Shown: positions 1-64,000 of the stretch, piece after piece
Layout: every line of letters starts with the position of its first letter
Position numbering within the stretch: the first letter of the stretch is position 1
Assembly (NCBI GenBank): GCA_964369695.1
Contig: CAYJGL010000001.1
Location: 123,450-187,449 of the forward strand
Direction: 5' to 3'
Source of the DNA: an uncultured Clostridium sp.
Lineage (GTDB): Bacteria; Bacillota; Clostridia; TANB77; CAG-508
DNA length: 64,000 nucleotides
Made by a program: the position numbers and the translations under genes
Notes under the pieces: generated by a model
The model's database searches: none
Seen by the model: only the letters and a program-made list of their open reading frames with translations
Told to the model about the DNA's origin: nothing

Positions 1-1086
1 ATATTCAGATAATAAATTATAAAAGTCCCTTTCAGAAATCAAATTATTTCTATTTCTAATAAAATTTATAATAGAAGTTCTAAGATCTTTTCCCTCTAAA
101 GCATCTGTTCCACCATCAGCATATGTTATTTCTGCTTTTACCAAATCATTAAGTGGAATTGTATATGCTCCTATCTGTTCTTGTGTATCCAAAGATGATA
201 AGAATATACGAGCTCTTCCGCCTGTTACTTTAAGATTTTGTTGGGATATATTTCCTAAAGTACCAGCAGTATATTTGATAATTGCTTTAACAACTGTATT
301 TGGAATATGTTTTCCATGTATGCCTGAACCTAATTCTAAAAATACTTTTCCGTTAGGTAAATATTTTATAAAAACAACATTCTCATCTCCTTGAGTAAAA
401 TAATCGACGAGCCTTGTTTCATATTTTATAAATTCACCATCTGTTTCTTCTTGTATAAATACTTCAACAGAACTGATTTTAGAATCATTATTTCCATTTG
501 ATAATTCTAAAATTTTAGAATAATATGAACCATATGAATAAAATGGAAGAGTGAATTGTTTGATTTCGAAATCATATTGAATTAAATCTATAATCGGTAC
601 TTTAGGATTAGCTGTTGAAAAAGGTATATAAGTTACTTTTCCTCCAGAATCTGTAATTTGACAAGAAGAACCTTTAAATATATATTTTGAATCTAATAAA
701 AATTTCAGTCCATTGATTATAATTTCTAAATTTTCTATCAATATAGTCATTTCAACATTATTTGAGGAAGCTGGTATAGCTCTATAATCTAATTCAAAAT
801 TTCCAACAGCAGAGGATGGAGTCGATAATAATGGAAAATATCCATAAACGGAACCATGCATAATTAAATTTTCATAATTATCAGCAGTCCCAACAAAAGC
901 TTCTCTAAATAAAGTATCATAATATTGTTTTATATCTTGTTGAGTAAATCCAAGAATATGTAATAATAATCCTATAATACCTACTTTTGATACTTGTAAT
1001 CCTCTAGCATTTAATTCTTTTTTCAATTCATTATAATAATGATCTATATATTCAGAAGCAGATGTTAAATTTTGAATAGAATCCAT
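1..1086 (-). CDS. Baseplate wedge protein, Baseplate_J / T4 gp6-like (first 362 codons; gene runs off left edge)
   Basis: Not in supplied track because truncated. ATG at 1086-1084 preceded by GGAGA (rc of 1091-1095); open on minus strand to position 1. Translation MDSIQNLTSASEYIDHYYNEL... ends ...ITYADGGTDALEGKDLRTSIINFIRNRNNLISERDFYNLL. That tail resembles the GG.D.E...LR.R......(S/T)..DY signature of Baseplate_J proteins. Confidence 0.5.
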   Translation of the reverse strand, partial: MDSIQNLTSASEYIDHYYNELKKELNARGLQVSKVGIIGLLLHILGFTQQDIKQYYDTLFREAFVGTADNYENLIMHGSVYGYFPLLSTPSSAVGNFELDYRAIPASSNNVEMTILIENLEIIINGLKFLLDSKYIFKGSSCQITDSGGKVTYIPFSTANPKVPIIDLIQYDFEIKQFTLPFYSYGSYYSKILELSNGNNDSKISSVEVFIQEETDGEFIKYETRLVDYFTQGDENVVFIKYLPNGKVFLELGSGIHGKHIPNTVVKAIIKYTAGTLGNISQQNLKVTGGRARIFLSSLDTQEQIGAYTIPLNDLVKAEITYADGGTDALEGKDLRTSIINFIRNRNNLISERDFYNLLSEY

Positions 1087-1098
1087 AAATTCTCCTAA

Positions 1099-1938
1099 TT
1101 ATTTGAATAAAGTAGTAAAAGATCCTCCATCAGAATATAGGGCTGATATTTTGCTATAAAATTCTGATAAAATAAAAGAATCTTTATCTAGTCCAACTGT
1201 ATTTGTTAAACCTCCAGTATATTGTCTAAACCAAGAACAAGCATATGAGACTGGTAGCATAACAAGTTCATTTGAATCTCTTCTACCTATTATTTCTTTA
1301 TCTGGTATATTTAACGGAAATATTCCAGTAGCTTTTCCAACATAGTTTATATCACCAAAATATAATCCTCTAGTTGGTTTTGTTCTAACAACATATGCAG
1401 ATGACATATAATCTATTTGACCAAATTTACTATTAGGATCATCATTAGGTGTATAATATGCAGCGTCTGGTTTTATTTGACTATTATCAGATGTCTTTTT
1501 TCCTCTTAAAATATCTTCAATATAATTTACCCATATTTTATGAAAGGCAAACATATGATTATCTTTATTATCAATATAAACAATATTTAATTGTCCTGTT
1601 GGATTTACTTGAGCACCAAAAGGTAAAGCACCAGTATGAGCTGGTAATTCGGATGCAGTTACTTGTATGTTTGGAGGAGTAAAATCCATAGCTAAAAAAC
1701 AAGCTAATTTACAATGTTTTCCTAAAGGACTTATATCTCCTTCTGCTAATCCATATCCAGATAAATGAGGAGGCATTATAAATATTAATGTATAACCACT
1801 AATATCTGGATGAAATTGTCCCATTTCATTTGGTAAACCATACAACATACTAGTAAAATAATATAATGGACCATTAACTCCACCTAATGATCCATTTAAC
1901 ATTTCTCTTATTAAAAATGAATATTGAGGATCTTCCAC
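1099..1938 (-). CDS. T4 gp19/gp54-family tail tube or baseplate-tube junction protein (tentative)
   Basis: 279 aa. Segment CFLAMDFTPPNIQVTASELPAHTGALPFGAQVNPTGQLNIVYIDNKDNHMFAFHKIWVNYI resembles by eye the core of the Phage_T4_gp19 family. Lies directly upstream of the baseplate J-like gene. Confidence 0.4.
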   Translation of the reverse strand: MEDPQYSFLIREMLNGSLGGVNGPLYYFTSMLYGLPNEMGQFHPDISGYTLIFIMPPHLSGYGLAEGDISPLGKHCKLACFLAMDFTPPNIQVTASELPAHTGALPFGAQVNPTGQLNIVYIDNKDNHMFAFHKIWVNYIEDILRGKKTSDNSQIKPDAAYYTPNDDPNSKFGQIDYMSSAYVVRTKPTRGLYFGDINYVGKATGIFPLNIPDKEIIGRRDSNELVMLPVSYACSWFRQYTGGLTNTVGLDKDSFILSEFYSKISALYSDGGSFTTLFK

Positions 1939-1950
1939 TATTACCTCTTT

Positions 1951-3213
1951 TTAATATATTGTTTTTCCACTACAAAGAACTTTTTGTAAATTATATGCAA
2001 AACCATATAGAATAACTTTACGAATATGTCCTTGTCTTGGGGTTGAATAACTTGAATATTTAACATATTTTATTTTTTCATCAAATATAATTTCTAATAA
2101 ATGATCTATTATTTTTTTCAATTGAACAATTACAGGAGAGTGTTTAGATGATATAAATTTGCGTTTAACAGTATCATTTATAAAGGATGGATTACAAATA
2201 TCATTTTTCGAAGTTATTTGTAATTGTTTAAACATAAGTTCTAAAATATCTCTAATATGATCAGTATATCTAGTATCATGAAGTCCTTTCAATATCATAT
2301 CGATTGCTTGTGCATTAACCGTAGATGTTTTAATTACAAAATTTAAAAAGACAGAATCATAATTCGGATTAATATTCATAACAATATAATTAACTGCTTC
2401 GTTTATAACATCATCAAATTCATAATTGCTATAATGATCTGTATTATTTGTATTATTATCTGAATCATATGGGTTTGATGTTGATTTTGGTTTAGATATT
2501 TTAAGTCCTTTTTCAGAAGCATCATAATATGCGGCAGCTATACCACTTCTTGCTTTGTTATTTCCGGTAGCAAGATCTATTCCTATATTTGAAACAAATA
2601 ATTGCCTTAATCTTCCCCAGGATTGATCAAATAATCTTTTTGTTTTCAAAACATCTTTACCAATATCATTACTGTATTTTTTTAATAAAGTTGGTGTAAA
2701 ATATTGAATAATCATAGTTATAGGAATGTCATATTTTCTAGCAACATATTTACCACTTAAATTTGCAATAACATATCTCATAATATCTGGATTGCACCAC
2801 TTAATATATGTCATTCTGCGCCCATTCCATAATTTACACATCATCAATGAATGGGCTGATTTAGCTATAGATTCATTTCTATGTCTTATTCCATAAATTA
2901 TCAACAAGCAAAGAATATGATAATACGGATTATTGGCCATAAATGCAGATTGAGGTATTTTCCATCCAGATGTAAATGATTGTTGAATTTTATTTATATC
3001 AATATCTATTAATTGAGCTATATTTAAAATGTCTTTTTCTGGTATTTTAAAAGTCATGCAATATCCAGTATTTTGACCTATAGCATCAGAATATAATTTT
3101 CTAAGATTTTTTTCTAATTCTATTTGTATTTTGAGTTCTATATTATCTTTTGAAGTTTCTATTTTATTTTTTAATTCAATATAAACAGATTCAATGGGGT
3201 TGGTATTAATCAT
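1951..3213 (-). CDS. Hypothetical protein (virion-module context)
   Basis: 420-aa ORF, AAGGAG SD before ATG, 9-12 nt spacing to neighbours in a co-directional block. No motif recognised. Confidence 0.8.
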   Translation of the reverse strand: MINTNPIESVYIELKNKIETSKDNIELKIQIELEKNLRKLYSDAIGQNTGYCMTFKIPEKDILNIAQLIDIDINKIQQSFTSGWKIPQSAFMANNPYYHILCLLIIYGIRHRNESIAKSAHSLMMCKLWNGRRMTYIKWCNPDIMRYVIANLSGKYVARKYDIPITMIIQYFTPTLLKKYSNDIGKDVLKTKRLFDQSWGRLRQLFVSNIGIDLATGNNKARSGIAAAYYDASEKGLKISKPKSTSNPYDSDNNTNNTDHYSNYEFDDVINEAVNYIVMNINPNYDSVFLNFVIKTSTVNAQAIDMILKGLHDTRYTDHIRDILELMFKQLQITSKNDICNPSFINDTVKRKFISSKHSPVIVQLKKIIDHLLEIIFDEKIKYVKYSSYSTPRQGHIRKVILYGFAYNLQKVLCSGKTIY

Positions 3214-3222
3214 ATCTGCTCC

Positions 3223-3924
3223 TTAAATTATAGTAGCTAATATTTTGGAAATATCATAAGATTGTTCTTGAAATAATTCCCATATTTCTCCTAATTTATT
3301 TTGCTCAAATATCTTACCATAATTTTCATCTGATAATAAATCTTCAACATTTGAACGTATAGCTAATGGGAAATTTATATGTTCTATTAATTGATGCATA
3401 ATAATAGTTTTAGTTCCAAAAACAATAGCTTCTTCTTCATTAACAGATTCAGAGATAATGATATCACCTGCTATTTGTCTTACTGATGATAAATATTTAT
3501 TTTCTCGTTGTTCTTGAGTTAAAGAATAATAATTATTATTAATAAATTCATTAATTATTCTTTTTGCAGAATTATATAAAAAATCATCACTCTCATTTAA
3601 AGAGTTCTCTTGAAATCCATATAACTTAGGTTTTATATTTAAATGTTCATATAATTGTTTCGTTGTAGTTAACATATTTGCTAATAAATGATTAATAGAA
3701 TCTTTATATTCTTCATTTAAATTTTCAAACATAACTTTATAAAACATTGTATCTAATTTTATTTTATTTTCAAAAAAATCATCATGATATTCTTCAAATA
3801 TTTGTTTTTGAAAATGCCGTTTATAATCTATATTCTCTTCAACCACTTTATTATTATCATTTATTCTTTGCAATGCCCCTTGGGCTGTTGATGCTAATTT
3901 TATTCTATTTTGCAAATCAAACAT
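3223..3924 (-). CDS. Hypothetical protein
   Basis: 233-aa ORF tightly packed in the minus-strand block. No motif recognised. Confidence 0.75.
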   Translation of the reverse strand: MFDLQNRIKLASTAQGALQRINDNNKVVEENIDYKRHFQKQIFEEYHDDFFENKIKLDTMFYKVMFENLNEEYKDSINHLLANMLTTTKQLYEHLNIKPKLYGFQENSLNESDDFLYNSAKRIINEFINNNYYSLTQEQRENKYLSSVRQIAGDIIISESVNEEEAIVFGTKTIIMHQLIEHINFPLAIRSNVEDLLSDENYGKIFEQNKLGEIWELFQEQSYDISKILATII

Positions 3925-3934
3925 TTGATCCTCC

Positions 3935-5998
3935 TTAAAATCCAGGAATAATATCCTTTTGATGTTTTATATAATTATCTAAATTTTGTAAAGATATTTT
4001 ATTAGGCCAAGACATATGCATAAATTGATAATATACCATATTTTTATAATTATCTATAACCATTAAATTAGGAACTTTTAATTGATCATTAATTATATTT
4101 ATCATTTTATTAATATTATTTAAATTTGGATTAACATAATCATATTTTTTTAATAGATCTAATTCAGGATCTTTATCAGGATTTTTAGATTTTAATAATT
4201 GTTGTAAATTTCTAGAATTATATATAGTATATAAATATTTAAAAATATCTAATGGAATAACCATGCAATAATTTGGAAAATCTAAAACATCTTTTCTTTG
4301 TATATCAATATCAATCTCAATATCATTAATATATTCACACATATATGAAAAGAAATTCCATATAAAGAAAAACCATAATAATTCAGAAATAGAATTTGAT
4401 ATATTATTTATTGTTCTTATAAAAAATTTTAAACATTTAAGATCATCATTTCTTCCACAAACAAGTCTGTGGAAATTACCATATCTATTTCTAAATAAAT
4501 TTAAATCTCCATTATCAATATTATCATCATATAAACTATATTGTTCCCCTTTATAAAAAAATGTTTCTACATTGTTTTTAAATCTATTTTTAATATTGGT
4601 AAACATATTTTCTAATTGAGTTTCTCCTACTACAAAATCTAATAAAAAATTCTCTATAGAAATATAATAAGGTTTTATAGAATATGCTGTTTCTGATATT
4701 GATTTACTAAAATTAATAATGTCATCTGTATGAAATCTGATAGGTATTCTAATATTTTGTTCTAATATATTTAACTGTTTTTCTATTGCTTGAGTATTTG
4801 TTTTATTATTATGACACATATTTCTTAATTCATCAATTTTGACTTGAGCATTATCTAATCGAATATGTGTATCTTTAGTATAATCTATTAAACTAGATGT
4901 TAAATGAGTAGTCACATCATTAAATATTTGAGACATTGAATGGCATGTATGTTCTGTAAATGTATTTATTTTTTGATTAAAATCTATTTCAGAAGGAATA
5001 GGACCCATTAAACTTTCTAAACTATGTAGAGCAGGAATAATAAAAGAACTAACATATGCAGAAAAACTATTCATAGCATTATCAAAATGTTTCTTTTGAT
5101 TTTTTGTTTGAATAACAGGAACACTTTCACTTGTAGATGATGATGTTGTTCCTAAGTTATGAGTTTCTACATTCCATTTATTAATATTTAGCATTTTCTT
5201 TAAAGATATGCATGCTTTTTTCGTTTCATCACTAACATATGAATTAATACGATTCATCCAATAATCTTTATCATTTATTTTTCTATCAGGAGTTCCGTAA
5301 CCTACTTTAAATTTATCTTTTTTCAAATTATTTCTATATTTATCATCAAATAACATAGTTAATAATTTTTTAGAATCTGCATTTTTTATAATATCCATTA
5401 TTTTATCTAAAGAACTTTCTTTATTTAACGGCAAATTTCCATACAATATAGAAATAGATAATATTAAATACAATGCATTCGCATTTATAGTTGTATGTTT
5501 TGTTCCTAATATTAATGGGATTTGTAATAAATTTTCTTGAACTGATATAGATGAGATGATAGGTCTAAATACATTATATCTTGAATCATATTTTAATTGA
5601 TTTTTTATAAAATGAATTAATTCATGAATTCTTCTTTGATATTCAGCAAGGGTGTATTCATTGTCATATGATTTATAATTACCAAAATCTGGTATAGAAT
5701 CATCATTCATATGGTTTAATGATTTTAATATTTGCTGAGTTGGATTAGTATATTTATTATTTGATGTAGTTGTATTAAAATTAACAGCATCTGAAATTAC
5801 AGAGTTAATGTTTGATAATTTTATTTGACTTATAAAATCAATACACATAAAATCTCTAAGATCATTTGCATATTTTTGTAATTGTGAATCAAACAACATA
5901 GGATATAAAAAAACTAATCTTTGTCCTTCTTGACTAGAATGTTTCATATTTGTTGGTTGTCTTATATTTCTTAGAGAATTTGATCCTATTAATTGCAT
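3935..5998 (-). CDS. Hypothetical large protein (687 aa)
   Basis: Long ORF; AAGGAG 7 nt before ATG. No motif recognised. Confidence 0.85.
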   Translation of the reverse strand: MQLIGSNSLRNIRQPTNMKHSSQEGQRLVFLYPMLFDSQLQKYANDLRDFMCIDFISQIKLSNINSVISDAVNFNTTTSNNKYTNPTQQILKSLNHMNDDSIPDFGNYKSYDNEYTLAEYQRRIHELIHFIKNQLKYDSRYNVFRPIISSISVQENLLQIPLILGTKHTTINANALYLILSISILYGNLPLNKESSLDKIMDIIKNADSKKLLTMLFDDKYRNNLKKDKFKVGYGTPDRKINDKDYWMNRINSYVSDETKKACISLKKMLNINKWNVETHNLGTTSSSTSESVPVIQTKNQKKHFDNAMNSFSAYVSSFIIPALHSLESLMGPIPSEIDFNQKINTFTEHTCHSMSQIFNDVTTHLTSSLIDYTKDTHIRLDNAQVKIDELRNMCHNNKTNTQAIEKQLNILEQNIRIPIRFHTDDIINFSKSISETAYSIKPYYISIENFLLDFVVGETQLENMFTNIKNRFKNNVETFFYKGEQYSLYDDNIDNGDLNLFRNRYGNFHRLVCGRNDDLKCLKFFIRTINNISNSISELLWFFFIWNFFSYMCEYINDIEIDIDIQRKDVLDFPNYCMVIPLDIFKYLYTIYNSRNLQQLLKSKNPDKDPELDLLKKYDYVNPNLNNINKMINIINDQLKVPNLMVIDNYKNMVYYQFMHMSWPNKISLQNLDNYIKHQKDIIPGF

Positions 5999-6009
5999 TC
6001 ATCATCTCC

Positions 6010-6825
6010 TTACGAATATGTTTTATCTAAAATTTCTTTTATTCTACTATTTTTATATTCATTTGCATATTCGTTTTTAATCATTGTTATTATTTTTTTT
6101 ATTCTTCTTTCTGAATTTGGGTGAGTACTTCCATAAATAAAATCTCTAATAATATATAATGTTCTTAAAAATTTCCCATGACTTTCTATTTCTTTATTTT
6201 TAAAAATTTTAAATGCATGTATTAATTCATCACCATATCCATATTCAACTGCTAATTTATCAGCATTATATTCTGACATGTGTTGAGTAAAATATAATGA
6301 TCTGCCTACTAAAAATAAAATTCCAAAAACACTTTGTCCAATTATAGGTATCTTTGATAATAAAGTTATAAATTTAGTAGACAATTCACTTATTTCATTT
6401 AAAACTTTTAAACCACCAGTTAAATGATTTACAATATGTCCTATTTCATGAAGTAATATGGCTGTAATTTCTCTAGGATTTAATTCATCTAATAATTCTT
6501 TACCATAAACAAGATGTAACCTTTCTATATTGCCTAATTCTATTTTCTTTTTATTTTTATTTATCTTTCCAAATTTATAAATAGGAATAACACAAAAATT
6601 AAAAGCACCTGAGCCTAAATAGTCAGTATATATTTCAACCTTGCAACTTAATAATTTAGATAAGTAAATTTCTAATTTTTTATTTAACTTTGCAATATCC
6701 AATTTATCTTTACATGCTTTTAATTGTTTAAAAATTAAATCAACTTGTTGCAATCCTTGCAATCTATTAGTTCCAATTTCTAATAAAACTTGTTGAGATA
6801 TAGATATATTATTTTGTTTGCACAT
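6010..6825 (-). CDS. M48 (HtpX/Ste24)-like zinc metallopeptidase
   Basis: HEIGH (HExxH) in ILLHEIGHIVNH; downstream EYNADKLAVEYG (E..AD..A); C-terminal THPNSERRIKKI like the M48 HP...eRI motif; hydrophobic segment IPIIGQSVFGILFLVG. Track start 6846 is GTG; ATG at 6825 has GGAGG 5 nt upstream. Confidence 0.75.
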   Translation of the reverse strand: MCKQNNISISQQVLLEIGTNRLQGLQQVDLIFKQLKACKDKLDIAKLNKKLEIYLSKLLSCKVEIYTDYLGSGAFNFCVIPIYKFGKINKNKKKIELGNIERLHLVYGKELLDELNPREITAILLHEIGHIVNHLTGGLKVLNEISELSTKFITLLSKIPIIGQSVFGILFLVGRSLYFTQHMSEYNADKLAVEYGYGDELIHAFKIFKNKEIESHGKFLRTLYIIRDFIYGSTHPNSERRIKKIITMIKNEYANEYKNSRIKEILDKTYS

Positions 6826-7771
6826 TATTTCCTCCATATTGTCCACATAATTGTTTATATAAGCAAAAGAAACAACCTTTCGTTAAGATATATTCATCAT
6901 TCATTGGAGGTATAATTTGATTATCAATATAATAATTAATTCTTTTAATTTTATTCAATAACCAATTCATATGTTCTGTTATATCCAATTTTGTTAAATT
7001 TAAATCTATAGATGTTATAAAATGAAATTGATTTTGTCTGGATTGTAATAATTGTTTGACTTGTTTTGCATTATTTTGAGCTTCACTAAATGATTTTACA
7101 TCAGATGACATTATATCATGAGCAACATATATTAATTGAATTAACTCAATATTGTAATGATCTAATTTTGGAGGAGGAGTTCTAGTATTTTGTTGAGATT
7201 GTATTTCTTGTAAATGATTTTCTAACAAATATTTATATAATAATGTTTGGTAAAAATCTTCATCTCTGGGTCTTTTACTTTTTATAATTTTATAATAATC
7301 AGTATATGTACAACTTTTAATTTCAACTAAAACATTATTATTGATTAAGCAGTCAATTCTTGTAGAACATTTTATAGAAGGAACTTTCATAGAGACTTCT
7401 TGTTCCGTAAATCCAGTATATGTTGATTGTATAAAATCATGTATTGCATTTCCTATATTCGCTCTCAATGATATAGGCAACCAAACATCATGATAATCAG
7501 CAATAGGATAATGTAATAATTTAAAAACAACATCTCTTATACAATTATGTGCAATATCATAAGAATTAATCAACTGAGCATTATTTCTATATTCTTTATT
7601 TTTATTATGTGACTTATCATTTAAATCGTCTATAAAATCCTGAACATGAAATAATTTAGGAGCAGGATTATTTTGAATTTGTAAATCTTGAGTTTGAGGG
7701 TTATTATCGTTATTGATATTTTGATTAGTAGTTTTATCATTTATATTATTTAAAAGATTTGTATAACTCAT
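6809..7771 (-). CDS. Cas4/RecB-family PD-(D/E)XK nuclease with Fe-S cysteine cluster
   Basis: RIDCLINNNVLVEIKSC (D...E-x-K), QTLLY (QxxxY motif), C-terminal C-x2-C-x5-C (CFFCLYKQLC), as in Cas4/AddB-type nucleases. Confidence 0.7.
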   Translation of the reverse strand: MSYTNLLNNINDKTTNQNINNDNNPQTQDLQIQNNPAPKLFHVQDFIDDLNDKSHNKNKEYRNNAQLINSYDIAHNCIRDVVFKLLHYPIADYHDVWLPISLRANIGNAIHDFIQSTYTGFTEQEVSMKVPSIKCSTRIDCLINNNVLVEIKSCTYTDYYKIIKSKRPRDEDFYQTLLYKYLLENHLQEIQSQQNTRTPPPKLDHYNIELIQLIYVAHDIMSSDVKSFSEAQNNAKQVKQLLQSRQNQFHFITSIDLNLTKLDITEHMNWLLNKIKRINYYIDNQIIPPMNDEYILTKGCFFCLYKQLCGQYGGNNVQTK

Positions 7772-7793
7772 TAAAATCTTGCTCCATTATTAA

Positions 7794-8012
7794 TTATTTT
7801 GGATGAAATGCTTTTTTGGCTTTATCCATAGCTTTTACTCTATACTTCTCAAATAACATAGCTTTAAACTGCATATGTTTAGATTTAGCACCATGATATT
7901 TTTTATATAATGGGTCTTTAGCTTGAACTGCTAAATCTATAGCAAATTTATGAGCTAATGCATTTATTTTAGAAGACCTATCTTTTCGTATAAAAGATGT
8001 GTTTGTTGACAT
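7794..8012 (-). CDS. Small basic helical protein (72 aa)
   Basis: Lys-rich ORF in an operon-like position. No motif. Confidence 0.6.
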   Translation of the reverse strand: MSTNTSFIRKDRSSKINALAHKFAIDLAVQAKDPLYKKYHGAKSKHMQFKAMLFEKYRVKAMDKAKKAFHPK

Positions 8013-8015
8013 ATT

Positions 8016-9047
8016 TTATCTCCTATTTTTATCAAATGGTTTTTTATCAAATGGTTTTTTATCAAATGGTTTTTTATCAAATGGTTTTTTATCATATTGT
8101 TTATTGCTGAATCCATTATTAATAGTTCCTAGTTTCAATTGTTGACTTAAAACACTTTTATATTTTTGATTCCATTCATCTCTTTTTTGAGGATCTTCAA
8201 ATAAAACTTCAACAGCTTCTCTAAAAACAACATAATGTTCTTTTAATAATTTAAAATACGGCTTACATATTCCTTCAGAAGAAACTGGAGATAATAATAA
8301 CATAATATCATTAATGTCTTTTCCTCTTTCTCCACTACCTTTTAAACAATTAGAATAAGATTCGCATAAAAATTCAATATTTTGCAACATAGTAAGCAAG
8401 TAACATTCTATCAAACAATCAACTTGTTTTGCAGCATATGTTGGAACTAAAGAATTACTATTTAAAGATATACCAGCCCATGCCGTTACTTCTGAATCTT
8501 TAACATTACATTTCTTATAACATGTTTGAGTATTATTATTAAAAACTGCTTGTTTAACTTTTCCAGATAATGTTTTTTTATTTATAAATGTAGCAACTTT
8601 TTTATTTAAATCATTTAATTTAGTAAGAATGTGCCATTGAACTTTTGATAATTTTTTATAATTTGCAATTCCTATTAATATAGATAATAAACCACCAACA
8701 GCTGCACCCAACATAACACCTTCAGAATAATTTAATAAAAACTCTTCGCTTGTTTTGTATTTTGTTAAATCATCAAATTCAAGTATATCTGAATTTATAT
8801 TATATATTTCTGATAAATAATTATCTAATAGATTATATAAAACTTTTTGATTGAATCCCATGTCTGAATTTTCATGCAACTCAATATATAAATTTTCATC
8901 TTCGAGTTTTAAATTATTCATTAAACCAATCAATTCATTAGATAACTCATTAATAGCCTGTTGTTTAGTTTTCCAAATATTTAATGAATTTAAATTAAAA
9001 TCATTATAATAAGCTTCTGACATACTTTTTATAAACGGATGATTCAT
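8016..9047 (-). CDS. Membrane-type protein with glycine-zipper segment and C-terminal (KKPFD)n repeat
   Basis: 343 aa. GVMLGAAVGGLLSILIGIANY hydrophobic Gly-zipper; C-terminus DKKPFDKKPFDKKPFDKKPFDKNRR encoded by a 15-bp tandem repeat. Promoter-like motif and SD upstream. Confidence 0.8.
   Translation of the reverse strand: MNHPFIKSMSEAYYNDFNLNSLNIWKTKQQAINELSNELIGLMNNLKLEDENLYIELHENSDMGFNQKVLYNLLDNYLSEIYNINSDILEFDDLTKYKTSEEFLLNYSEGVMLGAAVGGLLSILIGIANYKKLSKVQWHILTKLNDLNKKVATFINKKTLSGKVKQAVFNNNTQTCYKKCNVKDSEVTAWAGISLNSNSLVPTYAAKQVDCLIECYLLTMLQNIEFLCESYSNCLKGSGERGKDINDIMLLLSPVSSEGICKPYFKLLKEHYVVFREAVEVLFEDPQKRDEWNQKYKSVLSQQLKLGTINNGFSNKQYDKKPFDKKPFDKKPFDKKPFDKNRR
8031..8090. repeat. 15-bp tandem repeat x4 (ATCAAATGGTTTTTT), in frame = (KKPFD)n
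   Basis: Four perfect copies read directly, with partial copies flanking. Confidence 0.9.
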
Positions 9048-9074
9048 AAATTATTCTCCTTCTATGTATATTCT

Positions 9075-9092
9075 TTATATCTATATTTTTTT
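9075..9092 (-). promoter_or_regulatory. Promoter-like motif AAAAAAATATAGATATAA
   Basis: Read on the minus strand. Lies 27 nt upstream of ATG 9047, directly after the terminator hairpin. Confidence 0.4.
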
Positions 9093-9094
9093 GT

Positions 9095-9140
9095 TTCAAA
9101 AATAAGAATGAGAATAACTTAAAAAAATATTCTCATTCTT
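9095..9140 (-). terminator. Rho-independent terminator
   Basis: 13-bp perfect stem AAGAATGAGAATA (9104-9116) / TATTCTCATTCTT (9128-9140), enclosing the TGA of gene 9133-9696. Followed on the minus strand by ATTTTTG. Confidence 0.65.
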
Positions 9141-9696
9141 TCTTATTAATCCACCGATAAGGAAATAACCAAGTTTCTATTTCTTTTCCATATTTTTTAG
9201 TAGTTATTAATGGTTTAAATTTTATAGATTTTGAATTTTTATTATTATGTATTTTTATTTTACCAATATAATTCATATCAATAGGTTTAGTTATCCAAGT
9301 TTCATCAGTAACATCAGCATCAAATACTAATCTTCGTTTTACAATTTCTTTATTAGAAATAATATGATTTGGACTTATTTTATTTTGTTTAATAGCATAA
9401 ACATATCCTACGGCTACTCTACTTCTAAATCCTTCGTGTCGAAATTTTTTAGCTTTATCAGCTCTTACAAATACATATGGAGAACCTAAAATACACCCAT
9501 CTATACTAGTCGATACACATATTCTAGGAATATGCCCGTCTTCTAATGATTTAATATTTACTTGAGGAACTCTTGGAATTAATTTTATTTTTTCTCCATA
9601 ATATTTCATAGATAAGTGATAATAATATATATTATCATTATCAACATCATCAATATAATCAGATAAAGATTCATATACTAACATATTGATATTCAT
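9133..9696 (-). CDS. N-terminally tagged protein (MNINMLVYESL...), function unknown
   Basis: 187 aa, AAGGA SD. Carries the shared tag. Contains YYYHLS...LIPRVP, similar to the YLYHIS...LLSPRG segment of ORF 32222-32797. Confidence 0.8.
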   Translation of the reverse strand: MNINMLVYESLSDYIDDVDNDNIYYYHLSMKYYGEKIKLIPRVPQVNIKSLEDGHIPRICVSTSIDGCILGSPYVFVRADKAKKFRHEGFRSRVAVGYVYAIKQNKISPNHIISNKEIVKRRLVFDADVTDETWITKPIDMNYIGKIKIHNNKNSKSIKFKPLITTKKYGKEIETWLFPYRWINKKE

Positions 9697-9708
9697 ATTA
9701 AATCCTTA

Positions 9709-9741
9709 AATGGGAAGATTAATGATTATAATCTTCCCATT
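9709..9741 (-). terminator. 12-bp hairpin between genes (weak terminator or attenuator)
   Basis: AATGGGAAGATT (9709-9720) / AATCTTCCCATT (9730-9741). Only a short T-run on the minus strand. Confidence 0.35.
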
Positions 9742-9744
9742 ATT

Positions 9745-9939
9745 TTATTTTTTATACTTTCTTTTATTTTGTCTTCTTATTTTATTTTTTAAACGCCTTT
9801 TTATCTTTTCTTTTTGATTGATATATTTATTTTTAACATTATCATTTTTCCATAACAGATAATAAATATATGATGAACTATTAAGAAATTCAGATGCATT
9901 TGGTATATTTAAAATATCTGAATTTGGACTTATTTTCAT
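9745..9939 (-). CDS. Small highly basic protein (64 aa)
   Basis: C-terminus KEKIKRRLKNKIRRQNKRKYKK. Start abuts the recombinase stop. Confidence 0.5.
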   Translation of the reverse strand: MKISPNSDILNIPNASEFLNSSSYIYYLLWKNDNVKNKYINQKEKIKRRLKNKIRRQNKRKYKK

Positions 9940-11412
9940 TTAATATTCTTCATCTGGTGAATATGTTTCTGGTGAATATGTTTCTGTCGAATATGTTTCT
10001 GAAGAAGTTTCTGGGAAATAAGTCCCATACGATTCTGTATTTTCATTATCTGGTACTGTATTTTCTGCAGAAGTGAAATTTTCTGAAATAGTATTTTGGG
10101 ATTCATATTGTTGATTTTCTATAATTGGATTTTGATATGTTTCATTTTCTATAATTGGATTTTGATATATTTCATTTTCTATAACGACATTTGTATTATC
10201 ATTATCTTTACTATCTGCTAAATTTTGTTCATATAATGTTCTAAATAACATTACTCCAATTCTTTGTTGAGCAGAAACCGTTGCAGCATAATCAAACCAT
10301 TGTTTAAAATTAAGATCACTATTGTATTTTTTTATAAAATCTCGTTCATTAAATTTTTCACTAGAATACATCAATTCACCAGTATTAGGATCTATTACTT
10401 CTAAATGTCTAGCATTTGTTGCTCCATTTATTAGTAAAGGATATGGCATTTTCTTTTTATCTGGCCAAAATTTCTTTTCTGTCTTAGTTTTATTTGCCAT
10501 AAAATAATATTCACTTAAAACAGGAATAATCCCATATTTTTTATCAAAAACTAAGGGAATAGAATATTGTGAAGGAGCTAATTTATTCTTTTCAGTAAAT
10601 ACATTTAAAACCCAACCATCAACACCAAGTGGGTCAGTTGGCTTGAGTTGAACTCCTTTAGATAACCACAACCATTGTCTAACATTGTGTTGAAGAGCAC
10701 TCACATTAGTTGCAGATTTAAAATTACCAAAAGTACCAACAGTCTTTTCATCTGTAGCTGCTTGCCATGGTGCTTTAATTTGCATATTTGCTCTGACTTG
10801 ATCTATGACTATGAAAGTAATTCTATGCATTGCTAAAAATTGTTTAGCCTTTGTTAACTGAAATGTTAATTCTCTTGCTTTATATCCTATAACTTCATTT
10901 GGGTCTTCGGCATTTAAATCTTTACTCGATGGAGTAGCAGCAATAGAATCCCAAACTACCAGAATATCATATTCTTTCTGAGTTTTAACTTCCATTTGTT
11001 TCTTTAAATCAGCAAGTTGTTCTATTACTTCAAATATTTCTTTAACATTCATAACAAAAGGTTTATATAAAAATCTTTCTCTATCAATACCAAAAGTTTC
11101 AATACGATCTTCAATATCTTTACTTTCGCCACCAGCTGCAGATTCTGTATCTAAATAAATAACACATGAATTTTCATGTATTTTTAAAAACTGAGAACAT
11201 AAATATAATGAACATGTTGATTTCCCAGTTTCTGGAGTACTAGAAAATGCAACAGGACAACTAGATGTTATTCCTCCACCTAATAGAGCATCTAAATGTT
11301 TAATTCCTAATGGAGTTATGCATGGATTAGGAGGTATATAACTTCCATATTTTTTTTGTAAAGTAATATCAAATGCTTTTGTGAGTATGGCGGCATGATT
11401 TTTTTCAGACAT
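9940..11412 (-). CDS. RecA/UvsX-family recombinase with repetitive acidic C-terminal tail
   Basis: LDALLGGG...STPETGKST (Walker A), ILVVWDSIAA (Walker B), FIVIDQVRANM (RecA INQIR-like). The tail has ENE(I/T)YQNPII and ETYSP repeats. Confidence 0.75.
   Translation of the reverse strand: MSEKNHAAILTKAFDITLQKKYGSYIPPNPCITPLGIKHLDALLGGGITSSCPVAFSSTPETGKSTCSLYLCSQFLKIHENSCVIYLDTESAAGGESKDIEDRIETFGIDRERFLYKPFVMNVKEIFEVIEQLADLKKQMEVKTQKEYDILVVWDSIAATPSSKDLNAEDPNEVIGYKARELTFQLTKAKQFLAMHRITFIVIDQVRANMQIKAPWQAATDEKTVGTFGNFKSATNVSALQHNVRQWLWLSKGVQLKPTDPLGVDGWVLNVFTEKNKLAPSQYSIPLVFDKKYGIIPVLSEYYFMANKTKTEKKFWPDKKKMPYPLLINGATNARHLEVIDPNTGELMYSSEKFNERDFIKKYNSDLNFKQWFDYAATVSAQQRIGVMLFRTLYEQNLADSKDNDNTNVVIENEIYQNPIIENETYQNPIIENQQYESQNTISENFTSAENTVPDNENTESYGTYFPETSSETYSTETYSPETYSPDEEY
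9956..10000. repeat. 15-bp tandem repeat x3 in the recombinase 3' end (ETYSP)n
   Basis: GGTGAATATGTTTCT x2, then GTCGAATATGTTTCT. Confidence 0.85.
10114..10185. repeat. 30-bp tandem repeat about x2.4 in the recombinase tail (ENE(I/T)YQNPII)
   Basis: ATTTTCTATAATTGGATTTTGATAT(G/A)TTTC repeated. Confidence 0.85.
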
Positions 11413-11437
11413 TTAAAGTATTCCTTTTTTGTTAAAA

Positions 11438-12010
11438 TTATAGTCTATACTTATCATCATCTTCTATTCTTGTCATAATATTTGATAATGAATTATTTTT
11501 AATTTCATTTTCAGTTTCATTTTTTAAACTTGATTTTTCTAGATTATTTAACATTTCAACTAGTCTTGCTGTATTTACCTCTTGAGATTTATCTTCTAAT
11601 CCTAATTTTGCTAATTCAATTTCAATATATCTTGCTTTTCTACAGATAAAATCAGACTGTTCTTTTCTATATCTAAATTTAACTTCCATAGCTTTAAGAT
11701 ATAAGCTTTCAAAAGTGGCTATTAATTCTAAACATTCATTTAATATTTGATAAAATTTTCCTCTCTGCCCAGGATTAGTTTCATTATTTATTAAATTTTT
11801 TAAATTATTAACTTGAGTTTGTAAACTAGAAATATAATCTTGTATTTGTATTAATCTTGTATCAACATGATTAATATCATTATTATAATTTGTTTTAATT
11901 TCAATGAAATCTTTACGATCATCACCAGGAGATTCTACAGTTGGTGTTTGAGTTATAAGATTATCTATCTGATTTTTATTATAACTTTTACTATAATTTT
12001 TATTATTCAT
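11438..12010 (-). CDS. Coiled-coil protein (190 aa)
   Basis: Heptad-rich sequence (LQTQVNNLKNLINNE...). No enzymatic motif. Confidence 0.7.
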   Translation of the reverse strand: MNNKNYSKSYNKNQIDNLITQTPTVESPGDDRKDFIEIKTNYNNDINHVDTRLIQIQDYISSLQTQVNNLKNLINNETNPGQRGKFYQILNECLELIATFESLYLKAMEVKFRYRKEQSDFICRKARYIEIELAKLGLEDKSQEVNTARLVEMLNNLEKSSLKNETENEIKNNSLSNIMTRIEDDDKYRL

Positions 12011-13271
12011 TATATTCTCCTAAGCCAGATAAAACTATTTTTAAAAATTCTTTTAATTGTTCAACAAATTTTACACCAGATAAATTAACAGAAGTTAGAG
12101 TTAACATATCAATGAACTCTCCTTTTGTTAATGAATTTGTAAATGTTATAGAAATATTATTCACAACATCATATAATATATCTTTATTCAAAACATTTTT
12201 AAATTTAAGATATAGTACATCTTTTACAGCTTCTTTTATCATTATTATATCATTGTCTAAAAAAGTTTTATTATCTGATATTATCTGAACAGATCTTAAT
12301 AATCTATATATTTGTGGTAACTTATATTTTATATTAGACATTTCTTTCATATCTGTATGGATTTTTAATAAAGAAATTTTATTATTATTAATATTAAAAT
12401 TACCATCTGTAATAGAATATAAATATAAGCGTTGTAATTCATTTGGGATTATCATATTTTTTATCATGTCATATTGATTATTTATCCGATTAAGAGCACC
12501 AGATTCACTACACATACTTTGTATTTGACTTAAATATAATGCTTCTTCATAAATTTTATATCGTTCGGACAATACTATATTATTATCATCAAGTATATTT
12601 GGATCTATATCACAATTTTTAACTCCTGAAATCTTATGTTTTAAATAAAAATATAAGATTTTACTAAACAGAGCTTCATAAAATTGATCAATATCTTCCA
12701 TTTCAAAAGGATTGAATTTGTATATTAAGTTATTAAAAAACATTTGCATAACATCATTTTTAATAATCATATTATCAGATTCATATAAATCTTTGTAAAA
12801 ATCTATAGCATGTGATACTTTATGTTCTATCTTAACATATGCATTTTTTAAATATCGATATATCAATCTCCTAGCTTTTATTAAGTGTTTTGAACATAAA
12901 TTTATTATATTTATAAAATAAATTCTTTCAATATATTCATTTTCTTTTAAATCAAGATGTTTCACATTATATCTTAAAAATAAATTAGAAACAATATACA
13001 ATATATATAATTGTTGTTCTGAAGTTGTTAATTTTAAAATATTAGGACAACTATAATTATATATTTTATCCAAAAAAGGACCCATAATTTCTTTAGATAT
13101 AGAATATTGTCCTTTTGTTTGAAATTTAACTTGTAATTTTATTATTTTTTGAATATGCGGTCCTATTTCAGATTCAAATAACTCATCTAGTGGTATAAAA
13201 TTAAATTTAATACAAATATCATTATTGTCTAATAAGGTGTTGTCAAAAATTTCATCAAATACATTTGACAT
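12003..13271 (-). CDS. Hypothetical protein (422 aa)
   Basis: Long ORF with GGAGGA SD; the SD and start lie inside a 10-bp inverted repeat (13272-13316). Confidence 0.8.
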   Translation of the reverse strand: MSNVFDEIFDNTLLDNNDICIKFNFIPLDELFESEIGPHIQKIIKLQVKFQTKGQYSISKEIMGPFLDKIYNYSCPNILKLTTSEQQLYILYIVSNLFLRYNVKHLDLKENEYIERIYFINIINLCSKHLIKARRLIYRYLKNAYVKIEHKVSHAIDFYKDLYESDNMIIKNDVMQMFFNNLIYKFNPFEMEDIDQFYEALFSKILYFYLKHKISGVKNCDIDPNILDDNNIVLSERYKIYEEALYLSQIQSMCSESGALNRINNQYDMIKNMIIPNELQRLYLYSITDGNFNINNNKISLLKIHTDMKEMSNIKYKLPQIYRLLRSVQIISDNKTFLDNDIIMIKEAVKDVLYLKFKNVLNKDILYDVVNNISITFTNSLTKGEFIDMLTLTSVNLSGVKFVEQLKEFLKIVLSGLGEYNE

Positions 13272-13316
13272 ATAAGATCCTCCATATAATAGTTAAATCC
13301 TTATGAAGGATCTTAT
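13272..13316 (-). promoter_or_regulatory. 10-bp perfect inverted repeat sequestering the SD/start of gene 12003-13271
   Basis: ATAAGATCCT (13272-13281) pairs with AGGATCTTAT (13307-13316). On the minus-strand RNA the downstream arm covers AGGA of the GGAGGA SD and runs up to the ATG at 13271. Confidence 0.45.
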
Positions 13317-13340
13317 ATCTTTATACTCTTGTTTATAAAT

Positions 13341-13628
13341 TTATGACTTAAATCGCAAAACAGATTTTCCATTAGGAGAGTTTAATGAATCATCTCTGGC
13401 AAACGAAGATTGATTTCCAAATCTCAAAACACTTCCACTATTTGAATTAAGATTACTTGAAACATCAAAATTTTTTGAAGTCCCATAATTTAAAACAGAA
13501 CCAGAACGAGTATTTATTTCACGACCACCATCATCTTGGTAAGATGGATATTTATCATTATACATTTCTGCACCATGAAAACCTTGCTGTTCAGTTAAAG
13601 CATCCATAACTAATTGATTAATGTCCAT
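13341..13628 (-). CDS. N-terminally tagged small protein (MDINQLVMDAL...)
   Basis: Track start 13637 sits directly on the SD; ATG at 13628 is 9 nt after GAGG. Three internal repeats: GSVLNYG / GSVLRFG / KSVLRFK. Confidence 0.7.
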   Translation of the reverse strand: MDINQLVMDALTEQQGFHGAEMYNDKYPSYQDDGGREINTRSGSVLNYGTSKNFDVSSNLNSNSGSVLRFGNQSSFARDDSLNSPNGKSVLRFKS

Positions 13629-13666
13629 AATTTTCATCCTCTAATGATATTATTGTTATTTTTTAT

Positions 13667-14566
13667 TTATTTTTTTAAATATAAATCTAATTTTTTCAAA
13701 ATAAATTTAGAACCTATATTTAAATCAATCACTCTTTGATTAATATTTGTGGGTAACTTCCAATATCTTAATATAGGACCACTACATAATCTTCCTATCA
13801 ATTCATATATTTTATCAATATAAACATCAGTATTTGTATCTCCAATTATACAAACATGGATAGCATCTGAAATATCAAATGGTTTTGTTTTAAAAAAAGA
13901 ATTATCTGATTTTTTGAGTTTTAAGTTATTTGAATTTATTAATTCTAATGCTTTATTTGTATTTATAGGATATTTCATATCTAATGGTCTTGTATTAAAT
14001 ATATAATATTGTCCTTCTATAATCTCAATACAATAATGCCATGGTAAAAAATCTACAATTCCCTTAGTATATATATTTTTATAATGATATTTTATTAAAG
14101 GTAAATTAAATTTAGAATTATCTAATTTAGGTTCAGGCATTGGAAATATAAGATTATTATAAGTATCTTCTATTATAATACCTTCTGGTTTTATTTGTAT
14201 CTTATTTGAACTATTAGAAGTATCAGATGCTGCTAATTCTGCTGGAGTTGGTTTTATTCTATTATATAATTCATCTTTATCTCTATTAAAAAGTTTATCT
14301 TTGACTGATTTTTTTACAATATCAGTTGTTATTTTTTTAGCTATGATAGTTGCACCAGCAGCAGCTATCATAGCTTCTGGAGAAGATGCTACAGTACTTG
14401 CAACTTTACCTGGAAGAGTCAATGCTGGTATAGTTGATTTTTTTCCAATATAATAAGCAGCTGATAATCCTAAACCACCAACAGTAGCAGCAACTGCATT
14501 TTGTTCTAATAGTACATTAGTTTCTTCAAAATCAAAAATAGATTTTTGTATTTTTGGAGTAGACAT
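13667..14566 (-). CDS. Membrane-associated protein with glycine-zipper N-terminal region (299 aa)
   Basis: AVAATVGGLGLSAAYYIG and AAAGATIIAKK segments. Lies directly downstream of the MreB-like gene. Confidence 0.75.
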   Translation of the reverse strand: MSTPKIQKSIFDFEETNVLLEQNAVAATVGGLGLSAAYYIGKKSTIPALTLPGKVASTVASSPEAMIAAAGATIIAKKITTDIVKKSVKDKLFNRDKDELYNRIKPTPAELAASDTSNSSNKIQIKPEGIIIEDTYNNLIFPMPEPKLDNSKFNLPLIKYHYKNIYTKGIVDFLPWHYCIEIIEGQYYIFNTRPLDMKYPINTNKALELINSNNLKLKKSDNSFFKTKPFDISDAIHVCIIGDTNTDVYIDKIYELIGRLCSGPILRYWKLPTNINQRVIDLNIGSKFILKKLDLYLKK

Positions 14567-14582
14567 TTTCTCTCCAATTAAT

Positions 14583-15686
14583 TTAATGTTTTAATGCTCT
14601 AATTAAACATCCTTCAGATACTGCTGTTAATGGATTATTAGCATGTCGTATTTCTGAAATTTCGAATGGAAATTCATATGAATTAAATTCATTTATAAAT
14701 ATGTCTAAAAATCCTTTAGCTTTTGATGTTCCACCACTAATAATGACTGGGATTTTGTCAGGAAAAGCTATATCTATCTTCTCTAATTTTTTAACTATAT
14801 GATCTATTGTATACTTTATTAAATCATTATAATAATAAGATAGTGCTTCTCTTATTCTTCTTTCTTTTTTATTAGAAGTTATAAAATTAGAAATATCAAA
14901 ATCATCTTTCTCTTTAACCAAAGTAACCCGATTACTGACTAATCCAGCAATATGAGATGACGTTTGTTCATCTATCCAATCACCTCCTCTAGCTAAAGAA
15001 AAATTAGAAACTTCTACTCCTTTAAATACGATTGCTATATTTGTCATACCAGCACCAAATGATATTCCAATACCAGTAAAATCTGAATTTTGACATTCAG
15101 AATAAATCAAAGAAACAGCTTCATATAATGGTAGAGGTTTATAATTTAATTGTTCAATTATTCTACTAAATACATTTTTATGAAATAAAACATTCATATC
15201 AACATCTATAGGATTAGCAGGTATACTATAACAACAAATAGAATTAGGATTAGTAGAATTTCCTATTAAAGCTCCTATAATAACTGATAATATATCTATA
15301 GAATCTATTTCTGAATTACTAATCATTCCTTTAGACATTGGTCTAGAAACTTGTTGTCCGAATATATTACCAAATATATAAGCATCTTCTGATAAAATAT
15401 ATGTACTGTCATCAATAACGGTATGAGAAATAGTACTCAAATCTCTTGTTCCTAACGAATCTGTATCTACTTTTAAAAAAACATTTCTAAAACTATGAGT
15501 AGATATTTTATTATCAGCTAAATTTTTTGCCATAACGATATTCATAGTTCCTATATCTAAACCTATATTATTAGATATAACAGAAGTATCTTCAACAGAC
15601 ATAAAATCAATCTCCTTTAATGATGTTATTAAACTCTCAACTACTAATCCTATTGAATATTCAAATTGATCATAATCCATATTCAT
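14583..15686 (-). CDS. MreB-like actin-fold (ASKHA) ATPase
   Basis: Phosphate-1 GLDIGTMNIV; phosphate-2 GISFGAGMTNIAIV followed by ARGGDWIDEQ (compare MreB RIGGDRFDEA); adenosine motif VIISGGTSKAKGF; C-terminal ANNPLTAVSEGC (compare MreB AEDPLTCVARG). Confidence 0.75.
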   Translation of the reverse strand: MNMDYDQFEYSIGLVVESLITSLKEIDFMSVEDTSVISNNIGLDIGTMNIVMAKNLADNKISTHSFRNVFLKVDTDSLGTRDLSTISHTVIDDSTYILSEDAYIFGNIFGQQVSRPMSKGMISNSEIDSIDILSVIIGALIGNSTNPNSICCYSIPANPIDVDMNVLFHKNVFSRIIEQLNYKPLPLYEAVSLIYSECQNSDFTGIGISFGAGMTNIAIVFKGVEVSNFSLARGGDWIDEQTSSHIAGLVSNRVTLVKEKDDFDISNFITSNKKERRIREALSYYYNDLIKYTIDHIVKKLEKIDIAFPDKIPVIISGGTSKAKGFLDIFINEFNSYEFPFEISEIRHANNPLTAVSEGCLIRALKH

Positions 15687-16189
15687 GTACTAATATTTAA
15701 ATGTTCGATTATTTCCTGTGTGTTTTTATGACATTGTGCTGATTTGATATCAACTATAACGGCTGTAGATATTTGATTTATATTTGGTATAAAACAATTT
15801 TCTTCTTTGATAGTCTTTTTAATTATATGATGTTTTGTTGGCACAACACAAGATGTAGTATCATATTCATTTTGATTAGAATGACATTCACATTCATGAT
15901 GAGGATGATGAGGATGATGATGAGGATGGTGAGAATGGTGATGGTGATGATATGGTGAAGTATGATGATGTAGATGATGATATGGTCTTGGGTGGTATAT
16001 ACCAGTAATATTTTCAACTATAAGTAATCTATTATTAAGCTCTGATAATTGACAAAGTATTCTTTCCATCAATTCTTGATTCTGTTGTCTATGTAAAATA
16101 TCATAGTGAAATTTACAATAACCATTTAATACGGATGGACTATCACAGTTTTTAAACTTGCATATACCTGCAGGGCATGCTTTGTTCAT
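15683..16189 (-). CDS. Cys-rich zinc-ribbon-like N-terminus plus histidine-rich tract protein
   Basis: CPAGICKFKNCDSPSVLNGYCKFH at the N-terminus, then HPRPYHHLHHHTSPYHHHHHSHHPHHHPHHPHHECECH. ATGA overlap with the MreB-like gene. Confidence 0.7.
   Translation of the reverse strand: MNKACPAGICKFKNCDSPSVLNGYCKFHYDILHRQQNQELMERILCQLSELNNRLLIVENITGIYHPRPYHHLHHHTSPYHHHHHSHHPHHHPHHPHHECECHSNQNEYDTTSCVVPTKHHIIKKTIKEENCFIPNINQISTAVIVDIKSAQCHKNTQEIIEHLNIST
15895..15985. repeat. Imperfect ATGATG/GTGATG microrepeats encoding a His tract
   Basis: GATGAGGATGATGAGGATGATGATGAGGATGGTGAGAATGGTGATGGTGATGA... Confidence 0.8.
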
Positions 16190-16446
16190 TATTCCCTCCT
16201 AGGTTGATTATATTTTCCTTCTTTTTTGGCTTTTCTTTCCATTTTATTAAGACGAGTATAGTAATCTGGTATTTCTGCTAAATGATCTTTTGCTATTTCG
16301 TCTGCTTTTTTAGGATCATTTGTATGTTCTTTTTCTACAGATCTTCCTATTTTCATTTGATTATTATTAAAAAATTTAGAATCAATATGTTGGTGTTTTC
16401 CTATACCTAAACTTTCTATAACTAAATTATTAATACTCATATTCAT
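16189..16446 (-). CDS. N-terminally tagged small protein (MNMSINNLVIESL...)
   Basis: 85 aa, AAGGA 7 nt before ATG, promoter-like motif about 50 nt upstream. Contains EKEHTNDPKKADEIAKDHLAEIPDYY. Confidence 0.7.
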   Translation of the reverse strand: MNMSINNLVIESLGIGKHQHIDSKFFNNNQMKIGRSVEKEHTNDPKKADEIAKDHLAEIPDYYTRLNKMERKAKKEGKYNQPRRE

Positions 16447-16497
16447 AATTATATCCTTAGTTCACTTTTTAAATATCTTAATTATCTTATATTTCAT

Positions 16498-16515
16498 TTA
16501 TATCTATATTTTTTT
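16498..16515 (-). promoter_or_regulatory. Promoter-like motif AAAAAAATATAGATATAA
   Basis: Identical 18-mer to the copy at 9075-9092, about 50 nt upstream of ATG 16446 in an 84-nt gap. Confidence 0.4.
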
Positions 16516-16530
16516 GTTTTATTTTAAAGA

Positions 16531-16755
16531 TCAATATTTATTTAAAATAGACTTATAATTTTGAACAGTATCTTCATCTTCATCTCTTTTAAAGCTAGGC
16601 ATATTATACTTTTTTTTAAAAAAACGATTAGAAGATTTTATTTTTTTACAATAATTATCAATATCAGTAAACGTTCCATTTATTTCTCCATCATATGCAT
16701 TGTCAAATACATATGATGGACTTATAGATTCATAAACTAATAAGTTTATATTCAT
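16531..16755 (-). CDS. N-terminally tagged small protein (MNINLLVYESI...)
   Basis: Track start 16767 is TTG and overlaps the upstream stop; ATG at 16755 yields the tag exactly at the N-terminus. Confidence 0.65.
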   Translation of the reverse strand: MNINLLVYESISPSYVFDNAYDGEINGTFTDIDNYCKKIKSSNRFFKKKYNMPSFKRDEDEDTVQNYKSILNKY

Positions 16756-16763
16756 AATACAAC

Positions 16764-17021
16764 TCAAACAAAGAAATCAGATGAATAATATGTAGGATGT
16801 CTTGATGACATATCTTTATTATACCTAAAACCAAAATCTTCAGAATTATCATCTTCTTGTATATTGTCAATTTCATCTAAATTTATATTTTCAATCATTT
16901 TTTTAAATTTATTAAATTCATTTAATGGTATTAAACAATGTTCATTTCCATTATAATAATGAGGTGGATTTGTTACTGTTTTTTGTATTAATATCTTGCT
17001 TATTTCTAGTAACTTTTGCAT
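16764..17021 (-). CDS. Hypothetical small protein (85 aa)
   Basis: ORF in tight operon spacing. Confidence 0.55.
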   Translation of the reverse strand: MQKLLEISKILIQKTVTNPPHYYNGNEHCLIPLNEFNKFKKMIENINLDEIDNIQEDDNSEDFGFRYNKDMSSRHPTYYSSDFFV

Positions 17022-17030
17022 ATTGAATCC

Positions 17031-17312
17031 TTATATTTGTAAATGTTGTTTTTCTAATTTTGTTCTATCAATATCATCATAAATAAATAAAAATTCAGTA
17101 CGTTCATTAGGATTTTCTTCATCTTCAAACATACCATATGGTTTTACACCCTTAAATGGACCTATATTTATTTTAAAATCTTTATGATTCATAAACCAAT
17201 CTTCAAGAATCTTATAATTATTGCTACTATTTTCTACTACAATGTAAGCATCGTCTTGATTAGGTTTCCAATATGTATTCATAAATGTTAAAATATCATT
17301 ATTCACAGTCAT
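17031..17312 (-). CDS. Hypothetical small protein (93 aa)
   Basis: ORF overlapping the end of the fibre gene by 14 nt. Confidence 0.55.
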   Translation of the reverse strand: MTVNNDILTFMNTYWKPNQDDAYIVVENSSNNYKILEDWFMNHKDFKINIGPFKGVKPYGMFEDEENPNERTEFLFIYDDIDRTKLEKQHLQI

Positions 17313-20300
17313 CTTTAGGTTCCTCGGTTATATCTATAATTTTTGGATTAGATACGTCGAAATCCATTCTAAGACTCAACATATGATTATTATTTGTATT
17401 AATTGTTTCATAATCATGATATAAACTACCATGACCTATCTTTTGAATTTGACTTGTTTCTTTTAATTCATTGAATTGCATAAGTTCTCCTGGAATAGTA
17501 TCTGAAACATATAATGAATTTAAAATACCATAAATAGTAAATTCAGAAAGGTGTATATTTCTACTAGTATGAATATTATCGTCTGTTATTTCTAATCGTA
17601 CTCTATTATATATATTCTCACTTTCTACATTTATCATTCTAACAAAACGATAATTATTAACATCACTATTATAATAATTAGAATCAGATATATGACTTAT
17701 TAATTCCCAATTAACTCCATTATCTGGAGAAGCAAATATTTTCCATTTTTGTATATTTGGAGAACATAAAAAATATTTATATATTCTCATACGAATATTC
17801 ATTTGATAATCGACGAATACCTTATAATTCTCCATAGTTGTAGTATTGCCTATTACCCAACCTTGAGAAGAATTATATTCTGCTTCTGATAAAAATAACC
17901 ATTCATTATTATTATGTGTTGGAAATATCTCATATTCATATCCAGATGGTGCTTCAGCAGATATCCAATTAGGTAATATTTTATTATCATTTTCATCATA
18001 AAAAGTAACTCTTTTCATAGAAATCATACTGATATCATATATCCATATTTCATCAAATTCAAGATTATCTGGATTATTAAATTCATAATATCGTACTTCT
18101 AAATCAATCCAAGGAGTATATTCTATATTATCATTACTCATAAAATCATTAAATGGTACTTCAGTATAAAGACGATAAAATTTATCAGTTCCTTTTATTT
18201 TGCCTTTTACTGAAAAACCTTTAATTCCTTCTGACCACGCATTAACTCCCCTTGATTGAAAACTCATTCTTTTAAATATAGCCGATTTTGGCATTTTGAT
18301 CCACATATAACACAATTCATTATATGTTAAAGTTCCATTTAAATTAATATTTCCTGGAGTTGCAAAACTATTATTTCTAAATGATTTAATTCCTATACTA
18401 TTATAATTTGTAATAGAAGATAATTTGATATACGAGCTGTTCTTAAAAAATTTAAAACCTAAATCTATATTAAATTCTTTACGAATATTAGTATGAGTAT
18501 TAATAGTTGAACTATTACCAAGTTCTTGATATGTATAATATGGAGTTATATCCTCATTATAACATTCTTCTACATTAATTTCTATATATCCTAATGAACT
18601 TCCACTTCCATGTTCATATGGATTATATCTTCTAAATCTAAACCTATTATATTCTTTTTTTATATTTTTAAATATAAATGTCTTTGATGAATGAAGAGGT
18701 ATAACAACATCAGAATTGACATCATAAATAAGATCCCAATTAATACCATGATCATCTGAAGCAAATACTCTCCATTTGTTAAACATAACAATATAACTAT
18801 TAGTATTAGTAACAGTGAATGAATGAGGTTTAAAAGGCTTATTAAACATTATATCTAAAAAAGGAGATTTATGGATACTTCCAATAATATTACTAGCATC
18901 CCAACCATTTGAAGAATAACGTGACTCTTTATTTAAACAATACCAAGCATTATCATAAGAATTTGGGTAAAATTCTGCAGAAAATCCTTTTGGTGGTATT
19001 ATACTTGACCAAGAAGGTAAAAATGAGATATCATTCTCATCATATAATTCTATTTTATTAATGGCATAAAGGGACATATCATATAATTGTAATTCTTCAA
19101 ATTCTAAATTATCTGGATTATTTAATTCAAAATATTTAATTTCATTAGAAGAAATCCAATCAATATCATATGATAATTTTGCACTTCGATGTTCTGCCCT
19201 AAACACATCATCCGTAGTATAAGGATCTGTATAATAATTATCAGGATATGAACTGTACAATAATATCCATTTTCCATTTTTTATTTTTCCTTTAACGGAA
19301 AATCGTCTAAGTTGATAACTTAGATGGCTTAATTGTATACTTATTTTTTTAACTATTTTTGGAGTTTGCATAATTATATTACAATATGCAAGTTCAGTCC
19401 ATGCAACATAATTATCTCCATTACTCATATGATCAAAATGACTAGTATGATGATGTGTATTTAATAAAGAAAAATTTCCTATTCCATTAAACTCACCATC
19501 ACGATAAATAGGAAATCGCATTCTTTGCATAAAAAATTCTTTTTTTAGTTCATCATAATAATATATTAATGGAGTATAATTCATGTTTTGTATATAATTA
19601 GTTATTTTCTTATTTTCAAATGGTACTATAACATCATCATAAAAATCTAAATCTGTAAAGTGATCACCCTCACCTCCTTCAGAACTACAATATCTTCTTA
19701 ATCGAAATCTATTATATCTTACAGTCGAATATTTTAATTTATAATAATTAAATCCAGAATTAAATGGAACATATTTCTGATCAGTAGACACATCATCTAA
19801 TAATTCCCAATTAATACCATTATCTTCAGAAGCCCATAGTCTCCATTTATTAAATGTATTTACATCTGGATGTAATATAACACTATATGATTTTGGTGAT
19901 ATTTTAGAATCAATATATAATTCTAAAAAAGGTGAATGTCCTTCATATCGATCAATTAACCAACAATATTGTCGATTTCTACTACCATTTGATTTATCAG
20001 TTTTACTCAATATGTTCCAATAATTTAAAGTATCATCATCATGGATATAATCTGGATAAGCATTTACAGAATAACCTTCTGGAGGAATGATACTATCCCA
20101 AACTGGTAAAATATCATTATCATTTTCATCATAAAAAAATATATTTTTTATATATTCCTTTGCTGATATATTGTATACACATATTTCTTCAAATTCTAAA
20201 TTAAGATCATTCATCAGATCACATTCATAATGTCCGTCATCAGCATATGTTGATGTTGTTATATCTCCTAAAAATACATATTTATCAGAATCTTTTTCTC

Positions 20301-20841
20301 TTCCTTTTATACTAAATTCATATAATCCAAAAGTACTTCCTATAGTCGGAGTATACATTCTAAATTTTTTAAATATTCTAGGAGTAGGTAATTTTATAGA
20401 AATATACATTAATTCCCTAATAGCATATGATGTACTTCCGATACGAAGAGCACTTGGACTTTTATCAAAAAAGATATTTGGAACATATTTATTACTAGTT
20501 AAAAGAGTACTAGTAGCATATGCAATTTGTCCATTTATATCTAACATATTTTGTTGAGTCATCTGTTCTATTAAACTTGTTTTTTTATAATTTCGAAAAT
20601 ATAAATATAATTCACCATCAGAATTTGCAGCAATATCATTAACGGCAATGGCTCGACAAGGCATTTTATTAGGATCAGATGATAAAGCCTTCATATACTT
20701 TTTCAGATTATCATCATAATATAATAAATCCCCTTTTTTAACGTCTTCTCCAACAAATGCTAATATAATATTTTCTTTTAAAGGATTAGTATATGGTCCA
20801 GGATAATATAATGAGTTTATTGGTAAATTTTGAAATCTCAT
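17299..20841 (-). CDS. Giant tail fibre / receptor-binding protein with three double discoidin (F5/8 type C, CBM32-like) units
   Basis: 1180 aa. Motif FNKWRLWASEDNGINWELL / FNKWRVFASDDHGINWDLI / IQKWKIFASPDNGVNWELI recurs, each followed by (E)YNR(F/V)R(F/L)RRY. N-terminal domain is shared with 21257-25888 and 25891-26340. Confidence 0.55.
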   Translation of the reverse strand: MRFQNLPINSLYYPGPYTNPLKENIILAFVGEDVKKGDLLYYDDNLKKYMKALSSDPNKMPCRAIAVNDIAANSDGELYLYFRNYKKTSLIEQMTQQNMLDINGQIAYATSTLLTSNKYVPNIFFDKSPSALRIGSTSYAIRELMYISIKLPTPRIFKKFRMYTPTIGSTFGLYEFSIKGREKDSDKYVFLGDITTSTYADDGHYECDLMNDLNLEFEEICVYNISAKEYIKNIFFYDENDNDILPVWDSIIPPEGYSVNAYPDYIHDDDTLNYWNILSKTDKSNGSRNRQYCWLIDRYEGHSPFLELYIDSKISPKSYSVILHPDVNTFNKWRLWASEDNGINWELLDDVSTDQKYVPFNSGFNYYKLKYSTVRYNRFRLRRYCSSEGGEGDHFTDLDFYDDVIVPFENKKITNYIQNMNYTPLIYYYDELKKEFFMQRMRFPIYRDGEFNGIGNFSLLNTHHHTSHFDHMSNGDNYVAWTELAYCNIIMQTPKIVKKISIQLSHLSYQLRRFSVKGKIKNGKWILLYSSYPDNYYTDPYTTDDVFRAEHRSAKLSYDIDWISSNEIKYFELNNPDNLEFEELQLYDMSLYAINKIELYDENDISFLPSWSSIIPPKGFSAEFYPNSYDNAWYCLNKESRYSSNGWDASNIIGSIHKSPFLDIMFNKPFKPHSFTVTNTNSYIVMFNKWRVFASDDHGINWDLIYDVNSDVVIPLHSSKTFIFKNIKKEYNRFRFRRYNPYEHGSGSSLGYIEINVEECYNEDITPYYTYQELGNSSTINTHTNIRKEFNIDLGFKFFKNSSYIKLSSITNYNSIGIKSFRNNSFATPGNINLNGTLTYNELCYMWIKMPKSAIFKRMSFQSRGVNAWSEGIKGFSVKGKIKGTDKFYRLYTEVPFNDFMSNDNIEYTPWIDLEVRYYEFNNPDNLEFDEIWIYDISMISMKRVTFYDENDNKILPNWISAEAPSGYEYEIFPTHNNNEWLFLSEAEYNSSQGWVIGNTTTMENYKVFVDYQMNIRMRIYKYFLCSPNIQKWKIFASPDNGVNWELISHISDSNYYNSDVNNYRFVRMINVESENIYNRVRLEITDDNIHTSRNIHLSEFTIYGILNSLYVSDTIPGELMQFNELKETSQIQKIGHGSLYHDYETINTNNNHMLSLRMDFDVSNPKIIDITEEPKDDCE

Positions 20842-20853
20842 AAATCCTCTCTA

Positions 20854-21240
20854 TTATTCAACAAAATAACTTCCATTAGTTAAACCAAACCAACTTTTAC
20901 CAGCATCCATACTAACAAATGTCATAAATGTTGGTTGATCTTTTGTTGTACTTATTAATGGTTTTACTCCCATAGCCCATCTAATTTTATCATTATATTC
21001 TAATTTATGTTCTCCAATTTCATCTTGTAAAACGATTAAAGTTATATTTATCCAAGAATTTTCAGGAACAGTATATTTGTTTTTATCATAAAATAATGTA
21101 ATAAACGTATCCCCAGATAAAATTATTTTATGAACAGTTGATTTAGAAATATCTAATATAATTTCTCCAATAGTATTTTCTTGTATTTCTATATATTCAT
21201 GAAATGCTATTTGATTTTGCAAAGTTCTAGTAACAGACAT
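20854..21240 (-). CDS. Hypothetical protein between fibre genes (128 aa)
   Basis: ORF with SD. The position suggests a fibre accessory or chaperone protein, but there is no motif. Confidence 0.65.
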   Translation of the reverse strand: MSVTRTLQNQIAFHEYIEIQENTIGEIILDISKSTVHKIILSGDTFITLFYDKNKYTVPENSWINITLIVLQDEIGEHKLEYNDKIRWAMGVKPLISTTKDQPTFMTFVSMDAGKSWFGLTNGSYFVE

Positions 21241-21256
21241 GTTTGATTATCCTCTT

Positions 21257-24200
21257 TTATTTTATTTGTTTAGTATATATTTTCCATTCACCAATCGAAT
21301 GACCAGTTCCTCCTTCAGTTATAGAAGAATATCTACAAAGTCTATATCTATTATATTCATTGGTTATATTTTCTAAAGTAAATTCTTTAAGTACTAAATT
21401 TCCCCAAGTTTGAGGATCTGAAACATCATGAATTAAGTCCCAATTAACTCCATTATCTGGAGATGCATATAATCTCCACTTATTAAAACAAGGATGATTA
21501 TAATTGATTTGTTGAATAGAATATGAATATGGTTTAAACCGTATACTAAATTGAATATCTATGAATGGAGTATCCTTAATATTTGTCGGAGTATCCATAT
21601 GCCAACAATATGTATTTGATGTTGCTGTGTCAAATTTCTGTAAACTCCGATAAACCATATGTTGAGGATGTCCATGTTCAGCATTATATTCATACGTATA
21701 ACCATTTGGAGGAGTTTGTCCAGTCCAGGCAGGTAATATATCTTCTCCATTTTTATCATAAAAGAATATACTACCAAGAGTCTGACCTTCAATATCATAT
21801 ATCCAAATTTCATCATATTCAAAATCATAATCAAAATCTAATATCATTGAATGAGTTGCATCCCATTCTAATGAAGGTGCTATATTTAAAATTCCATCAG
21901 ATCCATCTCTTGTATAAGAATCATATAACAATACATATGTGTTTGTATTTGCAATTCTAGCTTTTAACTTATATTGATTGATAGTTTGTGCCAAATAACT
22001 CCCTCTTCTACAAATTTTAGCACTTTTAATAGATCTTGGGGATGGTATTGTTATTTTAAGAAATACAGTTTCTGAATTAAGACAGTTTCCTTGTTCATAC
22101 CAATCTTGATGATATGAACTAACATCTTTATTAAATGCTTTAAATGGATAATAATCAGTATTATACATGCTTGAAGCAGTTGCTCGTTGATAAATTTTCT
22201 GATCATTCCATTTTCCAGGAAGAGTATATGATAAAGTTTTATTAGTCATTTGACCTATAATATCATAAGCTTCATCCTGATATTCTGGTAATGGAACACC
22301 TTTAAATTCTAAAAATTTAGATTTTGATTGTTTTGTAAATATATTCCATTGACCAATAGCATGCCCTTCTCCACCTTCTAATGATGAATATCTTCTTAAT
22401 CTATACCTATTATATATATTTGTTATATTTTCTAATACAAAATTTTTAACTTCTAAATAATTCCAAGTTTGATGGTCAGAAACATCATGTATTAAGTCCC
22501 AATTAACTCCATTATCTGGAGATGCATATAATCTCCACTTATTAAAATTAGGATAATTTAAATCAGACTGTTGTAACGTATAAGAATACGGTTTAAATAA
22601 AGCATTAAAAATAATATCAATAAAAGGACTATATTCTGGCATTTTATCTTCTGAGTATGTTTTTGATCTTGTTGGTAATTGCCAAGATCTATTCGTTATA
22701 TGACCATCAGACAATATTCTCCAAGGTTTGAAATTAATATGATTTTGATAAGGATAACCTTCACATTCATATCCTTCTTCTAATTCCTCAGTAGTAAATC
22801 TTGGAAATATAGCCTTTCCATTATTATCATAAATATATATTCTGCTGATTAAACTGGTAGATATATCATATATATATATTTCATCAAATAATAAATCAGT
22901 AGGATTATACAATTCAAACTCTAAAGAGTCTTGGTTCCAAACTAAGTTTGAAGTTGTATTATTAAGTCCTTGATTTTCATAATTATTATATGTATCATAT
23001 AATAATATAAATTTAGAATATCCTAATGGTTTAGCTTTTACTCTAAATTGTCTTGGACTTCTATTATAATATGTTGATATTGTTGTTATCTTTAATTTTT
23101 TCAATATTTTAGGAATTGGTATTTTTAATCTAAAATAAGTGCAAGAATTATAAGTACCTAAACCATTTGCAGACCATAATGTATTATCATTATTATCAAA
23201 TGATTTAAATGGGGCAAAATCAATAAGATTAGCACCATCAATACTAGATGCTATAGTCTTTTGTTGAATAGGTAAATTTTCAAAATGACCATCAATAGTA
23301 TGTTCTAAAATATTAGAAAACATCATACCAATCATATTATAAATCTCTATAATAACTTCTGTACTTGGTGCTTTTGGATTAATATTTATTTGTTTAGTAA
23401 AAATCTTCCATTCACCAATAGAGAGATTAGAACCTCCTTCAGAAGTTGCATATCTTCTAAGTCTATATCTATTATACTCATTTGTTATATTTTCTAATAC
23501 AAATGTTTTTTCTACTAAATTTCCCCAAGTTTGAGGTTCTGAAACATCATGAATTAAGTCCCAATTAACTCCATTATCTGGAGATGCATATAATCTCCAC
23601 TTATTAAAACAAGGATGATTATAATTGATTTGTTGAATAGAATATGAATATGGTTTAAATCTTATATTAAATAAAATTTCTAGAAATGGTTCTACTTGAG
23701 AATTATGTGCATACCAACCACTATAAGATCCTGCGTTTGTAATTTTATTTAGAACGTTCCAAGTTTGCCAACCACTAGAACTGTACCATGGAAATATTTC
23801 ATATTCGTATCCAGATGGAGCAGATGAACTTGTCCATATAGGCAATATATCTTCATTATTTTCATCATAAAACCAAACACCAGTCATATGAGTAAATGAG
23901 ATGTCATAAAACCATATTTCATTAAATGATAAATCATATTCATTATCTAAATCAAATATTTTAAATGCTTCAGAATTTTCCCAAATTATACTAGGAGATA
24001 TTTCCAAAATACCATCCGAACCATCTGAAGTATATGAATCATACAATAGCACGAATTTATCTAAATCTGGACTAAATCCTTTAACTCTAAACTGAAGTAT
24101 TCCATCTTCAGAATAATTTGCTAATTGCTGTATTTTTATTTTTTTAAATATTTTTGGATTAGGCAATTTAACCCACATATATGCCGTTTCTTGAAAATGA

Positions 24201-25888
24201 CTTCCATTTCCAACATACCAATTTTGATAATAACTACTGACATCTTTATTAAATGCCTTAAACGATGCATAATTTGAATTATAAATACCAGAAGATAATG
24301 CTCTTTGGTGAATTTTTTCATTATTCCATTTCCCAGAAATATTATAAGAATGAGTATTTGAAGACATTTTTCCAATAATATCATAAGCATCTTCTATAAA
24401 TAATAAAACATCAACAGATATTGTAAAAGGATTGAAATTATAATAATATTTAATAAAATTAGAAATTAGACATTGTCCAATATATTGTATTATATGATCT
24501 TTTTCTCTTGGTTCTTTATACATAACTTTACCAGATTCTATATTAGAAACATATATATTAGAAGAAACGGCATTACTATTTGTTTGTTTAGTATATATTT
24601 TCCATTCACCAATCGAATGACCAGTTCCTCCTTCAGTTATAGAAGAATATCTACAAAGTCTATATCTATTATATTCATTGGTTATATTTTCTAAAGTAAA
24701 TTCTTTAAGTACTAAATTTCCCCAAGTTTGAGGATCTGAAACATCATGTATTAAGTCCCAATTAACTCCATTATCTGGAGATGCATATAGTCTCCACTTA
24801 TTAAAACAAGGATGATTATGATTAACTTGTTGAATTGAATAAGAATGTGGTTTAAACATTATACTAAATTGAATATCTAGGAATGGAGTATTCTTAATAT
24901 TTGTTGGAGTATCCATATGCCAACAATATGTATTTGATGTTGCTGTGTCAAATTTCTGTAAACTCCGATAAACCATATGTTGAGGATGTCCATGTTCAGC
25001 ATTATATTCATACGTATAACCATTTGGAGGAGTTTGTCCAGTCCAGGCAGGTAATATATCTTCTCCATTTTTATCATAAAAGAATATACTACCAAGAGTC
25101 TGACCTTCAATATCATATATCCAAATTTCATCATATTCAAAATCATAATCAAAATCTAATATCATTGAATGAGTTGCATCCCATTCTAATGAAGGTGCTA
25201 TATTTAAAATTCCATCAGATCCATCTCTTGTATAAGAATCATATAACAATACATATGTGTTTGTATTTGCAATTCTAGCTTTTAACTTATATTGATTGAT
25301 AGTTTGTGCCAAATAACTCCCTCTTCTACAAATTTTAGCACTTTTAATAGATCTTGGGGATGGTATTGTTATTTTAAGAAATACAGTTTCTGAATTAAGA
25401 CAGTTTCCTTGTTCATACCAATCTTGATGATATGAACTGACATCTTTATTAAATGCTTTAAATGGATAATAATTAGTACTATACATACTTGAAGCAGTTG
25501 CTCGTTGATAAATTTTCCGATCATCCCATTTTCCAGAAATAGTATGTTCTAAAGTTTTATTAGTCATTTGACCTATAATATCATACTCTTCTTCTGATTC
25601 TGGAGGTGTTCCCTCTTCAGTAGTAACAATATATCCAAATAATAGCAAGTCACAACGACTATTTGAAGATTTATTTTCTAAAGAAACAGCTCGTGCTGGC
25701 ATTTTTTCTGGATCAGATGATAATGCTTTCATCCATCGATTCAAAGGTATATCAAAATATAATATATCTCCTATAATAACAGATTCTCCAACTACACCAT
25801 GTGTATATAATCCTGAAGTATCATTTTCTGCTGTTATATTAAAATAATTATTGGACCCTTTTGTTAAAATATCAGAAATAAATTTCAT
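21257..25888 (-). CDS. Giant tail fibre / receptor-binding protein with four double discoidin-like units
   Basis: About 1543 aa. FNKWRLYASPDNGVNWDLIHDVS occurs four times, each followed by NEYNRYRL(R/C)RY...GG.G..IGEWKI(Y/F)TKQ. First and fourth units are nearly identical. Track start 25894 is TTG; ATG at 25888 follows GAGGA. Confidence 0.55.
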   Translation of the reverse strand: MKFISDILTKGSNNYFNITAENDTSGLYTHGVVGESVIIGDILYFDIPLNRWMKALSSDPEKMPARAVSLENKSSNSRCDLLLFGYIVTTEEGTPPESEEEYDIIGQMTNKTLEHTISGKWDDRKIYQRATASSMYSTNYYPFKAFNKDVSSYHQDWYEQGNCLNSETVFLKITIPSPRSIKSAKICRRGSYLAQTINQYKLKARIANTNTYVLLYDSYTRDGSDGILNIAPSLEWDATHSMILDFDYDFEYDEIWIYDIEGQTLGSIFFYDKNGEDILPAWTGQTPPNGYTYEYNAEHGHPQHMVYRSLQKFDTATSNTYCWHMDTPTNIKNTPFLDIQFSIMFKPHSYSIQQVNHNHPCFNKWRLYASPDNGVNWDLIHDVSDPQTWGNLVLKEFTLENITNEYNRYRLCRYSSITEGGTGHSIGEWKIYTKQTNSNAVSSNIYVSNIESGKVMYKEPREKDHIIQYIGQCLISNFIKYYYNFNPFTISVDVLLFIEDAYDIIGKMSSNTHSYNISGKWNNEKIHQRALSSGIYNSNYASFKAFNKDVSSYYQNWYVGNGSHFQETAYMWVKLPNPKIFKKIKIQQLANYSEDGILQFRVKGFSPDLDKFVLLYDSYTSDGSDGILEISPSIIWENSEAFKIFDLDNEYDLSFNEIWFYDISFTHMTGVWFYDENNEDILPIWTSSSAPSGYEYEIFPWYSSSGWQTWNVLNKITNAGSYSGWYAHNSQVEPFLEILFNIRFKPYSYSIQQINYNHPCFNKWRLYASPDNGVNWDLIHDVSEPQTWGNLVEKTFVLENITNEYNRYRLRRYATSEGGSNLSIGEWKIFTKQININPKAPSTEVIIEIYNMIGMMFSNILEHTIDGHFENLPIQQKTIASSIDGANLIDFAPFKSFDNNDNTLWSANGLGTYNSCTYFRLKIPIPKILKKLKITTISTYYNRSPRQFRVKAKPLGYSKFILLYDTYNNYENQGLNNTTSNLVWNQDSLEFELYNPTDLLFDEIYIYDISTSLISRIYIYDNNGKAIFPRFTTEELEEGYECEGYPYQNHINFKPWRILSDGHITNRSWQLPTRSKTYSEDKMPEYSPFIDIIFNALFKPYSYTLQQSDLNYPNFNKWRLYASPDNGVNWDLIHDVSDHQTWNYLEVKNFVLENITNIYNRYRLRRYSSLEGGEGHAIGQWNIFTKQSKSKFLEFKGVPLPEYQDEAYDIIGQMTNKTLSYTLPGKWNDQKIYQRATASSMYNTDYYPFKAFNKDVSSYHQDWYEQGNCLNSETVFLKITIPSPRSIKSAKICRRGSYLAQTINQYKLKARIANTNTYVLLYDSYTRDGSDGILNIAPSLEWDATHSMILDFDYDFEYDEIWIYDIEGQTLGSIFFYDKNGEDILPAWTGQTPPNGYTYEYNAEHGHPQHMVYRSLQKFDTATSNTYCWHMDTPTNIKDTPFIDIQFSIRFKPYSYSIQQINYNHPCFNKWRLYASPDNGVNWDLIHDVSDPQTWGNLVLKEFTLENITNEYNRYRLCRYSSITEGGTGHSIGEWKIYTKQIK
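21268..22275. repeat. About 1-kb intragenic direct repeat, copy 1 (fourth fibre unit)
   Basis: Near-identical to 24586-25593 at a constant offset of 3318 nt. The track shadow ORFs at 21559/24877 and 21583/24901 are almost identical. Confidence 0.85.
24586..25593. repeat. About 1-kb intragenic direct repeat, copy 2 (first fibre unit)
   Basis: See copy 1 (21268-22275). Confidence 0.85.
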
Positions 25889-25890
25889 AA

Positions 25891-26340
25891 TCAATCCTCA
25901 ATCATCTGTAAAACAAGTGGACTAAAATCAAAATATCCAACATTAGTTCCTAATGCTGTTCCTATTACTTGTTTAAATGAATTAGTAACAGGAACAATAT
26001 CTGTAGCTAAACCCAATTCAGTATCAGAAACGTAAATATAATTAGATGTAAAATTCCAATTATCATTTCTTATTGTTCCATTTTGTAATAATTTAATTGT
26101 AGAATCTACTAAACCATTTTCACAGGATATTGCTTTACAAGGTAATGTTTCTTGAATATTTGATTTAGCTAATTTCCATTTATTTAATTTAAAATCAAAA
26201 TATAAACATTGTCCAAAATAAACATCTTCTCCTAATAAGCCATCAACTATAAATCCACTATATTCAAGATTATTTGGAGCAACATTTACTCTTATTTTTG
26301 AATTAGGACCTAATGATTGTAAACTTCCTATTACTTTCAT
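25891..26340 (-). CDS. Small fibre-module protein sharing the fibre N-terminal anchor domain
   Basis: 149 aa. GEDVYFGQCLYFDFKLNKWKLAKSN..LPCKAIS aligns with GESVIIGDILYFDIPLNRWMKALSS..MPARAVS and GEDVKKGDLLYYDDNLKKYMKALSS..MPCRAIA of the two giant genes. Confidence 0.7.
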   Translation of the reverse strand: MKVIGSLQSLGPNSKIRVNVAPNNLEYSGFIVDGLLGEDVYFGQCLYFDFKLNKWKLAKSNIQETLPCKAISCENGLVDSTIKLLQNGTIRNDNWNFTSNYIYVSDTELGLATDIVPVTNSFKQVIGTALGTNVGYFDFSPLVLQMIED

Positions 26341-26387
26341 AATTTATCCTATTATTTTTATTAATTTCTTAAGTTCTTTTTATAATC

Positions 26388-26400
26388 AATATATAGATAT
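26388..26400 (+). promoter_or_regulatory. Promoter-like motif AATATATAGATAT
   Basis: About 75 nt upstream of ATG 26476 of the GC-rich island, oriented with the plus-strand genes. Confidence 0.35.
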
Positions 26401-26475
26401 TGTTTATAAAGGTATTAAGGTGGGATATTCCTATCTGAAGCATTTTGTGATATCTTAATTCTTTTGGAGGAACAT

Positions 26476-26670
26476 ATGTTCGGAAAGAAGAAGACGGATA
26501 CCAAGGATTTACTTCTTGGTGTGGCCGGCGGAGTTGCCGGCACTTTATTGGCCGTATGTGCGGCTGTCTTTTGGCAGGATGTTATTCCTACTGAAAGACA
26601 ACAATCACGGCAATCACGGCGGGAACGCCGCCGTGCAAATGGTAATGGCAACAACAGCAATACCCCATAG
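26476..26670 (+). CDS. Small single-pass membrane protein, YtxH-like N-terminus (tentative), in GC-rich island
   Basis: GGAGG 5 nt before ATG (track start 26464 is TTG). MFGKKKTDTKDLLLGVAGGVAGTLLAVCAAVFW followed by an Arg-rich tail RQQSRQSRRERRRAN. About 50 percent G+C against an AT-rich background. Confidence 0.65.
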   Translation: MFGKKKTDTKDLLLGVAGGVAGTLLAVCAAVFWQDVIPTERQQSRQSRRERRRANGNGNNSNTP

Positions 26671-26707
26671 TTGCCAAGGGAACGTCAACATCCCTCAATT
26701 TGTTGAC

Positions 26708-26745
26708 AAGAGGGGGACGTAAAACTCTCCCTTCTTTTATTCATT
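26708..26745 (+). terminator. Terminator/attenuator-like hairpin between the two island ORFs
   Basis: AAGAGGGGG (26708-26716) pairs with CTCCCTTCTT-type arm (26728-26736), including two G-U pairs. Followed by TTTAT. Confidence 0.35.
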
Positions 26746-26758
26746 TTAGGAGTCAAAT

Positions 26759-26863
26759 ATGCAAATCTATATCATTTATGCCTTATTTGCAGCGGCTGGG
26801 TCGGCTGCAACTGCTGGAATATTCAAGATATTCCGGCCAAAAAAGAGATGCTTCTTCTTTTAA
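26759..26863 (+). CDS. 34-aa hydrophobic peptide (MQIYIIYALFAAAGSAATAGIFKIFRPKKRCFFF)
   Basis: Not in track (too short). TAGGAG 6 nt before ATG at 26759, TAA at 26861-26863, followed by a strong terminator. One TM-like helix plus a basic tail. Confidence 0.5.
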   Translation: MQIYIIYALFAAAGSAATAGIFKIFRPKKRCFFF

Positions 26864-26875
26864 AAATATCAGAAA

Positions 26876-26916
26876 AAAGAGGAGATTTAAAAAAAAACCT
26901 CCTCTTTATTTTTTAT
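26876..26916. terminator. Bidirectional rho-independent terminator at a convergent junction
   Basis: 9-bp stem AAAGAGGAG (26876-26884) / CTCCTCTTT (26899-26907). T-runs follow on both strands. Confidence 0.7.
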
Positions 26917-36459: not shown

Positions 36460-37572
36460 TTATTTAATATATTTTTTTAATAATGGTATTAAATAATCTG
36501 TATAATATTTTGGTAAAGTATAGTTATTATAATTTTTCAATCCATTCAAATAAATGGTATATAAGTTTTCATCATTCAAATATTTATCTAACATAAGTTT
36601 AGAGTTTTCTATATCTATCATAGGAAATTCATATTTTCTATCTTCTTCTATTTCTTTATGCATTTCATCATATTTTGAAGTATATTTTTGTATATAAGGA
36701 AGTATTAAACAATTATCTCCATGAATCCAAGGATAAGTCCATTTCATATCTAAACCATCTTTTAACATAATAGCATTTTTAGATACCTCAAGATGCCTCA
36801 TGCATTTAGGATTAGTACCTTCTAAACTTACACATAATTTTGATTTATAACCAATATCTAGAGCTTCTGATATTGCCATATTATTGTGTTTATTAGTTAT
36901 ACGATCTAAGATAACTATATTATTCTTTGATTTTAATTTTTTTAAATCATTTTTATTTGTTATAATATTAAAATCTGAGAACTTATCATTTAAAAAATCT
37001 ATAAATCTCATTCTTGCTGGTATATTGTTCAAATTACCAAACATGAAGATATCAATTGGTCGATTATCAAATTCTTGTTTTGTGTGGATAGGATAATCTT
37101 TTTGAAGAATATTCAGATTACAAAATCTAGATTGAGGAAATAATTCAAAGGGATATATGTCTATATCAGATGCCATATATTCTTTTGTAGTTTTCCATGA
37201 ACCATCAATATAATTATAATAATTACTTTTAAATACAGCTTTTAAATTATTACCTAATTTTTCTTCAAATAAATATTTATTATTAAATTGTTGAACTTTT
37301 GATTTTATATCTCTTGTGCCTCCAAAATCTCGACGTTCACTACAATCAATATAAATAATTGGTTTATTTGAATTTGATAATAAAATAGCTTCTTGCTCAA
37401 TGCCGGTACCTTCAATACTACACCTATCATTATAAACAACAATAACGATATCAGAGTCTTTTATATTATTAACAATTTGAATTTCTGGAATAGTATCATT
37501 TAATAATTTTTTATGATACGATGCATTTAATGAATCTAATGCAGTATGAAGTGTTGTCCAATAAATTTTCAT
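36460..37572 (-). CDS. Hypothetical protein in glycan-modification cluster (370 aa)
   Basis: Long ORF flanked by glycosyltransferase and methyltransferase genes. No motif recognised. Confidence 0.8.
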   Translation of the reverse strand: MKIYWTTLHTALDSLNASYHKKLLNDTIPEIQIVNNIKDSDIVIVVYNDRCSIEGTGIEQEAILLSNSNKPIIYIDCSERRDFGGTRDIKSKVQQFNNKYLFEEKLGNNLKAVFKSNYYNYIDGSWKTTKEYMASDIDIYPFELFPQSRFCNLNILQKDYPIHTKQEFDNRPIDIFMFGNLNNIPARMRFIDFLNDKFSDFNIITNKNDLKKLKSKNNIVILDRITNKHNNMAISEALDIGYKSKLCVSLEGTNPKCMRHLEVSKNAIMLKDGLDMKWTYPWIHGDNCLILPYIQKYTSKYDEMHKEIEEDRKYEFPMIDIENSKLMLDKYLNDENLYTIYLNGLKNYNNYTLPKYYTDYLIPLLKKYIK

Positions 37573-37574
37573 AA

Positions 37575-38210
37575 TTATTTCCTTGATAAAATAAGTTGAT
37601 AAATATCTCGTTCTTTAATATCTTCATCTTTAATTAAACTTTGAGGAATTATAGAATATCCATTATTCAACATATATGGAATCAACTGTTTTCCTTTACC
37701 TTCATATGTATTAGTATTCAACACATCATCTATAATTATTAAAGAGTCCTTATTTAAATATTTTTCCATATAAAGAAATGCATTTAAATGATTTTTTTCA
37801 GAGTTTATATTTATTTCATCATCTAAATATAAACCATATTCAGGAACATGTATTGTATAATCCCATGCATCCAAATATAAAATATCAATATTTTGTTTAT
37901 TATCATAGTCATATTTAAAAATATCACAACATATTAATTCACTTCTTTTTTGAGATGCAGAATATTCTTCTAATAATAATTTGCAATTTTTCAATGCATT
38001 TAAATCTATATCAACAGATATTATTTTTCCTTTATTATTTTCTTCTAAATACCAATTCATAATCAGAGTAAAATAACCATCATGCATCCATGCCCATGGA
38101 TGTAAATTTCGAGTCATTCCAACTTCAAATATTAAAGGTTCTTTTATATTGTCTAAATAATTAAAAATATATTCTATATTTTGTTTACGACCATATGGTG
38201 GCTTTATCAT
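37575..38210 (-). CDS. Class I SAM-dependent methyltransferase (TylF/Methyltransf_24-like)
   Basis: IFEVGMTRN..., ISVDID, ILYLDAWDY, SLIIIDDV: the spacing pattern of O-methyltransferases in this family. Confidence 0.5.
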   Translation of the reverse strand: MIKPPYGRKQNIEYIFNYLDNIKEPLIFEVGMTRNLHPWAWMHDGYFTLIMNWYLEENNKGKIISVDIDLNALKNCKLLLEEYSASQKRSELICCDIFKYDYDNKQNIDILYLDAWDYTIHVPEYGLYLDDEININSEKNHLNAFLYMEKYLNKDSLIIIDDVLNTNTYEGKGKQLIPYMLNNGYSIIPQSLIKDEDIKERDIYQLILSRK

Positions 38211-38220
38211 AAATTTAACC

Positions 38221-38790
38221 TTATATCTTTTTCAAAATAATTTCAAAATGACAACATACATTTTGATTATAATCTAAAGTTTGATCAATTGAGGTTCCTA
38301 AAGAAAAATCATAATTTTGTAAATTTTCAAATATATCAATTATCTTAATTTTCGAATTAAACTTTTTCAAAAAATCAGTTATAACAACATTTTTAGGAAG
38401 TTCTGACTTTTCATTTAAAGTAAAAGACCATTTATGATCAGCATTCCATAATGAAGGCCATGATTTTTTTTCATAATACACTTCATGTGGGAGTACTATA
38501 TAAATATAACCACCAGGTTTACATATTCTAATCCAATTATCAAGAGCCATACACAAATCAGACATATGTTCTAAACAATGAGATGAATAGACGAAATCAT
38601 ATATATCATCTTCAATATTTGATAATGTTTGTGCATTACCTTGTTCTTTATCATAACAAAAAACAGTTCCATTTGGAATAACAAGAGGATCATCTCCTCC
38701 ACCAATATCAATACCATTACCTTTTAAATATTTATCAAAATATCCTTTTGAAAGTCTCATATCATAACATTTTGAAGTTTCTTTTGTCAT
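38221..38790 (-). CDS. Class I SAM-dependent methyltransferase (type 11-like)
   Basis: GIDIGGGDDPL (motif I), YDFVYSSHCLEHM, ICKPGGYIYIVLPH. Track start 38805 is TTG; ATG at 38790 follows GGGGAG. Confidence 0.65.
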   Translation of the reverse strand: MTKETSKCYDMRLSKGYFDKYLKGNGIDIGGGDDPLVIPNGTVFCYDKEQGNAQTLSNIEDDIYDFVYSSHCLEHMSDLCMALDNWIRICKPGGYIYIVLPHEVYYEKKSWPSLWNADHKWSFTLNEKSELPKNVVITDFLKKFNSKIKIIDIFENLQNYDFSLGTSIDQTLDYNQNVCCHFEIILKKI

Positions 38791-38792
38791 AA

Positions 38793-39659
38793 TCATTCTC
38801 CCCAATACTTATTTTTAATAGATGATATATCTTCAAAAAGAGTATCCATATATTTTAAATTATTACAAGAATATACTTTCATATTTTTTGAAAGTTTCCA
38901 ATTTGTATTTAAATTATTAACATCATTAGGATCAGATAATACTAGAGTTGGACATATGAATTGAGTCCATACATATAAAAAAGTTGCAGGAGTTATACAA
39001 ATAGCAGCATCTTTTGTATATTCTAAAACTTGACGAACAGATAATTGATTTCTTAAATCAATACATCTATTTTTATTTGGAAAATTATCTTCTATTCCTA
39101 TTATTGATACTTCAAATCTATTTCTTATTAATTCTTGTTCTATACGACACCATTCCATATAAGATCTATTTCTTTTTGGAAAATGCGAATGCCATGCAGA
39201 TCTTCTTAAAATAATTGCCTTTTTGGAGTTTTGAGGTTTTGGAAGTATACCTAATAACGGCATAGTCATATTATCATATCTTTTTGTATTAACCGCTCCA
39301 TCAATAAAAGGTATATCTTCCGATAAATGTTTTTTAGCTTTCATTATTTCTGGTATTTGACAAGCTATATCTCCCCCACGTCCAGATGAATCATAAAAAT
39401 AATGAGCTATTCTTCCATTATCAAACCAATATGATAATAAATTATCTACAACTACTCGTATTTTCGGTTCAATATTTCCTTGAATAGGATATGAATGAAT
39501 TATAATCCATCTATGATCCGGATATTTGTCTAATATATAATTAAATTTAGTACTAGCATGTATAGTATCACCTAATAGTCCAGTCAAACGAATACAAACA
39601 TATTTTCCTAATAAATCAATATCATAGATAGAAGAAAGAGGTTTTATTTTATATCTCAT
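38793..39659 (-). CDS. GT9 (heptosyltransferase)-like glycosyltransferase, divergent
   Basis: N-terminus CIRLTGLLGDTIHASTKFNYILDKYPD (GT9: ilvi....lGDvl...p.l..lk..yP). Overall layout aligns by eye with WaaC, but the DTG..H segment is not conserved. Confidence 0.4.
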   Translation of the reverse strand: MRYKIKPLSSIYDIDLLGKYVCIRLTGLLGDTIHASTKFNYILDKYPDHRWIIIHSYPIQGNIEPKIRVVVDNLLSYWFDNGRIAHYFYDSSGRGGDIACQIPEIMKAKKHLSEDIPFIDGAVNTKRYDNMTMPLLGILPKPQNSKKAIILRRSAWHSHFPKRNRSYMEWCRIEQELIRNRFEVSIIGIEDNFPNKNRCIDLRNQLSVRQVLEYTKDAAICITPATFLYVWTQFICPTLVLSDPNDVNNLNTNWKLSKNMKVYSCNNLKYMDTLFEDISSIKNKYWGE

Positions 39660-40035
39660 CTTTTATTCCTTCTATATTATATTTAATAATATCTTTAATT
39701 TTTTGTTTATCTTTATAATGTATACAGACCAATGAAATTCCATTTTCTATAGCAAATTTATTTTTTATTTTATCATGAAGTACAGTCTTCTCATGAACTC
39801 TTTTAGATCTATATGATTTATTAATTGGTTGATAATGATGTATCCCTTGAAATTCAATCAATATATTATATTCTGGTAAATAAAAATCAAATCTCAAGGG
39901 ATAGTTTTTAGGACTTTTGCAAGTAGAAAATGTCTTTTCTCGAATATACTGTATATTATTTTCTTGAAGATATAATAATATATCTCTCTCACCAGTACTT
40001 CTACAAGATTTTTTCCTTTTAAAATATTTATGCAT
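39649..40035 (-). CDS. PD-(D/E)XK-fold endonuclease-like protein (DUF559/Vsr-like; possible homing endonuclease)
   Basis: 128 aa. GERDILLYLQENNIQYIREKTF...PLRFDFYLPEYNILIEFQGIHHY matches the E..l...L....f......r.DF.l....l.IE.dG..H pattern. Confidence 0.4.
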   Translation of the reverse strand: MHKYFKRKKSCRSTGERDILLYLQENNIQYIREKTFSTCKSPKNYPLRFDFYLPEYNILIEFQGIHHYQPINKSYRSKRVHEKTVLHDKIKNKFAIENGISLVCIHYKDKQKIKDIIKYNIEGIKDEI

Positions 40036-40622
40036 TATTGTATTGCTTTAGTTATTATAAATGAAATTATACCCCACCCAATTAAAGATAGAGTAAATGT
40101 AACAGAAATTACAGATAATACTAAACCAAGTTTAGTACTTAATTTCATCATATCATCTTTTAAAGATCGTATACTTTCTTCAACATCTTCTAATTTATTT
40201 TCTGAATCACCATGATTTTCTTTATTTGAACTTAATAATTCAGCAACAGTTTTATCTAATCTTCTTGATATTTCTATTAAAGAACTGGATATTTTTCTAT
40301 TTTCGGTATTTATTAAATTTAATTCAGTTATTTTATTTTGTGTTTTATTATCATGTTCTTGTATTTTTTCTGCTAAGAAAATTTTTAAATCTTTACGACT
40401 TTCTATATTCACTTTTTCTGTTTTATCTAATGCAAATAATATTTTATCCAACAATTCTGCTCTTGAAGGAGGCAATGAATTTAAATGTGCCAATTCTTTT
40501 ATATGATTTGTTGTGTCATTAATAATTGATGTTATTGTTATTAAACTTTCTTTAATTGGCGTAAATATAAGTTTTACCATCTCTTCAGAGATCATTCTTT
40601 CATTATTAGAAATTATAGACAT
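40035..40622 (-). CDS. Coiled-coil protein with C-terminal transmembrane anchor
   Basis: 195 aa. C-terminus LGLVLSVISVTFTLSLIGWGIISFIITKAIQ. GAGGGA SD. Confidence 0.7.
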   Translation of the reverse strand: MSIISNNERMISEEMVKLIFTPIKESLITITSIINDTTNHIKELAHLNSLPPSRAELLDKILFALDKTEKVNIESRKDLKIFLAEKIQEHDNKTQNKITELNLINTENRKISSSLIEISRRLDKTVAELLSSNKENHGDSENKLEDVEESIRSLKDDMMKLSTKLGLVLSVISVTFTLSLIGWGIISFIITKAIQ

Positions 40623-41034
40623 CAGTATCCCTCGTGTGATTAAGGATGTTAGATATTTCTTTCAAATTATTTACTGCTTGTTGACTTAACACTGTTATTT
40701 CTTCTTTTAATTTTAACATATCACAGTTTATAATATTTTTAGATATAGGTATCTCACTACTTAATACTAATAAAAAATAATCATCATCTAAAAAATAAGC
40801 AGCAAGTACTCCTTCTATTAAAACGTTTTTCTTTTTTCGTTTCTTTTGTTTTACTAAAAAATTACAAGTACTATTAATTATTTTTATTACATTTGAATCA
40901 GATATTAAATGAGATGCAGAATTATTATAATTCATTATTTCTAAAGTATGTGTTTTTATAATAAAAATAGGATGAGGAGATAAATCAAAACCTTTTTTAT
41001 ATATATTAATAGGTATATTCATAGGTATATTCAT
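40606..41034 (-). CDS. Hypothetical protein (142 aa; MNIPMNIPINIY...)
   Basis: The track start 41085 overlaps the upstream gene. ATG at 41034 has AAGGAG 6 nt upstream. Confidence 0.65.
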   Translation of the reverse strand: MNIPMNIPINIYKKGFDLSPHPIFIIKTHTLEIMNYNNSASHLISDSNVIKIINSTCNFLVKQKKRKKKNVLIEGVLAAYFLDDDYFLLVLSSEIPISKNIINCDMLKLKEEITVLSQQAVNNLKEISNILNHTRDTDVYNF

Positions 41035-41044
41035 AATATCTCCT

Positions 41045-41482
41045 TTATAACTTAATAAGGCGTATTCTAGAACCTGGCATTCCATTTGGTTCTAATAAAT
41101 TATATCGATCATCACAAGTGTTCATTTTAAATATAAAATCAATTCCATTCTCATATGTTAAAGATCCTCCCCCAACATAAGTCGTTCTTTCTTTTTTAAA
41201 ATCTTCAAATTTTAAATTTTTAGGACCTTCTAAAACTCCAATTATTTCTTCTCCTTTATTCAATTCATTCAAATTGATTAAAGGAAATGTAAATTCAAGA
41301 TAATCGCTATGTGAAAATTCTTTATTTACTTCAAATATTAATTTAATATCATCATTATCTTCAAAAATAATCATATTTCCTTTTTGATTTGACATTGAAT
41401 TTTCTTCTAATTCTGTAGGAGTATAATTTTCTAATACAATATTATAAAATGACTCATATACAAGATCATTTATATTTTTCAT
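41045..41482 (-). CDS. N-terminally tagged protein (MKNINDLVYESF...)
   Basis: 145 aa, GGAGAAAAT before ATG. Tag at the N-terminus. Confidence 0.75.
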   Translation of the reverse strand: MKNINDLVYESFYNIVLENYTPTELEENSMSNQKGNMIIFEDNDDIKLIFEVNKEFSHSDYLEFTFPLINLNELNKGEEIIGVLEGPKNLKFEDFKKERTTYVGGGSLTYENGIDFIFKMNTCDDRYNLLEPNGMPGSRIRLIKL

Positions 41483-41498
41483 ATTTTCTCCAAAATAT

Positions 41499-42047
41499 TT
41501 AAATTATTTTATTTAGATTGTTTTTATTTAAATTCCAATTGAATTCTGGAGAACAACTATTTAAATATTCATTCCAAGTCAATATCGAGATATTATATAT
41601 TTTAACATTACTTTGTAGTCTTTTAATTTCAAGTGGAACATTTATATCATCATAATTAAACAAAAAATCTTTTCCAAAAATTAGATTATTCATATCATAA
41701 TCAATCCAATCTTCAAATTCTTTTATTAAAACAGAAAATGCAGTTAAAGGTGTATCTGGATCTATAAATATAGGATATATTGGCATGTTCTTTTGACATA
41801 ATATTTCTAAATTATCATCTTCTTTAAAGGAATGACATTTTCCATGACAATGTTCGATATGATAATGATTATCAACATAATTAAAAATATTAGTTGAAAT
41901 TGTATTTAGTTCTATTATATTATTTTTAATATCTTCTATTGGAATGTTTTTTATAATATTTGCAAGTACTGAAATTTGTTTACCAGCATCTGTTAAAGTT
42001 GTTTCTAAATTATCTATTAAAAGTTTAGTTTCTATATAAATAGACAT
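41499..42047 (-). CDS. EF-hand/dockerin-like loop family member 3 (degenerate loop)
   Basis: HYHIEHCHGKCH; DYDMNNLIFGKDFLFNYDDINVP...WNEY parallels the modules in 42055-42513 and 32790-33779. Confidence 0.75.
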   Translation of the reverse strand: MSIYIETKLLIDNLETTLTDAGKQISVLANIIKNIPIEDIKNNIIELNTISTNIFNYVDNHYHIEHCHGKCHSFKEDDNLEILCQKNMPIYPIFIDPDTPLTAFSVLIKEFEDWIDYDMNNLIFGKDFLFNYDDINVPLEIKRLQSNVKIYNISILTWNEYLNSCSPEFNWNLNKNNLNKII

Positions 42048-42054
42048 AGATTTC

Positions 42055-42513
42055 TCACTTAAGGTAATCTGGTAATGTTTGTTTATATGAATCCCAACTT
42101 ATTTGATTATAATTGAAATCTATTATTTCTAATAATTCATTTATTTGAGGAGGAGCATTCTTATCATTAGGGATTATTACAAAATCTTTACCATATATTA
42201 ATCCATTTCCATCACAATCAACATTATGTTGAAATTCTCTAATTAATAAATCAGAGAGACTCAATGAACTATCTAATAACGGACTTCCAGGTTTTGCTTC
42301 AAATTTATCTGAACATAAATGAGGTGAATTATGCAAATGAGAATTATGTATATGTATTAAACAATCTTTTAATTCTTTTGTATTTGTAGAAATAGATGAT
42401 AACATTGTTTGTACTTCATTCAAGTTATTAGAAAGGAAATTTATAGATTCTGCAGTTAGTTTTAATGGATTTAATAATTTGGAAACGTCTACATTAATTA
42501 TAGTATTTGACAT
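42055..42513 (-). CDS. EF-hand/dockerin-like loop family member 2
   Basis: IHIHNSHLHNSPH; DCDGNGLIYGKDFVIIPNDKNAP...ISWDSY. Confidence 0.75.
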   Translation of the reverse strand: MSNTIINVDVSKLLNPLKLTAESINFLSNNLNEVQTMLSSISTNTKELKDCLIHIHNSHLHNSPHLCSDKFEAKPGSPLLDSSLSLSDLLIREFQHNVDCDGNGLIYGKDFVIIPNDKNAPPQINELLEIIDFNYNQISWDSYKQTLPDYLK

Positions 42514-42522
42514 AAATATCTC

Positions 42523-42720
42523 TTATTTTAAATCATTAATTGATTGTTTTAGTCCATGTTTTAAACCTAATTCATATGCTTTTACATTACTTTTAACATT
42601 TGCTATTCCTCTAACTCTTCCAGATTTTGTAGTTCCATATTTCTTAAAACGTTTACTAAAATGATCTCGAGGATTGAACGATTCAGACAATATGTTATAA
42701 ATCATATTATTAATATTCAT
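42523..42720 (-). CDS. N-terminally tagged small basic protein (MNINNMIYNILSESF...)
   Basis: 65 aa. Tag variant with LSES. Confidence 0.6.
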   Translation of the reverse strand: MNINNMIYNILSESFNPRDHFSKRFKKYGTTKSGRVRGIANVKSNVKAYELGLKHGLKQSINDLK

Positions 42721-42731
42721 AATACAACTCT

Positions 42732-43490
42732 TTAGTATTTTAAAAAAGAAGGAGCATGTCCTAAAAGTTGGTTTCCTATAAATTTTAAACGATTAACCCA
42801 ACCTTTCCAAAATTTTTGTTGTGTTGGTTTTTTTATTATAATTTGTTTATAAAATTTATATCTTAATTCTATATATTTATTTATAATTTCAATTTCAGAT
42901 TTATAATTCATTATGGAAGATAATGCTGTTAATGTTTTTGGTCCTATTTTACCATCTTCTGAAATTTTATTAGATAAGAATTCGTTTAATGTTCTTTGTA
43001 AATATTTTTGACCAACACTTACACCTGAATTAATATTCATATCATATACTAGAATAGCTATATTTTCTGGTAAGTCATCACAACTCGAATTATCCCAAAA
43101 CTGAGATTTAAAATATAATATAGATTGATATTTAAGATTAATATCATTATCTACTTTTTCTATAAATTTTGAACTTCCTCTACCAAATTGATTAGCCATT
43201 TCATCAACAAAAACCCACCCATTCCAATTTGGATGAAAATTTCTAGCAACACCAAAAATAGTTTCACCTCCTCTATCATGAGTAACATCATTCCATCCAC
43301 CTTCATTTATCGAAACTATCGAAACTGCTTTTTGAAATGGTTTTGTAAAATTCAATAATAATTGTTCTAAAGAATTATTATTAACTTCTTTTTCAATATT
43401 AGAATTATCAGTTTCAATTAATAAATCATCAATATTTATTAAAATAGTTTCTTTTATAAGACTTAATAATTTATCAACATCTATCTTCAT
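42732..43490 (-). CDS. GH108 lysozyme with PG_binding_3-type peptidoglycan-binding domain (endolysin or virion lysin)
   Basis: NEGGWNDVTHDRGGETIFGVAR (GH108 EGGy.ndp.D.GG.T..GI), then FWDNSSCDDLPENIAILVYDMNINSG and DGKIGPKTLTAL. Confidence 0.85.
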   Translation of the reverse strand: MKIDVDKLLSLIKETILINIDDLLIETDNSNIEKEVNNNSLEQLLLNFTKPFQKAVSIVSINEGGWNDVTHDRGGETIFGVARNFHPNWNGWVFVDEMANQFGRGSSKFIEKVDNDINLKYQSILYFKSQFWDNSSCDDLPENIAILVYDMNINSGVSVGQKYLQRTLNEFLSNKISEDGKIGPKTLTALSSIMNYKSEIEIINKYIELRYKFYKQIIIKKPTQQKFWKGWVNRLKFIGNQLLGHAPSFLKY

Positions 43491-43491
43491 A

Positions 43492-43851
43492 TTATCCTCT
43501 TTTTCTATAAAAATATAAATTTTCTAAAGATACTTTTCTTATTTTTGGGTTACAAGATATAAGTCCATCTCCTATAATTGATGGTTGTATAAAAGCTTCA
43601 CATTCATTAAGATCAACTATATTAAAAACACCAGGAATATCATATGATTGCACGATATCTCCAATTTTAAATTTTCGTTTAAAGATAACTGGAATGTCTT
43701 TATATTTCAAATCTATATTTTTCAAAAAATGTTTAACAACATCTACATCTTCTGGAAATTCTACAACTATAACATCTCCTGGTTTTATTTTCATCGCTAT
43801 CTTATGAAGGTGAAACATCACATCACAACCTTTAATAAAAGGATATTCCAT
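43492..43851 (-). CDS. Hypothetical protein (119 aa)
   Basis: ORF ends 1 nt before the lysin start. Confidence 0.65.
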   Translation of the reverse strand: MEYPFIKGCDVMFHLHKIAMKIKPGDVIVVEFPEDVDVVKHFLKNIDLKYKDIPVIFKRKFKIGDIVQSYDIPGVFNIVDLNECEAFIQPSIIGDGLISCNPKIRKVSLENLYFYRKRG

Positions 43852-43860
43852 ATAAAATCC

Positions 43861-44496
43861 TTATACGAATAATTTTATTAAACGAAATAATACATCTGTT
43901 ATGCTTTTTGTTTCTTTAGAAGTATATTTTAATCTAGTTAAAAATCGATCAATTAATTTAGTTATCAAATATATACTTCCACTAGTTAATGCTTGATTTC
44001 CTATTCTAGAAACATTTGAATATAATTGTTGATAACGAACATCTTCTCCGACCATATATTTTTGAAATTTAGAAGGTAAATCATATTTATTAGCATAATG
44101 TAATATTGTTTCTGCTTTTTGATTAACATTAGAATCATTAGGATGTGCTTTTTTATAATTATTAACAACGTATCTGATTGTTGAAGAACCATGTCCTATA
44201 ATTGATCCTATCAATACCAATCCTAATAACAATAATAATTTATTAAGTTCAGTATCCATACTTGAATTGTCTAAATTGTCATTTCTATGATTATTATGTT
44301 GATGGTGTTGATGATGTTGATGACGATGTTGATTATGATGTTGATTATGATGTTGATTATGATGTTGATGACGATGTCGATTATGATGTTGATTATGGTA
44401 TTGATGATTTCTATTATATTGATTATAATAATTTCGATTATCAATACTTTCAGATATATAATCTAAAGAATATAATAATTGATGAATATCCCTCAT
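43861..44496 (-). CDS. His/Gln-rich protein with one TM segment; weak version of the N-terminal tag
   Basis: MRDIHQLLYSLDYISES..., then HQYHNQHHNRHRHQHHNQHHNQHHNQHRHQHHQHHQHNNH, then LLLLLGLVLIGSIIG. Confidence 0.7.
   Translation of the reverse strand: MRDIHQLLYSLDYISESIDNRNYYNQYNRNHQYHNQHHNRHRHQHHNQHHNQHHNQHRHQHHQHHQHNNHRNDNLDNSSMDTELNKLLLLLGLVLIGSIIGHGSSTIRYVVNNYKKAHPNDSNVNQKAETILHYANKYDLPSKFQKYMVGEDVRYQQLYSNVSRIGNQALTSGSIYLITKLIDRFLTRLKYTSKETKSITDVLFRLIKLFV
44290..44410. repeat. 12-bp-unit imperfect tandem repeat (GATGTTGATTAT) encoding a His/Gln/Asn tract
   Basis: Read directly. Also generates the shadow ORFs in the track. Confidence 0.8.
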
Positions 44497-44523
44497 GAAT
44501 AAATCCTTTAATTATTTTTTAAT

Positions 44524-45456
44524 TTATCCTATTGTCTCATTTAAATATTTGAAATTATAAGATAGATAATTATTAATATAATCATAAATACTTTCATTCA
44601 AATCAAGACAAACATGATCACTATATTGATTAAGTTTAGACACATCTGCTTTAATATAATGTGGATAATTATTATGCAATTTAATAGGAAGGTATGTTAA
44701 TTGAATATTATATTCTCGTATATTCAAAGTTAAAGAAATATAATTCACAAGATCTTTGAAAGATTTTGCTACACCACTTCCTATATTAATTATTCCATGT
44801 GCATCATCATTATTCATAATATTGAATAAATGTTGATTAAAGTCTTTAATATAAATATAATCTCGACATTGATCTCCATCTTTAAAATTATGATCAATTG
44901 ATTGATATAATGAGACCATATTTTTGTCTTTTAAACTTCGATATATTTTAAATATAATACTAATATAATCTTGTTTATGATATTCATTAGGTCCAAACAC
45001 ATTAAATGGTTTTATGTTTATAACTTTATCTAAATATCCTTTTCGAAATAACCAATTATCAAATAAATTTTTATTATATGCATAGTAATTTAAAGGTTTT
45101 AATTTTGGTGGCATAATATCATCACTAAAACCATTCTCACCATTTCCATATGTTGAAAATGAAGATATATTTATAAATTTAATATTTTTATCATAACATG
45201 CTGAACATAAATTTTTTGAAAATTGCATATCATTATTATTTTCAGAATTTATGTTTATAACACATTTAATATCATCATTCAATTCAGTAAAATGATCTTT
45301 GGAATAAACATCTATAAATTGTTGTTTATTCAAATTCTTCCAATTCTTTTCTGTTATTGTATCAATGCCTATGATGTCTGTTATGTTTTCTTGATTTAAT
45401 TTTGTTAAAAAAGAGCTTCCTAAAAAACTACATATTCCATTTATTAAAATAGACAT
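44524..45456 (-). CDS. ADP-L-glycero-D-manno-heptose 6-epimerase (HldD)-like SDR
   Basis: Aligns by eye along the whole length with HldD: ITDIIGID, ISSFSTYG, PLNYYAYNK (YxxxK), FNVFGPNEYHK, CRDYIYIKD, GIINIGSGVAKSF, YIKADVSKL. The Rossmann motif is altered (NGICSFLGS versus GGAGFIGS). Confidence 0.6.
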   Translation of the reverse strand: MSILINGICSFLGSSFLTKLNQENITDIIGIDTITEKNWKNLNKQQFIDVYSKDHFTELNDDIKCVININSENNNDMQFSKNLCSACYDKNIKFINISSFSTYGNGENGFSDDIMPPKLKPLNYYAYNKNLFDNWLFRKGYLDKVINIKPFNVFGPNEYHKQDYISIIFKIYRSLKDKNMVSLYQSIDHNFKDGDQCRDYIYIKDFNQHLFNIMNNDDAHGIINIGSGVAKSFKDLVNYISLTLNIREYNIQLTYLPIKLHNNYPHYIKADVSKLNQYSDHVCLDLNESIYDYINNYLSYNFKYLNETIG

Positions 45457-45472
45457 AGTATAATTTTCCTTA

Positions 45473-46504
45473 TTATTTATAAAAATAATTTTCTAATATA
45501 TCATCATCCCACATATTTATCTGACATGTATATGGTCCGTAACCAATATGAGTTGGTTTTCTCAAATCAGGATTATTTTTAAATAAATATAAATCTTCTT
45601 CTCTCATGTAATTTATAAAATTTAAAAATATATAATCTGGTTCTAAAAATTCTATCATTCTTTTATATTGCATTTTACTAAATGTAAAAATTCTTCTAAC
45701 TTTATTAGTAACAGTAGTATATTCTTTTTCTAATTTCAAATCATCCCAAGATAATTCTATACTATCATCATAAGTTGGGCCACTCGTTCCTATAATTTTA
45801 CCATTTTTATCTGTAGGATTAGCAACTCTAATAGGATATGTTCGAACTGTTGTTATACACGATCCCATATATTTTGGATGCAAACACAAATCTGCCAATA
45901 CAGCACTTGGTATAACATCAACAGAAGTGCAATATGGATAAGATAATCCACTATTAATACCCAAATCAAATCCTTGACCAGTTTCAACTAATATATTTAA
46001 ATCTAAATCTAAATATTCTTTTAAATTAAATGATTTTTGTATAAATCTTTTTAAAGCTGGAGTATTCTCTGCTAATGGATTGGTTCTTAAAATTTTACTT
46101 GAACGAGCAGAACCACTACCAGATAATGTACTTCCAATATTTGTAAGAATATTATTTTCTGCTAGTTTATCATTATTTTCAATAACGGCAATTCTTGGAT
46201 GAAGTATGATTCTATCTTCATCTATATCAAATTTTTTAATTTCATGGAGAAATAAATCAACATCAATAACACATCCAGCAGACATGTATATTGTTGATCT
46301 TGGTTGTATAATTGCAGTTACTGGAATTAGTTTTGTTATATATTTTATATCATTATAATAAAAAGTATGTCCAGCATTTGGAGATAATCTTCCTACAACA
46401 ATATCAATATGATAATTTTCAGCTATATATGCTGCCATTAAACCTTTTCCTGTACTTCCAAATTGGCCATCAATAATCATATTTGCTTTGCCTGATTGGA
46501 TCAT
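45473..46504 (-). CDS. Adenylosuccinate synthetase family protein, short archaeal/PurZ-like form
   Basis: DGQFGSTGKG (PurA GTQWGDEGKG), SPNAGHT (NAGHT), GSTLSGSGSARSSK (GTTGRGIGPAYEDK), VETGQGFDLGINSGLSYPYCTS ([22 protein letters not shown]), TTVTNKVRR (GATTGRRRR). 343 aa. Track start 46528 is TTG; ATG at 46504. Confidence 0.7.
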   Translation of the reverse strand: MIQSGKANMIIDGQFGSTGKGLMAAYIAENYHIDIVVGRLSPNAGHTFYYNDIKYITKLIPVTAIIQPRSTIYMSAGCVIDVDLFLHEIKKFDIDEDRIILHPRIAVIENNDKLAENNILTNIGSTLSGSGSARSSKILRTNPLAENTPALKRFIQKSFNLKEYLDLDLNILVETGQGFDLGINSGLSYPYCTSVDVIPSAVLADLCLHPKYMGSCITTVRTYPIRVANPTDKNGKIIGTSGPTYDDSIELSWDDLKLEKEYTTVTNKVRRIFTFSKMQYKRMIEFLEPDYIFLNFINYMREEDLYLFKNNPDLRKPTHIGYGPYTCQINMWDDDILENYFYK

Positions 46505-46528
46505 TGATTTATTTCTCCATTTGATCAA

Positions 46529-46966
46529 TTAACTTAAAGATTCTTCTGGAAATGAAACGCCTATATTATTTTGAGAAACTCTTACAGTTAATCCATTCAC
46601 CTCAATATGCATTTTTAATGGAAAATGATTAAGAGTCAAATCTTCTTCTATAATATCAGATATTTCTTTTAATTCTTTTGGTAATTCATATTCAAAAAAT
46701 AATTTACGATTATGCGGATCATTAATAAATAATTGTTTATACAATAATTGTTCAAACAATTGTATTTTATCTTCACTTAAATTATTTGTTAAATATGCAC
46801 TATTCAAAATTTGATTAGTTTCATTCAATGAATATGTTCTAAATTGATTAGTTAGTGTTGATTTTTTTCTTAAACAATCTCCTATAAAATAGGAACTGAT
46901 CATACAACCATAATGATTTTGAGTTGCATTAGTTAAACCTGAACCTAATTGTTCACTCCAAGACAT
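46529..46966 (-). CDS. Hypothetical protein (145 aa) immediately upstream of the PurA-like gene
   Basis: ORF abutting the next gene. No motif recognised. Confidence 0.7.
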   Translation of the reverse strand: MSWSEQLGSGLTNATQNHYGCMISSYFIGDCLRKKSTLTNQFRTYSLNETNQILNSAYLTNNLSEDKIQLFEQLLYKQLFINDPHNRKLFFEYELPKELKEISDIIEEDLTLNHFPLKMHIEVNGLTVRVSQNNIGVSFPEESLS

Positions 46967-46978
46967 ATTTTCTTCTCC

Positions 46979-49900
46979 TTATTTATAAATTTCTTCAAAT
47001 ATTTTTTCTATTTTGGATATATATGAATAATGAATTCTACGACCTAAAATATAATTTGCTACTGAATCAGAAAAACCATCATCAAACAATGCTTGTATTA
47101 TTTCTGTCCATATGTTAATATAATTTTCATCATTTACAGATACAGCATAATTGCTATATGGTAATCCCAACTTATGAATAATATCATTAGTACATGATCC
47201 ATTAATGTCAAATTCAATTAATATTTCTTTAAAATCATCTATTGTTATATATGTTGGAACCCAAATTTGATAATATTGTAATAAAACATGATATTGTAAA
47301 GTTGCATTTTTAAGACCATATGATATACCATCATGATATGATAAAATAAATGGTAAATGATTAGTAGCATGTTTTATTAAAGTATGATCTATAGTTGTAC
47401 TATCTATTAGAGACATGTCCATCTGTTCAACACAATATTGTAATTCTTCTTCTGTTGAATTAACGTCTTTTAATACATCATATATTCCACCCAAATCTAC
47501 AGTTACGTCTAAAACATCATCATAACTGGCTTTTGAATATTTTAAAAGAATTTGATCAAACATATCTGCATCAATATTACTTTCAAGTATAACTTCTTTA
47601 ACTAATTCTTTATTTGATTCAAGAGGTGATCTCACTAAAAAAGTAAGATAACCATTTTGTAATAATATATCTGGCATAAATGATTGAGCTAATTTTATTA
47701 ATAAAATATCTATAACTTTAGCTTCAATTCGTTTAGATTTTAATAAAGATATTAATGCTGATATATCATCAAGTTCACTTTCCGGATTAGATAAAATGGA
47801 AATTGTCCATGCAAGTTCTTCTGATATATCTAATATATGTTCATGCAGATTTATATGATTATATATTAAATTATCAAATACTTTAATATGAGCATTATTT
47901 GTTTTTAATTTATTTAATATTGTTTTTAATTCATCAATCTCTAGTTCTTTTATTAATTGACCATATAATCCATCTGTTCCAACTCGTGAATAAACTGATA
48001 GATAAAGTTCTCCAGTATAATATATTAAAACATCATCTATTTTATCAAACGGAGTATTATGTGACTTCATAATTGAAATTATTGAATTTATCGTAGTTAC
48101 TGTCAATTTATCATCAGATAATTTATTATAAAAATTACTAATAATTCCAATTTTTTCAAAAATCCTTGGGAAATGAATAGAACCATACTTTGATAAAATA
48201 ACATCAATAACATCACTACTAAGTCCATCATTATATGCGTCAGTTAAAGATCTTATGACATGATCTTCTTTGTTAACATCATTTAAAGAATTATAAACAT
48301 TAGACGTAAATTCTAATAATACTGGTAAATGGCTTCTTGCATATTTAAATATTATTTTGTCTATCATGTCTGGATGAACTTCAAATTGAGTCAATTTATC
48401 CAATGCATATTGCATTTCATCTACTTTAGTAGATGATGTTTTTAAACTTTTATAAATACCATCAGTATATTCAAGAACATGTGGTAAATGAACTTTACCA
48501 TATGTTAAAACAATATCATCAATCAAATCATCAGAAAGGTTTGCTGTTTTTAATTTATTTATAACATATTCTAATTCTTCTAAAGTGCTATTTTCATTTT
48601 GTAGAGTTTCAGATATTTCAGATTTAATTTCAAATATATTTGGTAAATATTTTACTCCATATTCTAAAATAATATCATCTATTTGATATGAAGGTATATT
48701 TTTACTAACAATATAATCAACAATAGAAGTTGCATCTTCTAATCTTGAATTTTCACTTATAAGACGGGAATATACTCCATTTGTTAGCGTTAATATAGAT
48801 GGTAAAAATGAATTAGCATATTCAAAAACAATTTCATCAATTAAATGATCATTTACTTTATATTCTTGTATTTTTTTAATATCTGCTGTAATTATTTCAA
48901 AATCTGTTTCCGAATTATTAAAATGATTATAAATTTCACTTATATTATTTGCTATTCCAAATATATTTAAATAATTTTCATGACCATATGTTAATAAAAT
49001 ATCATCGACTAATTCAGGTTCGATAGTTTCTAATCTAATCTTTTCTATATTTGATGTTAATTCATCTAAAGAACTTTCATTATTCTTAAGAACATCAGCT
49101 AAACCAGTTATATTATAAGATAATAATTCTGGCATTAAATGTTGACCATATTTTAATAAAATAGTATCTATAACATCAATAGGAACTTCATGCAATTTAA
49201 GATAATAATATGTGTTCAATCCCTGTTCTAATGTTGTTGCTTTTTCTAAAGGTTCTTTAATATATGGTTTATAAGCCCATAAATAATCACTAAATCTAGA
49301 GGCATATCTCAATAAGATTTTATCAACAGTTAATGGATCAATCGGACAAGAAGCTATATAATTCATTATAACACTAGCTCTTTCTAATGTCAAATCTGGA
49401 TCTATTAATTCTAAAGATAAACCAAGATTATAATCTAAAGCTTCTGGTAAAAATCTTTCACCATAGTGTAAAAAAATATCATCAATAATTTCTGGACAAA
49501 GATTATGTTGATCCAAATAATCAATTAAAGAAGTAGTATCTTCTAAAGTTGTCATAGGATTGATCATATCATTATAAAATAAAGATTTTTCACTAAATAA
49601 ATTATTGATTTGATTTTTACCATAACGGAAAATAATATCATCATATAGTGCTGGTGTTATATTATCAATATTAGTTAAAGTATCTCTTACTGAAAAAATT
49701 TCATCATCTTTGGCATCATAATCACAAGCTACTGTAACTAAACCATCAGGAACATACTCTAATAAAGTTGGTAGAAATTTATTATAATATATTAATGTTT
49801 GATCAATTTTATCAGAAGGTACCCCAATACTATGCAAATAATCAACTCGAGATAATGCAGTATCAAAAGAAGTTGTATCAATTAATAATTCATAATTTTG

Positions 49901-50752
49901 AGGAGTTTCTTGGATTATAGTTGGCAAGAACTGTGAACCCCATCTTAAAATACTTCTTTCTAAGAAATAATATTTATCAAAATCATCTTTATCTTTATTA
50001 ATTTCATCAGCAAATGTATAAATAAATTGAGGAACGTCCATTGCTTGCTCTAATGTCGTAGTTCCATTATGATTTAATAAAATATCTCTATATCCTGGTA
50101 GAGTACATAAACATATATTTTTTTCATGTTTAATACCAGTAAAAGTTTTAGGTGGCCAATGTTCCCAATAATCTGTATATGACCAATCAAAATCAGTATA
50201 GTTAAATAACGGAGCATCTGGTTTTTCACCTATATCAATATTTGGTTCTCTTATTAAATTAGGAATTACTGGCTTGTTTATTCCTTGTTTGGTATATTCC
50301 CCACTTAAAAGACGACCACTCATATCTTTCCAATTACCAAGATATGCATCTATACAATATTCTATCTCAATAGGTTTTTCTTCAAGAGTTTCATAATCTG
50401 TTAATGGAGGTCTAGAACAATAACCATCTTGCCAACGATCTTCCATTTGAGAATTAGTATTTAATCTCTTTAATTTAGTTTCTGAATGATCTGATCTTTG
50501 TTCCCAGTCTCCTTTATCCTCTTCCCATTTTTCTACAGGAGTTACTAATTTACCCTGATCATTGAAAAAAGTAGGATCATCTTGTCTGTAATAAGTAGCA
50601 TCTGGAGGTTGAACTCTTGTTGGGGATAATTGATCATCATCATTATCATGAATACTTTTTAATATTAATGGATCGATATAAGGTTCTTCTGAATTTTTTT
50701 CTATATTCTCAAAATTTTCATTTGTTTGACACATGAAGTTTAACTCCTTCAA
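46979..50752 (-). CDS. 1257-aa protein with about 16 tandem ~55-residue helical-type repeats
   Basis: Repeat core (I/V)D(D/x)I(L/I/V)(L/F)xYGxxxLPxxL preceded by (T/S)LE(E/D)xxxxIxxL. Examples: IDDIFLHYGERFLPEAL, IDTILLKYGQHLMPELL, IDDIILEYGVKYLPNIF, IDDIVLTYGKVHLPHVL, IDKIIFKYARSHLPVLL. Confidence 0.85.
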   Translation of the reverse strand: MKELNFMCQTNENFENIEKNSEEPYIDPLILKSIHDNDDDQLSPTRVQPPDATYYRQDDPTFFNDQGKLVTPVEKWEEDKGDWEQRSDHSETKLKRLNTNSQMEDRWQDGYCSRPPLTDYETLEEKPIEIEYCIDAYLGNWKDMSGRLLSGEYTKQGINKPVIPNLIREPNIDIGEKPDAPLFNYTDFDWSYTDYWEHWPPKTFTGIKHEKNICLCTLPGYRDILLNHNGTTTLEQAMDVPQFIYTFADEINKDKDDFDKYYFLERSILRWGSQFLPTIIQETPQNYELLIDTTSFDTALSRVDYLHSIGVPSDKIDQTLIYYNKFLPTLLEYVPDGLVTVACDYDAKDDEIFSVRDTLTNIDNITPALYDDIIFRYGKNQINNLFSEKSLFYNDMINPMTTLEDTTSLIDYLDQHNLCPEIIDDIFLHYGERFLPEALDYNLGLSLELIDPDLTLERASVIMNYIASCPIDPLTVDKILLRYASRFSDYLWAYKPYIKEPLEKATTLEQGLNTYYYLKLHEVPIDVIDTILLKYGQHLMPELLSYNITGLADVLKNNESSLDELTSNIEKIRLETIEPELVDDILLTYGHENYLNIFGIANNISEIYNHFNNSETDFEIITADIKKIQEYKVNDHLIDEIVFEYANSFLPSILTLTNGVYSRLISENSRLEDATSIVDYIVSKNIPSYQIDDIILEYGVKYLPNIFEIKSEISETLQNENSTLEELEYVINKLKTANLSDDLIDDIVLTYGKVHLPHVLEYTDGIYKSLKTSSTKVDEMQYALDKLTQFEVHPDMIDKIIFKYARSHLPVLLEFTSNVYNSLNDVNKEDHVIRSLTDAYNDGLSSDVIDVILSKYGSIHFPRIFEKIGIISNFYNKLSDDKLTVTTINSIISIMKSHNTPFDKIDDVLIYYTGELYLSVYSRVGTDGLYGQLIKELEIDELKTILNKLKTNNAHIKVFDNLIYNHINLHEHILDISEELAWTISILSNPESELDDISALISLLKSKRIEAKVIDILLIKLAQSFMPDILLQNGYLTFLVRSPLESNKELVKEVILESNIDADMFDQILLKYSKASYDDVLDVTVDLGGIYDVLKDVNSTEEELQYCVEQMDMSLIDSTTIDHTLIKHATNHLPFILSYHDGISYGLKNATLQYHVLLQYYQIWVPTYITIDDFKEILIEFDINGSCTNDIIHKLGLPYSNYAVSVNDENYINIWTEIIQALFDDGFSDSVANYILGRRIHYSYISKIEKIFEEIYK
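47150..49850. repeat. Coding tandem array of ~165-nt (~55-aa) repeat units, about 16 copies, diverged
   Basis: Periodic recurrence of the ID.I...YG...LP motif in the translated protein. Coordinates are approximate. Confidence 0.7.
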
Positions 50753-50786
50753 TTTATATAAAATAGTTTATTCTTTTATTTTATTT

Positions 50787-50800
50787 TATAGAGATATAAT
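50787..50800 (+). promoter_or_regulatory. Promoter-like motif variant TATAGAGATATAAT
   Basis: 38 nt upstream of helicase ATG 50839, in a divergent intergenic region. Confidence 0.3.
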
Positions 50801-50838
50801 ATAAAATAAATAATTTTTTGTTTGACAAAGGAGGAAAA

Positions 50839-52584
50839 ATGTCAGATAATACTAATTTAGATGATAATATTAAAATTTATTTTCCATTTAAAGAATTCAG
50901 AACTGATCAATATGAAACTATAAAAACGATACTTGAAAGTTTTATAGATAAGAATAATGACAAGTTTATTTTAGAAGCTCCAACCGGAACAGGAAAATCA
51001 GTAATCGGATATACTGTTGGAAAAGTTCTTCATGATTACTATAAAAAGAACGATGATAAATATGAATTTAAACCTTCCAGTCCTCCAATCATAATATGCA
51101 CTTCAACAAAACAATTACAACAACAATATGCTGATACATTCAAAAGATTTAATGTTAGAAGCATATGGTCATCGCAAAATTATAATTGTGCAAATCCTCA
51201 AAACAAAGGAGATGATGTTAAATATGGACAAAATAATTGTCTTGGAACAAAATGTCCATTTCTATCAAAATGTACATATTATATAGATCTTAAAAAATTT
51301 AATAAGGCGGATGTTGGTATTTGTAATTACCACTATTTTTTAAATAAAAAAACTTTAAGTTCGAAAATATTAATTTTAGATGAAGCACATAATCTACAAA
51401 ACATATTATGTGATTATTCATCTTTAAAATTATCAAAATGGTTTTTCGACAGAATAACTTCTCAAATAAAAAAATATTCTGTTAAAGTAAAATTAAAAGA
51501 AACTGAATTATTTGAATCTTTTCAAAAATTATTTTTCATTCCAATTGATAAATTAGAGAATGGAGTATTTTATGAATATGCAGAGGAACTTTTAACAAAA
51601 TTAAAAGATATAAATAAAAAATTATCAGCAGAATATGAAGAGATTAGAAATCAATTTAATGATGAAGAGGATTTAGAAAATAATAAATTATTACACAGCC
51701 AATTAAAAAATATTGGAATAATTTTAGATTCTTTAAAATCAACTATAAATAAATTAAAGAATTATTTAAAATCAATAGTCAAATGGGTTGTATCAGAATT
51801 AGATATAACAAAATATAAAATTACAATTAAACCTTTAGAAATTTCAGAATGTATGAAATTGTTTGAGAATAATGGTACTAAAATATTATTCATGTCTGCA
51901 ACAATATGTGGACACAAACAATATATTCAAGAATTAGGATTAGACGGATTAGTAGATACATTATCTACGAAATGTTTATTTCCAATTCAAAACAGAAAGG
52001 TATACAATCTTCAATCTGCTTTTTTAAATTATAAAAACAAAAAAGAAGTTTTGCCAGTAATGGTTAAAGAGATTGATAAAATCATTAACTGGATGACCTC
52101 GAATTGGACAAAACCAATAGGAGGAGTAATTCATACTGTTAGTTTTGAAAATGCTCATTTTATAAAACAACATTCTCAATACAAAGATGTTTTATTTACT
52201 CCTGATAAAAATGAAATGCTAAATTTGAACAATATATTAAAAGAGAGAGGCCCTACTATTCTAAATTCTCCTTCTATTTTAGAAGGAGTTGATTTAATGG
52301 ACGATTTATCTCGTTTTCAAATATTTATGAAAGTTCCTTATGCACATTTAGGAGACAGATGGGTTAATCTAAAAAAAGAATTAGATCCTATTTGGTACTC
52401 AAGAGATACAATTATTAAAATAGTTCAAGGAAGTGGACGTTCTATTCGTTCCATGGAAGATTGGGCTTGGACATTTATATTAGATTCAAATTTTAATATA
52501 TTACTTAATCGAAATAGTCAATTATTTCCAACATGGTTTAAAGAATCTATTATAGGAAATTGTCAAGAGGAGAATTTTAAATGA
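50839..52584 (+). CDS. DinG/XPD (Rad3)-family Fe-S DNA helicase
   Basis: LEAPTGTGKS (motif I), ILILDEAHNL (DEAH). Cys cluster CANPQ...CLGTKCPFLSKC lies between them. C-terminal GSGRSIRSMEDWAWTFILDSNF (motif VI). Track start 50818 is TTG; ATG at 50839 follows AAAGGAGG. Confidence 0.8.
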   Translation: MSDNTNLDDNIKIYFPFKEFRTDQYETIKTILESFIDKNNDKFILEAPTGTGKSVIGYTVGKVLHDYYKKNDDKYEFKPSSPPIIICTSTKQLQQQYADTFKRFNVRSIWSSQNYNCANPQNKGDDVKYGQNNCLGTKCPFLSKCTYYIDLKKFNKADVGICNYHYFLNKKTLSSKILILDEAHNLQNILCDYSSLKLSKWFFDRITSQIKKYSVKVKLKETELFESFQKLFFIPIDKLENGVFYEYAEELLTKLKDINKKLSAEYEEIRNQFNDEEDLENNKLLHSQLKNIGIILDSLKSTINKLKNYLKSIVKWVVSELDITKYKITIKPLEISECMKLFENNGTKILFMSATICGHKQYIQELGLDGLVDTLSTKCLFPIQNRKVYNLQSAFLNYKNKKEVLPVMVKEIDKIINWMTSNWTKPIGGVIHTVSFENAHFIKQHSQYKDVLFTPDKNEMLNLNNILKERGPTILNSPSILEGVDLMDDLSRFQIFMKVPYAHLGDRWVNLKKELDPIWYSRDTIIKIVQGSGRSIRSMEDWAWTFILDSNFNILLNRNSQLFPTWFKESIIGNCQEENFK

Positions 52585-52769
52585 ATAATATAATCAATAT
52601 ACTATTTATAATGTTTTATTTTATAATATATGGTTGTTTATTATTAATCATATATGTAACAAATCCATTATATCGAATTTTAGAACATTTATCTAAAATA
52701 GGAATTAAAAGAGGCATATCCAAAGAATACTTTTTATTAACCAAAATAAATTCTAAAAAACCAAAATAA
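52581..52769 (+). CDS. Small membrane protein (62 aa)
   Basis: IINILFIMFYFIIYGCLLLIIYV TM segment. ATGA overlap with the helicase stop; terminator follows. Confidence 0.55.
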   Translation: MNNIINILFIMFYFIIYGCLLLIIYVTNPLYRILEHLSKIGIKRGISKEYFLLTKINSKKPK

Positions 52770-52780
52770 AAAAATAATAT

Positions 52781-52816
52781 AAAGTGGGTTCTATAATAGA
52801 ACCCACTTTTTTTATT
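52781..52816. terminator. Bidirectional rho-independent terminator at a convergent junction
   Basis: 13-bp perfect stem AAAGTGGGTTCTA (52781-52793) / TAGAACCCACTTT (52797-52809), followed by TTTTTTATT. Confidence 0.8.
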
Positions 52817-53450
52817 TATAAATTAATGGCAATTTAAGATGAAATGGAAAATGATTATAATCATGATATATTTTATAACAATAATGAGAACATGAAATTA
52901 TTAAATTATTGCCTTCTAAACTATAATTATTGTAAAATCCTATTTCTTTAAATAAATTTAAATTAAGGTTATTATCAAATTCAAAATAACCTATTATTTT
53001 TTTAGACATTATATTATTTTTTTCTAATATACAATGTAATACTTCGATTCTATTATCACAAATAACACACAATGTGTAAATTATATTTTTTTTAGTGTTA
53101 TAATGAGGATTGCCGCTAAGTATATAAACTTCTTTTTCATTACATTTATATATCCCACTACCATACAATCCATCTTGTCTAATAATAGGTATAATTTTAT
53201 TTTGATTTAAACAATCAGTATTGAATAAAAAATCATAAGTATAATAATCATGATATACAACATCTTCATCATCTTCATAATCAAAATCAAAATATTTAAC
53301 ATAACATATATTATTTGGATATTGTAATGATAAATCTAGAACATCATCATCTGATATTGTTCTTTCTAAATGATCTTCATATTCATTAAAATCTATTTCT
53401 TTTAAAGTTAATTTAGATATATAATTATCATAGATATATTCTGAAATCAT
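52812..53450 (-). CDS. Hypothetical protein (212 aa)
   Basis: ORF in a short minus block. No motif. Confidence 0.7.
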   Translation of the reverse strand: MISEYIYDNYISKLTLKEIDFNEYEDHLERTISDDDVLDLSLQYPNNICYVKYFDFDYEDDEDVVYHDYYTYDFLFNTDCLNQNKIIPIIRQDGLYGSGIYKCNEKEVYILSGNPHYNTKKNIIYTLCVICDNRIEVLHCILEKNNIMSKKIIGYFEFDNNLNLNLFKEIGFYNNYSLEGNNLIISCSHYCYKIYHDYNHFPFHLKLPLIYK

Positions 53451-53468
53451 AATTATTTAATCCTAAAA

Positions 53469-53834
53469 TTAAAATAAAAAAGTTATATTTTGATATACTT
53501 TTAATTGATATATGTTTGGTTGTATTATTTTTTCAAAAATATTATATTTATTAGCTAATCCTGCTCCTAATTTTGATATTAAAAAAGTATTATTTTGTTT
53601 TGTTTTAATTTCTAATATTAATTTATTCAATTCATTTATAAATACAGGATAGTATTCATCTGGTTTATAAAAACTAGAAGGATTATTATTTGGATATTTC
53701 TTTGTTATAAAACCAAAAGTATTAGGTTCATCTCTTAATTTAGCAGCTCCCCCTTTTCCTTTACGTAATAAATTATCACCATAAACAAATATTAAATTTG
53801 GATATTTTTTTAAATAATCGGATGTTATATACAT
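53469..53834 (-). CDS. Hypothetical protein (121 aa) with N-terminal IFVYGDNLLRKGKGGAA motif
   Basis: The motif resembles a conserved viral/phage small-protein family (ifvfG.N..g..G.GaA) whose name I cannot place. Confidence 0.65.
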   Translation of the reverse strand: MYITSDYLKKYPNLIFVYGDNLLRKGKGGAAKLRDEPNTFGFITKKYPNNNPSSFYKPDEYYPVFINELNKLILEIKTKQNNTFLISKLGAGLANKYNIFEKIIQPNIYQLKVYQNITFLF

Positions 53835-55072
53835 TATATATCCTTTTTATTTTCTTCTAATTCCAATTTAGAACCATTCATCATCAAAGATAAAGAATAT
53901 TCTTCAGCGAATTTTCTTATTTTATCTTGAGATAAATATGATAATTCTTTTGCAAATTCTAAAACTATAGCATTGAAAAATTGAGAGTATTGATTTAATA
54001 AAGATTCATAATTTTTATTTATAGTACTTAAAATATTCTTTTCTGTACTGTTGATTTTTCTCGAACGTATTAATTTTAATAATTCTTGATTTGTATTTTC
54101 ATAAGAATATTCATTTATAAGTTTTAAAGTTCTACTTTTATCTAGATGTTCTATAATAGGATTTTGTTGAATAGGACAATTTTCTATATTATTTCCTTCA
54201 ATCGCAGATATAGTACAACAAGATCCATAACCTACATTTGGATTAAATAAAAATGAACTCCACTGTTCAAACGTCATAAATATATCATATAACGGAGCTT
54301 TATTTGGTATTGGTATGAATTTAGAAATGTTGTCTTTAATTATTTCTACAGCTTCATATATTTGTAAGTTTACAATATTGATAGGAGTATATGAAACACC
54401 ATAAATATTTATTTTATCATTTTTTATATTATTTACTTTTATAACTCCAAATTTATTATTTCTATTAATATCGAGTTGATCTTCTATATTAACGTCTTTT
54501 ATATTATAACTATTTAACTTTGCAAAATTATTTACTTCCATCATTATATCAAAACAAATTTTTTCAAATATCTCATACAATTCACATTCAACATAAACTG
54601 AATTGCTTTTTAATAAATTAATATTATCTTTAATATTATTAAATATTTTATTTTTTAATTTAACATCAATATTCATATTCCCTAATTCTTGAAAAAATGA
54701 ACTATCTATTTGTGCTATTTTTTTGAAATATTCTGATATTTGTTTATACATTGATATTTTAGATTTTTTGGAAGATTGATCTTCTTGTGTTTCTATTTTA
54801 TTTCCATTCACATCAACATAAAACAATAAAGCACATGGAATATAAGTATCTGTATTAATAGAAGATACTAATAAAGCTAACTGTGAAGGATGCATATTTA
54901 AACTGAATAACTTTTGAGTAGGATGATAATGAGGATAACAATATTCGGATTGGTTTAATGAAATTTGACAAACCATATGAGAAGATTTACTTTCTATTCC
55001 AACAAAAATAGGTTTATTATAAATGGTATTGATTAAATTTAACATCCCATATGATGGATGATTTGTAAGCAT
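53834..55072 (-). CDS. Hypothetical protein (412 aa)
   Basis: Long ORF with a 1-nt overlap with the downstream gene. Confidence 0.8.
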   Translation of the reverse strand: MLTNHPSYGMLNLINTIYNKPIFVGIESKSSHMVCQISLNQSEYCYPHYHPTQKLFSLNMHPSQLALLVSSINTDTYIPCALLFYVDVNGNKIETQEDQSSKKSKISMYKQISEYFKKIAQIDSSFFQELGNMNIDVKLKNKIFNNIKDNINLLKSNSVYVECELYEIFEKICFDIMMEVNNFAKLNSYNIKDVNIEDQLDINRNNKFGVIKVNNIKNDKINIYGVSYTPINIVNLQIYEAVEIIKDNISKFIPIPNKAPLYDIFMTFEQWSSFLFNPNVGYGSCCTISAIEGNNIENCPIQQNPIIEHLDKSRTLKLINEYSYENTNQELLKLIRSRKINSTEKNILSTINKNYESLLNQYSQFFNAIVLEFAKELSYLSQDKIRKFAEEYSLSLMMNGSKLELEENKKDI

Positions 55073-55105
55073 GATATATCTCCTTTAAAATTTTATTATT
55101 AATAT

Positions 55106-55696
55106 CTATATTATTTTTTTATATAATAAATCTAGTTTAATAAATATTTTCTTAAGAGTATACCATGTGTGATATAATTGTTTATCTAAAAGTTTATAAT
55201 GACGCCAAAAACCATTTCTTATAAATTCAAATTCTTCTTTTTTTACATTTTTATATAATAATTTAAATTCGTTAAATGTTATCACTAAATTTAAATAATA
55301 TTCATCTATATCTTTCCATTTATCTTTTGTCATTTTTATTTTCTTACTTAATATAGATTCCATCTCTAATAATCCTGGATGATTATGAAAATGGTGATAT
55401 AATTGAAATTGTATTAATTTTGATAATAATAAAAGATACCTATCTTTTTCATTCATATAATATGATGTTGTAGAAAAAGTTATTATAGGTATAGCTTTAT
55501 CCAAATCTCTAGAATTTATGATTATATTATTTTGTACTAACGGCAGAAATGTATATTTTTTATATAAAAATTCTATATTTTGTTTAATTTCTAATTCATA
55601 TATATTATCTGGATTAGCAACAATTACATCAACATCTGGTTTTAAATAAGATTTACAAATATCATAAGCTTCAGATTCATAATTATTAGAAGACAT
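55106..55696 (-). CDS. Hypothetical protein (196 aa)
   Basis: First gene of the short minus block. Confidence 0.7.
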   Translation of the reverse strand: MSSNNYESEAYDICKSYLKPDVDVIVANPDNIYELEIKQNIEFLYKKYTFLPLVQNNIIINSRDLDKAIPIITFSTTSYYMNEKDRYLLLLSKLIQFQLYHHFHNHPGLLEMESILSKKIKMTKDKWKDIDEYYLNLVITFNEFKLLYKNVKKEEFEFIRNGFWRHYKLLDKQLYHTWYTLKKIFIKLDLLYKKII

Positions 55697-55726
55697 TTTA
55701 AAATCCTTATGTTTTTTTGATATTCA

Positions 55727-55740
55727 ATATATAGATATAT
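55727..55740 (+). promoter_or_regulatory. Promoter-like motif ATATATAGATATAT
   Basis: 33 nt upstream of ATG 55774. Confidence 0.35.
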
Positions 55741-55773
55741 GATATAAACATTTAACCCACAAAGGAGGCACTT

Positions 55774-55977
55774 ATGTGGGATTGGTTTAAAAATCTTGGT
55801 CGGCCTAAAAAGCCGACAAACATTGATTACCTGAACGCAATATTAGATCGCGTTCAGGTAGAAATGACAGTAGACCAACATGGATTAGTTGGTCCAGTCA
55901 AAATAGTTATAGGAAAAAAAGATGTTACAACCAACACCGTTGATACAACAATATCAACGGAAGCAACGGAAGATTAA
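55774..55977 (+). CDS. 67-aa ORF in GC-richer island; may be coding, a structured RNA, or both
   Basis: AAAGGAGG 5 nt before ATG and a promoter-like motif upstream support coding. Four strong hairpins inside the ORF argue for RNA/DNA structure (see the hairpin-cluster feature at 55799-55960). Confidence 0.45.
   Translation: MWDWFKNLGRPKKPTNIDYLNAILDRVQVEMTVDQHGLVGPVKIVIGKKDVTTNTVDTTISTEATED
55799..55960 (+). other. Cluster of four consecutive hairpins (possible structured RNA or protein-binding palindromes)
   Basis: H1: GTCGGC/GCCGAC, 55799-55817. H2: TACCTGAACGC/GCGTTCAGGTA, 55828-55860, 11 bp perfect. H3: GACCAAC/GTTGGTC, 55873-55894. H4: CCGTTGATA/TATCAACGG, 55937-55960, 9 bp perfect. 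Confidence 0.6.
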
Positions 55978-55979
55978 AC

Positions 55980-56031
55980 TTTTTAGAAGATGAAAAATAT
56001 ATTATAATTTTTTCATCTTCTAAAAATTTTT
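55980..56031. terminator. Bidirectional rho-independent terminator at a convergent junction
   Basis: 18-bp stem TTTTTAGAAGATGAAAAA (55980-55997) / TTTTTCATCTTCTAAAAA (56009-56026), followed by TTTTTATTT. Confidence 0.8.
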
Positions 56032-56257
56032 ATTTCATTCTAAATCCCATTTGAGGAAGTTGTCCAGTTGGAGTAGGAGATGCTGCTGGATTTCTATAAA
56101 TATTTTGAGTCTGTGACCTTTGATTTATATTTGATGGTCTTTGAGTTGGCGATCCACTTCTTGCTACTTGAGAATATCCTCCACCAGCAGAAGGTTGCCA
56201 TAATCTTTCAAATAATTCAGTAGAAAAACTTTCAAAAACCAAATCATTAATAGTCAT
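56030..56257 (-). CDS. N-terminally tagged small protein (MTINDLVFESF...)
   Basis: 75 aa, Pro/Gln/Ser-rich remainder. Confidence 0.65.
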   Translation of the reverse strand: MTINDLVFESFSTELFERLWQPSAGGGYSQVARSGSPTQRPSNINQRSQTQNIYRNPAASPTPTGQLPQMGFRMK

Positions 56258-56271
56258 ATTTTACTCCTTTA

Positions 56272-56724
56272 TTAATATTGTCTATTTGAATCATATTCTT
56301 TATTCTTAAAAAAATCAGAAATACCATTTTTAGCGTTAGTCCCTTTATTATACAAACGTTGAGCACCATAATGAGCTCCACCAGTTATAGCTCCTCCAAC
56401 TCCTGCTCCAACCATCATTGATTTTTTAAATGAATTTTTAGAATTTAGATCATTTAATCTATCCCTAAAGTAATTTTGAGCTTCGCCGGATTGAGCTGAA
56501 TTCAATTTATTTTCTAAACTTCTCCTTCTAAAAAAATTAACAACTTTACTTCCTATTCCAAAAGTAAGCCCAGATGCTAGTCCTCCTAATCCAGCACCTA
56601 CCATTGCTGTCTTAGAAGTTGCAGCATTAGCAGCAGAACCTAATCTACTTGTTCCTCCAGAAGATTGTGGAGGAGATTGTTCATTTTCAGTAAATGAATT
56701 TAGAACTAATAAATTTATATTCAT
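56272..56724 (-). CDS. N-terminally tagged glycine-zipper protein (MNINLLVLNSF...)
   Basis: 150 aa, GGAGAATTAA before ATG. Two internal repeats: MVGAGLGGLASGLTFGIG and MVGAGVGGAITGGAHYG. Confidence 0.75.
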   Translation of the reverse strand: MNINLLVLNSFTENEQSPPQSSGGTSRLGSAANAATSKTAMVGAGLGGLASGLTFGIGSKVVNFFRRRSLENKLNSAQSGEAQNYFRDRLNDLNSKNSFKKSMMVGAGVGGAITGGAHYGAQRLYNKGTNAKNGISDFFKNKEYDSNRQY

Positions 56725-56749
56725 TTAATTCTCCTTTCTTTTATATTTA

Positions 56750-56767
56750 TTATATCTATTTTATTTT
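56750..56767 (-). promoter_or_regulatory. Promoter-like motif AAAATAAAATAGATATAA
   Basis: Read on the minus strand, 25 nt upstream of ATG 56724. Confidence 0.35.
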
Positions 56768-56812
56768 GTATAATTTTAAAGGATATAATTAAGATAAAAA
56801 TTTATTTTATAT

Positions 56813-56834
56813 AAAAATAATATAGATATAAAAT
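56813..56834 (+). promoter_or_regulatory. Promoter-like motif AAAATAATATAGATATAAAAT
   Basis: 31 nt upstream of ATG 56863. Second, oppositely oriented copy in the same divergent gap. Confidence 0.4.
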
Positions 56835-56862
56835 ATAAAATAAAATTAGAAAGGATAATTTG

Positions 56863-57660
56863 ATGAATATGACTACTATTAAAAATTCAACTATTTCTTA
56901 TTTAAATCATAATTTAAAAAATTCTAAAATAATAGATTTTAGAAATATTAAATATGATGAATACAACATTATAACAGAAGATAATATCGAAGGAGATATT
57001 AAACGTTTATTAAATTTATTATATGGAAATACATTTACTGAAAATTATTTGAAAAATGAAGATTTTTTTGTTTCATATACAGATAAACTTCATAATAATC
57101 AAAAAAAGAATTTAGGAAAAAATAATTATCATAATATGGATAGTGATTTTTTTAAAGTACTTCCTATTTATAAATTTAATAATACTATGATAGACAATAT
57201 AGTATTAATGGATAATGATGATTGTTATTGGATAGTTAAAGAATATAGATTTGAATCAAACTATGATCAATTTATTTTATTTGATTTAAATCAAGATAAC
57301 AGACAGTTAATGTTTCAAAGAGGAGTATATTGGTTACAAGAAAATACAAATGATGAATTTATGTTTTATCCTTTAAATATCACATTTCATAATACTTACA
57401 AATACGAATTACACCCATATCCATTTAAAACATTATTATGGATGTTAAATAGAGTTATAAAAGCATATAATCAAATAAATATATTTAATAGTAATCAAAA
57501 AGTATTAGATAAAGATAATGACATCATTATAGTAAATAATAAATTAAAAGATGTTTTAGAAGAAACAGAGGTTATATCTGTATCTGGTCATTGGAGAACT
57601 ATTCAAAATGAAAATGTTTGGATAGATAAACACACAAGAAGTAAAGCTTTAAAAAAATAA
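56863..57660 (+). CDS. Hypothetical protein (265 aa)
   Basis: First gene of the plus block, with a promoter-like motif upstream and a terminator downstream. The track start is TTG 56860. Confidence 0.75.
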   Translation: MNMTTIKNSTISYLNHNLKNSKIIDFRNIKYDEYNIITEDNIEGDIKRLLNLLYGNTFTENYLKNEDFFVSYTDKLHNNQKKNLGKNNYHNMDSDFFKVLPIYKFNNTMIDNIVLMDNDDCYWIVKEYRFESNYDQFILFDLNQDNRQLMFQRGVYWLQENTNDEFMFYPLNITFHNTYKYELHPYPFKTLLWMLNRVIKAYNQINIFNSNQKVLDKDNDIIIVNNKLKDVLEETEVISVSGHWRTIQNENVWIDKHTRSKALKK

Positions 57661-57664
57661 AAAA

Positions 57665-57700
57665 ATAACAGGCTATTTAAAAAATAGTCTGTTATTTTTA
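57665..57700 (+). terminator. Rho-independent terminator
   Basis: 13-bp stem ATAACAGGCTATT (57665-57677) / AATAGTCTGTTAT (57684-57696) with one G-U pair, then TTTT. Confidence 0.7.
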
Positions 57701-57709
57701 AAGGAGATT

Positions 57710-58063
57710 ATGAAAATTATAACAGATATATTTGAAGGAATAATATATGATGAATTGGAATATTCTAAATTAATTTCTAAAAGAATCATTCATTCAACAT
57801 TATATCATAATATAACTTTAAAAAGTCTTAAATTTAAATTAGGACTTTTTAATTTTATTATTGAAATAGATTATATAATAATAGCAGAAAAGTCTTATAT
57901 TTCAAAGATAAAAACTATAAATATTGATTTAAACATTATTAAAAATCATAATTTAAAAAATGATAAATATATAAAAAAACTAATAACTATAAGATTTAAT
58001 CAAATTTTACAACAACGACTAGATTTAATTCAAATATATGAATTATGTAAATTAGAAAGATAA
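57710..58063 (+). CDS. Tandem paralog family member A
   Basis: AAAGGAG SD. C-terminus ...QQRLDLIQIYELCKLER (divergent family motif). Confidence 0.7.
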   Translation: MKIITDIFEGIIYDELEYSKLISKRIIHSTLYHNITLKSLKFKLGLFNFIIEIDYIIIAEKSYISKIKTINIDLNIIKNHNLKNDKYIKKLITIRFNQILQQRLDLIQIYELCKLER

Positions 58064-58073
58064 GGATTATTTT

Positions 58074-58472
58074 ATGATATTACCATTGTTAAAAGACTGT
58101 ATAATGAAAGATGTTGATTATAAAAAATATTTTTTAGAATTTAAATTAAGAAAAATAATGGACAATACGTATGCTGTACAGTTCTCTCTTTACCCAATAT
58201 ATTATAAGAATGATTTTATAATAACGACTATAATTGTTCATTATTTTTTAATATCAAATGTGTTAGCTATCGAAAATGTTTATTCATCTAATCAAACAAG
58301 ACATATAAAACTAGAGGATGAAATCAGTTCTTGTTTTAAGTCAAATCATATAGATATTAAAACTAAAAAAGAAATGGTTTTAAAATTGATAGAAGACAGA
58401 ATTCTTTATTATTTAATAATAAATGATAAAGTAACTTATGAAATAACTAAATTATCTTATAATATAGATTAG
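58074..58472 (+). CDS. Tandem paralog family member B
   Basis: C-terminus ...ILYYLIINDKVTYEITKLSYNID. Confidence 0.7.
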   Translation: MILPLLKDCIMKDVDYKKYFLEFKLRKIMDNTYAVQFSLYPIYYKNDFIITTIIVHYFLISNVLAIENVYSSNQTRHIKLEDEISSCFKSNHIDIKTKKEMVLKLIEDRILYYLIINDKVTYEITKLSYNID

Positions 58473-58482
58473 GAGGTATTAA

Positions 58483-58887
58483 TTGGAATTTAATATAAAT
58501 GAATTATTACATATGATAATATATTCTAAAAAATTCAATTTACCTATTATAAAAATTATTCGTGTTCAAATATTTAGTAATTTAGATCATATCATTTTTG
58601 AAATACATGAAGAGAATCTAATAACAAAATTCAATATATATTATTCTTTACAAGATACTAAAATAATAAGTTATCTTAACGTATTATCAGAATGCAAAAA
58701 TGTTAATTTTTTCTCAAAATATGAAAATGCTTTTCAAAAACATTCTTCAAAAGAATTTCTATTCAATAAAGAGGGTATAAATGAAAGAACAATAGAAATC
58801 AATAATGTGATTAATGAAACTATTGAAAATTATTTCAAGAATAATATGGAGAAATATGAAACTTTAAAATTATTATGGAAAATATAA
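58483..58887 (+). CDS. Tandem paralog family member C
   Basis: TTG start 6 nt after AGGAGG. C-terminus ...IENYFKNNMEKYETLKLLWKI. Confidence 0.7.
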   Translation: MEFNINELLHMIIYSKKFNLPIIKIIRVQIFSNLDHIIFEIHEENLITKFNIYYSLQDTKIISYLNVLSECKNVNFFSKYENAFQKHSSKEFLFNKEGINERTIEINNVINETIENYFKNNMEKYETLKLLWKI

Positions 58888-58888
58888 T

Positions 58889-59296
58889 ATGTTTTTTACA
58901 CATTTGTATAATGAATTTTTAAATTTGCATTTTGATTTTCAAAAAATATTCAAACAACACTTGCATACAACAACGAAATTAAAGAATAATGAAACAGTGT
59001 ATAGTATTAAAGGATTTACAAAAAAATTAAGAAATAAATCTTATTATATATGTGCATATGGCTTTAAAGGACATATAAAAGAGCACTATTATTTTGATAA
59101 ATGTTTTAGTTTTCCATTTCATGATATAACAGAAGAAATATATATATTATTTAGTGAAGATATATTATCTCCTAAATTTATTTTGAAAGGTCACCAGGTA
59201 CCTCTATCAAAAATCAAAAATATAATTACAGAACTAATAAAATTATATGATGAACAAAATTATTATAAATTCAAATTATTAGAATGGATTGATTAA
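58889..59296 (+). CDS. Tandem paralog family member D
   Basis: C-terminus ...ELIKLYDEQNYYKFKLLEWID. Confidence 0.7.
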   Translation: MFFTHLYNEFLNLHFDFQKIFKQHLHTTTKLKNNETVYSIKGFTKKLRNKSYYICAYGFKGHIKEHYYFDKCFSFPFHDITEEIYILFSEDILSPKFILKGHQVPLSKIKNIITELIKLYDEQNYYKFKLLEWID

Positions 59297-59703
59297 TGGA
59301 AATTCCCTTGACTTTTTTCAGACTATATTTCGATAATTTACATGAAAATCCAATAGATATTAAAAGTTTATTTAAAAGAATTGTGCGCTATGATATGAAA
59401 CCATATAATAAACACTTTATATATATATTCTTAAGCCATAAATTAAAAAATGATAATTTATTAAGAATTAAAGTTTTTGTATCAAAAAGAAATAATCAAC
59501 CTGAATTTATTAATTGTTATGAAGTTGATAAAAAATTAAAAATTGGAAAAAATAATAAATCAACAATACATAATTTAAAGAAACTGAATATACCAAAAGA
59601 ATATGAAAAAATGATTATATTAAGAAATGAAGATATTATATTAGATTTAATCAAATTATATAATCCTAAAATATATGAAGAAATAATACTATTAACATGT
59701 TGA
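59296..59703 (+). CDS. Tandem paralog family member E
   Basis: TAATG overlap. Internal LKIGKNNKSTIHNLKKLNIP. C-terminus ...ILDLIKLYNPKIYEEIILLTC. Confidence 0.7.
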   Translation: MEIPLTFFRLYFDNLHENPIDIKSLFKRIVRYDMKPYNKHFIYIFLSHKLKNDNLLRIKVFVSKRNNQPEFINCYEVDKKLKIGKNNKSTIHNLKKLNIPKEYEKMIILRNEDIILDLIKLYNPKIYEEIILLTC

Positions 59704-60053
59704 TTGATTTATTAAAAGCTATTGTATTTCAAAACTATAGAGATAATTGCATAATCATTAAAAATTTATATGTTAAAGATAAATATATAGACAATAATTC
59801 TGGATATATTTATTTAATACTAAAAAACAAAACTATAGATTTAAATATTCAAATAAATTTTCGAGTTTTTGGAACAAGTATAACTATAATATCTTATAAA
59901 TGGATTAGATTAAAAAGAAAAGGACAAATAGTATTTGAAACTAAAAAAATAATTGGACCTAATAAAAAAGGAAACATGTCCCTTGAATTAAATAAAATAA
60001 TAGATTCTGAATTTAGTAATATTAGTGAAATGATCAAATTATTAAACACATAG
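59697..60053 (+). CDS. Tandem paralog family member F (most divergent)
   Basis: C-terminus ...EFSNISEMIKLLNT. Same size class and position. Confidence 0.6.
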   Translation: MLIDLLKAIVFQNYRDNCIIIKNLYVKDKYIDNNSGYIYLILKNKTIDLNIQINFRVFGTSITIISYKWIRLKRKGQIVFETKKIIGPNKKGNMSLELNKIIDSEFSNISEMIKLLNT

Positions 60054-60065
60054 TAGGATTTTATA

Positions 60066-60446
60066 ATGATACATAAACTATTTGAATTATACTTTGAAAA
60101 TCCAGATGTATATAAATCTGTATTTCAATCTGTATTTCAAAATATATTAAAACATGATGAAAGAGAATATCTTTTCATAATCAATGATATAAAAACTAAT
60201 GGAACTGTGCGTATAAAAGCAAATATAAGGTTTCAAAATACAATCTCATTAAATGGGAAATGGGTATCGAATGATTTAAAAATAGGAAAAACAAATAAAT
60301 CAACTCAAAGATATCTAAAGAAGTGGGATTTGCCAGATCATATTAATAAAGATATTAAATCAATAAACATATACTCTTTTTTAATGAATTATCTTTCAGA
60401 AAATCATATTGAAATATATGAGACTTTAAAATTACAATTAAGCTAA
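60066..60446 (+). CDS. Tandem paralog family member G
   Basis: Internal LKIGKTNKSTQRYLKKWDLP. C-terminus ...YLSENHIEIYETLKLQLS. Lies directly upstream of the Doc-like gene. Confidence 0.7.
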   Translation: MIHKLFELYFENPDVYKSVFQSVFQNILKHDEREYLFIINDIKTNGTVRIKANIRFQNTISLNGKWVSNDLKIGKTNKSTQRYLKKWDLPDHINKDIKSINIYSFLMNYLSENHIEIYETLKLQLS

Positions 60447-60465
60447 TTTAATTAAGGATTATTAA

Positions 60466-60933
60466 ATGTATAAATTTATAAATTCACATAAGATCGGTTT
60501 AGATTATCTATCAAAGTATGATGCAAGGTTAATAGAAGAACCGACAAAAGAAATTAAATTAGAATACCCAAATAGCAACAAATATATAAAATATAAAGAT
60601 CTTCAATTTATAAATTTCGATATGATTTTTCAATTATATTATAATTTATTTCATATTAGGCTAAATGATAATAATAATAAAATACATTGTTGTTTAAATA
60701 GACCTTTATGTTTATTATCATATTCAGAAATGGATATAGATGAAATATCTAGAATTGTAGGAGAAAGTATAACTATGATTCATCCATTTCCAGATGGTAA
60801 TAAAAGAATGGCATATTTATGTACAAATTTATTTCTTAAAATAAATAATTTAAATTTATATAAAGATCATATAAAATTGTGCAATATGATAATTTATTAT
60901 TCATCAAATCAACGCGAAAAAATCAGGAATTAA
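60466..60933 (+). CDS. Doc-type Fic-fold protein (death-on-curing toxin-like kinase)
   Basis: HPFPDGNKRMAYLCTNLFL matches the Doc variant of the Fic motif H-x-F-x-(D/N)-(A/G)-N-K-R (P1 Doc HIFNDANKRTAL). 155 aa, AAGGA SD. Confidence 0.7.
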   Translation: MYKFINSHKIGLDYLSKYDARLIEEPTKEIKLEYPNSNKYIKYKDLQFINFDMIFQLYYNLFHIRLNDNNNKIHCCLNRPLCLLSYSEMDIDEISRIVGESITMIHPFPDGNKRMAYLCTNLFLKINNLNLYKDHIKLCNMIIYYSSNQREKIRN

Positions 60934-60934
60934 T

Positions 60935-61348
60935 ATGTATAACTACACAAATCATAAAAGACATGTTCAATTAAATATATTAATAAAACAATGTATGTTT
61001 GAAGAATATAATTATAAAGATATGTTTGAAACATTTGAAAGAATGGATAGCTTTAATGGAAATAACATTATTCGAATAAAATTATTGCCAGTTTTTATAA
61101 AACATTTAAACTGTACTGTTCAAACAATTGTTCAAGGAATATATGAACGAAAAACTATAAAATTTTATCAGATAAAGTCTTATAATGTCAAAGATTTAAA
61201 AACAGAAATAGATGATATACATAAAGCAAATAATAAAAAATTATTTGGGACTAAAATTACCAATGAAAAAGTATGGTTAAGAATATTAGACATACTTAAA
61301 ATAACAAATCATGAAAAATATGAATATTTTAAGATATTAACATTATAA
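60935..61348 (+). CDS. Tandem paralog family member H
   Basis: Starts 1 nt after the Doc stop. C-terminus ...LRILDILKITNHEKYEYFKILTL. Terminator follows. Confidence 0.7.
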   Translation: MYNYTNHKRHVQLNILIKQCMFEEYNYKDMFETFERMDSFNGNNIIRIKLLPVFIKHLNCTVQTIVQGIYERKTIKFYQIKSYNVKDLKTEIDDIHKANNKKLFGTKITNEKVWLRILDILKITNHEKYEYFKILTL

Positions 61349-61361
61349 TTTTAATTATAAA

Positions 61362-61400
61362 AATTGTTCTGAATATAATTTATTCAGAACAATTTTATTT
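61362..61400 (+). terminator. Rho-independent terminator inside the paralog array
   Basis: 14-bp perfect stem AATTGTTCTGAATA (61362-61375) / TATTCAGAACAATT (61381-61394), then TTATTT. Confidence 0.75.
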
Positions 61401-61415
61401 AAGAAGGTCAGAAAA

Positions 61416-61940
61416 ATGAAATATTCTTATTTTATATTAGGAGAGATGGTTGAAAAAGATAGTACTCTTAATATATTTGAAAAAGTAGAAAATATATCTT
61501 CAAATGTAAAACATGAAATATATTCAGACATCAATTATCAAACATATAAAATTATTACTAAACGAATAGATAATACAGAAATAATAATAACTCTTAATTA
61601 TTCAAATGATCCAGAAAGTATGGTGATATTGAGTATGAAGACAAATCAGAATATCTTTAAAAGATTTTTTTCTCTTTTTAAAAAAGAAGATAAATTAACT
61701 ATACTTGAAAAAATATTTAAATTAGAATATAAAATATATATTAAGAAATTAGAAGATAAGTATCCTAAAATATATAAAATGTTATTTAAAAAATATAAGA
61801 ACAGAGATAATTATAATAAACGCGAATCATATTATGATCTTAGATTTAAACGGATTATTATATTTAATAATATTATAGTAACTTTATTAAAACAATATGA
61901 TCCAGCACAATATGAAATAATATGTTTATTAGATTGTTAG
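61416..61940 (+). CDS. Tandem paralog family member I
   Basis: TLNIFEKVENIS near the N-terminus. C-terminus ...IVTLLKQYDPAQYEIICLLDC. Confidence 0.7.
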   Translation: MKYSYFILGEMVEKDSTLNIFEKVENISSNVKHEIYSDINYQTYKIITKRIDNTEIIITLNYSNDPESMVILSMKTNQNIFKRFFSLFKKEDKLTILEKIFKLEYKIYIKKLEDKYPKIYKMLFKKYKNRDNYNKRESYYDLRFKRIIIFNNIIVTLLKQYDPAQYEIICLLDC

Positions 61941-61953
61941 ACAAGGACATTAT

Positions 61954-62418
61954 ATGAATTTTCTATATTTAAAACAAATTATTGATTTATCAATAAATAG
62001 AAACTTAAACATATTTGAAAATATTTCAATTGATAAAAATGAAGATATATATACATTAAATATAGTTACAAAAAAATTAGACGATGATTTTATAAAACTA
62101 ATTATTTGTCGAAACTATATTGAAGATATCATATATGTTAAATCATTCAAAAATAATACAAATATTATAAAAAGAATAATCAGAAATGTATTTAAATATG
62201 AAATGAATAAAGATATTCAAAAGTTATTATCATATACTCCTCAATTTAATTATATTACAAAAGAAGCAGAAAATTTTATTTATCCATTTTTAACAAAAAA
62301 AATGATTTACAAAAAGACACATCAAAATATTCTAATACAATTAGAAATCATTTTAAAAAATCTTTTAAAAAAATATAATGTAGTAGAATTTGAAAAATTA
62401 AATTTACTATATTCATAA
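61954..62418 (+). CDS. Tandem paralog family member J
   Basis: NLNIFENIS. C-terminus ...LKNLLKKYNVVEFEKLNLLYS. Confidence 0.7.
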   Translation: MNFLYLKQIIDLSINRNLNIFENISIDKNEDIYTLNIVTKKLDDDFIKLIICRNYIEDIIYVKSFKNNTNIIKRIIRNVFKYEMNKDIQKLLSYTPQFNYITKEAENFIYPFLTKKMIYKKTHQNILIQLEIILKNLLKKYNVVEFEKLNLLYS

Positions 62419-62428
62419 TAGGCAAAAT

Positions 62429-62857
62429 ATGAAATCAGGAGACTATACTGGTATAATATTAAATAAATATAATAATGGTATTGATTTAAATATTTTTAAG
62501 AAATTTAAACAAACTACTATAAATGATTGGTATGAATGTTCAATTATAACAAAACAAATAAACAATTATGAATTAAAAATTAAATGTGATGTTCATAATC
62601 AACACCATTGGGTTATATTAAAAAGTGTAAAATATAATAATTTTATAATAACAATACTTAAAAAATTATATCAAAATCATAAATGGACATATGAAGATAA
62701 TCTTATAGAATTTTTTAAATCAGAAAGTATTTTAACAAAATACAAATATAGAACAATATTTGAAGATGCCTTATATAGTCATTTAGATATTATTTTATTA
62801 GATCTATTAAAGATATATAATCCTATAGAGTTTAAAAAAATAAAATCATTACAATAA
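62429..62857 (+). CDS. Tandem paralog family member K
   Basis: DLNIFKKFK. C-terminus ...LLDLLKIYNPIEFKKIKSLQ. Confidence 0.7.
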   Translation: MKSGDYTGIILNKYNNGIDLNIFKKFKQTTINDWYECSIITKQINNYELKIKCDVHNQHHWVILKSVKYNNFIITILKKLYQNHKWTYEDNLIEFFKSESILTKYKYRTIFEDALYSHLDIILLDLLKIYNPIEFKKIKSLQ

Positions 62858-62865
62858 AGGACATC

Positions 62866-63378
62866 ATGTTTAAATTCATAAATATAATCCACAAATCTAT
62901 ACCAAATTCAGACAATGTTTATAATTTAAATTTATTCGAATATATTAAATTTACTAAAATTAACACATTTAATAAAATATATAAAACATATGAAACATAT
63001 GAAGTTTCATTAGTAACAAAACAAATATATAGAAAAAAATTAAAATTAGAATATTATATTCTTTTAAATGATTTTAATATATTAAGAATTACGGATGTTG
63101 AAATTATAAATGGACATTCTTTATTTTTAAAAATTGTCAATTTATTTAAAAAAAAGAAATATGATAATATTGACTACATATATTCACATTTTAAATTATA
63201 TAATCAGATTAATAAATTATCCAATTTAAATAAAAAATTAAATATTAAAGATCAAAATGCAACAAATATAAATTTAAGTACTATAGATGAATTAATAAAA
63301 AAAGATTATAACAATATTCTTGAAGAATTGTTAATAAGATATAATCCTATTGAATATGAAATTTTAAAATTAAGTTAA
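62866..63378 (+). CDS. Tandem paralog family member L
   Basis: NLNLFEYIK. C-terminus ...LEELLIRYNPIEYEILKLS. Confidence 0.7.
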   Translation: MFKFINIIHKSIPNSDNVYNLNLFEYIKFTKINTFNKIYKTYETYEVSLVTKQIYRKKLKLEYYILLNDFNILRITDVEIINGHSLFLKIVNLFKKKKYDNIDYIYSHFKLYNQINKLSNLNKKLNIKDQNATNINLSTIDELIKKDYNNILEELLIRYNPIEYEILKLS

Positions 63379-63390
63379 AGGACTAGTTAT

Positions 63391-63942
63391 ATGAAAACAT
63401 TGGATTTTGAAAATAAAAGATCTTCTACTCTTGAAATATTTGAACATATTAGTTTAAATATAATAAATAATAATGGTATTAATCTAAATTTATTTGAAGA
63501 AATAAAATATTCAAAAGGAACAACCAATTGGTTTATTATCGATTTTAAAACAAAGAGATTATATGAAAAACAAATATTATTAAATTATCATTTTAATGCA
63601 TTAAAACCAAGCATTGCATTATACAATATAAAAGTAATATATAAAAATCACAGTTTATATAAAATTAAAAGATTATTATTTCAAAAAGAATGGGATATAA
63701 TAGATTATGCAGAACATCACTTTAATGCATATTCTAGATTAATATCATTAACACCTCTAGAAAGTATGGTTACACCATCATTTAAATTTAAACAAAATAT
63801 CAACGGAATACAAAAAACAGTATATTATGAAAACCCAGACAATGCATTGGAACTAACTATGGAAAACATAAATCTTATTTTAATAGAATTATTAAAACAA
63901 TACAATCCTATAGAATATGAAATTTTAAAATTATCAAATTAA
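63391..63942 (+). CDS. Tandem paralog family member M
   Basis: NLNLFEEIK. C-terminus ...LIELLKQYNPIEYEILKLSN. Confidence 0.7.
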   Translation: MKTLDFENKRSSTLEIFEHISLNIINNNGINLNLFEEIKYSKGTTNWFIIDFKTKRLYEKQILLNYHFNALKPSIALYNIKVIYKNHSLYKIKRLLFQKEWDIIDYAEHHFNAYSRLISLTPLESMVTPSFKFKQNINGIQKTVYYENPDNALELTMENINLILIELLKQYNPIEYEILKLSN

Positions 63943-63959
63943 ATAATTAAGATAAACAT

Positions 63960-64000
63960 ATGAAACTAATTTATACGTATAATATAATCCAATTATTACT
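63960..64000 (+). CDS. Start of a further ORF (MKLIYTYNIIQLL...), probably the next array member; truncated by window edge
   Basis: ATG at 63960, open to the window end, with the same spacing as the preceding array genes. Confidence 0.4.
   Translation, partial: MKLIYTYNIIQLL

Follow-up and report, generated by a model that had tools for sequence, protein, structure and literature searches.

Why should ten genes whose products are otherwise unrelated begin with the same few residues? The question is raised by a 64-kb stretch of DNA, hereafter the window, from a jumbo phage lineage, in which ten minus-strand genes have the common N-terminus M-(x)-[NDST]-I-N-x-[LM]-[VI]-x-[E]-[S]-[FLI], 10-12 residues in length. 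A sequence-only reading of the window had proposed that ten ORFs carry this one tag as an address label for cargo of the phage head, and all ten start coordinates and peptides were confirmed in the present analysis.

Ten tagged genes and their products

The tagged proteins are 65-191 aa long, and their genes make up ~12% of the genes in the window, are variable between relatives and often occur in adjacent pairs (16446/16755, 32212/32797 and 56257/56724, by start position). The gene at 9133..9696 (minus strand, like all those below; 187 aa) encodes MNINMLVYESL followed by an acidic linker and a basic globular body (pI 9.6), which matches phrog_10766/5043 (function unknown). Weak homologues of this product are present in the jumbo phages Goslar, Eowyn and BCSR5, and they are without the tag, since the alignments begin only at query residue 27-55. 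The product of 13341..13628 (95 aa; MDINQLVMDALTE; 21.7 bits, here and below with the tag matrix described in the next section) has a Ser/Asn/Gly-rich body and an L-T-E ending at residue 13. At 16189..16446 (85 aa), MNMSINNLVIESL precedes a DUF5661 domain (residues 15-72; Pfam PF18905, E=1.2e-14), and the neighbouring gene at 16531..16755 (74 aa; 25.1 bits) begins with MNINLLVYESI. The second pair consists of 31949..32212 (87 aa; MINNLVFHYLEE; 23.7 bits), with Y-L-E and L-E-E ending at residues 11-12 and a highly basic body (pI 11.2), and 32222..32797 (191 aa; MINNLVYESF; 28.3 bits), with a basic body (pI 9.5) for which the AF2 model was unusable. The sole acidic body (pI 4.6) belongs to 41045..41482 (145 aa; MKNINDLVYESF; 29.3 bits). 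In the product of 42523..42720 (65 aa; MNINNMIYNILSESF; 16.6 bits; basic body, pI 10.6), the E-S-F is displaced by 4 residues, and this gene adjoins the endolysin gene (42732-43490). The last pair comprises 56030..56257 (75 aa; MTINDLVFESF; 26.8 bits), with a basic Gln/Pro/Ser-rich body (pI 11.7), and 56272..56724 (150 aa; MNINLLVLNSFTENE; 23.5 bits), with a basic body and two glycine-zipper-like stretches; glycine-zipper or hydrophobic stretches are found in several of the cargo proteins.

Three of these tags had been thought to be hidden by the ORF calls, and the starts at 13628, 16755 and 32797 proved correct, each being either preceded by a better ribosome-binding site or overlapping the stop of the gene before it. 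The sequence AGAGGA lies 8 nt 5' of the true start at 13628 (not 13637), the ORF listed for 16531..16755 begins at TTG 16767, four codons 5' of the tag start, and the start of 32222..32797 lies within the end of the preceding gene (32790-33779), an overlap of 8 nt. A weak eleventh member, 43861..44496 (minus strand; 211 aa; MRDIHQLLYSLDYISESI), had also been suggested but is not counted here, as it scores <10 bits with the tag matrix. The I-S-E-S at residues 14-17 is the only feature that its product has in common with the tags, and the protein contains a His/Gln/Asn-rich region and one hydrophobic segment.

A peptide signal at N-termini

The bodies proved to be mutually unrelated, as had been claimed: after removal of the first 14 residues, no pair of tagged proteins in the window is similar at E<0.1. 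The architecture of tag, linker and unrelated body is thereby supported as modular. The six-frame translation of the window contains IN.LV 12 times, nine of them 1-4 residues past the initial Met of ORFs (74-191 aa) on the minus strand and none of the 12 within the interior of any real gene, while all six occurrences of IN.LV.ES are at the N-termini of such ORFs. Because composition alone yields ~6 IN.LV per shuffled window, it is the position and the extended motif, rather than the raw count, that carry the signal.

A 10-column scoring matrix trained only on tags of related metagenome contigs, with none from the window, placed nine window tags at ranks 1-9 of ~62,000 six-frame positions. With the full matrix, the window tags scored 16.6-29.3 bits and zero further positions in the window reached 10 bits; neither internal nor out-of-frame copies of the tag were found there. 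No tags were detected in ~632 kb of other loci from more distant relatives (top matrix score 13.7) or in 82 kb of T4 (top matrix score 15.2). In addition, the DNA 5' of the tagged starts is dissimilar, except for Shine-Dalgarno-like GGAG/AGGA, and the Ile, Leu, Val, Glu and Ser codons of the tag vary synonymously, both within the window and between genomes. These observations support the earlier view that the tag is under selection as a peptide and not as an RNA operator.

Conservation of the tag among related phages

At least six further related contigs (L002, L004, L005, L081, L084 and L085) also carry the tag, among them one of 258 kb, from which L081 derives, and L002, where 7-8 tagged genes lie within 8 kb. 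The L005 orthologue of 41045..41482 begins with MNINDLVFESF, the two tags being alike at 10/11 residues and the bodies 26% identical, and the L002 orthologue of 42523..42720 begins with MEINELILEVF and shows 56% identity across 41 aa. Proteins of L005 (MDINLLVMLSLIENEQ) and L002 (MSNINELVFEAL...SSGGTS) are likely orthologues of 56272..56724. The tag is conserved across the lineage, being kept between genomes with helicases just 45% identical. The endolysin gene is flanked by tagged genes both in the window and in L002, one tagged protein of L004 carries a Pfam Tad6 (Thoeris anti-defence) domain, and L007, a more distant relative, encodes a T4 gp13-like neck protein.

A hydrophobic-x-Glu site and basic cargo

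All 22 tags from the window and its relatives contain [LIVMFY]-x-E ending at residue 8-16, and the 7 of 22 without the canonical Glu have a displaced L-T-E, F-T-E, L-S-E, Y-L-E, I-L-E, L-Y-E or L-I-E instead. In the window, the site is present in 10/10 tagged vs 14/70 untagged genes (Fisher p=1e-6). Its P3 residue is V, L, I, F or Y, with Val predominating over Leu and Ile. The first 14 residues are acidic (net charge -1 to -4), with 4-5 hydrophobic residues interspersed with Asn, Asp and Glu; a Sec/Tat signal peptide was rejected on account of this charge and because no hydrophobic core of at least 10 residues is present. The bodies are mostly basic, their median pI of 9.6 exceeding that of small proteins without a tag (8.1; p=0.008).

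DUF5661 and intermediate leaders

The DUF5661 domain of the gene starting at 16446 corresponds to residues 206-263 of the head maturation protease of Vibrio phage VPs20 (Chaseviridae), which belongs to phrog_530 (E=3e-64) and is encoded between the terminase and capsid genes. At least one tagged cargo domain is linked elsewhere to head assembly. In the T4-like phage Cr30, DUF5661 is preceded by the leader MKDFKSFLNAR, and this phage has three MKxFKxF N-termini, comparable with MKTFKEF of T4 IPI. A full HMMER search found DUF5661 proteins with window-type tags (MSNINLLVLESL, MSNINLLVLENL and MEINKVILESF), with in-between leaders (MKTINKFLSESI, MKRINLFLHEQ and MKVINIFLKSQ) and with a T4-like leader (MSKYQKILADFLDES).

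Proposed capsid targeting and alternative explanations

We lean towards reading the tag as a capsid-targeting propeptide of the T4 type, that is, an N-terminal address label. The tag would form a helix, short and acidic, one face of which is hydrophobic (I, L/M, V/I, F/L/I), and would end in hydrophobic-x-Glu, followed by a flexible linker. Through this helix, every tagged protein would bind the scaffolding core while the prohead assembles, the prohead protease would then cut off the tag after the Glu, and the mature proteins, mostly small and basic, would be kept alongside the DNA inside the head and reach the host together with it, where some are likely to be anti-defence or membrane-active. 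The head as destination, the cleavage and the ejection are what we infer from the genes; the proteins are probably packed into the head and injected, and the cargo list may be readable from sequence alone because the tag resembles the T4 capsid-targeting tag. The likeness to T4 drawn in the sequence-only reading has been strengthened by the universal hydrophobic-x-Glu, the basic cargo, the DUF5661 links and the intermediate leaders. The address-label interpretation as a whole is partly supported, by peptide-level selection, modularity and this likeness, while its eleventh member and its phiKZ rule have fallen away and head genes were not found in the stretches covered.

Capsid, scaffold, portal and prohead-protease genes were not recognised among ~60 ORFs of the window with PHROGs and Pfam, nor did phmmer with T4 gp20-24, 67 and 68 match a head gene there, but as the window covers just 64 of 264 kb, this is silence and not absence; the flanks of the relatives likewise yielded no prohead protease, scaffold or capsid gene. 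Besides the lack of significant similarity to the T4 sequence (below), three observations count against capsid targeting. Conservation beyond the putative cut site (E-S-[FLI]) fits a docking helix without any need for cleavage, the glycine-zipper or hydrophobic stretches and the endolysin neighbours could indicate membrane or lysis roles, and the tagged fraction of the window's genes is far above T4's handful of tagged proteins.

An uncleaved docking or encapsulation peptide that delivers diverse proteins to another common partner, phage- or host-built, is a fairly unlikely alternative; the partner might be a chaperone, a membrane complex, a shell or compartment inside the cell, or a cavity of the tail or baseplate, comparable with the helices of microcompartments. 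The layout of helix, linker and unrelated cargo is that of such a peptide, and conservation extends beyond the Glu to S-[FLI], on the helical face formed by I3, L6, V7 and F10. The tagged genes are located among tail, lysis and DNA-metabolism genes with no head genes nearby, and the lineage encodes an actin-like protein and, in relatives, a multisubunit RNA polymerase, both typical of jumbo phages whose cell biology is elaborate. However, a protease site better accounts for the displaced yet ever-present hydrophobic-x-Glu, the tie of DUF5661 to a head maturation protease and the T4-like leaders indicate the head, and no BMC-H/P, encapsulin or chimallin-like shell protein was among the Pfam/PHROG matches of the window (64 of 264 kb). 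It is rather unlikely, too, that the tag, instead of labelling cargo for the capsid, serves as a general sorting code of this jumbo-phage lineage, an uncleaved helix routing dozens of small proteins to a phage-built destination, which could be a cavity in the tail, a machine in the membrane or a compartment.

Improbable in our estimation is a regulatory N-terminus, either a degron or protease recognition site that times protein life through an M48-like metallopeptidase or ClpS/ClpAP, or an element acting on the nascent peptide or on translation initiation. The gene for an M48-like peptidase (6010-6846) is indeed syntenic in the window, L081 and L085, a ClpS homologue is found among the tagged genes of L002, and AAT/ATA/AAT-rich starts favour initiation. 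Yet initiation efficiency cannot account for the conservation of the peptide L-V-x-E-S-[FL] with free synonymous change, a Met-Asn/Ser start is no ClpS N-degron, we know of no connection of M48 peptidases to tags of such type, and the small, basic, hypervariable cargo is left unaccounted for. Finally, it is very improbable that the tag is a functionless by-product of gene 5' ends copied with new-gene insertions by recombination at a common start cassette, since, although the tagged genes are small, often paired and variable between relatives, neither upstream DNA nor third codon positions are conserved, the tag outlasts the divergence of helicases (45% identical) and orthologous bodies (26%), and internal or out-of-frame copies are absent; the codon evidence has already largely refuted this reading.

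Comparison with known systems

Encapsulation peptides of bacterial microcompartments are short N-terminal amphipathic helices with a linker, which load unrelated enzymes into the shell and remain uncleaved; they require BMC shell proteins, and their cargo consists of metabolic enzymes. The tag is similar in layout, whereas its cargo consists of small basic proteins.

Like the present phage, the phiKZ-like giant phages are jumbo phages; many of their head proteins are internal or ejected. In phiKZ, 201phi2-1 and SPN3US, propeptides of head and ejection proteins are cleaved after Glu by a T4-gp21-related protease, and two diverged paralogues of SPN3US have an identical 15-residue N-terminus (PMC5694885, PMC7411985). 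These propeptides are mostly 80-160 residues long with no common short tag, in contrast to the 10-12 residues here. The phiKZ-type (S/A/G)-x-Glu motif (PMC5694885), offered earlier as a second precedent, was rejected as a misfit because P3 here is V/L/I/F/Y, as V/L/I/F is in T4, and because of this shorter length.

The MKxFKxF leaders of Cr30, S-SRM01 and T4 gp61.1 recur at N-termini and have F-[FI]-x-E-S-[LV] at their end (e.g., MKTFKQFFNESL and MKSFKQFISESV). Their second half matches L-V-Y-E-S-[LF] of the window tag, and the Cr30 leader is borne by DUF5661, a cargo domain also tagged in the window, whereas their first half is MK-F-K rather than M-N-I-N. Except in T4 internal proteins, their targeting role is putative, and we infer that those of Cr30 and S-SRM01 act as capsid-targeting sequences.

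The T4 capsid-targeting sequence (CTS) is carried by the internal proteins IPI/IPII/IPIII, Alt and gp24 (Mullaney and Black 1996; PMC3012670, PMC5694885), and the protease sites are MKTYQEFIAE|A in IPII/IPIII, ...ITE|A in IPI and MAKINELLRE|S in gp24 (PMC5694885). T4 internal proteins are diverse anti-defence proteins with only the CTS in common (PMC3012670, PMC9391042). The two systems differ in several respects: T4 has far fewer tagged genes than the 10 in 64 kb here, and the present phage is an uncultured 264-kb jumbo phage whose 64-kb window shows no recognisable homologue of T4 head proteins. Their sequences differ as well (MKTYQEFIAE vs MNINxLVYES), and the similarity is not significant, with tag-matrix scores between -18 and -31 for the leaders of the IPs and of 2.4 bits for gp24, such that the graded intermediate leaders on DUF5661 homologues are the sole bridge between them. 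In design, however, they are much alike. Both are N-terminal peptides common to otherwise unrelated proteins (10-19 residues in T4), with an amphipathic helix, a hydrophobic-x-Glu end and then a small residue. In both, the cargo is small, mostly basic and hypervariable, with genes scattered over the genome; IPII and IPIII have a pI similar to that of the tagged bodies (9.4-9.7), and ipII and ipIII lie beside the endolysin gene e, just as a tagged gene of the window is adjacent to an endolysin gene. Read as capsid targeting, the tag is a new sequence variant of an already known type of signal.

Identity and coding evidence of the N-terminal tag

All ten tagged N-termini proposed in the sequence-only reading were confirmed exactly, and the three corrected starts (13628, 16755 and 32797) proved sound. 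With the first 14 residues removed, no two window proteins were similar, so that the bodies are indeed unrelated; the weak eleventh candidate, 44496, did not reach the tag-matrix score and is not retained. The consensus of the tag is M-(x)-[ND]-I-N-x-[LIVM]-[VI]-x-E-[SAG]-[LFI]. The six-frame translation of the window contained 12 occurrences of IN.LV, nine of which directly follow the start Met of minus-strand ORFs, and a check for internal or out-of-frame copies found none within any gene. All six occurrences of the longer IN.LV.ES are at tagged-type N-termini. As a shuffled window yields about six IN.LV from composition alone, the argument rests on position and motif extension rather than on the raw count. 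A 10-column scoring matrix trained solely on ten tags from related contigs placed nine window tags at ranks 1-9 among about 62,000 positions. With the full matrix, the ten window tags scored 16.6-29.3 bits and every other window position scored below 10; outside the window, the maximum was 13.7 bits across 632 kb of other loci and 15.2 bits across 82 kb of the T4 sequence. The claimed synonymous variation was also borne out, in that Ile, Leu, Val, Glu and Ser codons differ both within and between genomes, and the DNA upstream of the tagged genes is not conserved; therefore, selection acts on the peptide. RNA-level explanations were ruled out, given the varied codons and the lack of any Rfam or tRNA match.

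The hydrophobic residues of the tag are spaced at i, i+3, i+4 and i+7, with a helical hydrophobic moment of 0.23-0.52, compared with 0.45-0.58 for T4-type leaders. The tags are acidic (net charge -1 to -4) and are followed by low-complexity linkers. A [LIVMFY]-x-E site ending at residue 8-16 is present in 22 of 22 tags, including those with the canonical Glu replaced, in which L-T-E, F-T-E, L-S-E, Y-L-E, I-L-E, L-Y-E or L-I-E is displaced downstream; in the window, such a hydrophobic-x-Glu site was found in 10/10 tagged genes versus 14/70 untagged ones (Fisher p=1e-6). The tagged proteins are 65-191 aa long and their bodies are basic, with a median pI of 9.6 versus 8.1 in untagged proteins of at most 200 aa (p=0.008) and a pI of at least 8 in 20 of 22 bodies. 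Neither three cargo proteins nor three large ORFs near them had a sequence match in the PDB, and AF2 single-sequence models of the tagged proteins t9696 and t32797 reached pLDDT values of only 31 and 41, too low for use. Homology of these two proteins to a Tpt1-like protein of phage Cr30, considered for a YYYH motif common to them after the leader, was not significant (BLASTP E=0.2-0.3; different PHROG families) and is not counted as evidence.

The phage and its lineage

The window has a G+C content of 25%, carries Shine-Dalgarno sites and holds almost all of its genes up to 56.7 kb on the minus strand. Recognisable genes encode a UvsX-like recombinase, a Rad3/DinG-type helicase, a tail protein, a PKD-repeat protein, an actin-like 'Volactin' protein and an endolysin, and one window protein is recorded from one contig only, of 263,784 bp; the window therefore belongs to an uncultured jumbo phage. 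The actin-like protein (14583-15686, minus strand) has a full-length Pfam Volactin match (E=3.5e-76). Within the tail protein gene (21257-25894, minus strand; 1545 aa), about 3.3 kb is duplicated, and a nested ORF set (91, 125 and 51 aa) appears at 21559-22206 and again at 24877-25524. Some 550 bp at 26415-26963, with a G+C content above that of the surroundings, contain no convincing gene and no tRNA or Rfam match.

No near relatives of the window were found among INPHARED phages (megablast, tblastn) or in IMG/VR, where protein-guided scans and two tag DNA patterns yielded nothing beyond chance matches; the two matches in GTDB genomes were likewise due to chance. Helicases of 200-kb Rhizobium phages are 35% identical to that of the window, with Ackermannviridae and other large phages lower in the list, and a handful of metagenome proteins reach 44-48%; among the matches listed, the helicase-guided metagenome scan returned chiefly distant helicases without tags.

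The same tag occurs on the contigs bearing the closest helicases. Locus L002 carries MSNINDLVSEGL, MSNINTLVSEML, MSNINSVVAAIL, MSNINDIVANYL, MSNINDLVEEGI, MSNINELVFEAL and MEINELILEVF, all inside 8 kb, L005 carries MNINDLVFESF and MDINLLVMLSLIENEQ, and L004 carries MSDINNLVTESF together with a protein with a domain of the Thoeris anti-defence protein Tad6 (6172-6636, minus strand), which has two tag-like copies, MPFNSFILESL at its N-terminus and TINDLVTEAL at residues 20-29. Three further loci, L081 (from a 258-kb contig), L084 and L085, found via DUF5661 homologues, have two tags each and are syntenic with the window. In more distant relatives (helicases 34-40% identical), no tag was found within the 20 kb seen. 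The tags of the orthologues t41482 (window) and L005_7125 match at 10 of 11 residues and their bodies are 26% identical; a word-index search with t41482 matched only itself. The tag is a real, lineage-wide N-terminal address tag.

Other features of these loci were also observed. Homologues of an adjacent gene pair (41499-42047 and 42055-42513, minus strand) keep its order in L002 and L005 and carry the motifs HIHD.HLH and NGLI(F/Y)G.DF; the pair always adjoins tagged genes and lies near the endolysin in the window and L002. Among the relatives, L007 (115-5485) encodes a multisubunit RNA polymerase in split genes, together with a neck protein resembling T4 gp13, and L002 encodes a homologue of ClpS and a PARP-like ADP-ribosyltransferase (2832-3128 and 11957-13393). 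On the plus strand of the window, an array of 15 small genes (56860-63942; 117-266 aa, G+C 18-21%) mirrors the tag, with a conserved C-terminus and diverged bodies: many share the C-terminal motif LLK.YNP.EYE.LKL, and pairwise similarity is otherwise weak. A comparable array in the relative L006 comprises genes of 80-117 aa ending in E[KR].RW.L..G.

Exchangeable leaders on DUF5661 proteins

The window protein t16446 consists of the tag and a DUF5661 domain. The same domain forms residues 206-263 of a DUF2213 protein of Vibrio phage VPs20, which has a full-length match to the PHROG 'head maturation protease' and is encoded between the terminase and capsid genes. In the T4-like phage Cr30, DUF5661 is preceded by MKDFKSFLNAR. 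A full HMMER search gave 5,413 DUF5661 representatives, the small members of which bear short leaders of three types: this tag (MSNINLLVLESL, MSNINLLVLENL, MEINKVILESF), an in-between type (MKTINKFLSESI, MKRINLFLHEQ, MKVINIFLKSQ) and a T4-like type (MSKYQKILADFLDES). One cargo domain therefore stands behind exchangeable leaders, and this graded series suggests that labels evolve during cargo exchange between phage families.

Function of the tag

The tag had been proposed to be a capsid-targeting or propeptide label for cargo ejected with the DNA. A capsid-targeting propeptide working like the capsid targeting sequence (CTS) of T4 is the best-supported reading, and on balance we lean towards it; the tag would carry the T4-type capsid-targeting principle into an uncultured jumbo phage in a new sequence form, with putative destination and processing. 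Against this reading, no head gene or prohead protease is visible in the 64-kb window, conservation extends beyond the putative cut, part of the cargo looks membrane-active, tagged genes adjoin the endolysin, and the tagged share is large (about 12% of genes). An uncleaved docking peptide with another destination is rather unlikely; the tags do carry the hydrophobic-x-Glu site without exception. An M48-like zinc metallopeptidase with a HEIGH motif (6010-6846, minus strand; Pfam PF01435, E=5e-11) retains its gene order in the tag-bearing L081 and L085 and may be a candidate processing enzyme; that the tag is instead a degron or regulatory N-terminus, perhaps linked to this syntenic peptidase, seems improbable to us. 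A copied gene start without function is contradicted by the codon evidence and hardly credible.

Should the tag prove to be a capsid-targeting propeptide, the proteins that a whole uncultured jumbo-phage lineage packages and injects could be read directly from sequence by a simple N-terminal pattern. The resulting list would catalogue candidate effectors of anti-defence and host takeover; one relative's tagged protein already bears a Tad6 domain. Short T4-style targeting sequences would then extend to a jumbo phage, beyond the T4 family; to our knowledge, only long, non-uniform propeptides are known from the jumbo phages studied so far. The 10-12-residue tag could also serve to load foreign proteins into large capsids.

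Comparison with T4 and giant phages

The capsid targeting sequences of T4 are 10-20-residue propeptides cut off by gp21 (PMC5694885), and its internal proteins are diverse anti-defence proteins with only the CTS in common (PMC3012670, PMC9391042). The N-termini in the T4 record, with the cut as a slash, are MKTYQEFIAE/A (IPII/IPIII), MKTFKEF...ITE/A (IPI) and MAKINELLRE/S (gp24). T4 gp61.1 (L074 18966-19130) begins with MKTFKEFIKE, like the targeting sequence of IPI, IPII and IPIII; Cr30 has three MKxFKxF N-termini (L079 28015-28335, L080 8665-8907 and L077 2151-2363), one on a Tpt1-like protein, and one protein of the T4-like cyanophage S-SRM01 (L076 8157-8465) has the leader MKSFKQFISESV. 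Jointly, the resemblance of these leaders suggests unlisted CTS-bearing proteins in T4-like phages.

The best tag-matrix match in T4, DINTIVENML at residue 37 inside the prohead core protein gp68 (L008 5132; 15.2 bits), was noted post hoc, may be due to chance and is not counted as evidence. The likeness to gp24, at just 2.4 bits, was likewise set aside and remains a lead only. Of the precedents claimed for the tag, the phiKZ/SPN3US rule, with a small residue two places ahead of Glu, does not fit, and a sequence match to T4 is missing, with tag-matrix scores of -18 to -31 for the internal protein leaders. In contrast, the layout and the cut-site logic match those of T4, as do the size and charge of the cargo, and this lineage shares the second half of the leader (hydrophobic-hydrophobic-x-E-S-hydrophobic) with T4-like phages.

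Follow-up and report, generated by a model that had tools for sequence, protein, structure and literature searches.

Gene organization of the locus

The window (the whole 64,000-nt stretch that was analysed; 25% GC) comes from a jumbo-phage genome, given that its 263,784-bp contig carries a UvsX-like recombinase, a tail protein and a helicase. This agrees with the phage origin proposed in an earlier reading made from the nucleotides alone (hereafter, the sequence-only reading), which had described a self-contained five-gene cassette around an MreB-like actin. All five minus-strand ORFs were found where that reading had placed them, together with a promoter-like motif, an inverted repeat, and two overlaps between genes: 1 nt at 16189 (85-aa and 168-aa genes, read off the ORF coordinates) and 4 nt at 15683–15686, where the stop of the 168-aa gene lies over the start of the actin gene. 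The five genes may form one transcription unit. They are, however, not one functional cassette: only the 168-aa gene and the 367-aa actin gene form a conserved functional pair. The features of the locus are as follows.

13270–13324, minus strand: promoter-like motif ATAAAGATATAAG (from 13324) over the 5' arm of a hairpin (fold and repeat search)
13341–13637, minus strand: small tagged protein, 98 aa as listed (95 aa from MDINQLV; tag)
13667–14566, minus strand: 299-aa protein, low-confidence Gly/Ala-rich N-terminus followed by a putative, divergent amidase_2/PGRP-like domain (about residues 120–299; AF2 and Foldseek)
14583–15686, minus strand: volactin-family actin-fold ATPase, 367 aa (Pfam PF25216, AF2, Foldseek)
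15683–16189, minus strand: volactin adaptor candidate, 168 aa (conserved upstream of the actin; stop overlaps actin start by 4 nt)
15698–15793, minus strand: conserved C-terminal adaptor motif, F133-I-P ... L164, proposed filament-binding peptide (adaptor alignment)
15881–15994, minus strand: His-rich tract, adaptor residues 66–103 (alignment of relatives)
16106–16162, minus strand: zinc-knuckle motif of the adaptor, C10-x4-C15-x9-C25-x2-H28 (clade alignment)
16189–16446, minus strand: small tagged protein with a DUF5661 domain, 85 aa (83 aa from MSINNLV; Pfam and tag)
16497–16513, minus strand: promoter-like motif AAAAATATAGATATAAA upstream of the 85-aa gene (repeated element)

The promoter-like motif is repeated within the window. 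A second exact copy of AAAAATATAGATATAAA is present at 9074–9090, and at two or fewer mismatches there were nine matches compared to 1.65 expected (0 of 100 shuffles reached nine), with related copies just upstream of other genes (17339, 13324, 55111, 56761, 56820, and 50788). Transcription of the unit probably starts from the copy at 16497–16513, which would serve as its promoter. A generic sigma-70 scan was uninformative in DNA of 25% GC (116 sites vs. 124 expected). At the opposite end, the inverted repeat has 17-nt arms (13270–13286 and 13302–13318) that are 94% complementary, and it folds into a hairpin (MFE -24.2 kcal/mol, z = -4.5) that pairs both the GGAGG Shine-Dalgarno sequence and the start codon (AUG) of the gene that follows (12003–13271). 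This hairpin is kept in three relatives (L001, L003, and L004), with compensatory changes in 6 of the 17 pairs. Within it, the ribosome-binding site of 12003–13271 is masked, as the sequence-only reading had suggested; the hairpin is a feature of that downstream gene and sets the 3' boundary of the unit.

The 367-aa protein is a volactin-family actin

The Pfam Volactin family (PF25216) matched residues 41–364 of the 367-aa protein (E 3.5e-76, 257 bits, cutoff 35), and its AF2 model (mean pLDDT 89.8) has a confident actin fold. Identity to haloarchaeal volactin loci is 37–39% across residues 42–364. Phosphate-1, phosphate-2, and adenosine motifs, previously noted from the sequence, are present and invariant across the volactin family. 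The family has 443 clusters at 50% identity (E <=1e-30). The top 50 Foldseek matches in the PDB comprise MreB, MamK, BeeR, actin, and Arp, which bears out the proposed actin-fold ATPase of filament type. Hsp70, sugar kinases, and PilM, the non-filament assignments that had been named as arguing against such a protein, are all missing from these 50 matches, and the searches therefore gave no such assignment.

Closeness to MreB, also proposed from the sequence, holds for fold rank and fails by sequence profile. MreB was the best fold match (E 4.6e-14, TM 0.60–0.65; MamK TM 0.63/0.71), and MamK the best sequence-profile match among solved structures (E 2.5e-5); these two are the nearest solved structures, at about 15% identity. 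An MreB identity was dropped, because the MreB_Mbl profile (19 bits, cutoff 27) and the NCBIfam MreBH model (15.7, cutoff 515) both miss their cutoffs, far below the Volactin score. The C-terminal NPLTAVSEGC presumably resembles the MreB C-terminus. Residues 1–40 form a phage-type N-terminal extension that is acidic and therefore unlike a membrane-binding helix. In a neighbour-joining tree, the phage volactin clade is sister to cellular volactins of Desulfosarcina and Magnetococcales, apart from the haloarchaeal clade.

A conserved upstream partner in phages and cells

The 168-aa protein, which has neither a Pfam domain nor a name in databases, consists of a zinc knuckle, a coiled-coil-like segment, a His-rich linker, and a conserved C-terminal motif. 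Of 69 non-identical volactin loci sampled from 510 viral contigs, 60 have a member of its family upstream of the actin and on the same strand. Actin homology begins no more than 200 nt after the end of the adaptor gene in 32 of the 60, and >1 kb after its stop in 17; of nine loci without an adaptor, four have <1.7 kb of upstream sequence. The pair also occurs in the GenBank huge-phage record LR745208, and the module is spread over very diverse huge phages. Adaptor-actin fusions were not seen among the long volactin representatives checked.

The sequence-only reading had recognized the Cys/His-protein as a partner of the actin, and the conserved adjacency supports this; it had stressed zinc and poly-His features, whereas conservation runs through the C-terminal peptide motif. 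Across 30 diverse adaptors, residues F133, I134, P135, and L164 show little or no variation, and the motif recurs in distant phage adaptors as FIPxxI...A..ALKxLRK. The zinc knuckle is clade-specific and missing from those distant adaptors: C10, C15, and C25 are invariant in all nine clade members, Desulfosarcina included. No known DNA- or protein-binding finger matched the knuckle significantly (DUF5763, Zf_WRKY19, and A20-type fingers were all sub-threshold). The His-rich tract is found only in the window's protein, opposite gaps in all relatives. Degenerate ATG/GTG trinucleotide repeats encode it, and it probably arose as a low-complexity expansion.

Cellular volactins also have upstream partners. 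In Desulfosarcina variabilis, a zinc-knuckle adaptor and an actin form a two-gene insert between metabolic genes. A four-TM DUF7139 protein of ~300 aa (CdpA-like HVO_2016) is located directly upstream of volactin in 47 archaeal loci, and HVO_2016 is known to adjoin volactin in the genome (PMC12126565). In 13 Magnetococcales loci, the upstream gene encodes a one- or two-TM coiled-coil protein with a C-terminal FIPxxQ...AKKLxSMQ. Profile-profile comparison of C-termini, which involves short motifs, gave modest scores, with a probability of 81% (E 1.2e-5) for phage adaptors against the Magnetococcales partners and 64% (E 6.6e-5) against the archaeal partners. At the sequence level, the C-termini of these membrane-anchor partners thus appear to resemble the phage adaptor motif weakly.

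A genome scan gave at least 561 volactin matches among 185,579 species, and most bacteria lack the gene. Plasmids yielded 5 matches in 72,556 records, every one a haloarchaeal megaplasmid. In the literature searched, no description of a volactin-family actin in phages was found. The presence of the pair in most sampled related huge-phage contigs, and in many microbes, points to a widespread, undescribed viral cytoskeleton.

Clade-specific neighbours

The DUF5661, 299-aa, and 98-aa proteins are probably co-transcribed, clade-specific neighbours outside the core. The 299-aa protein had been read as a glycine-zipper membrane-type protein and a membrane partner of the actin. Neither description was upheld: a TM-grade segment is missing (the highest Kyte-Doolittle mean over 19 residues is 1.25), the Gly/Ala-rich stretch is weakly conserved with pLDDT <50, and the N-terminus is disordered (AF2 mean pLDDT 75; residues 24–93 <50). 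The top 23 Foldseek matches in the PDB were all amidase_2/PGRP (E 0.03–1, target-normalised TM-score 0.42–0.56), and a Pfam search, amidase families included, gave no match. On its model, the protein is predicted to be soluble with a putative amidase_2/PGRP-like fold. We found 21 homologues; in the first two rounds, one lay near volactin in 7 of 86 loci, all from close relatives, where it is always downstream of the actin.

Pfam places a DUF5661 domain in the 85-aa protein (E 1.2e-14, 54.8 bits, cutoff 27), and homologues occur upstream of the actin in L001, L003, and L004 only. The 98-aa protein has no family match, and in relatives its homologue always immediately precedes that of a 422-aa gene. 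The tags seen on both proteins are real and lack specificity for the actin. The motif M(x)IN.LV.E(S/A)L occurs at the extreme N-terminus of four window ORFs, with two looser copies on small unlisted ORFs, and its bearers are otherwise unrelated to one another; it is a clade-wide, genome-wide N-terminal signal on unrelated small proteins.

Comparison with known systems

The phage actin shares the PF25216 family with volactin VolA/HVO_2015 of Haloferax volcanii (37–39% identity), and both have a partner gene directly upstream on the same strand. HVO_2016 and the phage adaptor further share a linker that is disordered and, at the C-terminus, a small segment whose helix motif is similar. Unlike HVO_2015, the phage copy is encoded by a jumbo phage, has the acidic extension (~40 residues), and groups with the bacterial copies in the tree; unlike HVO_2016, the phage partner is soluble, a zinc knuckle replacing four TM helices. 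Haloferax volactin forms dynamic, cytoplasm-spanning filaments that contact the membrane at their tips only, influences cell shape, and behaves unlike MreB; the same study postulates unknown factors that bind volactin (PMC10869688). In contrast to MamK and MreB, the phage actin falls below MreB family thresholds, and neither magnetosome nor mreCD genes were found around it.

ParM/ParR/parC likewise combines an actin-fold polymer with an adaptor, ParR, whose C-terminal peptide binds the filament and whose N-terminal domain binds cargo. Gene order in that system is reversed relative to the phage pair, near which no centromere repeats were found and which belongs to a family essentially absent from plasmids. 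PhuZ of the nucleus-forming Chimalliviridae has a tubulin fold, whereas phage volactin has an actin fold, and we know of no dedicated adaptor gene for PhuZ. PhuZ forms a dynamic cytoskeletal polymer of jumbo-phage origin by which phage structures are positioned (PMC4244570). In Corynebacterium glutamicum prophage CGP3, the actin-like ATPase AlpC is paired with AlpA, a small co-transcribed adaptor whose gene lies upstream and which links the filament to cargo; gene order and logic match those of the phage volactin pair (PMC4446434). AlpC is from a different actin family (profile search of solved structures returned no Alp or ParM match), and the DNA sites that AlpA binds are defined and located in its own promoter region, whereas neither a DNA-binding domain nor repeated sites were found here.

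Proposed function and alternatives

We consider it somewhat better than an even chance that the locus encodes a jumbo-phage cytoskeletal module in which dynamic volactin filaments are coupled by the adaptor to phage-specific cargo. The functional core would be the two translationally coupled genes. The volactin ATPase would polymerise into dynamic cytoplasmic filaments like those of Haloferax, on which the adaptor would dock through its C-terminal FIP motif and amphipathic helix. An exchangeable N-terminal module, here the small C-x4-C-x9-C-x2-H zinc knuckle, may set the attachment. Cellular partners have transmembrane helices and would therefore tether the filament to the membrane, and the soluble phage partner may tether phage DNA, a replication or assembly site, or particles, which the filaments would position during infection as in AlpA/AlpC, ParR/ParM, and PhuZ.

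Two other readings are unlikely. Type II ParMRC-like partition of a plasmid-like prophage, with the zinc-knuckle protein as centromere binder, would fit the AlpA/AlpC-like layout, the knuckle and coiled-coil-like segment of the adaptor, and the movement of the pair into a bacterial chromosome as a two-gene unit. Against it are the lack of iterated centromere-like repeats near or flanking the genes, the near absence of volactin from plasmids, the failure of the family profile to match ParM among solved structures, and the nature of the cellular partners, which are membrane anchors rather than DNA binders. Slightly less likely is a takeover of host cell shape or cell wall, in which an MreB-like filament would act together with the amidase-like 299-aa protein and a membrane partner to redirect or remodel peptidoglycan, as in the five-gene view of the sequence-only reading. 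The MreB fold matches, the assumed likeness of the C-terminus to MreB, the PGRP/peptidoglycan-amidase-like protein downstream in all close relatives, and the shape effect of Haloferax volactin (PMC10869688) all suit it; yet MreB profiles miss their cutoffs, Haloferax volactin behaves unlike MreB (PMC10869688), the acidic extension does not resemble a membrane-binding helix, and a Pfam search of neighbouring proteins detected no MreC, MreD, or RodZ-like neighbour. In addition, the 299-aa protein lacks a TM segment and a Pfam amidase match, its catalytic zinc ligands are putative, and its homologue is missing from 79 of 86 loci (first two rounds).

Compared with the cargo-positioning module, it seems improbable that the phage pair interferes with or co-opts host volactin by competing with the membrane anchor or by co-polymerising. 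The tree places the phage clade beside cellular volactins, and the partners in phages and cells have the C-terminal motif in common and differ in the anchor module, but most bacteria have no volactin and the module is spread over very diverse huge phages. Least probable is a non-polymerising ASKHA enzyme or chaperone with an unrelated conserved neighbour. Viral Hsp70s were the best fold matches in a viral structure library that has no closer relative; however, the PDB top 50 contained no Hsp70 or sugar kinase, and the protein, at 367 aa, has no Hsp70 substrate-binding domain. Its family, which it matches strongly, was founded on a protein that forms filaments in vivo, and chance would hardly account for the pairing in 60 of 69 loci.

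A volactin-family actin encoded by a phage

Based on its sequence profile, the 367-aa actin of the window (14583–15686, minus strand) is a member of the known Volactin family, and its presence in a phage is new. Residues 41–364 match Pfam Volactin (PF25216) at profile positions 3–321 of 321 (E 3.5e-76; 257.2 bits vs. a cutoff of 35). In a genome scan, residues 42–364 share 37–39% identity (E ~1e-72, among the matches listed) with orthologues of the HVO_2015 group, a comparison that covers Haloferax gibbonsii, H. prahovense, H. denitrificans, and other loci rather than the H. volcanii sequence itself. The name volactin dates from 2024 and was given to HVO_2015 of Haloferax volcanii, where the protein forms dynamic filaments that run across the cytoplasm with membrane contact at their tips, and where the timely rod-to-disk transition requires it; Haloferax volactin is the only member for which dynamic filaments in vivo are demonstrated (PMC10869688).

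The actin fold assigned by the sequence-only reading is borne out by the AF2 model (mean pLDDT 89.8), by nucleotide motifs (phosphate-1, phosphate-2, and adenosine) whose residues G46, T47, G211, G213, and G318–S321 are invariant in 32 family members, and by fold matches to filament-forming actins. In the PDB, the fold comes closest to MreB, MamK, BeeR, actins, and Arps (~15% identity, TM ~0.6), and a non-filament ASKHA assignment finds no counterpart among them, with Hsp70, sugar kinases, and PilM all absent from the top 50. The same reading had placed the protein closest to MreB, which stands for the fold but not for the sequence, because the matching profile is Volactin and the MreB models stay below their cutoffs (PF06723, MreB_Mbl: 19 bits vs. 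27, over a 39-residue stretch only; NCBIfam MreBH: 15.7 vs. 515, with no NCBIfam MreB assignment). No mreC, mreD, rodZ, or elongasome families were found among the proteins encoded in 9940–16767 or in related loci. When the family profile was compared to all PDB sequences, the only matches were MamK (the nearest, E 2.5e-5), FtsA (E 0.026), EutJ (E 0.061), and BeeR (E 0.35), and no sequence relation to ParM or Alp was seen (no match at E ≤10). A viral structure library contained no close relative.

Distribution of the family

At E ≤1e-30, the family comprises 443 clusters (50% identity). Relatives are encoded at no fewer than 561 sites in GTDB species genomes (cellular groups among the matches listed: haloarchaea, Archaeoglobaceae, Thermoplasmatales, Magnetococcales, Planctomycetota, Omnitrophota, and Desulfosarcina) and in at least 510 IMG/VR stretches, many of them on contigs of 200–350 kb. 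Among GenBank phage records, two of 50,697 match, and both are unannotated uncultured huge phages. Plasmids contribute only five matches among 72,556 records, all to haloarchaeal megaplasmids of at least 360 kb, whereas a plasmid location is typical of ParM/Alp systems. In a rough, midpoint-rooted neighbour-joining tree built without outgroups, the window clade is sister to Desulfosarcina plus Magnetococcales, apart from a second, larger phage clade and from the group formed by the haloarchaeal volactins. No phage topic appears in the titles and abstract openings of the volactin papers listed, the words ‘phage’ and ‘virus’ are both absent from the founding paper (PMC10869688), and the literature searched on jumbo phages and actin describes no phage member of the family.

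In some phages, the volactin gene is much longer (loci L074, L077 8001–9588; cluster representatives P0185, P0188, P0189, P0191, and others, 700–800 aa). The family profile matches them as two stretches with a break near profile position 200, a pattern that suggests an insertion, for instance of an intein.

Conservation of the gene neighbourhood

The five minus-strand ORFs described by the sequence-only reading are all present, together with their overlaps (intergenic distances of −1, −4, 16, and 29 nt), and could form one transcription unit as judged from this spacing.

The five genes and the gene that follows them
16189–16446, minus: 85-aa protein
15683–16189, minus: 168-aa protein (candidate adaptor)
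14583–15686, minus: 367-aa actin
13667–14566, minus: 299-aa protein
13341–13637, minus: 98-aa protein
12003–13271, minus: 422-aa protein

In close relatives (55–70% actin identity: L001–L005, L009/L056), the order 93-aa gene, DUF5661 gene (the 85-aa protein), 168-aa, actin, 299-aa, 98-aa, 422-aa, 190-aa, and UvsX is kept, sometimes with 1–3 extra genes inserted. A five-gene functional cassette was nevertheless rejected: the 299-aa, 98-aa, and DUF5661 genes are confined to relatives whose actin is at least 55% identical, and across 69 non-identical viral loci the 168-aa family is the only near-universal neighbour. It lies upstream of the actin on the same strand in 60 of these loci, and in 32 it ends <200 nt from where actin homology starts; of the nine viral loci that lack it, four have <1.7 kb of upstream sequence. 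The proposed cassette stands as a gene order of close relatives, and its widely conserved part is the pair of candidate adaptor and actin.

Histidine-kinase, response-regulator, and PAS-domain genes were observed directly beside the volactin gene in related phages, which may hint, from gene content, at signal-dependent control of the filament.

Inserted signalling genes in related phage loci
L002: 2447–5167 and 7080–10114
L004: 5224–5595
L005: 2676–4586 and 7108–8922

The large distant phage clade has neighbours of its own, listed here with the positions in one representative locus (L006).

Recurrent neighbours in the large distant phage clade
L006 10107–10547 and equivalents: Zn_ribbon_8-like 146-aa protein, downstream in 45 loci
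L006 6818–7318 and equivalents: ~177-aa protein, upstream in 49 loci
L006 10965–15962 and equivalents: big DUF4815-like protein, just downstream in 54 loci

The upstream protein family and its cellular counterparts

The part common to the 168-aa family is its C-terminus, in which FIPxxI is followed by a Ser/Glu-rich stretch and then A..ALKxLRK. The zinc knuckle (C-x4-C-x9-C-x2-H/C) is confined to the window's clade and Desulfosarcina, most phage members carry a different soluble domain of ~60 residues at the N-terminus, and the poly-His tract occurs in this window only. The proposal of a zinc/His-rich partner of the actin holds, as far as conserved pairing goes, for the family but not for the zinc and His features. 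A functional poly-His metal site was rejected given that no relative conserves it, as was the identification of the zinc knuckle, which gave sub-threshold matches and no significant match to known fingers. Neither a Pfam domain nor an informative database name is available for the family. No centromere-like repeat array, such as accompanies ParM/Alp partition operons, was found near the genes, apart from the His-codon repeats. Among the long actin-family representatives, no adaptor-profile match indicative of a natural adaptor–actin fusion was found; at their extended N-termini, these carry acidic linkers or unrelated zinc ribbons. In P0225 and P0305, an N-terminal zinc ribbon and a long acidic linker are fused to the actin domain.

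Cellular volactins also have upstream partners. Desulfosarcina variabilis carries the actin and a 137-aa zinc-knuckle adaptor as a two-gene insert between metabolic genes. In 13 Magnetococcales loci, the gene directly upstream of volactin encodes a protein of ~135–150 aa that combines a coiled-coil region with one or two TM helices; the sequence at its end is FIPxxQ...RTVxRSxEDxAKKLxSMQ. This TM adaptor and volactin are preceded by a FimV_N-domain protein (E 2e-10; L088 137–1879 and equivalents in the other Magnetococcales loci), which makes a conserved three-gene arrangement. In 47 archaeal loci, the protein directly upstream is a four-TM DUF7139 protein, i.e., the CdpA-like HVO_2016, whose adjacency to volactin has been noted before, in a study in which volactin showed modest enrichment in pull-downs of CdpA (PMC12126565). 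Profile–profile comparison of the C-termini gave 81% probability (E 1.2e-5, 47 columns) for phage vs. Magnetococcales partners and 64% probability (E 6.6e-5, 23 columns) for phage vs. archaeal partners, a result that is suggestive, not conclusive, of a shared C-terminus.

A possible adaptor and filament module

Known phage cytoskeletons consist of the PhuZ tubulin and a few Alp/ParM-type actins. Volactin is a different actin family from these, is common in huge-phage contigs, and travels there with a dedicated adaptor. The best-supported reading of the pair is an adaptor-plus-filament module, for which we infer polymerisation, binding, and cargo alike: the actin would polymerise into filaments, the constant C-terminal peptide of the adaptor would bind the filament, and its variable N-terminal module would set the attachment, to the membrane in cells and to a phage-specific target in phages. 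Functionally, the nearest known parallel is AlpA/AlpC of prophage CGP3, in which the two genes stand in the same order as here and phage DNA is tied to filaments so that it replicates efficiently (PMC4446434).

We tentatively extend this reading, at somewhat short of an even chance, to a volactin and modular adaptor shared by archaea, bacteria, and huge phages, with a common C-terminal docking peptide and an exchangeable N-terminal attachment module (in cells, the membrane helices of CdpA-like HVO_2016 or the Magnetococcales TM adaptors; in phages, a soluble cargo-binding domain). If true, no phage-encoded actin cytoskeleton would be more widespread (the actin is present on at least 510 viral contigs), and the ‘unknown volactin-binding factor’ would be identified. 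The candidate anchors or regulators of volactin filaments are HVO_2016 in Haloferax, the Magnetococcales TM adaptors, and, in phages, the 168-aa family. The apparent design rule is a tail that binds the filament and stays constant, joined to an anchor that can be exchanged, and the small, soluble phage versions would be convenient for studying the coupling of filament to cargo. The system is of interest because of its spread in huge phages and because the candidates for the volactin-binding factor are testable.

Other genes of the neighbourhood

The 299-aa protein had been described as glycine-zipper membrane-type, a description we discard given that the protein has no TM-grade hydrophobic segment; its reading as a SAR endolysin was rejected likewise, with a signal anchor unsupported. 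It has 21 detectable homologues and no match in Pfam, PHROGs, NCBIfam, or a PDB profile search, nor did a 23-member alignment match Pfam or PDB. In its structural model, confidence is low for residues 24–93 and good for the C-terminal domain. Foldseek against the PDB places amidase_2/PGRP proteins (Ts2631 endolysin, AmpD, LysCS, and PGRPs) in all of the first 23 ranks, at weak scores (E 0.03–1.0; target-normalised TM-score 0.42–0.56), and the invariant residues H177, E181, H237, and D247 could not be mapped onto the canonical amidase His/His/Cys(Asp) site. The protein may bind or cut peptidoglycan. The 85-aa protein is DUF5661 (Pfam PF18905; E 1.2e-14, 54.8 bits vs. a cutoff of 27), which the literature searched does not mention, and the 98-aa protein belongs to no known family.

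Both small proteins start with the tag M(x)IN.LV.E(S/A)L, which also occurs elsewhere in the window and in at least 12 small ORFs of relatives, one of which overlaps a gene called as LigD_N-family.

Tagged ORFs
9133–9696, minus: tagged ORF
13341–13637, minus: tagged ORF (98-aa protein)
16189–16446, minus: tagged ORF (85-aa protein)
16531–16767, minus: tagged ORF
within 31953–32221, minus: small unlisted ORF, looser copy
within 42514–42731, minus: small unlisted ORF, looser copy

The tags noticed in the sequence-only reading are real, but they are not specific to the actin: the tagged proteins are unrelated outside the tag, which points to a clade-wide putative sorting or processing signal. The tag takes the form of a leader of ~10 residues at the extreme N-terminus that ends in hydrophobic-x-Glu (MNINLLVYE/S, MNINMLVYE/S, MSINNLVIE/S, and MDINQLVMD/A, with the putative cleavage point marked by a slash). 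The capsid-targeting sequence of T4 has a hydrophobic-x-Glu cleavage site for the prohead protease, and by analogy we offer, as a hypothesis only, that the tag could be a T4-type capsid-targeting and cleavage leader.

Promoter-like motif and hairpin

The promoter-like 17-mer at 16497–16513 is a recurrent, over-represented element with an exact second copy at 9074–9090, and related copies of the form ‘A-rich + ATATAGATATAA’ sit 25–60 nt 5′ of the start codons of several other genes. It is a candidate phage promoter consensus from its placement; generic sigma-70 and terminator scans were not above chance. The copy at 17339 precedes the 93-aa gene and that at 13324 the 422-aa gene, so that the five genes are bracketed by two motifs.

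Copies of the motif and hairpins before the 422-aa gene
9086, 13324, 16509, 17339, 55111, and 56761, minus: ‘A-rich + ATATAGATATAA’
50788 and 56820, plus: ‘A-rich + ATATAGATATAA’
13270–13324, minus: hairpin in the window
L001 9170–9247, L003 8878–8955, L004 9414–9470: equivalent hairpins in relatives

The inverted repeat proposed to sequester a Shine–Dalgarno sequence was confirmed as a 17-bp hairpin (z = −4.5) that pairs GGAGG and the AUG and thus occludes the ribosome-binding site of the 422-aa gene. Equivalent hairpins precede the 422-aa homologues in three relatives (L001, L003, and L004), with both sides changed in 6 of 17 pairs. Some T4 genes have a ribosome-binding site that is masked when they are read through from upstream but free in transcripts that start inside the hairpin. 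Since the promoter-like motif overlaps the 5′ arm here, this analogy suggests that the 422-aa gene may be translated only from transcripts of its own promoter and not from read-through.

Genome setting

The window (GC ~25%; source contig 263,784 bp) has no tRNA genes, and over its first 50.7 kb almost every gene is on the minus strand. It encodes a phage-type DNA helicase, PKD and F5/8-type-C proteins, and sugar-modification enzymes, as well as the following:

9940–11412: UvsX-like recombinase
21257–25894: tail-type protein

The relatives with synteny are viral by IMG/VR classification, and we treated the source as a jumbo phage. At the DNA level, the sole match among GenBank phages was 117 nt of the DUF5661 gene (Synechococcus phage S-SRM01).

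A 351-aa adenylosuccinate-synthetase-like protein (45473–46528, minus) resembles PurZ (succino-amino-deoxyadenylate synthase), its best NCBIfam match (E 2.9e-68; 230 bits, below the cutoff of 300), with a score well above all PurA models; the phage may replace adenine with 2-aminoadenine. The window also encodes a Peptidase_M48-like protein (6010–6846, minus; E 4.9e-11), and another of its proteins (27419–28891, minus) has five PKD domains (E 6.5e-66).

Follow-up and report, generated by a model that had tools for sequence, protein, structure and literature searches.

Why does a G+C-rich segment read from the plus strand interrupt a long run of minus-strand genes in an AT-rich phage genome, and what does it encode? 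The DNA analysed here, a stretch of 64 kb referred to as the window, belongs to a very AT-rich jumbo phage of 264 kb that is probably virulent. The segment lies at the boundary between two minus-strand operons, inside the tail-fibre/spike region, where the neighbouring genes encode PAAR, PKD, F5/8-type-C and tail-fibre-like proteins. A G+C plot of the window, a check that the earlier note on this DNA had proposed, contains a single island: G+C is 45.8% over positions 26470–26860 and 24.3% over the whole window, which places the island 5.9 SD above the other 391-nt windows (mean 0.242 ± 0.037, maximum 0.358). The 200-nt maximum is 51.5% at 26500–26699, and the remaining 400-nt bins all lie at or below 0.325. 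The earlier note, which correctly recognised the island, had put the whole segment at roughly 50%, slightly too high. The excess extends to third codon positions, with a GC3 of 0.46 in ORF1 and 0.43 in ORF2 compared to 0.109 ± 0.025 in 66 phage ORFs, and to the 88-nt non-coding spacer between the two ORFs (41% G+C), while the leader region (26341–26475) has a G+C content of 0.22. Codon usage of the island is 13–17 SD away from the phage norm. Every ORF of at least 90 aa between positions 1099 and 50752 is on the minus strand, so that the opposite orientation described earlier holds amid about 50 kb of minus-strand genes.

At the level of motifs, the island appears to be a real and self-contained unit with the anatomy of an independent transcription unit (Table 1). 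The divergent cassette in front of it holds the exact 15-mer TCAATATATAGATAT at 26386–26400 with the core TATAGATAT at 26392–26400. The 15-mer occurs twice in the window, both times on the plus strand, against an expectation of 0.009, and the surrounding 60 nt are identical at 43 of 60 positions to a second copy at 55697–55756 (next best in the window, 36/60). As 7 of the 11 exact TATAGATAT sites face a Shine-Dalgarno sequence and a start codon 17–75 nt downstream, the phage-type promoter-like motif of the earlier note is, as a motif, a real and recurrent element. No sigma-70-type promoter was found upstream of ORF1, the counts of such sites being at chance level. The proposed bidirectional terminator is present as a hairpin flanked by an A-run and a T-run and is common to the convergent 169-aa gene (stop codon at 26917–26919). 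A terminator scan listed it on the minus strand, and on the plus strand it has a folding energy of −12.4 kcal/mol, contains a single internal mismatch and precedes TTTATTTTTTATTT. The hairpin between the ORFs had been called attenuator-like; it is terminator-like, and because it persists across all suboptimal and constrained folds there is no competing antiterminator fold, so that an attenuator switch was rejected.

Table 1 Features of the G+C-rich island and of the sister unit (window positions)
Feature	Position	Strand	Description
Divergent regulatory cassette	26359–26418	both	Separates the minus-strand 149-aa gene (ATG at 26340) from the island
Putative 5′ leader	26401–26475	+	AT-rich, small hairpin; presumed start of transcription
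ORF1	26476–26670	+	64 aa; Shine-Dalgarno sequence and ATG; one predicted hydrophobic helix
Local hairpins (about 10)	26498–26837	+	Stems of 6–15 bp across ORF1, spacer and ORF2
Hairpins 1–5	26498–26518, 26524–26541, 26550–26565, 26565–26600, 26615–26635	+	
Hairpins 6–10	26646–26676, 26684–26707, 26760–26791, 26787–26810, 26813–26837	+	
Internal terminator-like hairpin	26710–26745	+ only	GAGGGGGA/TCTCCCTT, hairpin at 26710–26733, −10.2 kcal/mol, then CTTTTATTCATTTT
ORF2	26759–26863	+	34 aa, MQIYIIYALFAAAGSAATAGIFKIFRPKKRCFFF; Shine-Dalgarno sequence and ATG; one predicted hydrophobic helix, then RPKKR
Final terminator	26873–26910	both	AT-rich hairpin at 26876–26907, A-run on one side, T-run on the other
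Sister unit	55697–56026	+	Promoter cassette like that of the island; 15-mer at 55724–55738
Sister ORF	55774–55977	+	67 aa, soluble; Shine-Dalgarno sequence AAGGAGG
Sister two-way terminator hairpin	55980–56026	both	Faces a convergent minus-strand 75-aa gene

Both ORFs quoted in the earlier note are present exactly and occupy the gaps between the promoter, the internal terminator and the final terminator. Their Shine-Dalgarno sequences (GGAGG at 26466–26470 for ORF1 and AGGAG at 26748–26752 for ORF2) are located 5–6 nt ahead of the ATG and are of the type common to most phage genes here. ORF1 begins with a Lys-rich stretch, continues with a Gly/Ala-rich hydrophobic segment of 22 residues (L12–W33) and ends in an Arg-rich tail (RQSRQSRRERRR). 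Each peptide contains one hydrophobic stretch of 19–22 residues whose predicted helix is flanked by basic residues, the top Kyte-Doolittle window being 2.17 for ORF1 (19 aa) and 1.70 for ORF2. A tandem pair of hydrophobic ORFs, each with a Shine-Dalgarno sequence and an ATG, arose in none of 3000 dinucleotide shuffles, and a single such ORF in 0.9% of them. These features suggest that the island most likely makes two tiny membrane peptides. The gene calls of the source record include neither ORF. Within ORF1, G+C at the three codon positions is.57/.49/.46, six of the seven Arg codons are CGN (phage Arg usage is ~24% CGN and 71% AGA), and there are in-frame tandem repeats of 12 and 9 nt. The N-terminus of ORF1, earlier described as YtxH-like, has no Pfam YtxH match, its best match being DUF3042 (E = 0.11, 12.8 bits vs a cut-off of 25). 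The usual lipobox requires Ala, Gly or Ser before the Cys. Residues L25-A26-V27-C28 of ORF1 place Val at −1, so that on direct reading the pattern [LVI][ASTVI][GAS]C is absent, and since hydrophobic residues go on past the Cys, the segment is more likely a membrane helix than a lipoprotein signal.

The island core (26476–26863) folds with a z-score of −7.6 on the plus strand and −6.7 on the minus strand, compared to −0.63 ± 1.1 (minimum −2.65) for phage control windows. Synonymous-codon placement contributes to the hairpin density: permutation of synonymous codons gave z = −3.4 for ORF1, with none of 300 permutations reaching the native energy, and z = −2.3 for ORF2. Simple local hairpins, mostly of perfect Watson-Crick pairs, follow one another in the predicted fold, which has no multi-junction architecture; they include the GC-only stems noticed earlier, CACGGCGG/CCGCCGTG in hairpin 5 and the GCCGGC stems in hairpin 2. 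Both Shine-Dalgarno sequences are partly paired in this fold. Paired positions are more G+C-rich than unpaired ones, and third positions predicted to be unpaired are still 34% G+C compared to 11% in the phage; pairing alone therefore does not explain the composition.

The second copy of the cassette introduces another small plus-strand unit, at 55.7 kb, which the earlier note had missed together with the extreme synonymous-site-dependent structure of the island. This sister unit has a G+C content of 0.377 and a GC3 of 0.294, and folds with z = −6.0 for its ORF and −10.5 for the whole unit. Synonymous permutation of the ORF gave z = −5.2, again with 0/300 reaching the native energy, whereas seven native small genes lacked the synonymous-site signal seen here. 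The sister ORF, which forms a singleton cluster, is among the gene calls of the NCBI source record. Given the sister unit and the hyper-structure of both units, selection on structure accounts for the G+C excess no less well than recent transfer does. One could go further and suppose, although we give this a low probability, that the phage has a class of hyper-structured mini-genes in which RNA structure itself is selected and the peptides are half the story. Members of such a class would be stand-alone units with a shared divergent promoter cassette, placed antisense within long operons, with third-position G+C 2–4 times the genomic level and chains of perfect hairpins down to synonymous sites. 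Such structure might pay off by protecting the message from a nuclease that removes AU-rich RNA or from antisense read-through, or by giving the unit both an RNA and a peptide function.

A non-coding structured RNA in an AT-rich genome would be expected to combine a G+C excess and a structure of this kind. The island may accordingly be read as a structured non-coding RNA, or as a dual-function RNA whose RNA part dominates, with the ORFs incidental, a reading that we think rather unlikely. Where genome-wide GC3 is 11%, only selection for base-pairing would hold a segment at 46% G+C, and the fold z-score far below the controls, the G+C-rich spacer, the preference of synonymous positions for pairing, the G+C-richness of paired positions, the like signature of the sister unit and the omission of the island by gene callers all fit such an RNA. 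The sharp G+C peak in a non-annotated gap and the strongly negative fold z-score are likewise shared with the G+C-rich structured RNA genes of AT-rich genomes. The island differs from these genes in its simple hairpin chain, its good coding signals and the lack of a family match: Rfam 15 gave no match at gathering score over the whole window, only terminator-driven noise (E of at least 0.09) appeared on the island at E ≤ 10, and ARAGORN found no tRNA or tmRNA. In the sister unit, Rfam matches were weak (E = 0.06 and 0.21) and far under the gathering scores. The nearly equal folding of both strands, the tandem single-pass-helix ORFs that shuffling did not reproduce and the G+C content of unpaired third positions also argue against a primarily non-coding RNA. 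Equal folding of the two strands through mostly perfect Watson-Crick hairpins, at a site exactly on an operon boundary, is what a DNA-level element might exhibit, for instance a signal for replication or priming, a hotspot of recombination or an element that insulates the transcription of one minus-strand operon from that of the other. This is very improbable, as there is no cumulative GC-skew shift at the site and no iterated repeats were found in the island, the internal terminator is directional, and the pattern of ORFs, Shine-Dalgarno sequences and hydrophobic helices would be otherwise unexplained.

To what extent the composition reflects a foreign origin was addressed by homology searches, which covered ~15 billion proteins, 185,579 species genomes, plasmids, phages and metagenomes. 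No homologue of either peptide was found among the ~15 billion proteins. For ORF1, a word-indexed protein search gave no match, scans of IMG/VR, GTDB genomes and JGI metagenomes gave none, and neither did tblastn against phages; an exhaustive phmmer search returned three matches, all of them to low-complexity parts of Kazal-repeat or frame-shifted repeat proteins, which were rejected. ORF2 had no match through back-translated patterns in IMG/VR and GTDB genomes or by tblastn against phages, its sole family match being a weak one to phrog_10987 (E = 0.005). The spacer hairpin pattern had no match in IMG/VR, blastn of the island DNA against phages matched the AT-rich leader alone at low significance, and blastn against plasmids returned nothing. 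The BLASTN/BLASTP check proposed earlier thus yielded no donor or relative at the protein or DNA level, which leaves the suggested recent acquisition from a GC-richer donor unsupported. A recently captured foreign fragment, that is, a moron in the strict sense, would owe its G+C content to a donor composition not yet eroded and might have little or no function. Consistent with this, composition and codon usage are far off the phage norm in both ORFs, the deviant composition extends to the spacer and to the unpaired third positions (34% vs 11% G+C), and the G+C-rich body lies between native-like AT-rich signals and between the two copies of a 7-nt direct repeat, TTCTTTT, at 26459–26465 and 26855–26861, a repeat that is not significant (p estimated at ~0.13). 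We nevertheless consider capture distinctly unlikely. A foreign gene picked at random would have neither a fold z-score of −7.6 nor structure organised at synonymous sites, the promoter cassette of the unit is one that belongs to the phage, the sister unit displays these features too, though less strongly, and the searches revealed no donor. An assembly chimera, by reasoning alone, would need two junctions exactly between the native promoter and the native terminator and was rejected.

The island is an orphan, moron-like accessory cassette that is real and unannotated. With moderate confidence, we interpret it as an independent plus-strand unit of the phage that encodes accessory membrane peptides, likely entry-blocking or envelope-conditioning. 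We infer that it is transcribed and translated, that its products insert in the membrane and that they have a function. The TATAGATAT element in the 60-nt divergent cassette would start a transcript at ~26405 that carries ORF1, which encodes a putative single-pass membrane peptide of 64 aa whose tail is Arg-rich. The partial terminator between the ORFs would end some transcripts; those that read through would include ORF2, which encodes a putative single-pass peptide of 34 aa, and would extend as far as the shared terminator (~26910). The G+C-rich hairpin chain may make the message long-lived and/or throttle its translation, and the peptides would insert in the host cytoplasmic membrane, where they may act as accessory factors. 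The absence of homologues, the aberrant codon usage and the fact that gene callers skipped both ORFs count against this interpretation. Because no relatives of the cassette were found, its role is one that we infer; an exclusion or envelope-conditioning role is most likely by analogy, the specific function being drawn from positional analogy only.

The island has three of the four features that define a moron in the sense of Juhala and Hendrix (PMC3594210), including deviant composition and, at motif level only, its own promoter and terminator; an insertion between genes that adjoin each other in related phages is another defining feature. [quoted passage not shown] The island resembles this moron in being an apparently extra, self-contained unit of deviant G+C within the tail gene region, with a promoter-like element and a terminator of its own and very small predicted membrane products. 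In contrast, the island is found in a probably virulent jumbo phage rather than a lambdoid prophage, it carries a recurrent promoter element of the phage itself instead of a host-type one, and it has two putative peptides and a hyper-structured mRNA; gp15 also has a bacterial homologue, YebO, and none was found for the island peptides. T5 Llp, whose gene adjoins that of the receptor-binding protein and is expressed early (PMC9586334), together with Cor and the lipoproteins downstream of gpJ (PMC9586334), matches the arrangement predicted for the island, a small envelope-targeted product encoded in a separate unit beside receptor-binding or tail-tip genes. Unlike the Llp/Cor exclusion lipoproteins, ORF1 lacks a lipobox, and there is no sequence similarity. 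A short promoter cassette that recurs by small, variable, terminator-bounded orphan genes is reminiscent of the PeSL cassettes of T4-type phages (PMC2839356, PMC4122927), although the cassette here has another sequence, a divergent arrangement and only two copies in 64 kb (43/60 identical); PeSL cassettes are further marked by exchange between copies.

Membrane peptides of this size could also be damaging effectors, either a type-I-toxin-like module, with a small hydrophobic toxin on a structured and poorly translated mRNA, silenced by antisense RNA from the convergent late operon or a holin/antiholin pair that times lysis, which we regard as unlikely. ORF1 and ORF2 are both predicted to be small hydrophobic membrane peptides; ORF2, with its single helix and basic C-terminus, and ORF1, with a transmembrane segment followed by a highly charged C-terminal tail as in the architecture of holins, would fit such toxins and small holins. 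As in the type I systems hok/sok, fst/RNAII, txpA/ratA and bsrG/SR4, which have hydrophobic peptides of 30–60 aa with a basic C-terminus, the mRNA is highly structured, here with both Shine-Dalgarno sequences partly paired, and the terminator is common to convergent transcription, such that read-through would yield antisense RNA. The island differs from these systems in having two peptides rather than one, no identified antisense RNA gene and no described toxin mRNA or antitoxin family in Rfam, Pfam, NCBIfam or PADLOC; Pfam and NCBIfam gave no toxin match for the peptides, and PADLOC no defence or anti-defence match. Antisense promoter-like sites number 9 against 10.3 expected by chance, and the sister unit, in the same RNA style, encodes a soluble protein. 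The lysis version would gain from a lysin next door, but the 169-aa neighbour, in which H..D and HVD motifs are visible by eye, had no match in Pfam, PHROGs, NCBIfam or a PDB sequence search, tblastn was uninformative and its AlphaFold model has a pLDDT of 34.

Gene callers systematically overlook small membrane peptides, and they passed over both island ORFs; in phages, superinfection exclusion, lysis timing or host takeover often depends on peptides of this sort. This makes a cassette that lies beside receptor-binding genes in an uncultured jumbo phage a reasonable candidate for a role of that kind. Against a background of 11% GC3, the two units stand out clearly by the arrangement of their synonymous sites into hairpins, and together they would serve as a compact test case of mRNA structure versus horizontal transfer as the driver of phage G+C islands.

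Searches for relatives through the flanking genes gave none in IMG/VR and JGI metagenomes, megablast of 20 kb against phages found nothing, and the 149-aa flanking gene matched only itself in the protein database. The only related phage fragment (L001), a truncated one reached through the protein database, carries a homologue of the 169-aa gene (57% identity) in a conserved gene order and ends 33 nt beyond it. A gene split by the island, or an intron, was rejected: the 169-aa gene stops at the same point as this homologue and is followed by a terminator of its own, and the 149-aa gene starts from a separate Shine-Dalgarno sequence and ATG.

The island, a G+C-rich plus-strand segment (26470–26860), has a G+C content of 45.8% against a mean of 24.3% for the whole window; the earlier note was right about the island itself, whereas its figure of ~50% is reached only at the 200-nt maximum (51.5% at 26500–26699). 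The remaining 391-nt windows have a G+C content of 24.2 ± 3.7% with a highest value of 35.8%, and only one G+C island of such kind is present in the 64 kb. Its orientation opposite to that of its neighbours was confirmed, as all ORFs of ≥90 aa from 1099 to 50752 lie on the minus strand. Because the final hairpin is AT-rich like the phage, the anomalous composition is limited to a transcribed body lying between the first Shine-Dalgarno (SD) sequence and the stop codon of ORF2. The 7-nt direct repeat TTCTTTT lies on either side of this body (26459–26465 and 26855–26861) and could represent insertion microhomology, with an estimated chance probability of ~0.13 in this AT-rich context. A gap of 36% G+C at 28892–29141 was rejected as a second island, being an ordinary PAAR-motif gene with a normal third-codon-position G+C (GC3) of 0.118.

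The earlier note overlooked the strong structure of the island. The transcript-sized segment 26440–26915 showed a fold z (folding energy versus shuffles) of -7.9 (plus strand) and -9.1 (minus strand), and the G+C-rich core (26476–26863) showed values of -7.6 and -6.7, respectively, compared with -0.63 ± 1.1 (minimum -2.65) for 14 length-matched control windows from the phage. About 10 local hairpins, most of them with perfect stems, follow one another along the fold; that these hairpins form an element acting at the DNA level is very improbable in our estimation. Much of the fold stability of ORF1 and ORF2 was lost when synonymous codons were permuted with the protein and codon counts held constant (300 permutations). 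The native energy of ORF1 was -72.8 kcal/mol, compared with -59.0 ± 4.0 kcal/mol after permutation, and was reached in 0/300 cases; the z value for ORF2 was -2.3, and those for seven native small genes ranged from +0.63 to -2.19. Predicted paired positions are enriched in G+C, yet G+C remains at 34% in third positions predicted to be unpaired, so structure accounts for part, but not all, of the G+C excess.

The two ORFs, their SD sequences and the G+C-only stems were found as previously described. Each ORF has an optimal SD sequence and ATG and encodes one predicted hydrophobic helix with basic flanks, and the two occupy the intervals between promoter, internal terminator and final terminator. 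When 26440–26915 was shuffled 3000 times with dinucleotides preserved and scored for SD, ATG and hydrophobic helix, one such ORF occurred in 0.9% of the shuffles and a tandem pair in none. This result weakens the reading of the island as a purely non-coding RNA; a structured RNA that is non-coding or dual-function is, overall, unlikely. ORF1 contains in-frame tandem repeats of 12 nt (GVAG-GVAG) and 9 nt (QSR-QSR), and its L-A-V-C sequence departs from a lipobox, making a membrane helix likelier than a lipoprotein. Codon usage is atypical, with mean ln P(codon|aa) under phage usage of -1.71 for ORF1 and -1.46 for ORF2 versus -0.61 ± 0.066 for phage ORFs, and GC3 of 0.46 and 0.43 versus 0.109 ± 0.025. 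The source-contig gene calls include the flanking genes and neither ORF1, ORF2 nor any alternative island ORF. Protein, phage, metagenome and genome searches yielded no homologues of either ORF, three phmmer matches being dismissed as low-complexity artefacts, and Pfam, NCBIfam, PHROGs and PADLOC gave no significant family matches (best sub-significant matches, DUF3042, E = 0.11; phrog_10987, E = 0.005).

The proposal that the island carries its own phage-type promoter-like motif is upheld. For the 15-mer TCAATATATAGATAT, 0.009 occurrences are expected per window; there are exactly two, at 26386–26400 and 55724–55738, each on the plus strand. Exact copies of its core TATAGATAT number 11 in the window, about 8% of which is intergenic; seven point at an SD and start codon 17–75 nt downstream, five of them at 29–53 nt. 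TATAGATAT is a plausible candidate for a phage-specific promoter element, with a near-palindromic core that may act for the two divergent genes alike. It also stands at the head of a plus-strand small-gene array, very AT-rich, that starts at 56860. No sigma-70-like promoter was found upstream of ORF1. A hairpin with T-run does separate the ORFs, and the terminal hairpin does have A and T runs on its flanks. The former is terminator-like and persists in every suboptimal and constrained fold, so it is not the attenuator switch envisaged earlier.

A 60-nt promoter cassette of the island recurs at 55.7 kb (43/60 identical; runner-up in the window, 36/60), where, as at the island, it adjoins a minus-strand gene start. 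It heads a second plus-strand mini-gene unit (the sister unit, 55697–56026), whose ORF appears among the source-record gene calls, forms a singleton cluster and has a G+C content of 37.7%, a GC3 of 0.294 and a codon score of -1.14. This unit is even more structured than the island, with a fold z of -6.0 (ORF alone) and -10.5 (whole unit), and a synonymous permutation z of -5.2 (native energy reached in 0/300). The island is therefore no one-off, since the sister unit has the cassette, raised G+C and hyper-structure: under one promoter cassette, the phage carries two or more small units that are antisense-embedded, hyper-structured and of raised G+C. The case for a pure recent transfer is weakened by the sister unit as well as by the synonymous-site result, and a recent import that has yet to erode and has little function is quite unlikely. 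The hyper-structured coding sequence common to both units is an unusual property and the more interesting lead.

We give about an even chance to an independent accessory unit, which would be transcribed independently of the surrounding minus-strand genes to yield a structured mRNA encoding two single-pass membrane peptides, the structure conferring a long life and/or throttled translation. We file the island as an orphan, moron-like accessory unit encoding small membrane peptides. Of the four features that define morons (extra self-contained phage gene units), it shows three; the fourth is absence from relatives, and the only related contig ends 33 nt past the neighbouring gene. A tail-operon moron encodes HK97 gp15, a small exclusion protein of the inner membrane (PMC3594210), and the genes for T5 Llp and related exclusion proteins lie beside receptor-binding genes (PMC9586334); by analogy, the peptides may have an exclusion-type role. 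Peptide size and mRNA structure give the island a likeness to type I toxin loci, from which it differs in having no identifiable antisense gene or family match, and a type-I-toxin-like or holin-like effector is rather unlikely. The repeated cassette is reminiscent of PeSL elements in T4-type phages (PMC2839356, PMC4122927), from which it differs in that only two copies were seen in the window.

Features of the island, the sister unit and the surrounding phage region
Feature	Position	Strand	Remarks
Actin-family homologue, 367 aa	14583–15686	minus	Pfam Volactin (PF25216), E = 3.5e-76, full profile
F5/8-type-C repeat protein, 1545 aa	21257–25894	minus	four repeats of ~380 aa
149-aa flanking gene	25891–26340	minus	
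Gap holding island			576 bp, between 149-aa and 169-aa genes
ORF1, 64 aa	26476–26670	plus	
Internal hairpin	26710–26733	plus only	-10.2 kcal/mol; T-rich tract after
ORF2, 34 aa	26759–26863	plus	
Final hairpin	26873–26910		suits island no better than convergent 169-aa gene
169-aa flanking gene	26917–27426	minus	probably 161 aa from internal ATG
PAAR-motif protein, 84 aa	28884–29138	minus	Pfam E = 1e-4, below curated cut-off
Five-PKD-domain protein	near island		
Tail-fibre-like protein, 128 aa	near island		
APS-kinase-like protein	33796–34317	minus	E = 3e-26; adjoins methyltransferase-like and glycosyltransferase-like genes
PurZ-type adenylosuccinate-synthetase-like protein, 351 aa	45473–46528	minus	phrog_1211, E = 6e-55
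Sister ORF, 67 aa	55774–55977	plus	SD AAGGAGG; soluble product predicted
Two-way terminator of sister unit	55980–56026		faces convergent minus-strand gene
Doc/Fic-like toxin domain	60466–60933	plus	phrog_577, E = 3e-11; inside small-gene array
Gene-facing TATAGATAT sites	9077, 16500, 17330, 26392, 55102, 55730, 56821		A-run often precedes

The source contig is 263,784 bp (NCBI source), which makes this a jumbo phage. No close relatives were present in INPHARED (best helicase identity 35%), and none were found in IMG/VR or JGI metagenomes. Most phage genes have AGGA/GGAG ribosome-binding sites, indicating that the host uses SD sequences. The only related phage contig (L001, Logan run SRR17165170; G+C 28.8%) shares the gene order 205 aa / 88 aa / PKD / 173 aa and stops 33 nt past the neighbouring gene, with a terminal 12-bp G+C-rich hairpin (3226–3258) immediately behind its homologue of the 169-aa gene; an equivalent island possibly lies beyond its assembled end. 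The 169-aa protein and this 57%-identical homologue have S-W-H...A-A-D and F/L-H-V-D motifs in common that, by eye, recall zinc-peptidase (LAS/M15-type) signatures; profile, PDB and structure-prediction searches gave no support for a zinc peptidase.

The predicted products of the island neighbours fit a tail-fibre/spike region. In the 1545-aa F5/8-type-C protein, the first and last repeat copies look near-identical by eye, and its gene contains duplicated nested ORFs ~3.3 kb apart; these repeats are a possible recombination or assembly hazard in a putative receptor-binding protein. Elsewhere in the window, the phrog_1211 match is a hint that 2-aminoadenine may take the place of adenine in the phage DNA.

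Follow-up and report, generated by a model that had tools for sequence, protein, structure and literature searches.

The sequence analyzed here, referred to as the window, is a 64-kb stretch of a phage contig of approximately 264 kb (263,784 bp), about 200 kb of which lie outside it. With a GC content of 24.3%, it bears out the first-pass annotation, which had placed the A+T content of the genome at about 75%. Its reverse strand holds a purZ-class gene (45473..46504, (-)) whose product of 343 amino acids is a homologue of N6-succino-2-amino-2'-deoxyadenylate synthase. Note that the open reading frame was listed as 45473..46528 (-), starting from a TTG, and that the 343-residue protein results from initiation at the ATG at 46504. 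The ATG is favored over the TTG at 46528 because a GGAG Shine-Dalgarno element, identified by direct reading of the sequence, is located 10 nt 5' of it (46515..46518, (-)).

Both neighbors of purZ are as initially described, a heptose-epimerase-like SDR and a 145-residue reading frame without family match. The latter lies upstream (46529..46966, (-)), and its stop codon precedes the purZ ATG by 24 nt. It matched no Pfam, NCBIfam or PHROG entry, retrieved only itself from among 5.8 billion proteins, and a homologue was absent from every locus of the related phages (clade J) described below. As an ORFan that is missing from the relatives, it was ruled out as a hidden pathway partner. The downstream SDR (44524..45456, (-)) resembles ADP-heptose-6-epimerases, with matches to PF01370 (5.6e-24) and to TIGR02197 (199.5 bits, 7e-59), the latter falling short of the model cutoff of 274.6. 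It is not kept beside purZ in the relatives and probably belongs to a glycan-type gene set rather than to a purine pathway. Within the window, purZ is surrounded by genes without a tie to nucleotide metabolism. A PHROG search with ten large window proteins yielded one UvsX-like recombinase, one unknown family and nothing else, a megablast search of the GenBank phages, queried with a 20-kb part of the window, gave no match, and scans for promoters and terminators returned no more matches than in shuffled sequence.

The assignment of the protein to the adenylosuccinate synthetase superfamily, in its short, archaeal-type architecture, is evident from the match to Pfam PF00709 (80.9 bits, 1e-22, with a cutoff of 27), from its length and from its predicted fold; the proposed 343-residue reading frame on a PurA scaffold is therefore real, and the homology is far beyond chance. 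The top-scoring model was the NCBIfam PurZ model NF038379 (230.4 bits, 2.6e-68), followed by archaeal PurA with 160 bits and bacterial PurA with at most 100 bits. The scores stay below the equivalog cutoffs for PurA (160 vs 368 for NF003295, 100 vs 395 for TIGR00184), and also below the curated cutoff of 300 bits for NF038379, which marks the protein as a divergent PurZ member, one to which an automatic annotation would not give the name PurZ. The same ranking was obtained against sequences in the PDB, where PhiVC8 PurZ (8e-47) and S-2L PurZ (5e-41) precede PurZ0 (5e-30) and Pyrococcus horikoshii PurA (1e-28). An AF2 model was predicted with a pLDDT of 91.5, and a Foldseek search with this model placed S-2L PurZ (7odx) on top with a TM score of 0.85, ahead of PhiVC8 PurZ (0.81-0.82), PurA (0.81) and PurZ0 (0.78).

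Residue states at the active site were read from a MAFFT alignment of the protein with PurZ, PurZ0 and PurA references. The P-loop GQFGSTGKG (46442..46468, (-), residues 13-21) contains Phe15 and Ser17, the equivalents of F12 and S14 in PhiVC8 PurZ, within a stretch that reads F-G-S-T-G, as opposed to FGSEA in PurZ0 and WGDEG in PurA. Ser17 (codon at 46454-46456) stands at the position of the catalytic Asp13 of PurA, so that the proposed replacement of the Asp in GDEGKG by Ser is upheld. A serine is found here in 17 of 17 clade-J loci and in 118 of 119 metagenomic relatives, the remaining one showing a gap, and according to Poubanne et al. every phage PurZ and PurZ0 (100%) has it at the Asp13 position. 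The segment NAGHT (46364..46378, (-), residues 43-47) includes the conserved catalytic histidine, His41 in E. coli PurA, and N43, G45 and H46 do not vary in a clade alignment of 32 sequences. The motif GSTLSGSGSARSSK spans residues 124-137, and GQGFDLGINSGLSYPYCTS (45923..45979, (-), residues 176-194) represents, by homology, the segment that binds the nucleotide monophosphate, the counterpart of the region around Q190 and Y203-C204-T205 in S-2L PurZ (PMC8342488).

Three further elements concern the specificity of the enzyme. In the segment of residues 224-248 (45761..45835, (-)), the sequence P224-I225-R226-V227, unvarying in the clade alignment, is followed by a PurZ-specific insertion of 16 residues. 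The tyrosine within this insertion corresponds to Y244 of PhiVC8, at a column left empty by PurZ0 and PurA. The valine corresponds to V241 of S-2L, and valine and insertion together were proposed to exclude the 2'-OH of a ribose (PMC8342488). The loop TTVTNKVRR (45692..45718, (-), residues 263-271) forms the tip of the Asp-contacting loop and starts with Thr263, equivalent to T262 of PhiVC8. As F12 and T262 make room for the 2-amino group in PhiVC8 PurZ, both determinants for this group, Phe15 and Thr263, are in place here, and the W252 state of PurZ is also retained. Finally, FLNFINY (45608..45628, (-), residues 293-299) is the predicted adenine pocket for an ATP donor. In it, N295, F296, N298 and Y299 match N294, F295, N297 and Y298 of PhiVC8 and are unvarying in clade J, and the stretch N295-F296-I297-N298-Y299 aligns with TKLDV in E. 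coli, TMLDK in P. horikoshii and TMLDQ in PurZ0. The N-F-x-N(Q)-Y pattern of PurZ is adenine-specific, the T-K/M-L-D pattern of PurA guanine-specific. A by-eye alignment that had equated the TKLD of PurA with FLNFINY was reproduced by MAFFT, which puts the E. coli T-K-L-D on N-F-I-N, and all motifs quoted in the first-pass annotation, i.e. those named above except for P-I-R-V with its insertion, were found at these residues. Across the 17 clade-J loci and some 119 relatives the determinants do not vary, despite an overall identity of 46-60%. In this alignment, all published specificity positions of the protein are in the PurZ state, and none is in the PurZ0 or PurA state.

The closest comparison by sequence is PurZ from Vibrio phage PhiVC8 (DgsS, deoxyguanylosuccinate synthase, PDB 6FM1/6FKO/6TNH), which likewise has 343 residues and approximately 38-39% identity. 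The matched states comprise F12, S14, T15, G16, P233, Y244, W252, T262-T265, K267, N294, F295, N297 and Y298. Differences are a lysine for G256, a position flagged by metaGPA, a threonine for S273 and a longer insertion after Arg-Val. This longer insertion ('RVAN...') is shared with the best fold match, S-2L PurZ from a cyanophage (PDB 7ODX, about 38% identity). TTVT at the tip of the loop and an N-F-x-(N/Q)-Y pocket are further common features; in this pocket, S-2L has a glutamine where PhiVC8 and the present protein have an asparagine. The GTP-using PurZ0 of Arthrobacter phage Wayne (PDB 7VF6) is PurA-derived, directed towards dGMP and also has a serine at the Asp13 position, but differs in its P-loop (GSEAKG), its donor pocket (TMLDQ) and the lack of the PurZ insertion. 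The short PurA from P. horikoshii (PDB 5K7X/2D7U, about 30% identity), the presumed ancestor of PurZ, shares architecture and fold, but it uses IMP and GTP, retains the aspartate in GDEGKG and has a glycine in place of T262, and its guanine pocket reads TMLD. In a neighbor-joining tree (not a maximum-likelihood tree) of 100 taxa and 324 columns, with two partial outgroup sequences, the split between PurZ and PurA, the cellular clade and PurZ0 has a bootstrap of 0.965. The protein lies on the PurZ side, nested among DatZ-, MazZ- and DpoZ-bearing lineages, and the PurZ0 pair forms its own clade (bootstrap 1.0). Residue states, HMM scores, fold ranking and phylogeny thus agree in supporting the initial proposal of an ATP-using PurZ rather than a GTP-using PurA, and the suggested check by phylogeny and HMM groups the protein with PurZ and not with IMP-specific PurA. 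The alternative label 'novel nucleotide-modifying ligase' became superfluous, because nothing in the active site deviates from PurZ. We are highly confident that the protein is a PurZ-type enzyme.

The tree further places the protein in a PurZ subclade known from metagenomes only (bootstrap 0.93). The three longest IMG/VR contigs of this subclade measure 200-254 kb, and a second metagenome-only group reaches 287 kb; the loci of these groups are referred to as clade J. Its contigs include IMGVR_UViG_3300005282_000007 with 254 kb and ENA VALL22-1 scaffold_14 with 247.5 kb. These relatives were retrieved by a pattern scan built on the clade alignment; an IMG/VR scan with a pattern derived from the single protein gave no match. 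In published descriptions, the known Z phages, i.e. those with 2-aminoadenine (Z) in their DNA, belong to the Siphoviridae or Podoviridae. The records matched in GenBank are approximately 40-67 kb in size, all with less than 40% identity to the present protein. Neither the 50,697 GenBank phage records nor the searchable literature contained a PurZ from a jumbo phage, and the literature search for PurZ in Bdellovibrio or Micavibrio returned nothing relevant. The loci of clade J range from 24 to 60% in GC, ruling out that the clade is tied to AT-richness. Within its closest pair dN/dS is 0.07, and the clade is under purifying selection.

In the known systems, purZ travels with a few enzymes that remove dATP and supply dGMP. 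Z-cluster phages combine PurZ with DatZ and MazZ or DUF550, often also with DpoZ; datZ, mazZ and purZ are three adjacent genes in S-2L, and in the 39-kb podovirus PhiVC8 purZ adjoins mazZ-2, datZ, primase and dpoZ. The central enzyme is also present here and apparently competent, but the contig, unlike PhiVC8, is about 264 kb long and contains none of those partners within 17-45 kb, nor the arrangement seen in S-2L. HMM and Pfam searches of the 64-kb window for DatZ, MazZ-1/2, DUF550, DutZ, NDT and PolA were negative, which confirms the first-pass annotation as far as MazZ and DatZ are concerned. The DatZ HMM, positive on 59 ORFs elsewhere, had no match in the window, and neither HD_3 nor YfbR was matched there by Pfam. 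The window also contains no polymerase gene; the replication genes lie outside it. The same holds for the relatives, as no Z-cluster partner was found in the flanks of any clade-J member. DatZ or MazZ occurred within +-10 kb of purZ in none of 15 clade-J loci, as compared to 40 of the 49 PurZ loci from outside the clade (p = 8e-9). When all IMG/VR contigs were scanned with a DatZ motif from an 8-sequence alignment, at a measured recall of 0.49, no large clade-J contig was matched. A corresponding MazZ-2 scan, of which 80 of 156 matches were kept, relied on a motif that is generic for MazG. The missing MazZ and DatZ are a trait of the whole large-phage clade and not of this window alone. We also considered a dUTPase in one clade-J locus (L016) as a DutZ on the basis of a profile match (3e-62), and rejected it: the ORF itself was part of the profile, and its pairwise identity to DutZ of 30-36% is weak and barely above that of ordinary dUTPases, which the dUTPases of the clade resemble. 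In several clade-J loci, purZ is found amid genes of nucleotide metabolism (RNR, dUTPase, thymidylate kinase), but a neighbor conserved across loci does not exist, and purZ behaves like a solitary gene. A jumbo-phage PurZ lineage without linked canonical partners is new here.

The reading that we favor, with moderate confidence, is that of an active ligase for dGMP, aspartate and ATP that feeds the synthesis of dZTP and leads to Z in the phage DNA. The enzyme would bind dGMP and phosphorylate its O6 with ATP (or dATP), and L-aspartate would displace the phosphate to yield N6-succino-2-amino-2'-deoxyadenylate. Adenylosuccinate lyase and nucleotide kinases of the host could then generate dZTP, to be placed opposite T by the replication machinery of the phage, so that Z would stand in for at least part of the adenine. 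From the data at hand we infer each of three elements, catalytic activity, host enzymes for the later steps and Z in packaged DNA. Removal of dATP and supply of dGMP, in known Z phages the task of DatZ, MazZ/DUF550 and DutZ, might be encoded in the other 200 kb or by unrecognized proteins, or might be dispensable, in which case substitution would be partial. In E. coli, incomplete Z-clusters led to lower Z substitution, with a synergistic effect of the loss of datZ and mazZ (PMC8342488). The partners DutZ, DmtZ and DUF5664 of PurZ0 illustrate that one partner set can take the place of another in different lineages. That the phages of this clade are Z-substituted without DatZ, MazZ/DUF550, DutZ/DmtZ and DpoZ, and would be the first jumbo phages with Z-DNA, is a more tentative proposal, on which we remain doubtful.

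Here, a line of PurZ restricted to large phages keeps all determinants and has shed or never had such neighbors, which raises the question whether Z-DNA can be built by a phage with a different set of supporting enzymes. If the more tentative proposal holds, the pathway would be differently partnered or partner-independent, and some three out of four base pairs here would become pairs with three hydrogen bonds. If Z is present, Z genomes would extend to jumbo phages and to a genome of extreme AT content, with the largest effects on melting, packaging and the evasion of restriction, and they would point to unknown enzymes for dATP exclusion that are of use in synthetic biology.

The alternative that survives best retains true PurZ chemistry, but in a phage whose genome holds no Z or only traces of it, with the enzyme manipulating the deoxypurine pool during infection. 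We consider this unlikely, although several observations are in line with it. Besides the clade-wide absence of DatZ and MazZ and the solitary position of purZ, a Dam-type N6-adenine methyltransferase is encoded 1.2 kb from purZ in one clade-J locus (L028), implying that methylation there still acts on adenine, and in two others (L007 and L009) the neighbors of purZ are PARP, Macro and RNA ligase genes, typical of islands for host manipulation or counter-defense. S-2L PurZ, moreover, doubles as a dATPase (PMC8342488). Possible roles for a stand-alone PurZ are a drain on dGMP and (d)ATP, the poisoning or marking of host processes by dZ nucleotides, counter-defense against nucleotide sensing, or salvage of deoxypurines. 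In bacteria, genes in the PurZ state are also part of housekeeping operons: one of these, with the order cmk-purZ-ham1-rpsA, is collinear in two MAGs, and another reads mazG-purZ-IMPase-family gene-hflX. Such bacteria are unlikely to carry Z throughout their genome, so that the presence of PurZ need not mean a Z genome. On the other hand, an alternative role was shown for no PurZ, partner genes may sit in the remaining 200 kb, and some Z in DNA is hard to avoid because ordinary polymerases incorporate dZTP: the PrimPol of S-2L is non-selective, and E. coli DNA gained Z (PMC8342488). If Z is absent, PurZ chemistry would have a second physiological role, as the bacterial operons already hint, and the shortcut used in database mining, where a recent preprint defines a dZ genome operationally by a PurZ homologue with S14, would need revision.

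It is improbable that the gene is a PurA-like auxiliary with ATP as donor, converting IMP or dIMP to (deoxy)adenylosuccinate and thereby providing more (d)AMP for a genome of 75% A+T. The demand for dATP is high in a very AT-rich phage, most PF00709 homologues in NCBI phages are of the PurA type (of 481, about 147 are PurZ or PurZ0), and the bacterial chromosomal homologues could in principle be the PurA of the cell. Against this stand the serine in place of an aspartate that is 99% conserved in genuine PurA, the F12 and T262 states for the 2-amino group, the valine and insertion that exclude the 2'-OH, the PurZ HMM outscoring every PurA model, the tree position within PurZ, and the wide GC range of a clade without a tie to AT-richness. 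An inactive relic or a non-catalytic protein would fit the missing partners and the nearby genes without link to nucleotide metabolism, but is very unlikely given the intact ORF with its Shine-Dalgarno element, the unvarying catalytic and binding motifs, the low dN/dS and the confidently predicted fold. Least credible of all is a PurZ0-type enzyme, specific for dGMP with GTP as phosphate donor as in phage Wayne, for in spite of the shared serine and T262 the protein has GSTGKG and N-F-I-N-Y instead of GSEAKG and T-M-L-D-Q, contains the PurZ insertion, falls outside the separate PurZ0 clade and matches 7vf6 less well than PurZ in both sequence and fold.

With regard to composition, purZ resembles the rest of the genome, with a GC3 of 9.6% and a codon-usage cosine of 0.971. 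These genome-typical values rule out a recent horizontal gain; the gene is ameliorated and has long been resident in this genome.

The purZ gene occupies a minus-strand open reading frame listed at 45473..46528 with a TTG start; as the first-pass annotation had it, an ATG at 46504, with a GGAG at 46515-46518, 10 nt 5' of it, begins a protein of 343 amino acids. With the end of the preceding ORF at 46529, the genes are tightly packed. The protein matched Pfam Adenylsucc_synt (80.9 bits, cutoff 27) and PHROG 1211, '2-aminooxy adenylosuccinate synthetase' (5.5e-55), and the best NCBIfam model was the one for PurZ, NF038379, whose 230.4 bits lie below the curated cutoff of 300 bits but above all PurA models (archaeal 160.4 bits, bacterial at most 100). 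In a sequence ranking of solved structures, PhiVC8 PurZ (8e-47) came before S-2L PurZ (5e-41), followed by PurZ0 7VF6 (5e-30) and archaeal PurA (1e-28). An AlphaFold2 model obtained with 32 relatives (pLDDT 91.5, pTM 0.91) was ranked by Foldseek closest to S-2L PurZ (TM 0.85) and then PhiVC8 PurZ (0.81-0.82), with archaeal PurA at 0.81 and PurZ0 at 0.78.

In PurZ the adenine of ATP is stacked by F295 and Y298 (bioRxiv 10.1101/2025.10.22.683976; numbering of PhiVC8 PurZ), and in the S-2L enzyme the determinants are S23, the T273-T276 loop tip and N305/F306/Q308, with V241 and the A242-W250 insertion excluding a 2'-OH (PMC8342488). We aligned the protein with PurZ from PhiVC8, S-2L, PMBT28 and Bm1, PurZ0 from Wayne and 7VF6, and PurA from P. 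horikoshii and E. coli. Its P-loop reads F-G-S-T-G, against FGSEA in PurZ0 and WGDEG in PurA; the Y244 insertion is occupied, with a gap in both other classes; the T262 position of PhiVC8 PurZ is a threonine, as in PurZ0, against a glycine in PurA; and the donor pocket is N-F-I-N-Y, compared with TMLDQ in PurZ0 and TMLDK or TKLDV in PurA. W252 is conserved; the sole departure from the PurZ consensus is a lysine for G256, and the position of S273 holds a threonine. All motifs quoted in the first-pass annotation are present in their places, and both equivalences it had drawn by eye proved correct, as the alignment pairs TKLDV with N-F-I-N-Y (TKLD of PurA with the FLNFINY region) and WGDEG with F-G-S-T-G (the catalytic Asp of GDEGKG with Ser). 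The active site is of the PurZ type.

A neighbour-joining rather than maximum-likelihood tree was calculated from 100 distinct sequences and 324 columns, comprising the window protein, IMG/VR and MAG relatives and references, among which P. horikoshii and 7VF6 are slightly truncated because they were rebuilt from HMMER alignment print-outs. PurZ separates from PurA, the cellular clade and PurZ0 with a bootstrap of 0.965, and the window protein lies within the PurZ crown, flanked on one side by the biochemically characterised enzymes and on the other by many lineages bearing DatZ, MazZ and DpoZ. The PurZ interpretation first proposed from the sequence is thus supported by residue states, structure matches, fold ranking and tree; within the PurZ family the protein is a new and divergent member, and confidence in its predicted PurZ enzymology is high. 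Note that a further, PurA-like clade (L102-L113, bootstrap 0.99), from Mycobacterium, Microbacterium, Hydrogenophaga, Sphingomonas, Dehalococcoidia and other MAGs or genomes, is separate from PurZ and branches between archaeal PurA and PurZ0 plus PurZ. It has a hybrid signature, with a Y-G-S-E-G P-loop and a T-F-x-D-Y donor pocket, and lacks the PurZ insertion.

A database search returned 1,658 relatives, the closest 46-60% identical and several of these on contigs of 228-247 kb; the characterised enzymes share 35-39.5%. Among the nearest IMG/VR relatives (45-57% identity) are some on contigs of 111-287 kb, and the 35-43% tier is mostly on contigs of 20-60 kb. Clade J1 (bootstrap 0.93) unites the window with loci L014 (254 kb), L007 (247.5 kb), L018 (221 kb), L016 (200 kb), L005, L013 and L009, and a second large-contig group, J2, has weaker support (0.41). 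The 263,784-bp contig is the sole record of the exact window protein and its upstream neighbour. G+C content is 24.3% throughout the window. Identifiable genes include those for an endolysin with GH108 and PG_binding_3 matches, a helicase of the DinG/Rad3 type, a UvsX-like recombinase, a protein with five PKD domains and giant proteins containing repeats; Pfam and PHROG gave no match for most large proteins, and GenBank phages show no DNA-level similarity. The source is a novel tailed phage of jumbo size with a very AT-rich genome.

In known systems, removal of dATP falls to DatZ and supply of dGMP to MazZ, DUF550 or DutZ. Local HMMs for DatZ, MazZ, DpoZ and DutZ, made from PhiVC8, S-2L, PMBT28, Bm1 and Wayne proteins, found at least one partner within the fetched flank of 66 of the 67 other IMG/VR PurZ loci. 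DatZ or MazZ was present in 40 of 49 other PurZ loci of at least 12 kb, but in 0 of 15 J1 and J2 loci (Fisher p = 8e-9), about 13 of which are independent, L026/L027 and L013/L009 being near-duplicates. None of the four partners was detected in the 64-kb window, which extends 45 kb from purZ in one direction and 17 kb in the other, nor did a Pfam scan of its 53 ORFs of at least 90 aa reveal HD_3/YfbR, DUF550, MazG, dUTPase, NDT or PolA, so that the absence of MazZ and DatZ remarked upon earlier stands. A DatZ motif scan of whole IMG/VR contigs, with a recall of 0.49 on known DatZ loci, retrieved 65 loci, all on contigs of at most 91 kb and none on clade-J contigs; were canonical DatZ present on ten large contigs, zero matches would have a probability of about 1e-3. 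The scan would miss a divergent DatZ.

No window ORF except purZ has a homologue in clade-J loci, and there is hence no conserved neighbourhood at all: purZ adjoins PARP, Macro, RNA-ligase and many small genes without known function in close relatives, and RNR, dUTPase and thymidylate kinase in other clade-J loci. Among 199 matching GenBank phage records none carries a clade-J PurZ (best identity 39.5%), a literature search returned no paper tying PurZ to jumbo, huge or megaphages, and Z phages are described as Siphoviridae or Podoviridae. The context is that of a jumbo phage without a Z-cluster, in a clade known only from metagenomes, and constitutes a new variant. In one relative (L028, IMGVR_UViG_3300028549_001461, 161 kb), with a module PolA - dUTPase - RNR - Dam - purZ, purZ is preceded, 1.2 kb upstream, by a Dam-type (D12 class, DPPY) N6-adenine DNA methyltransferase (L028:7920-8771); adenine may persist in the DNA of that phage, or Dam may methylate Z.

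The enzyme would convert dGMP, Asp and ATP (or dATP) to N6-succino-2-amino-dAMP, from which host PurB and kinases would produce dZTP for placement opposite T in the phage DNA. In E. coli, substitution was lower with incomplete clusters, and losing datZ and mazZ had a synergistic effect (PMC8342488). As partner sets differ among lineages and were independently acquired (PMC12884076), the jumbo phage may encode other enzymes elsewhere or substitute only partially. A Z genome is plausible yet unproven, with real evidence on both sides; we lean slightly towards Z actually being present in this DNA, and more tentatively consider Z-DNA jumbo phages with a new support set.

Alternatively, PurZ chemistry may operate without a Z genome. 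Genes with the full PurZ state are also present in bacterial housekeeping contexts on MAG contigs of very large size, as cmk - purZ - ham1 (ITPase family) - rpsA (L096:5189-9680; DJLZ01000001.1, 994-kb contig, Proteobacteria UBA6503), an arrangement found collinearly in another alphaproteobacterial MAG, the four genes being 49-81% identical, and as mazG - purZ - IMPase-family gene - hflX (L098:5081-9376; Micavibrio, 1.0-Mb contig). L095:5290-9636 and L094:5959-7020 (Bdellovibrionales, 610 kb) belong to the same set of genes with a complete PurZ signature in bacterial housekeeping contexts. These loci are not obviously prophages and suggest that these bacteria use Z nucleotides or that PurZ-type enzymes have a role besides whole-genome substitution; the neighbouring Ham1 may represent a novel analogue of MazZ or DatZ. 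Such genes within housekeeping operons raised the weight of this alternative, which we nevertheless regard as the less likely.

A recent import is ruled out by a GC3 of 9.6% and a codon usage among the most typical of the window (cosine 0.971 to its other genes), and a relic by a dN/dS of 0.07 in the closest pair, more distant pairs being saturated, and by the full or almost full conservation of all determinant residues across 17 clade-J loci and ~119 metagenomic relatives, at a mean column identity of only ~51%. Together, these data indicate that purZ is long-resident and under selection, its product presumably an active enzyme.

Directly upstream of ORF145, the 145-aa ORF preceding purZ, a 1,257-aa ORF (46979-50752, minus strand) without Pfam match contains many degenerate repeats of ~60-70 aa of the type '...IDDIxLxYGxxxLPxxL...'. 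A glycan- or sulfation-like gene set (33796-39659 and 44524-45456, minus strand) comprises a protein of the APS-kinase family (2.8e-26), three ORFs resembling class-I SAM methyltransferases, a weak match to GT2 and, adjoining purZ, the heptose-epimerase-like SDR; it could serve surface glycan modification, or conceivably DNA modification, and nothing linking it to purZ was detected. A 211-aa ORF without family match (43861-44496, minus strand), situated between the epimerase and the endolysin region, carries an extended low-complexity stretch rich in His, Asn and Gln (HHNQHHNQHHNQ...) and, after it, a hydrophobic segment.

Further afield, a 367-aa protein (14583-15686, minus strand) with a strong match over its full length to the actin-fold family Volactin (PF25216, 3.5e-76, 257 bits) and a weak one to MreB is a candidate for an actin-like cytoskeletal protein encoded by a jumbo phage. 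A 1,545-aa ORF (21257-25894, minus strand) consists of four tandem modules of ~1.06-1.2 kb with 69-96% nucleotide identity; its matches to F5/8 type C and Reelin-subrepeat are weak, and its product is probably a fibre or adhesin of modular build. The adjoining 1,180-aa ORF (17299-20841) has BNR and Reelin-type matches. Transcription switches direction at ~50750-56860, with minus-strand genes up to 50752, a DinG-like helicase on the plus strand (50818-52584), minus-strand genes at 52812-56724 and, from 56860 on, plus-strand genes; cumulative GC skew is lowest at ~54-58 kb, and the region may mark a boundary between modules or an inflection related to replication. The most AT-rich part of the window (17-20% GC) contains an array of 14 consecutive small plus-strand ORFs of 117-183 aa (57710-63942), several of them weakly paralogous with a common C-terminal '...YNPxEYExxKL' motif and one (60466-60933) with a Fic-like HPFPDGNKR motif.
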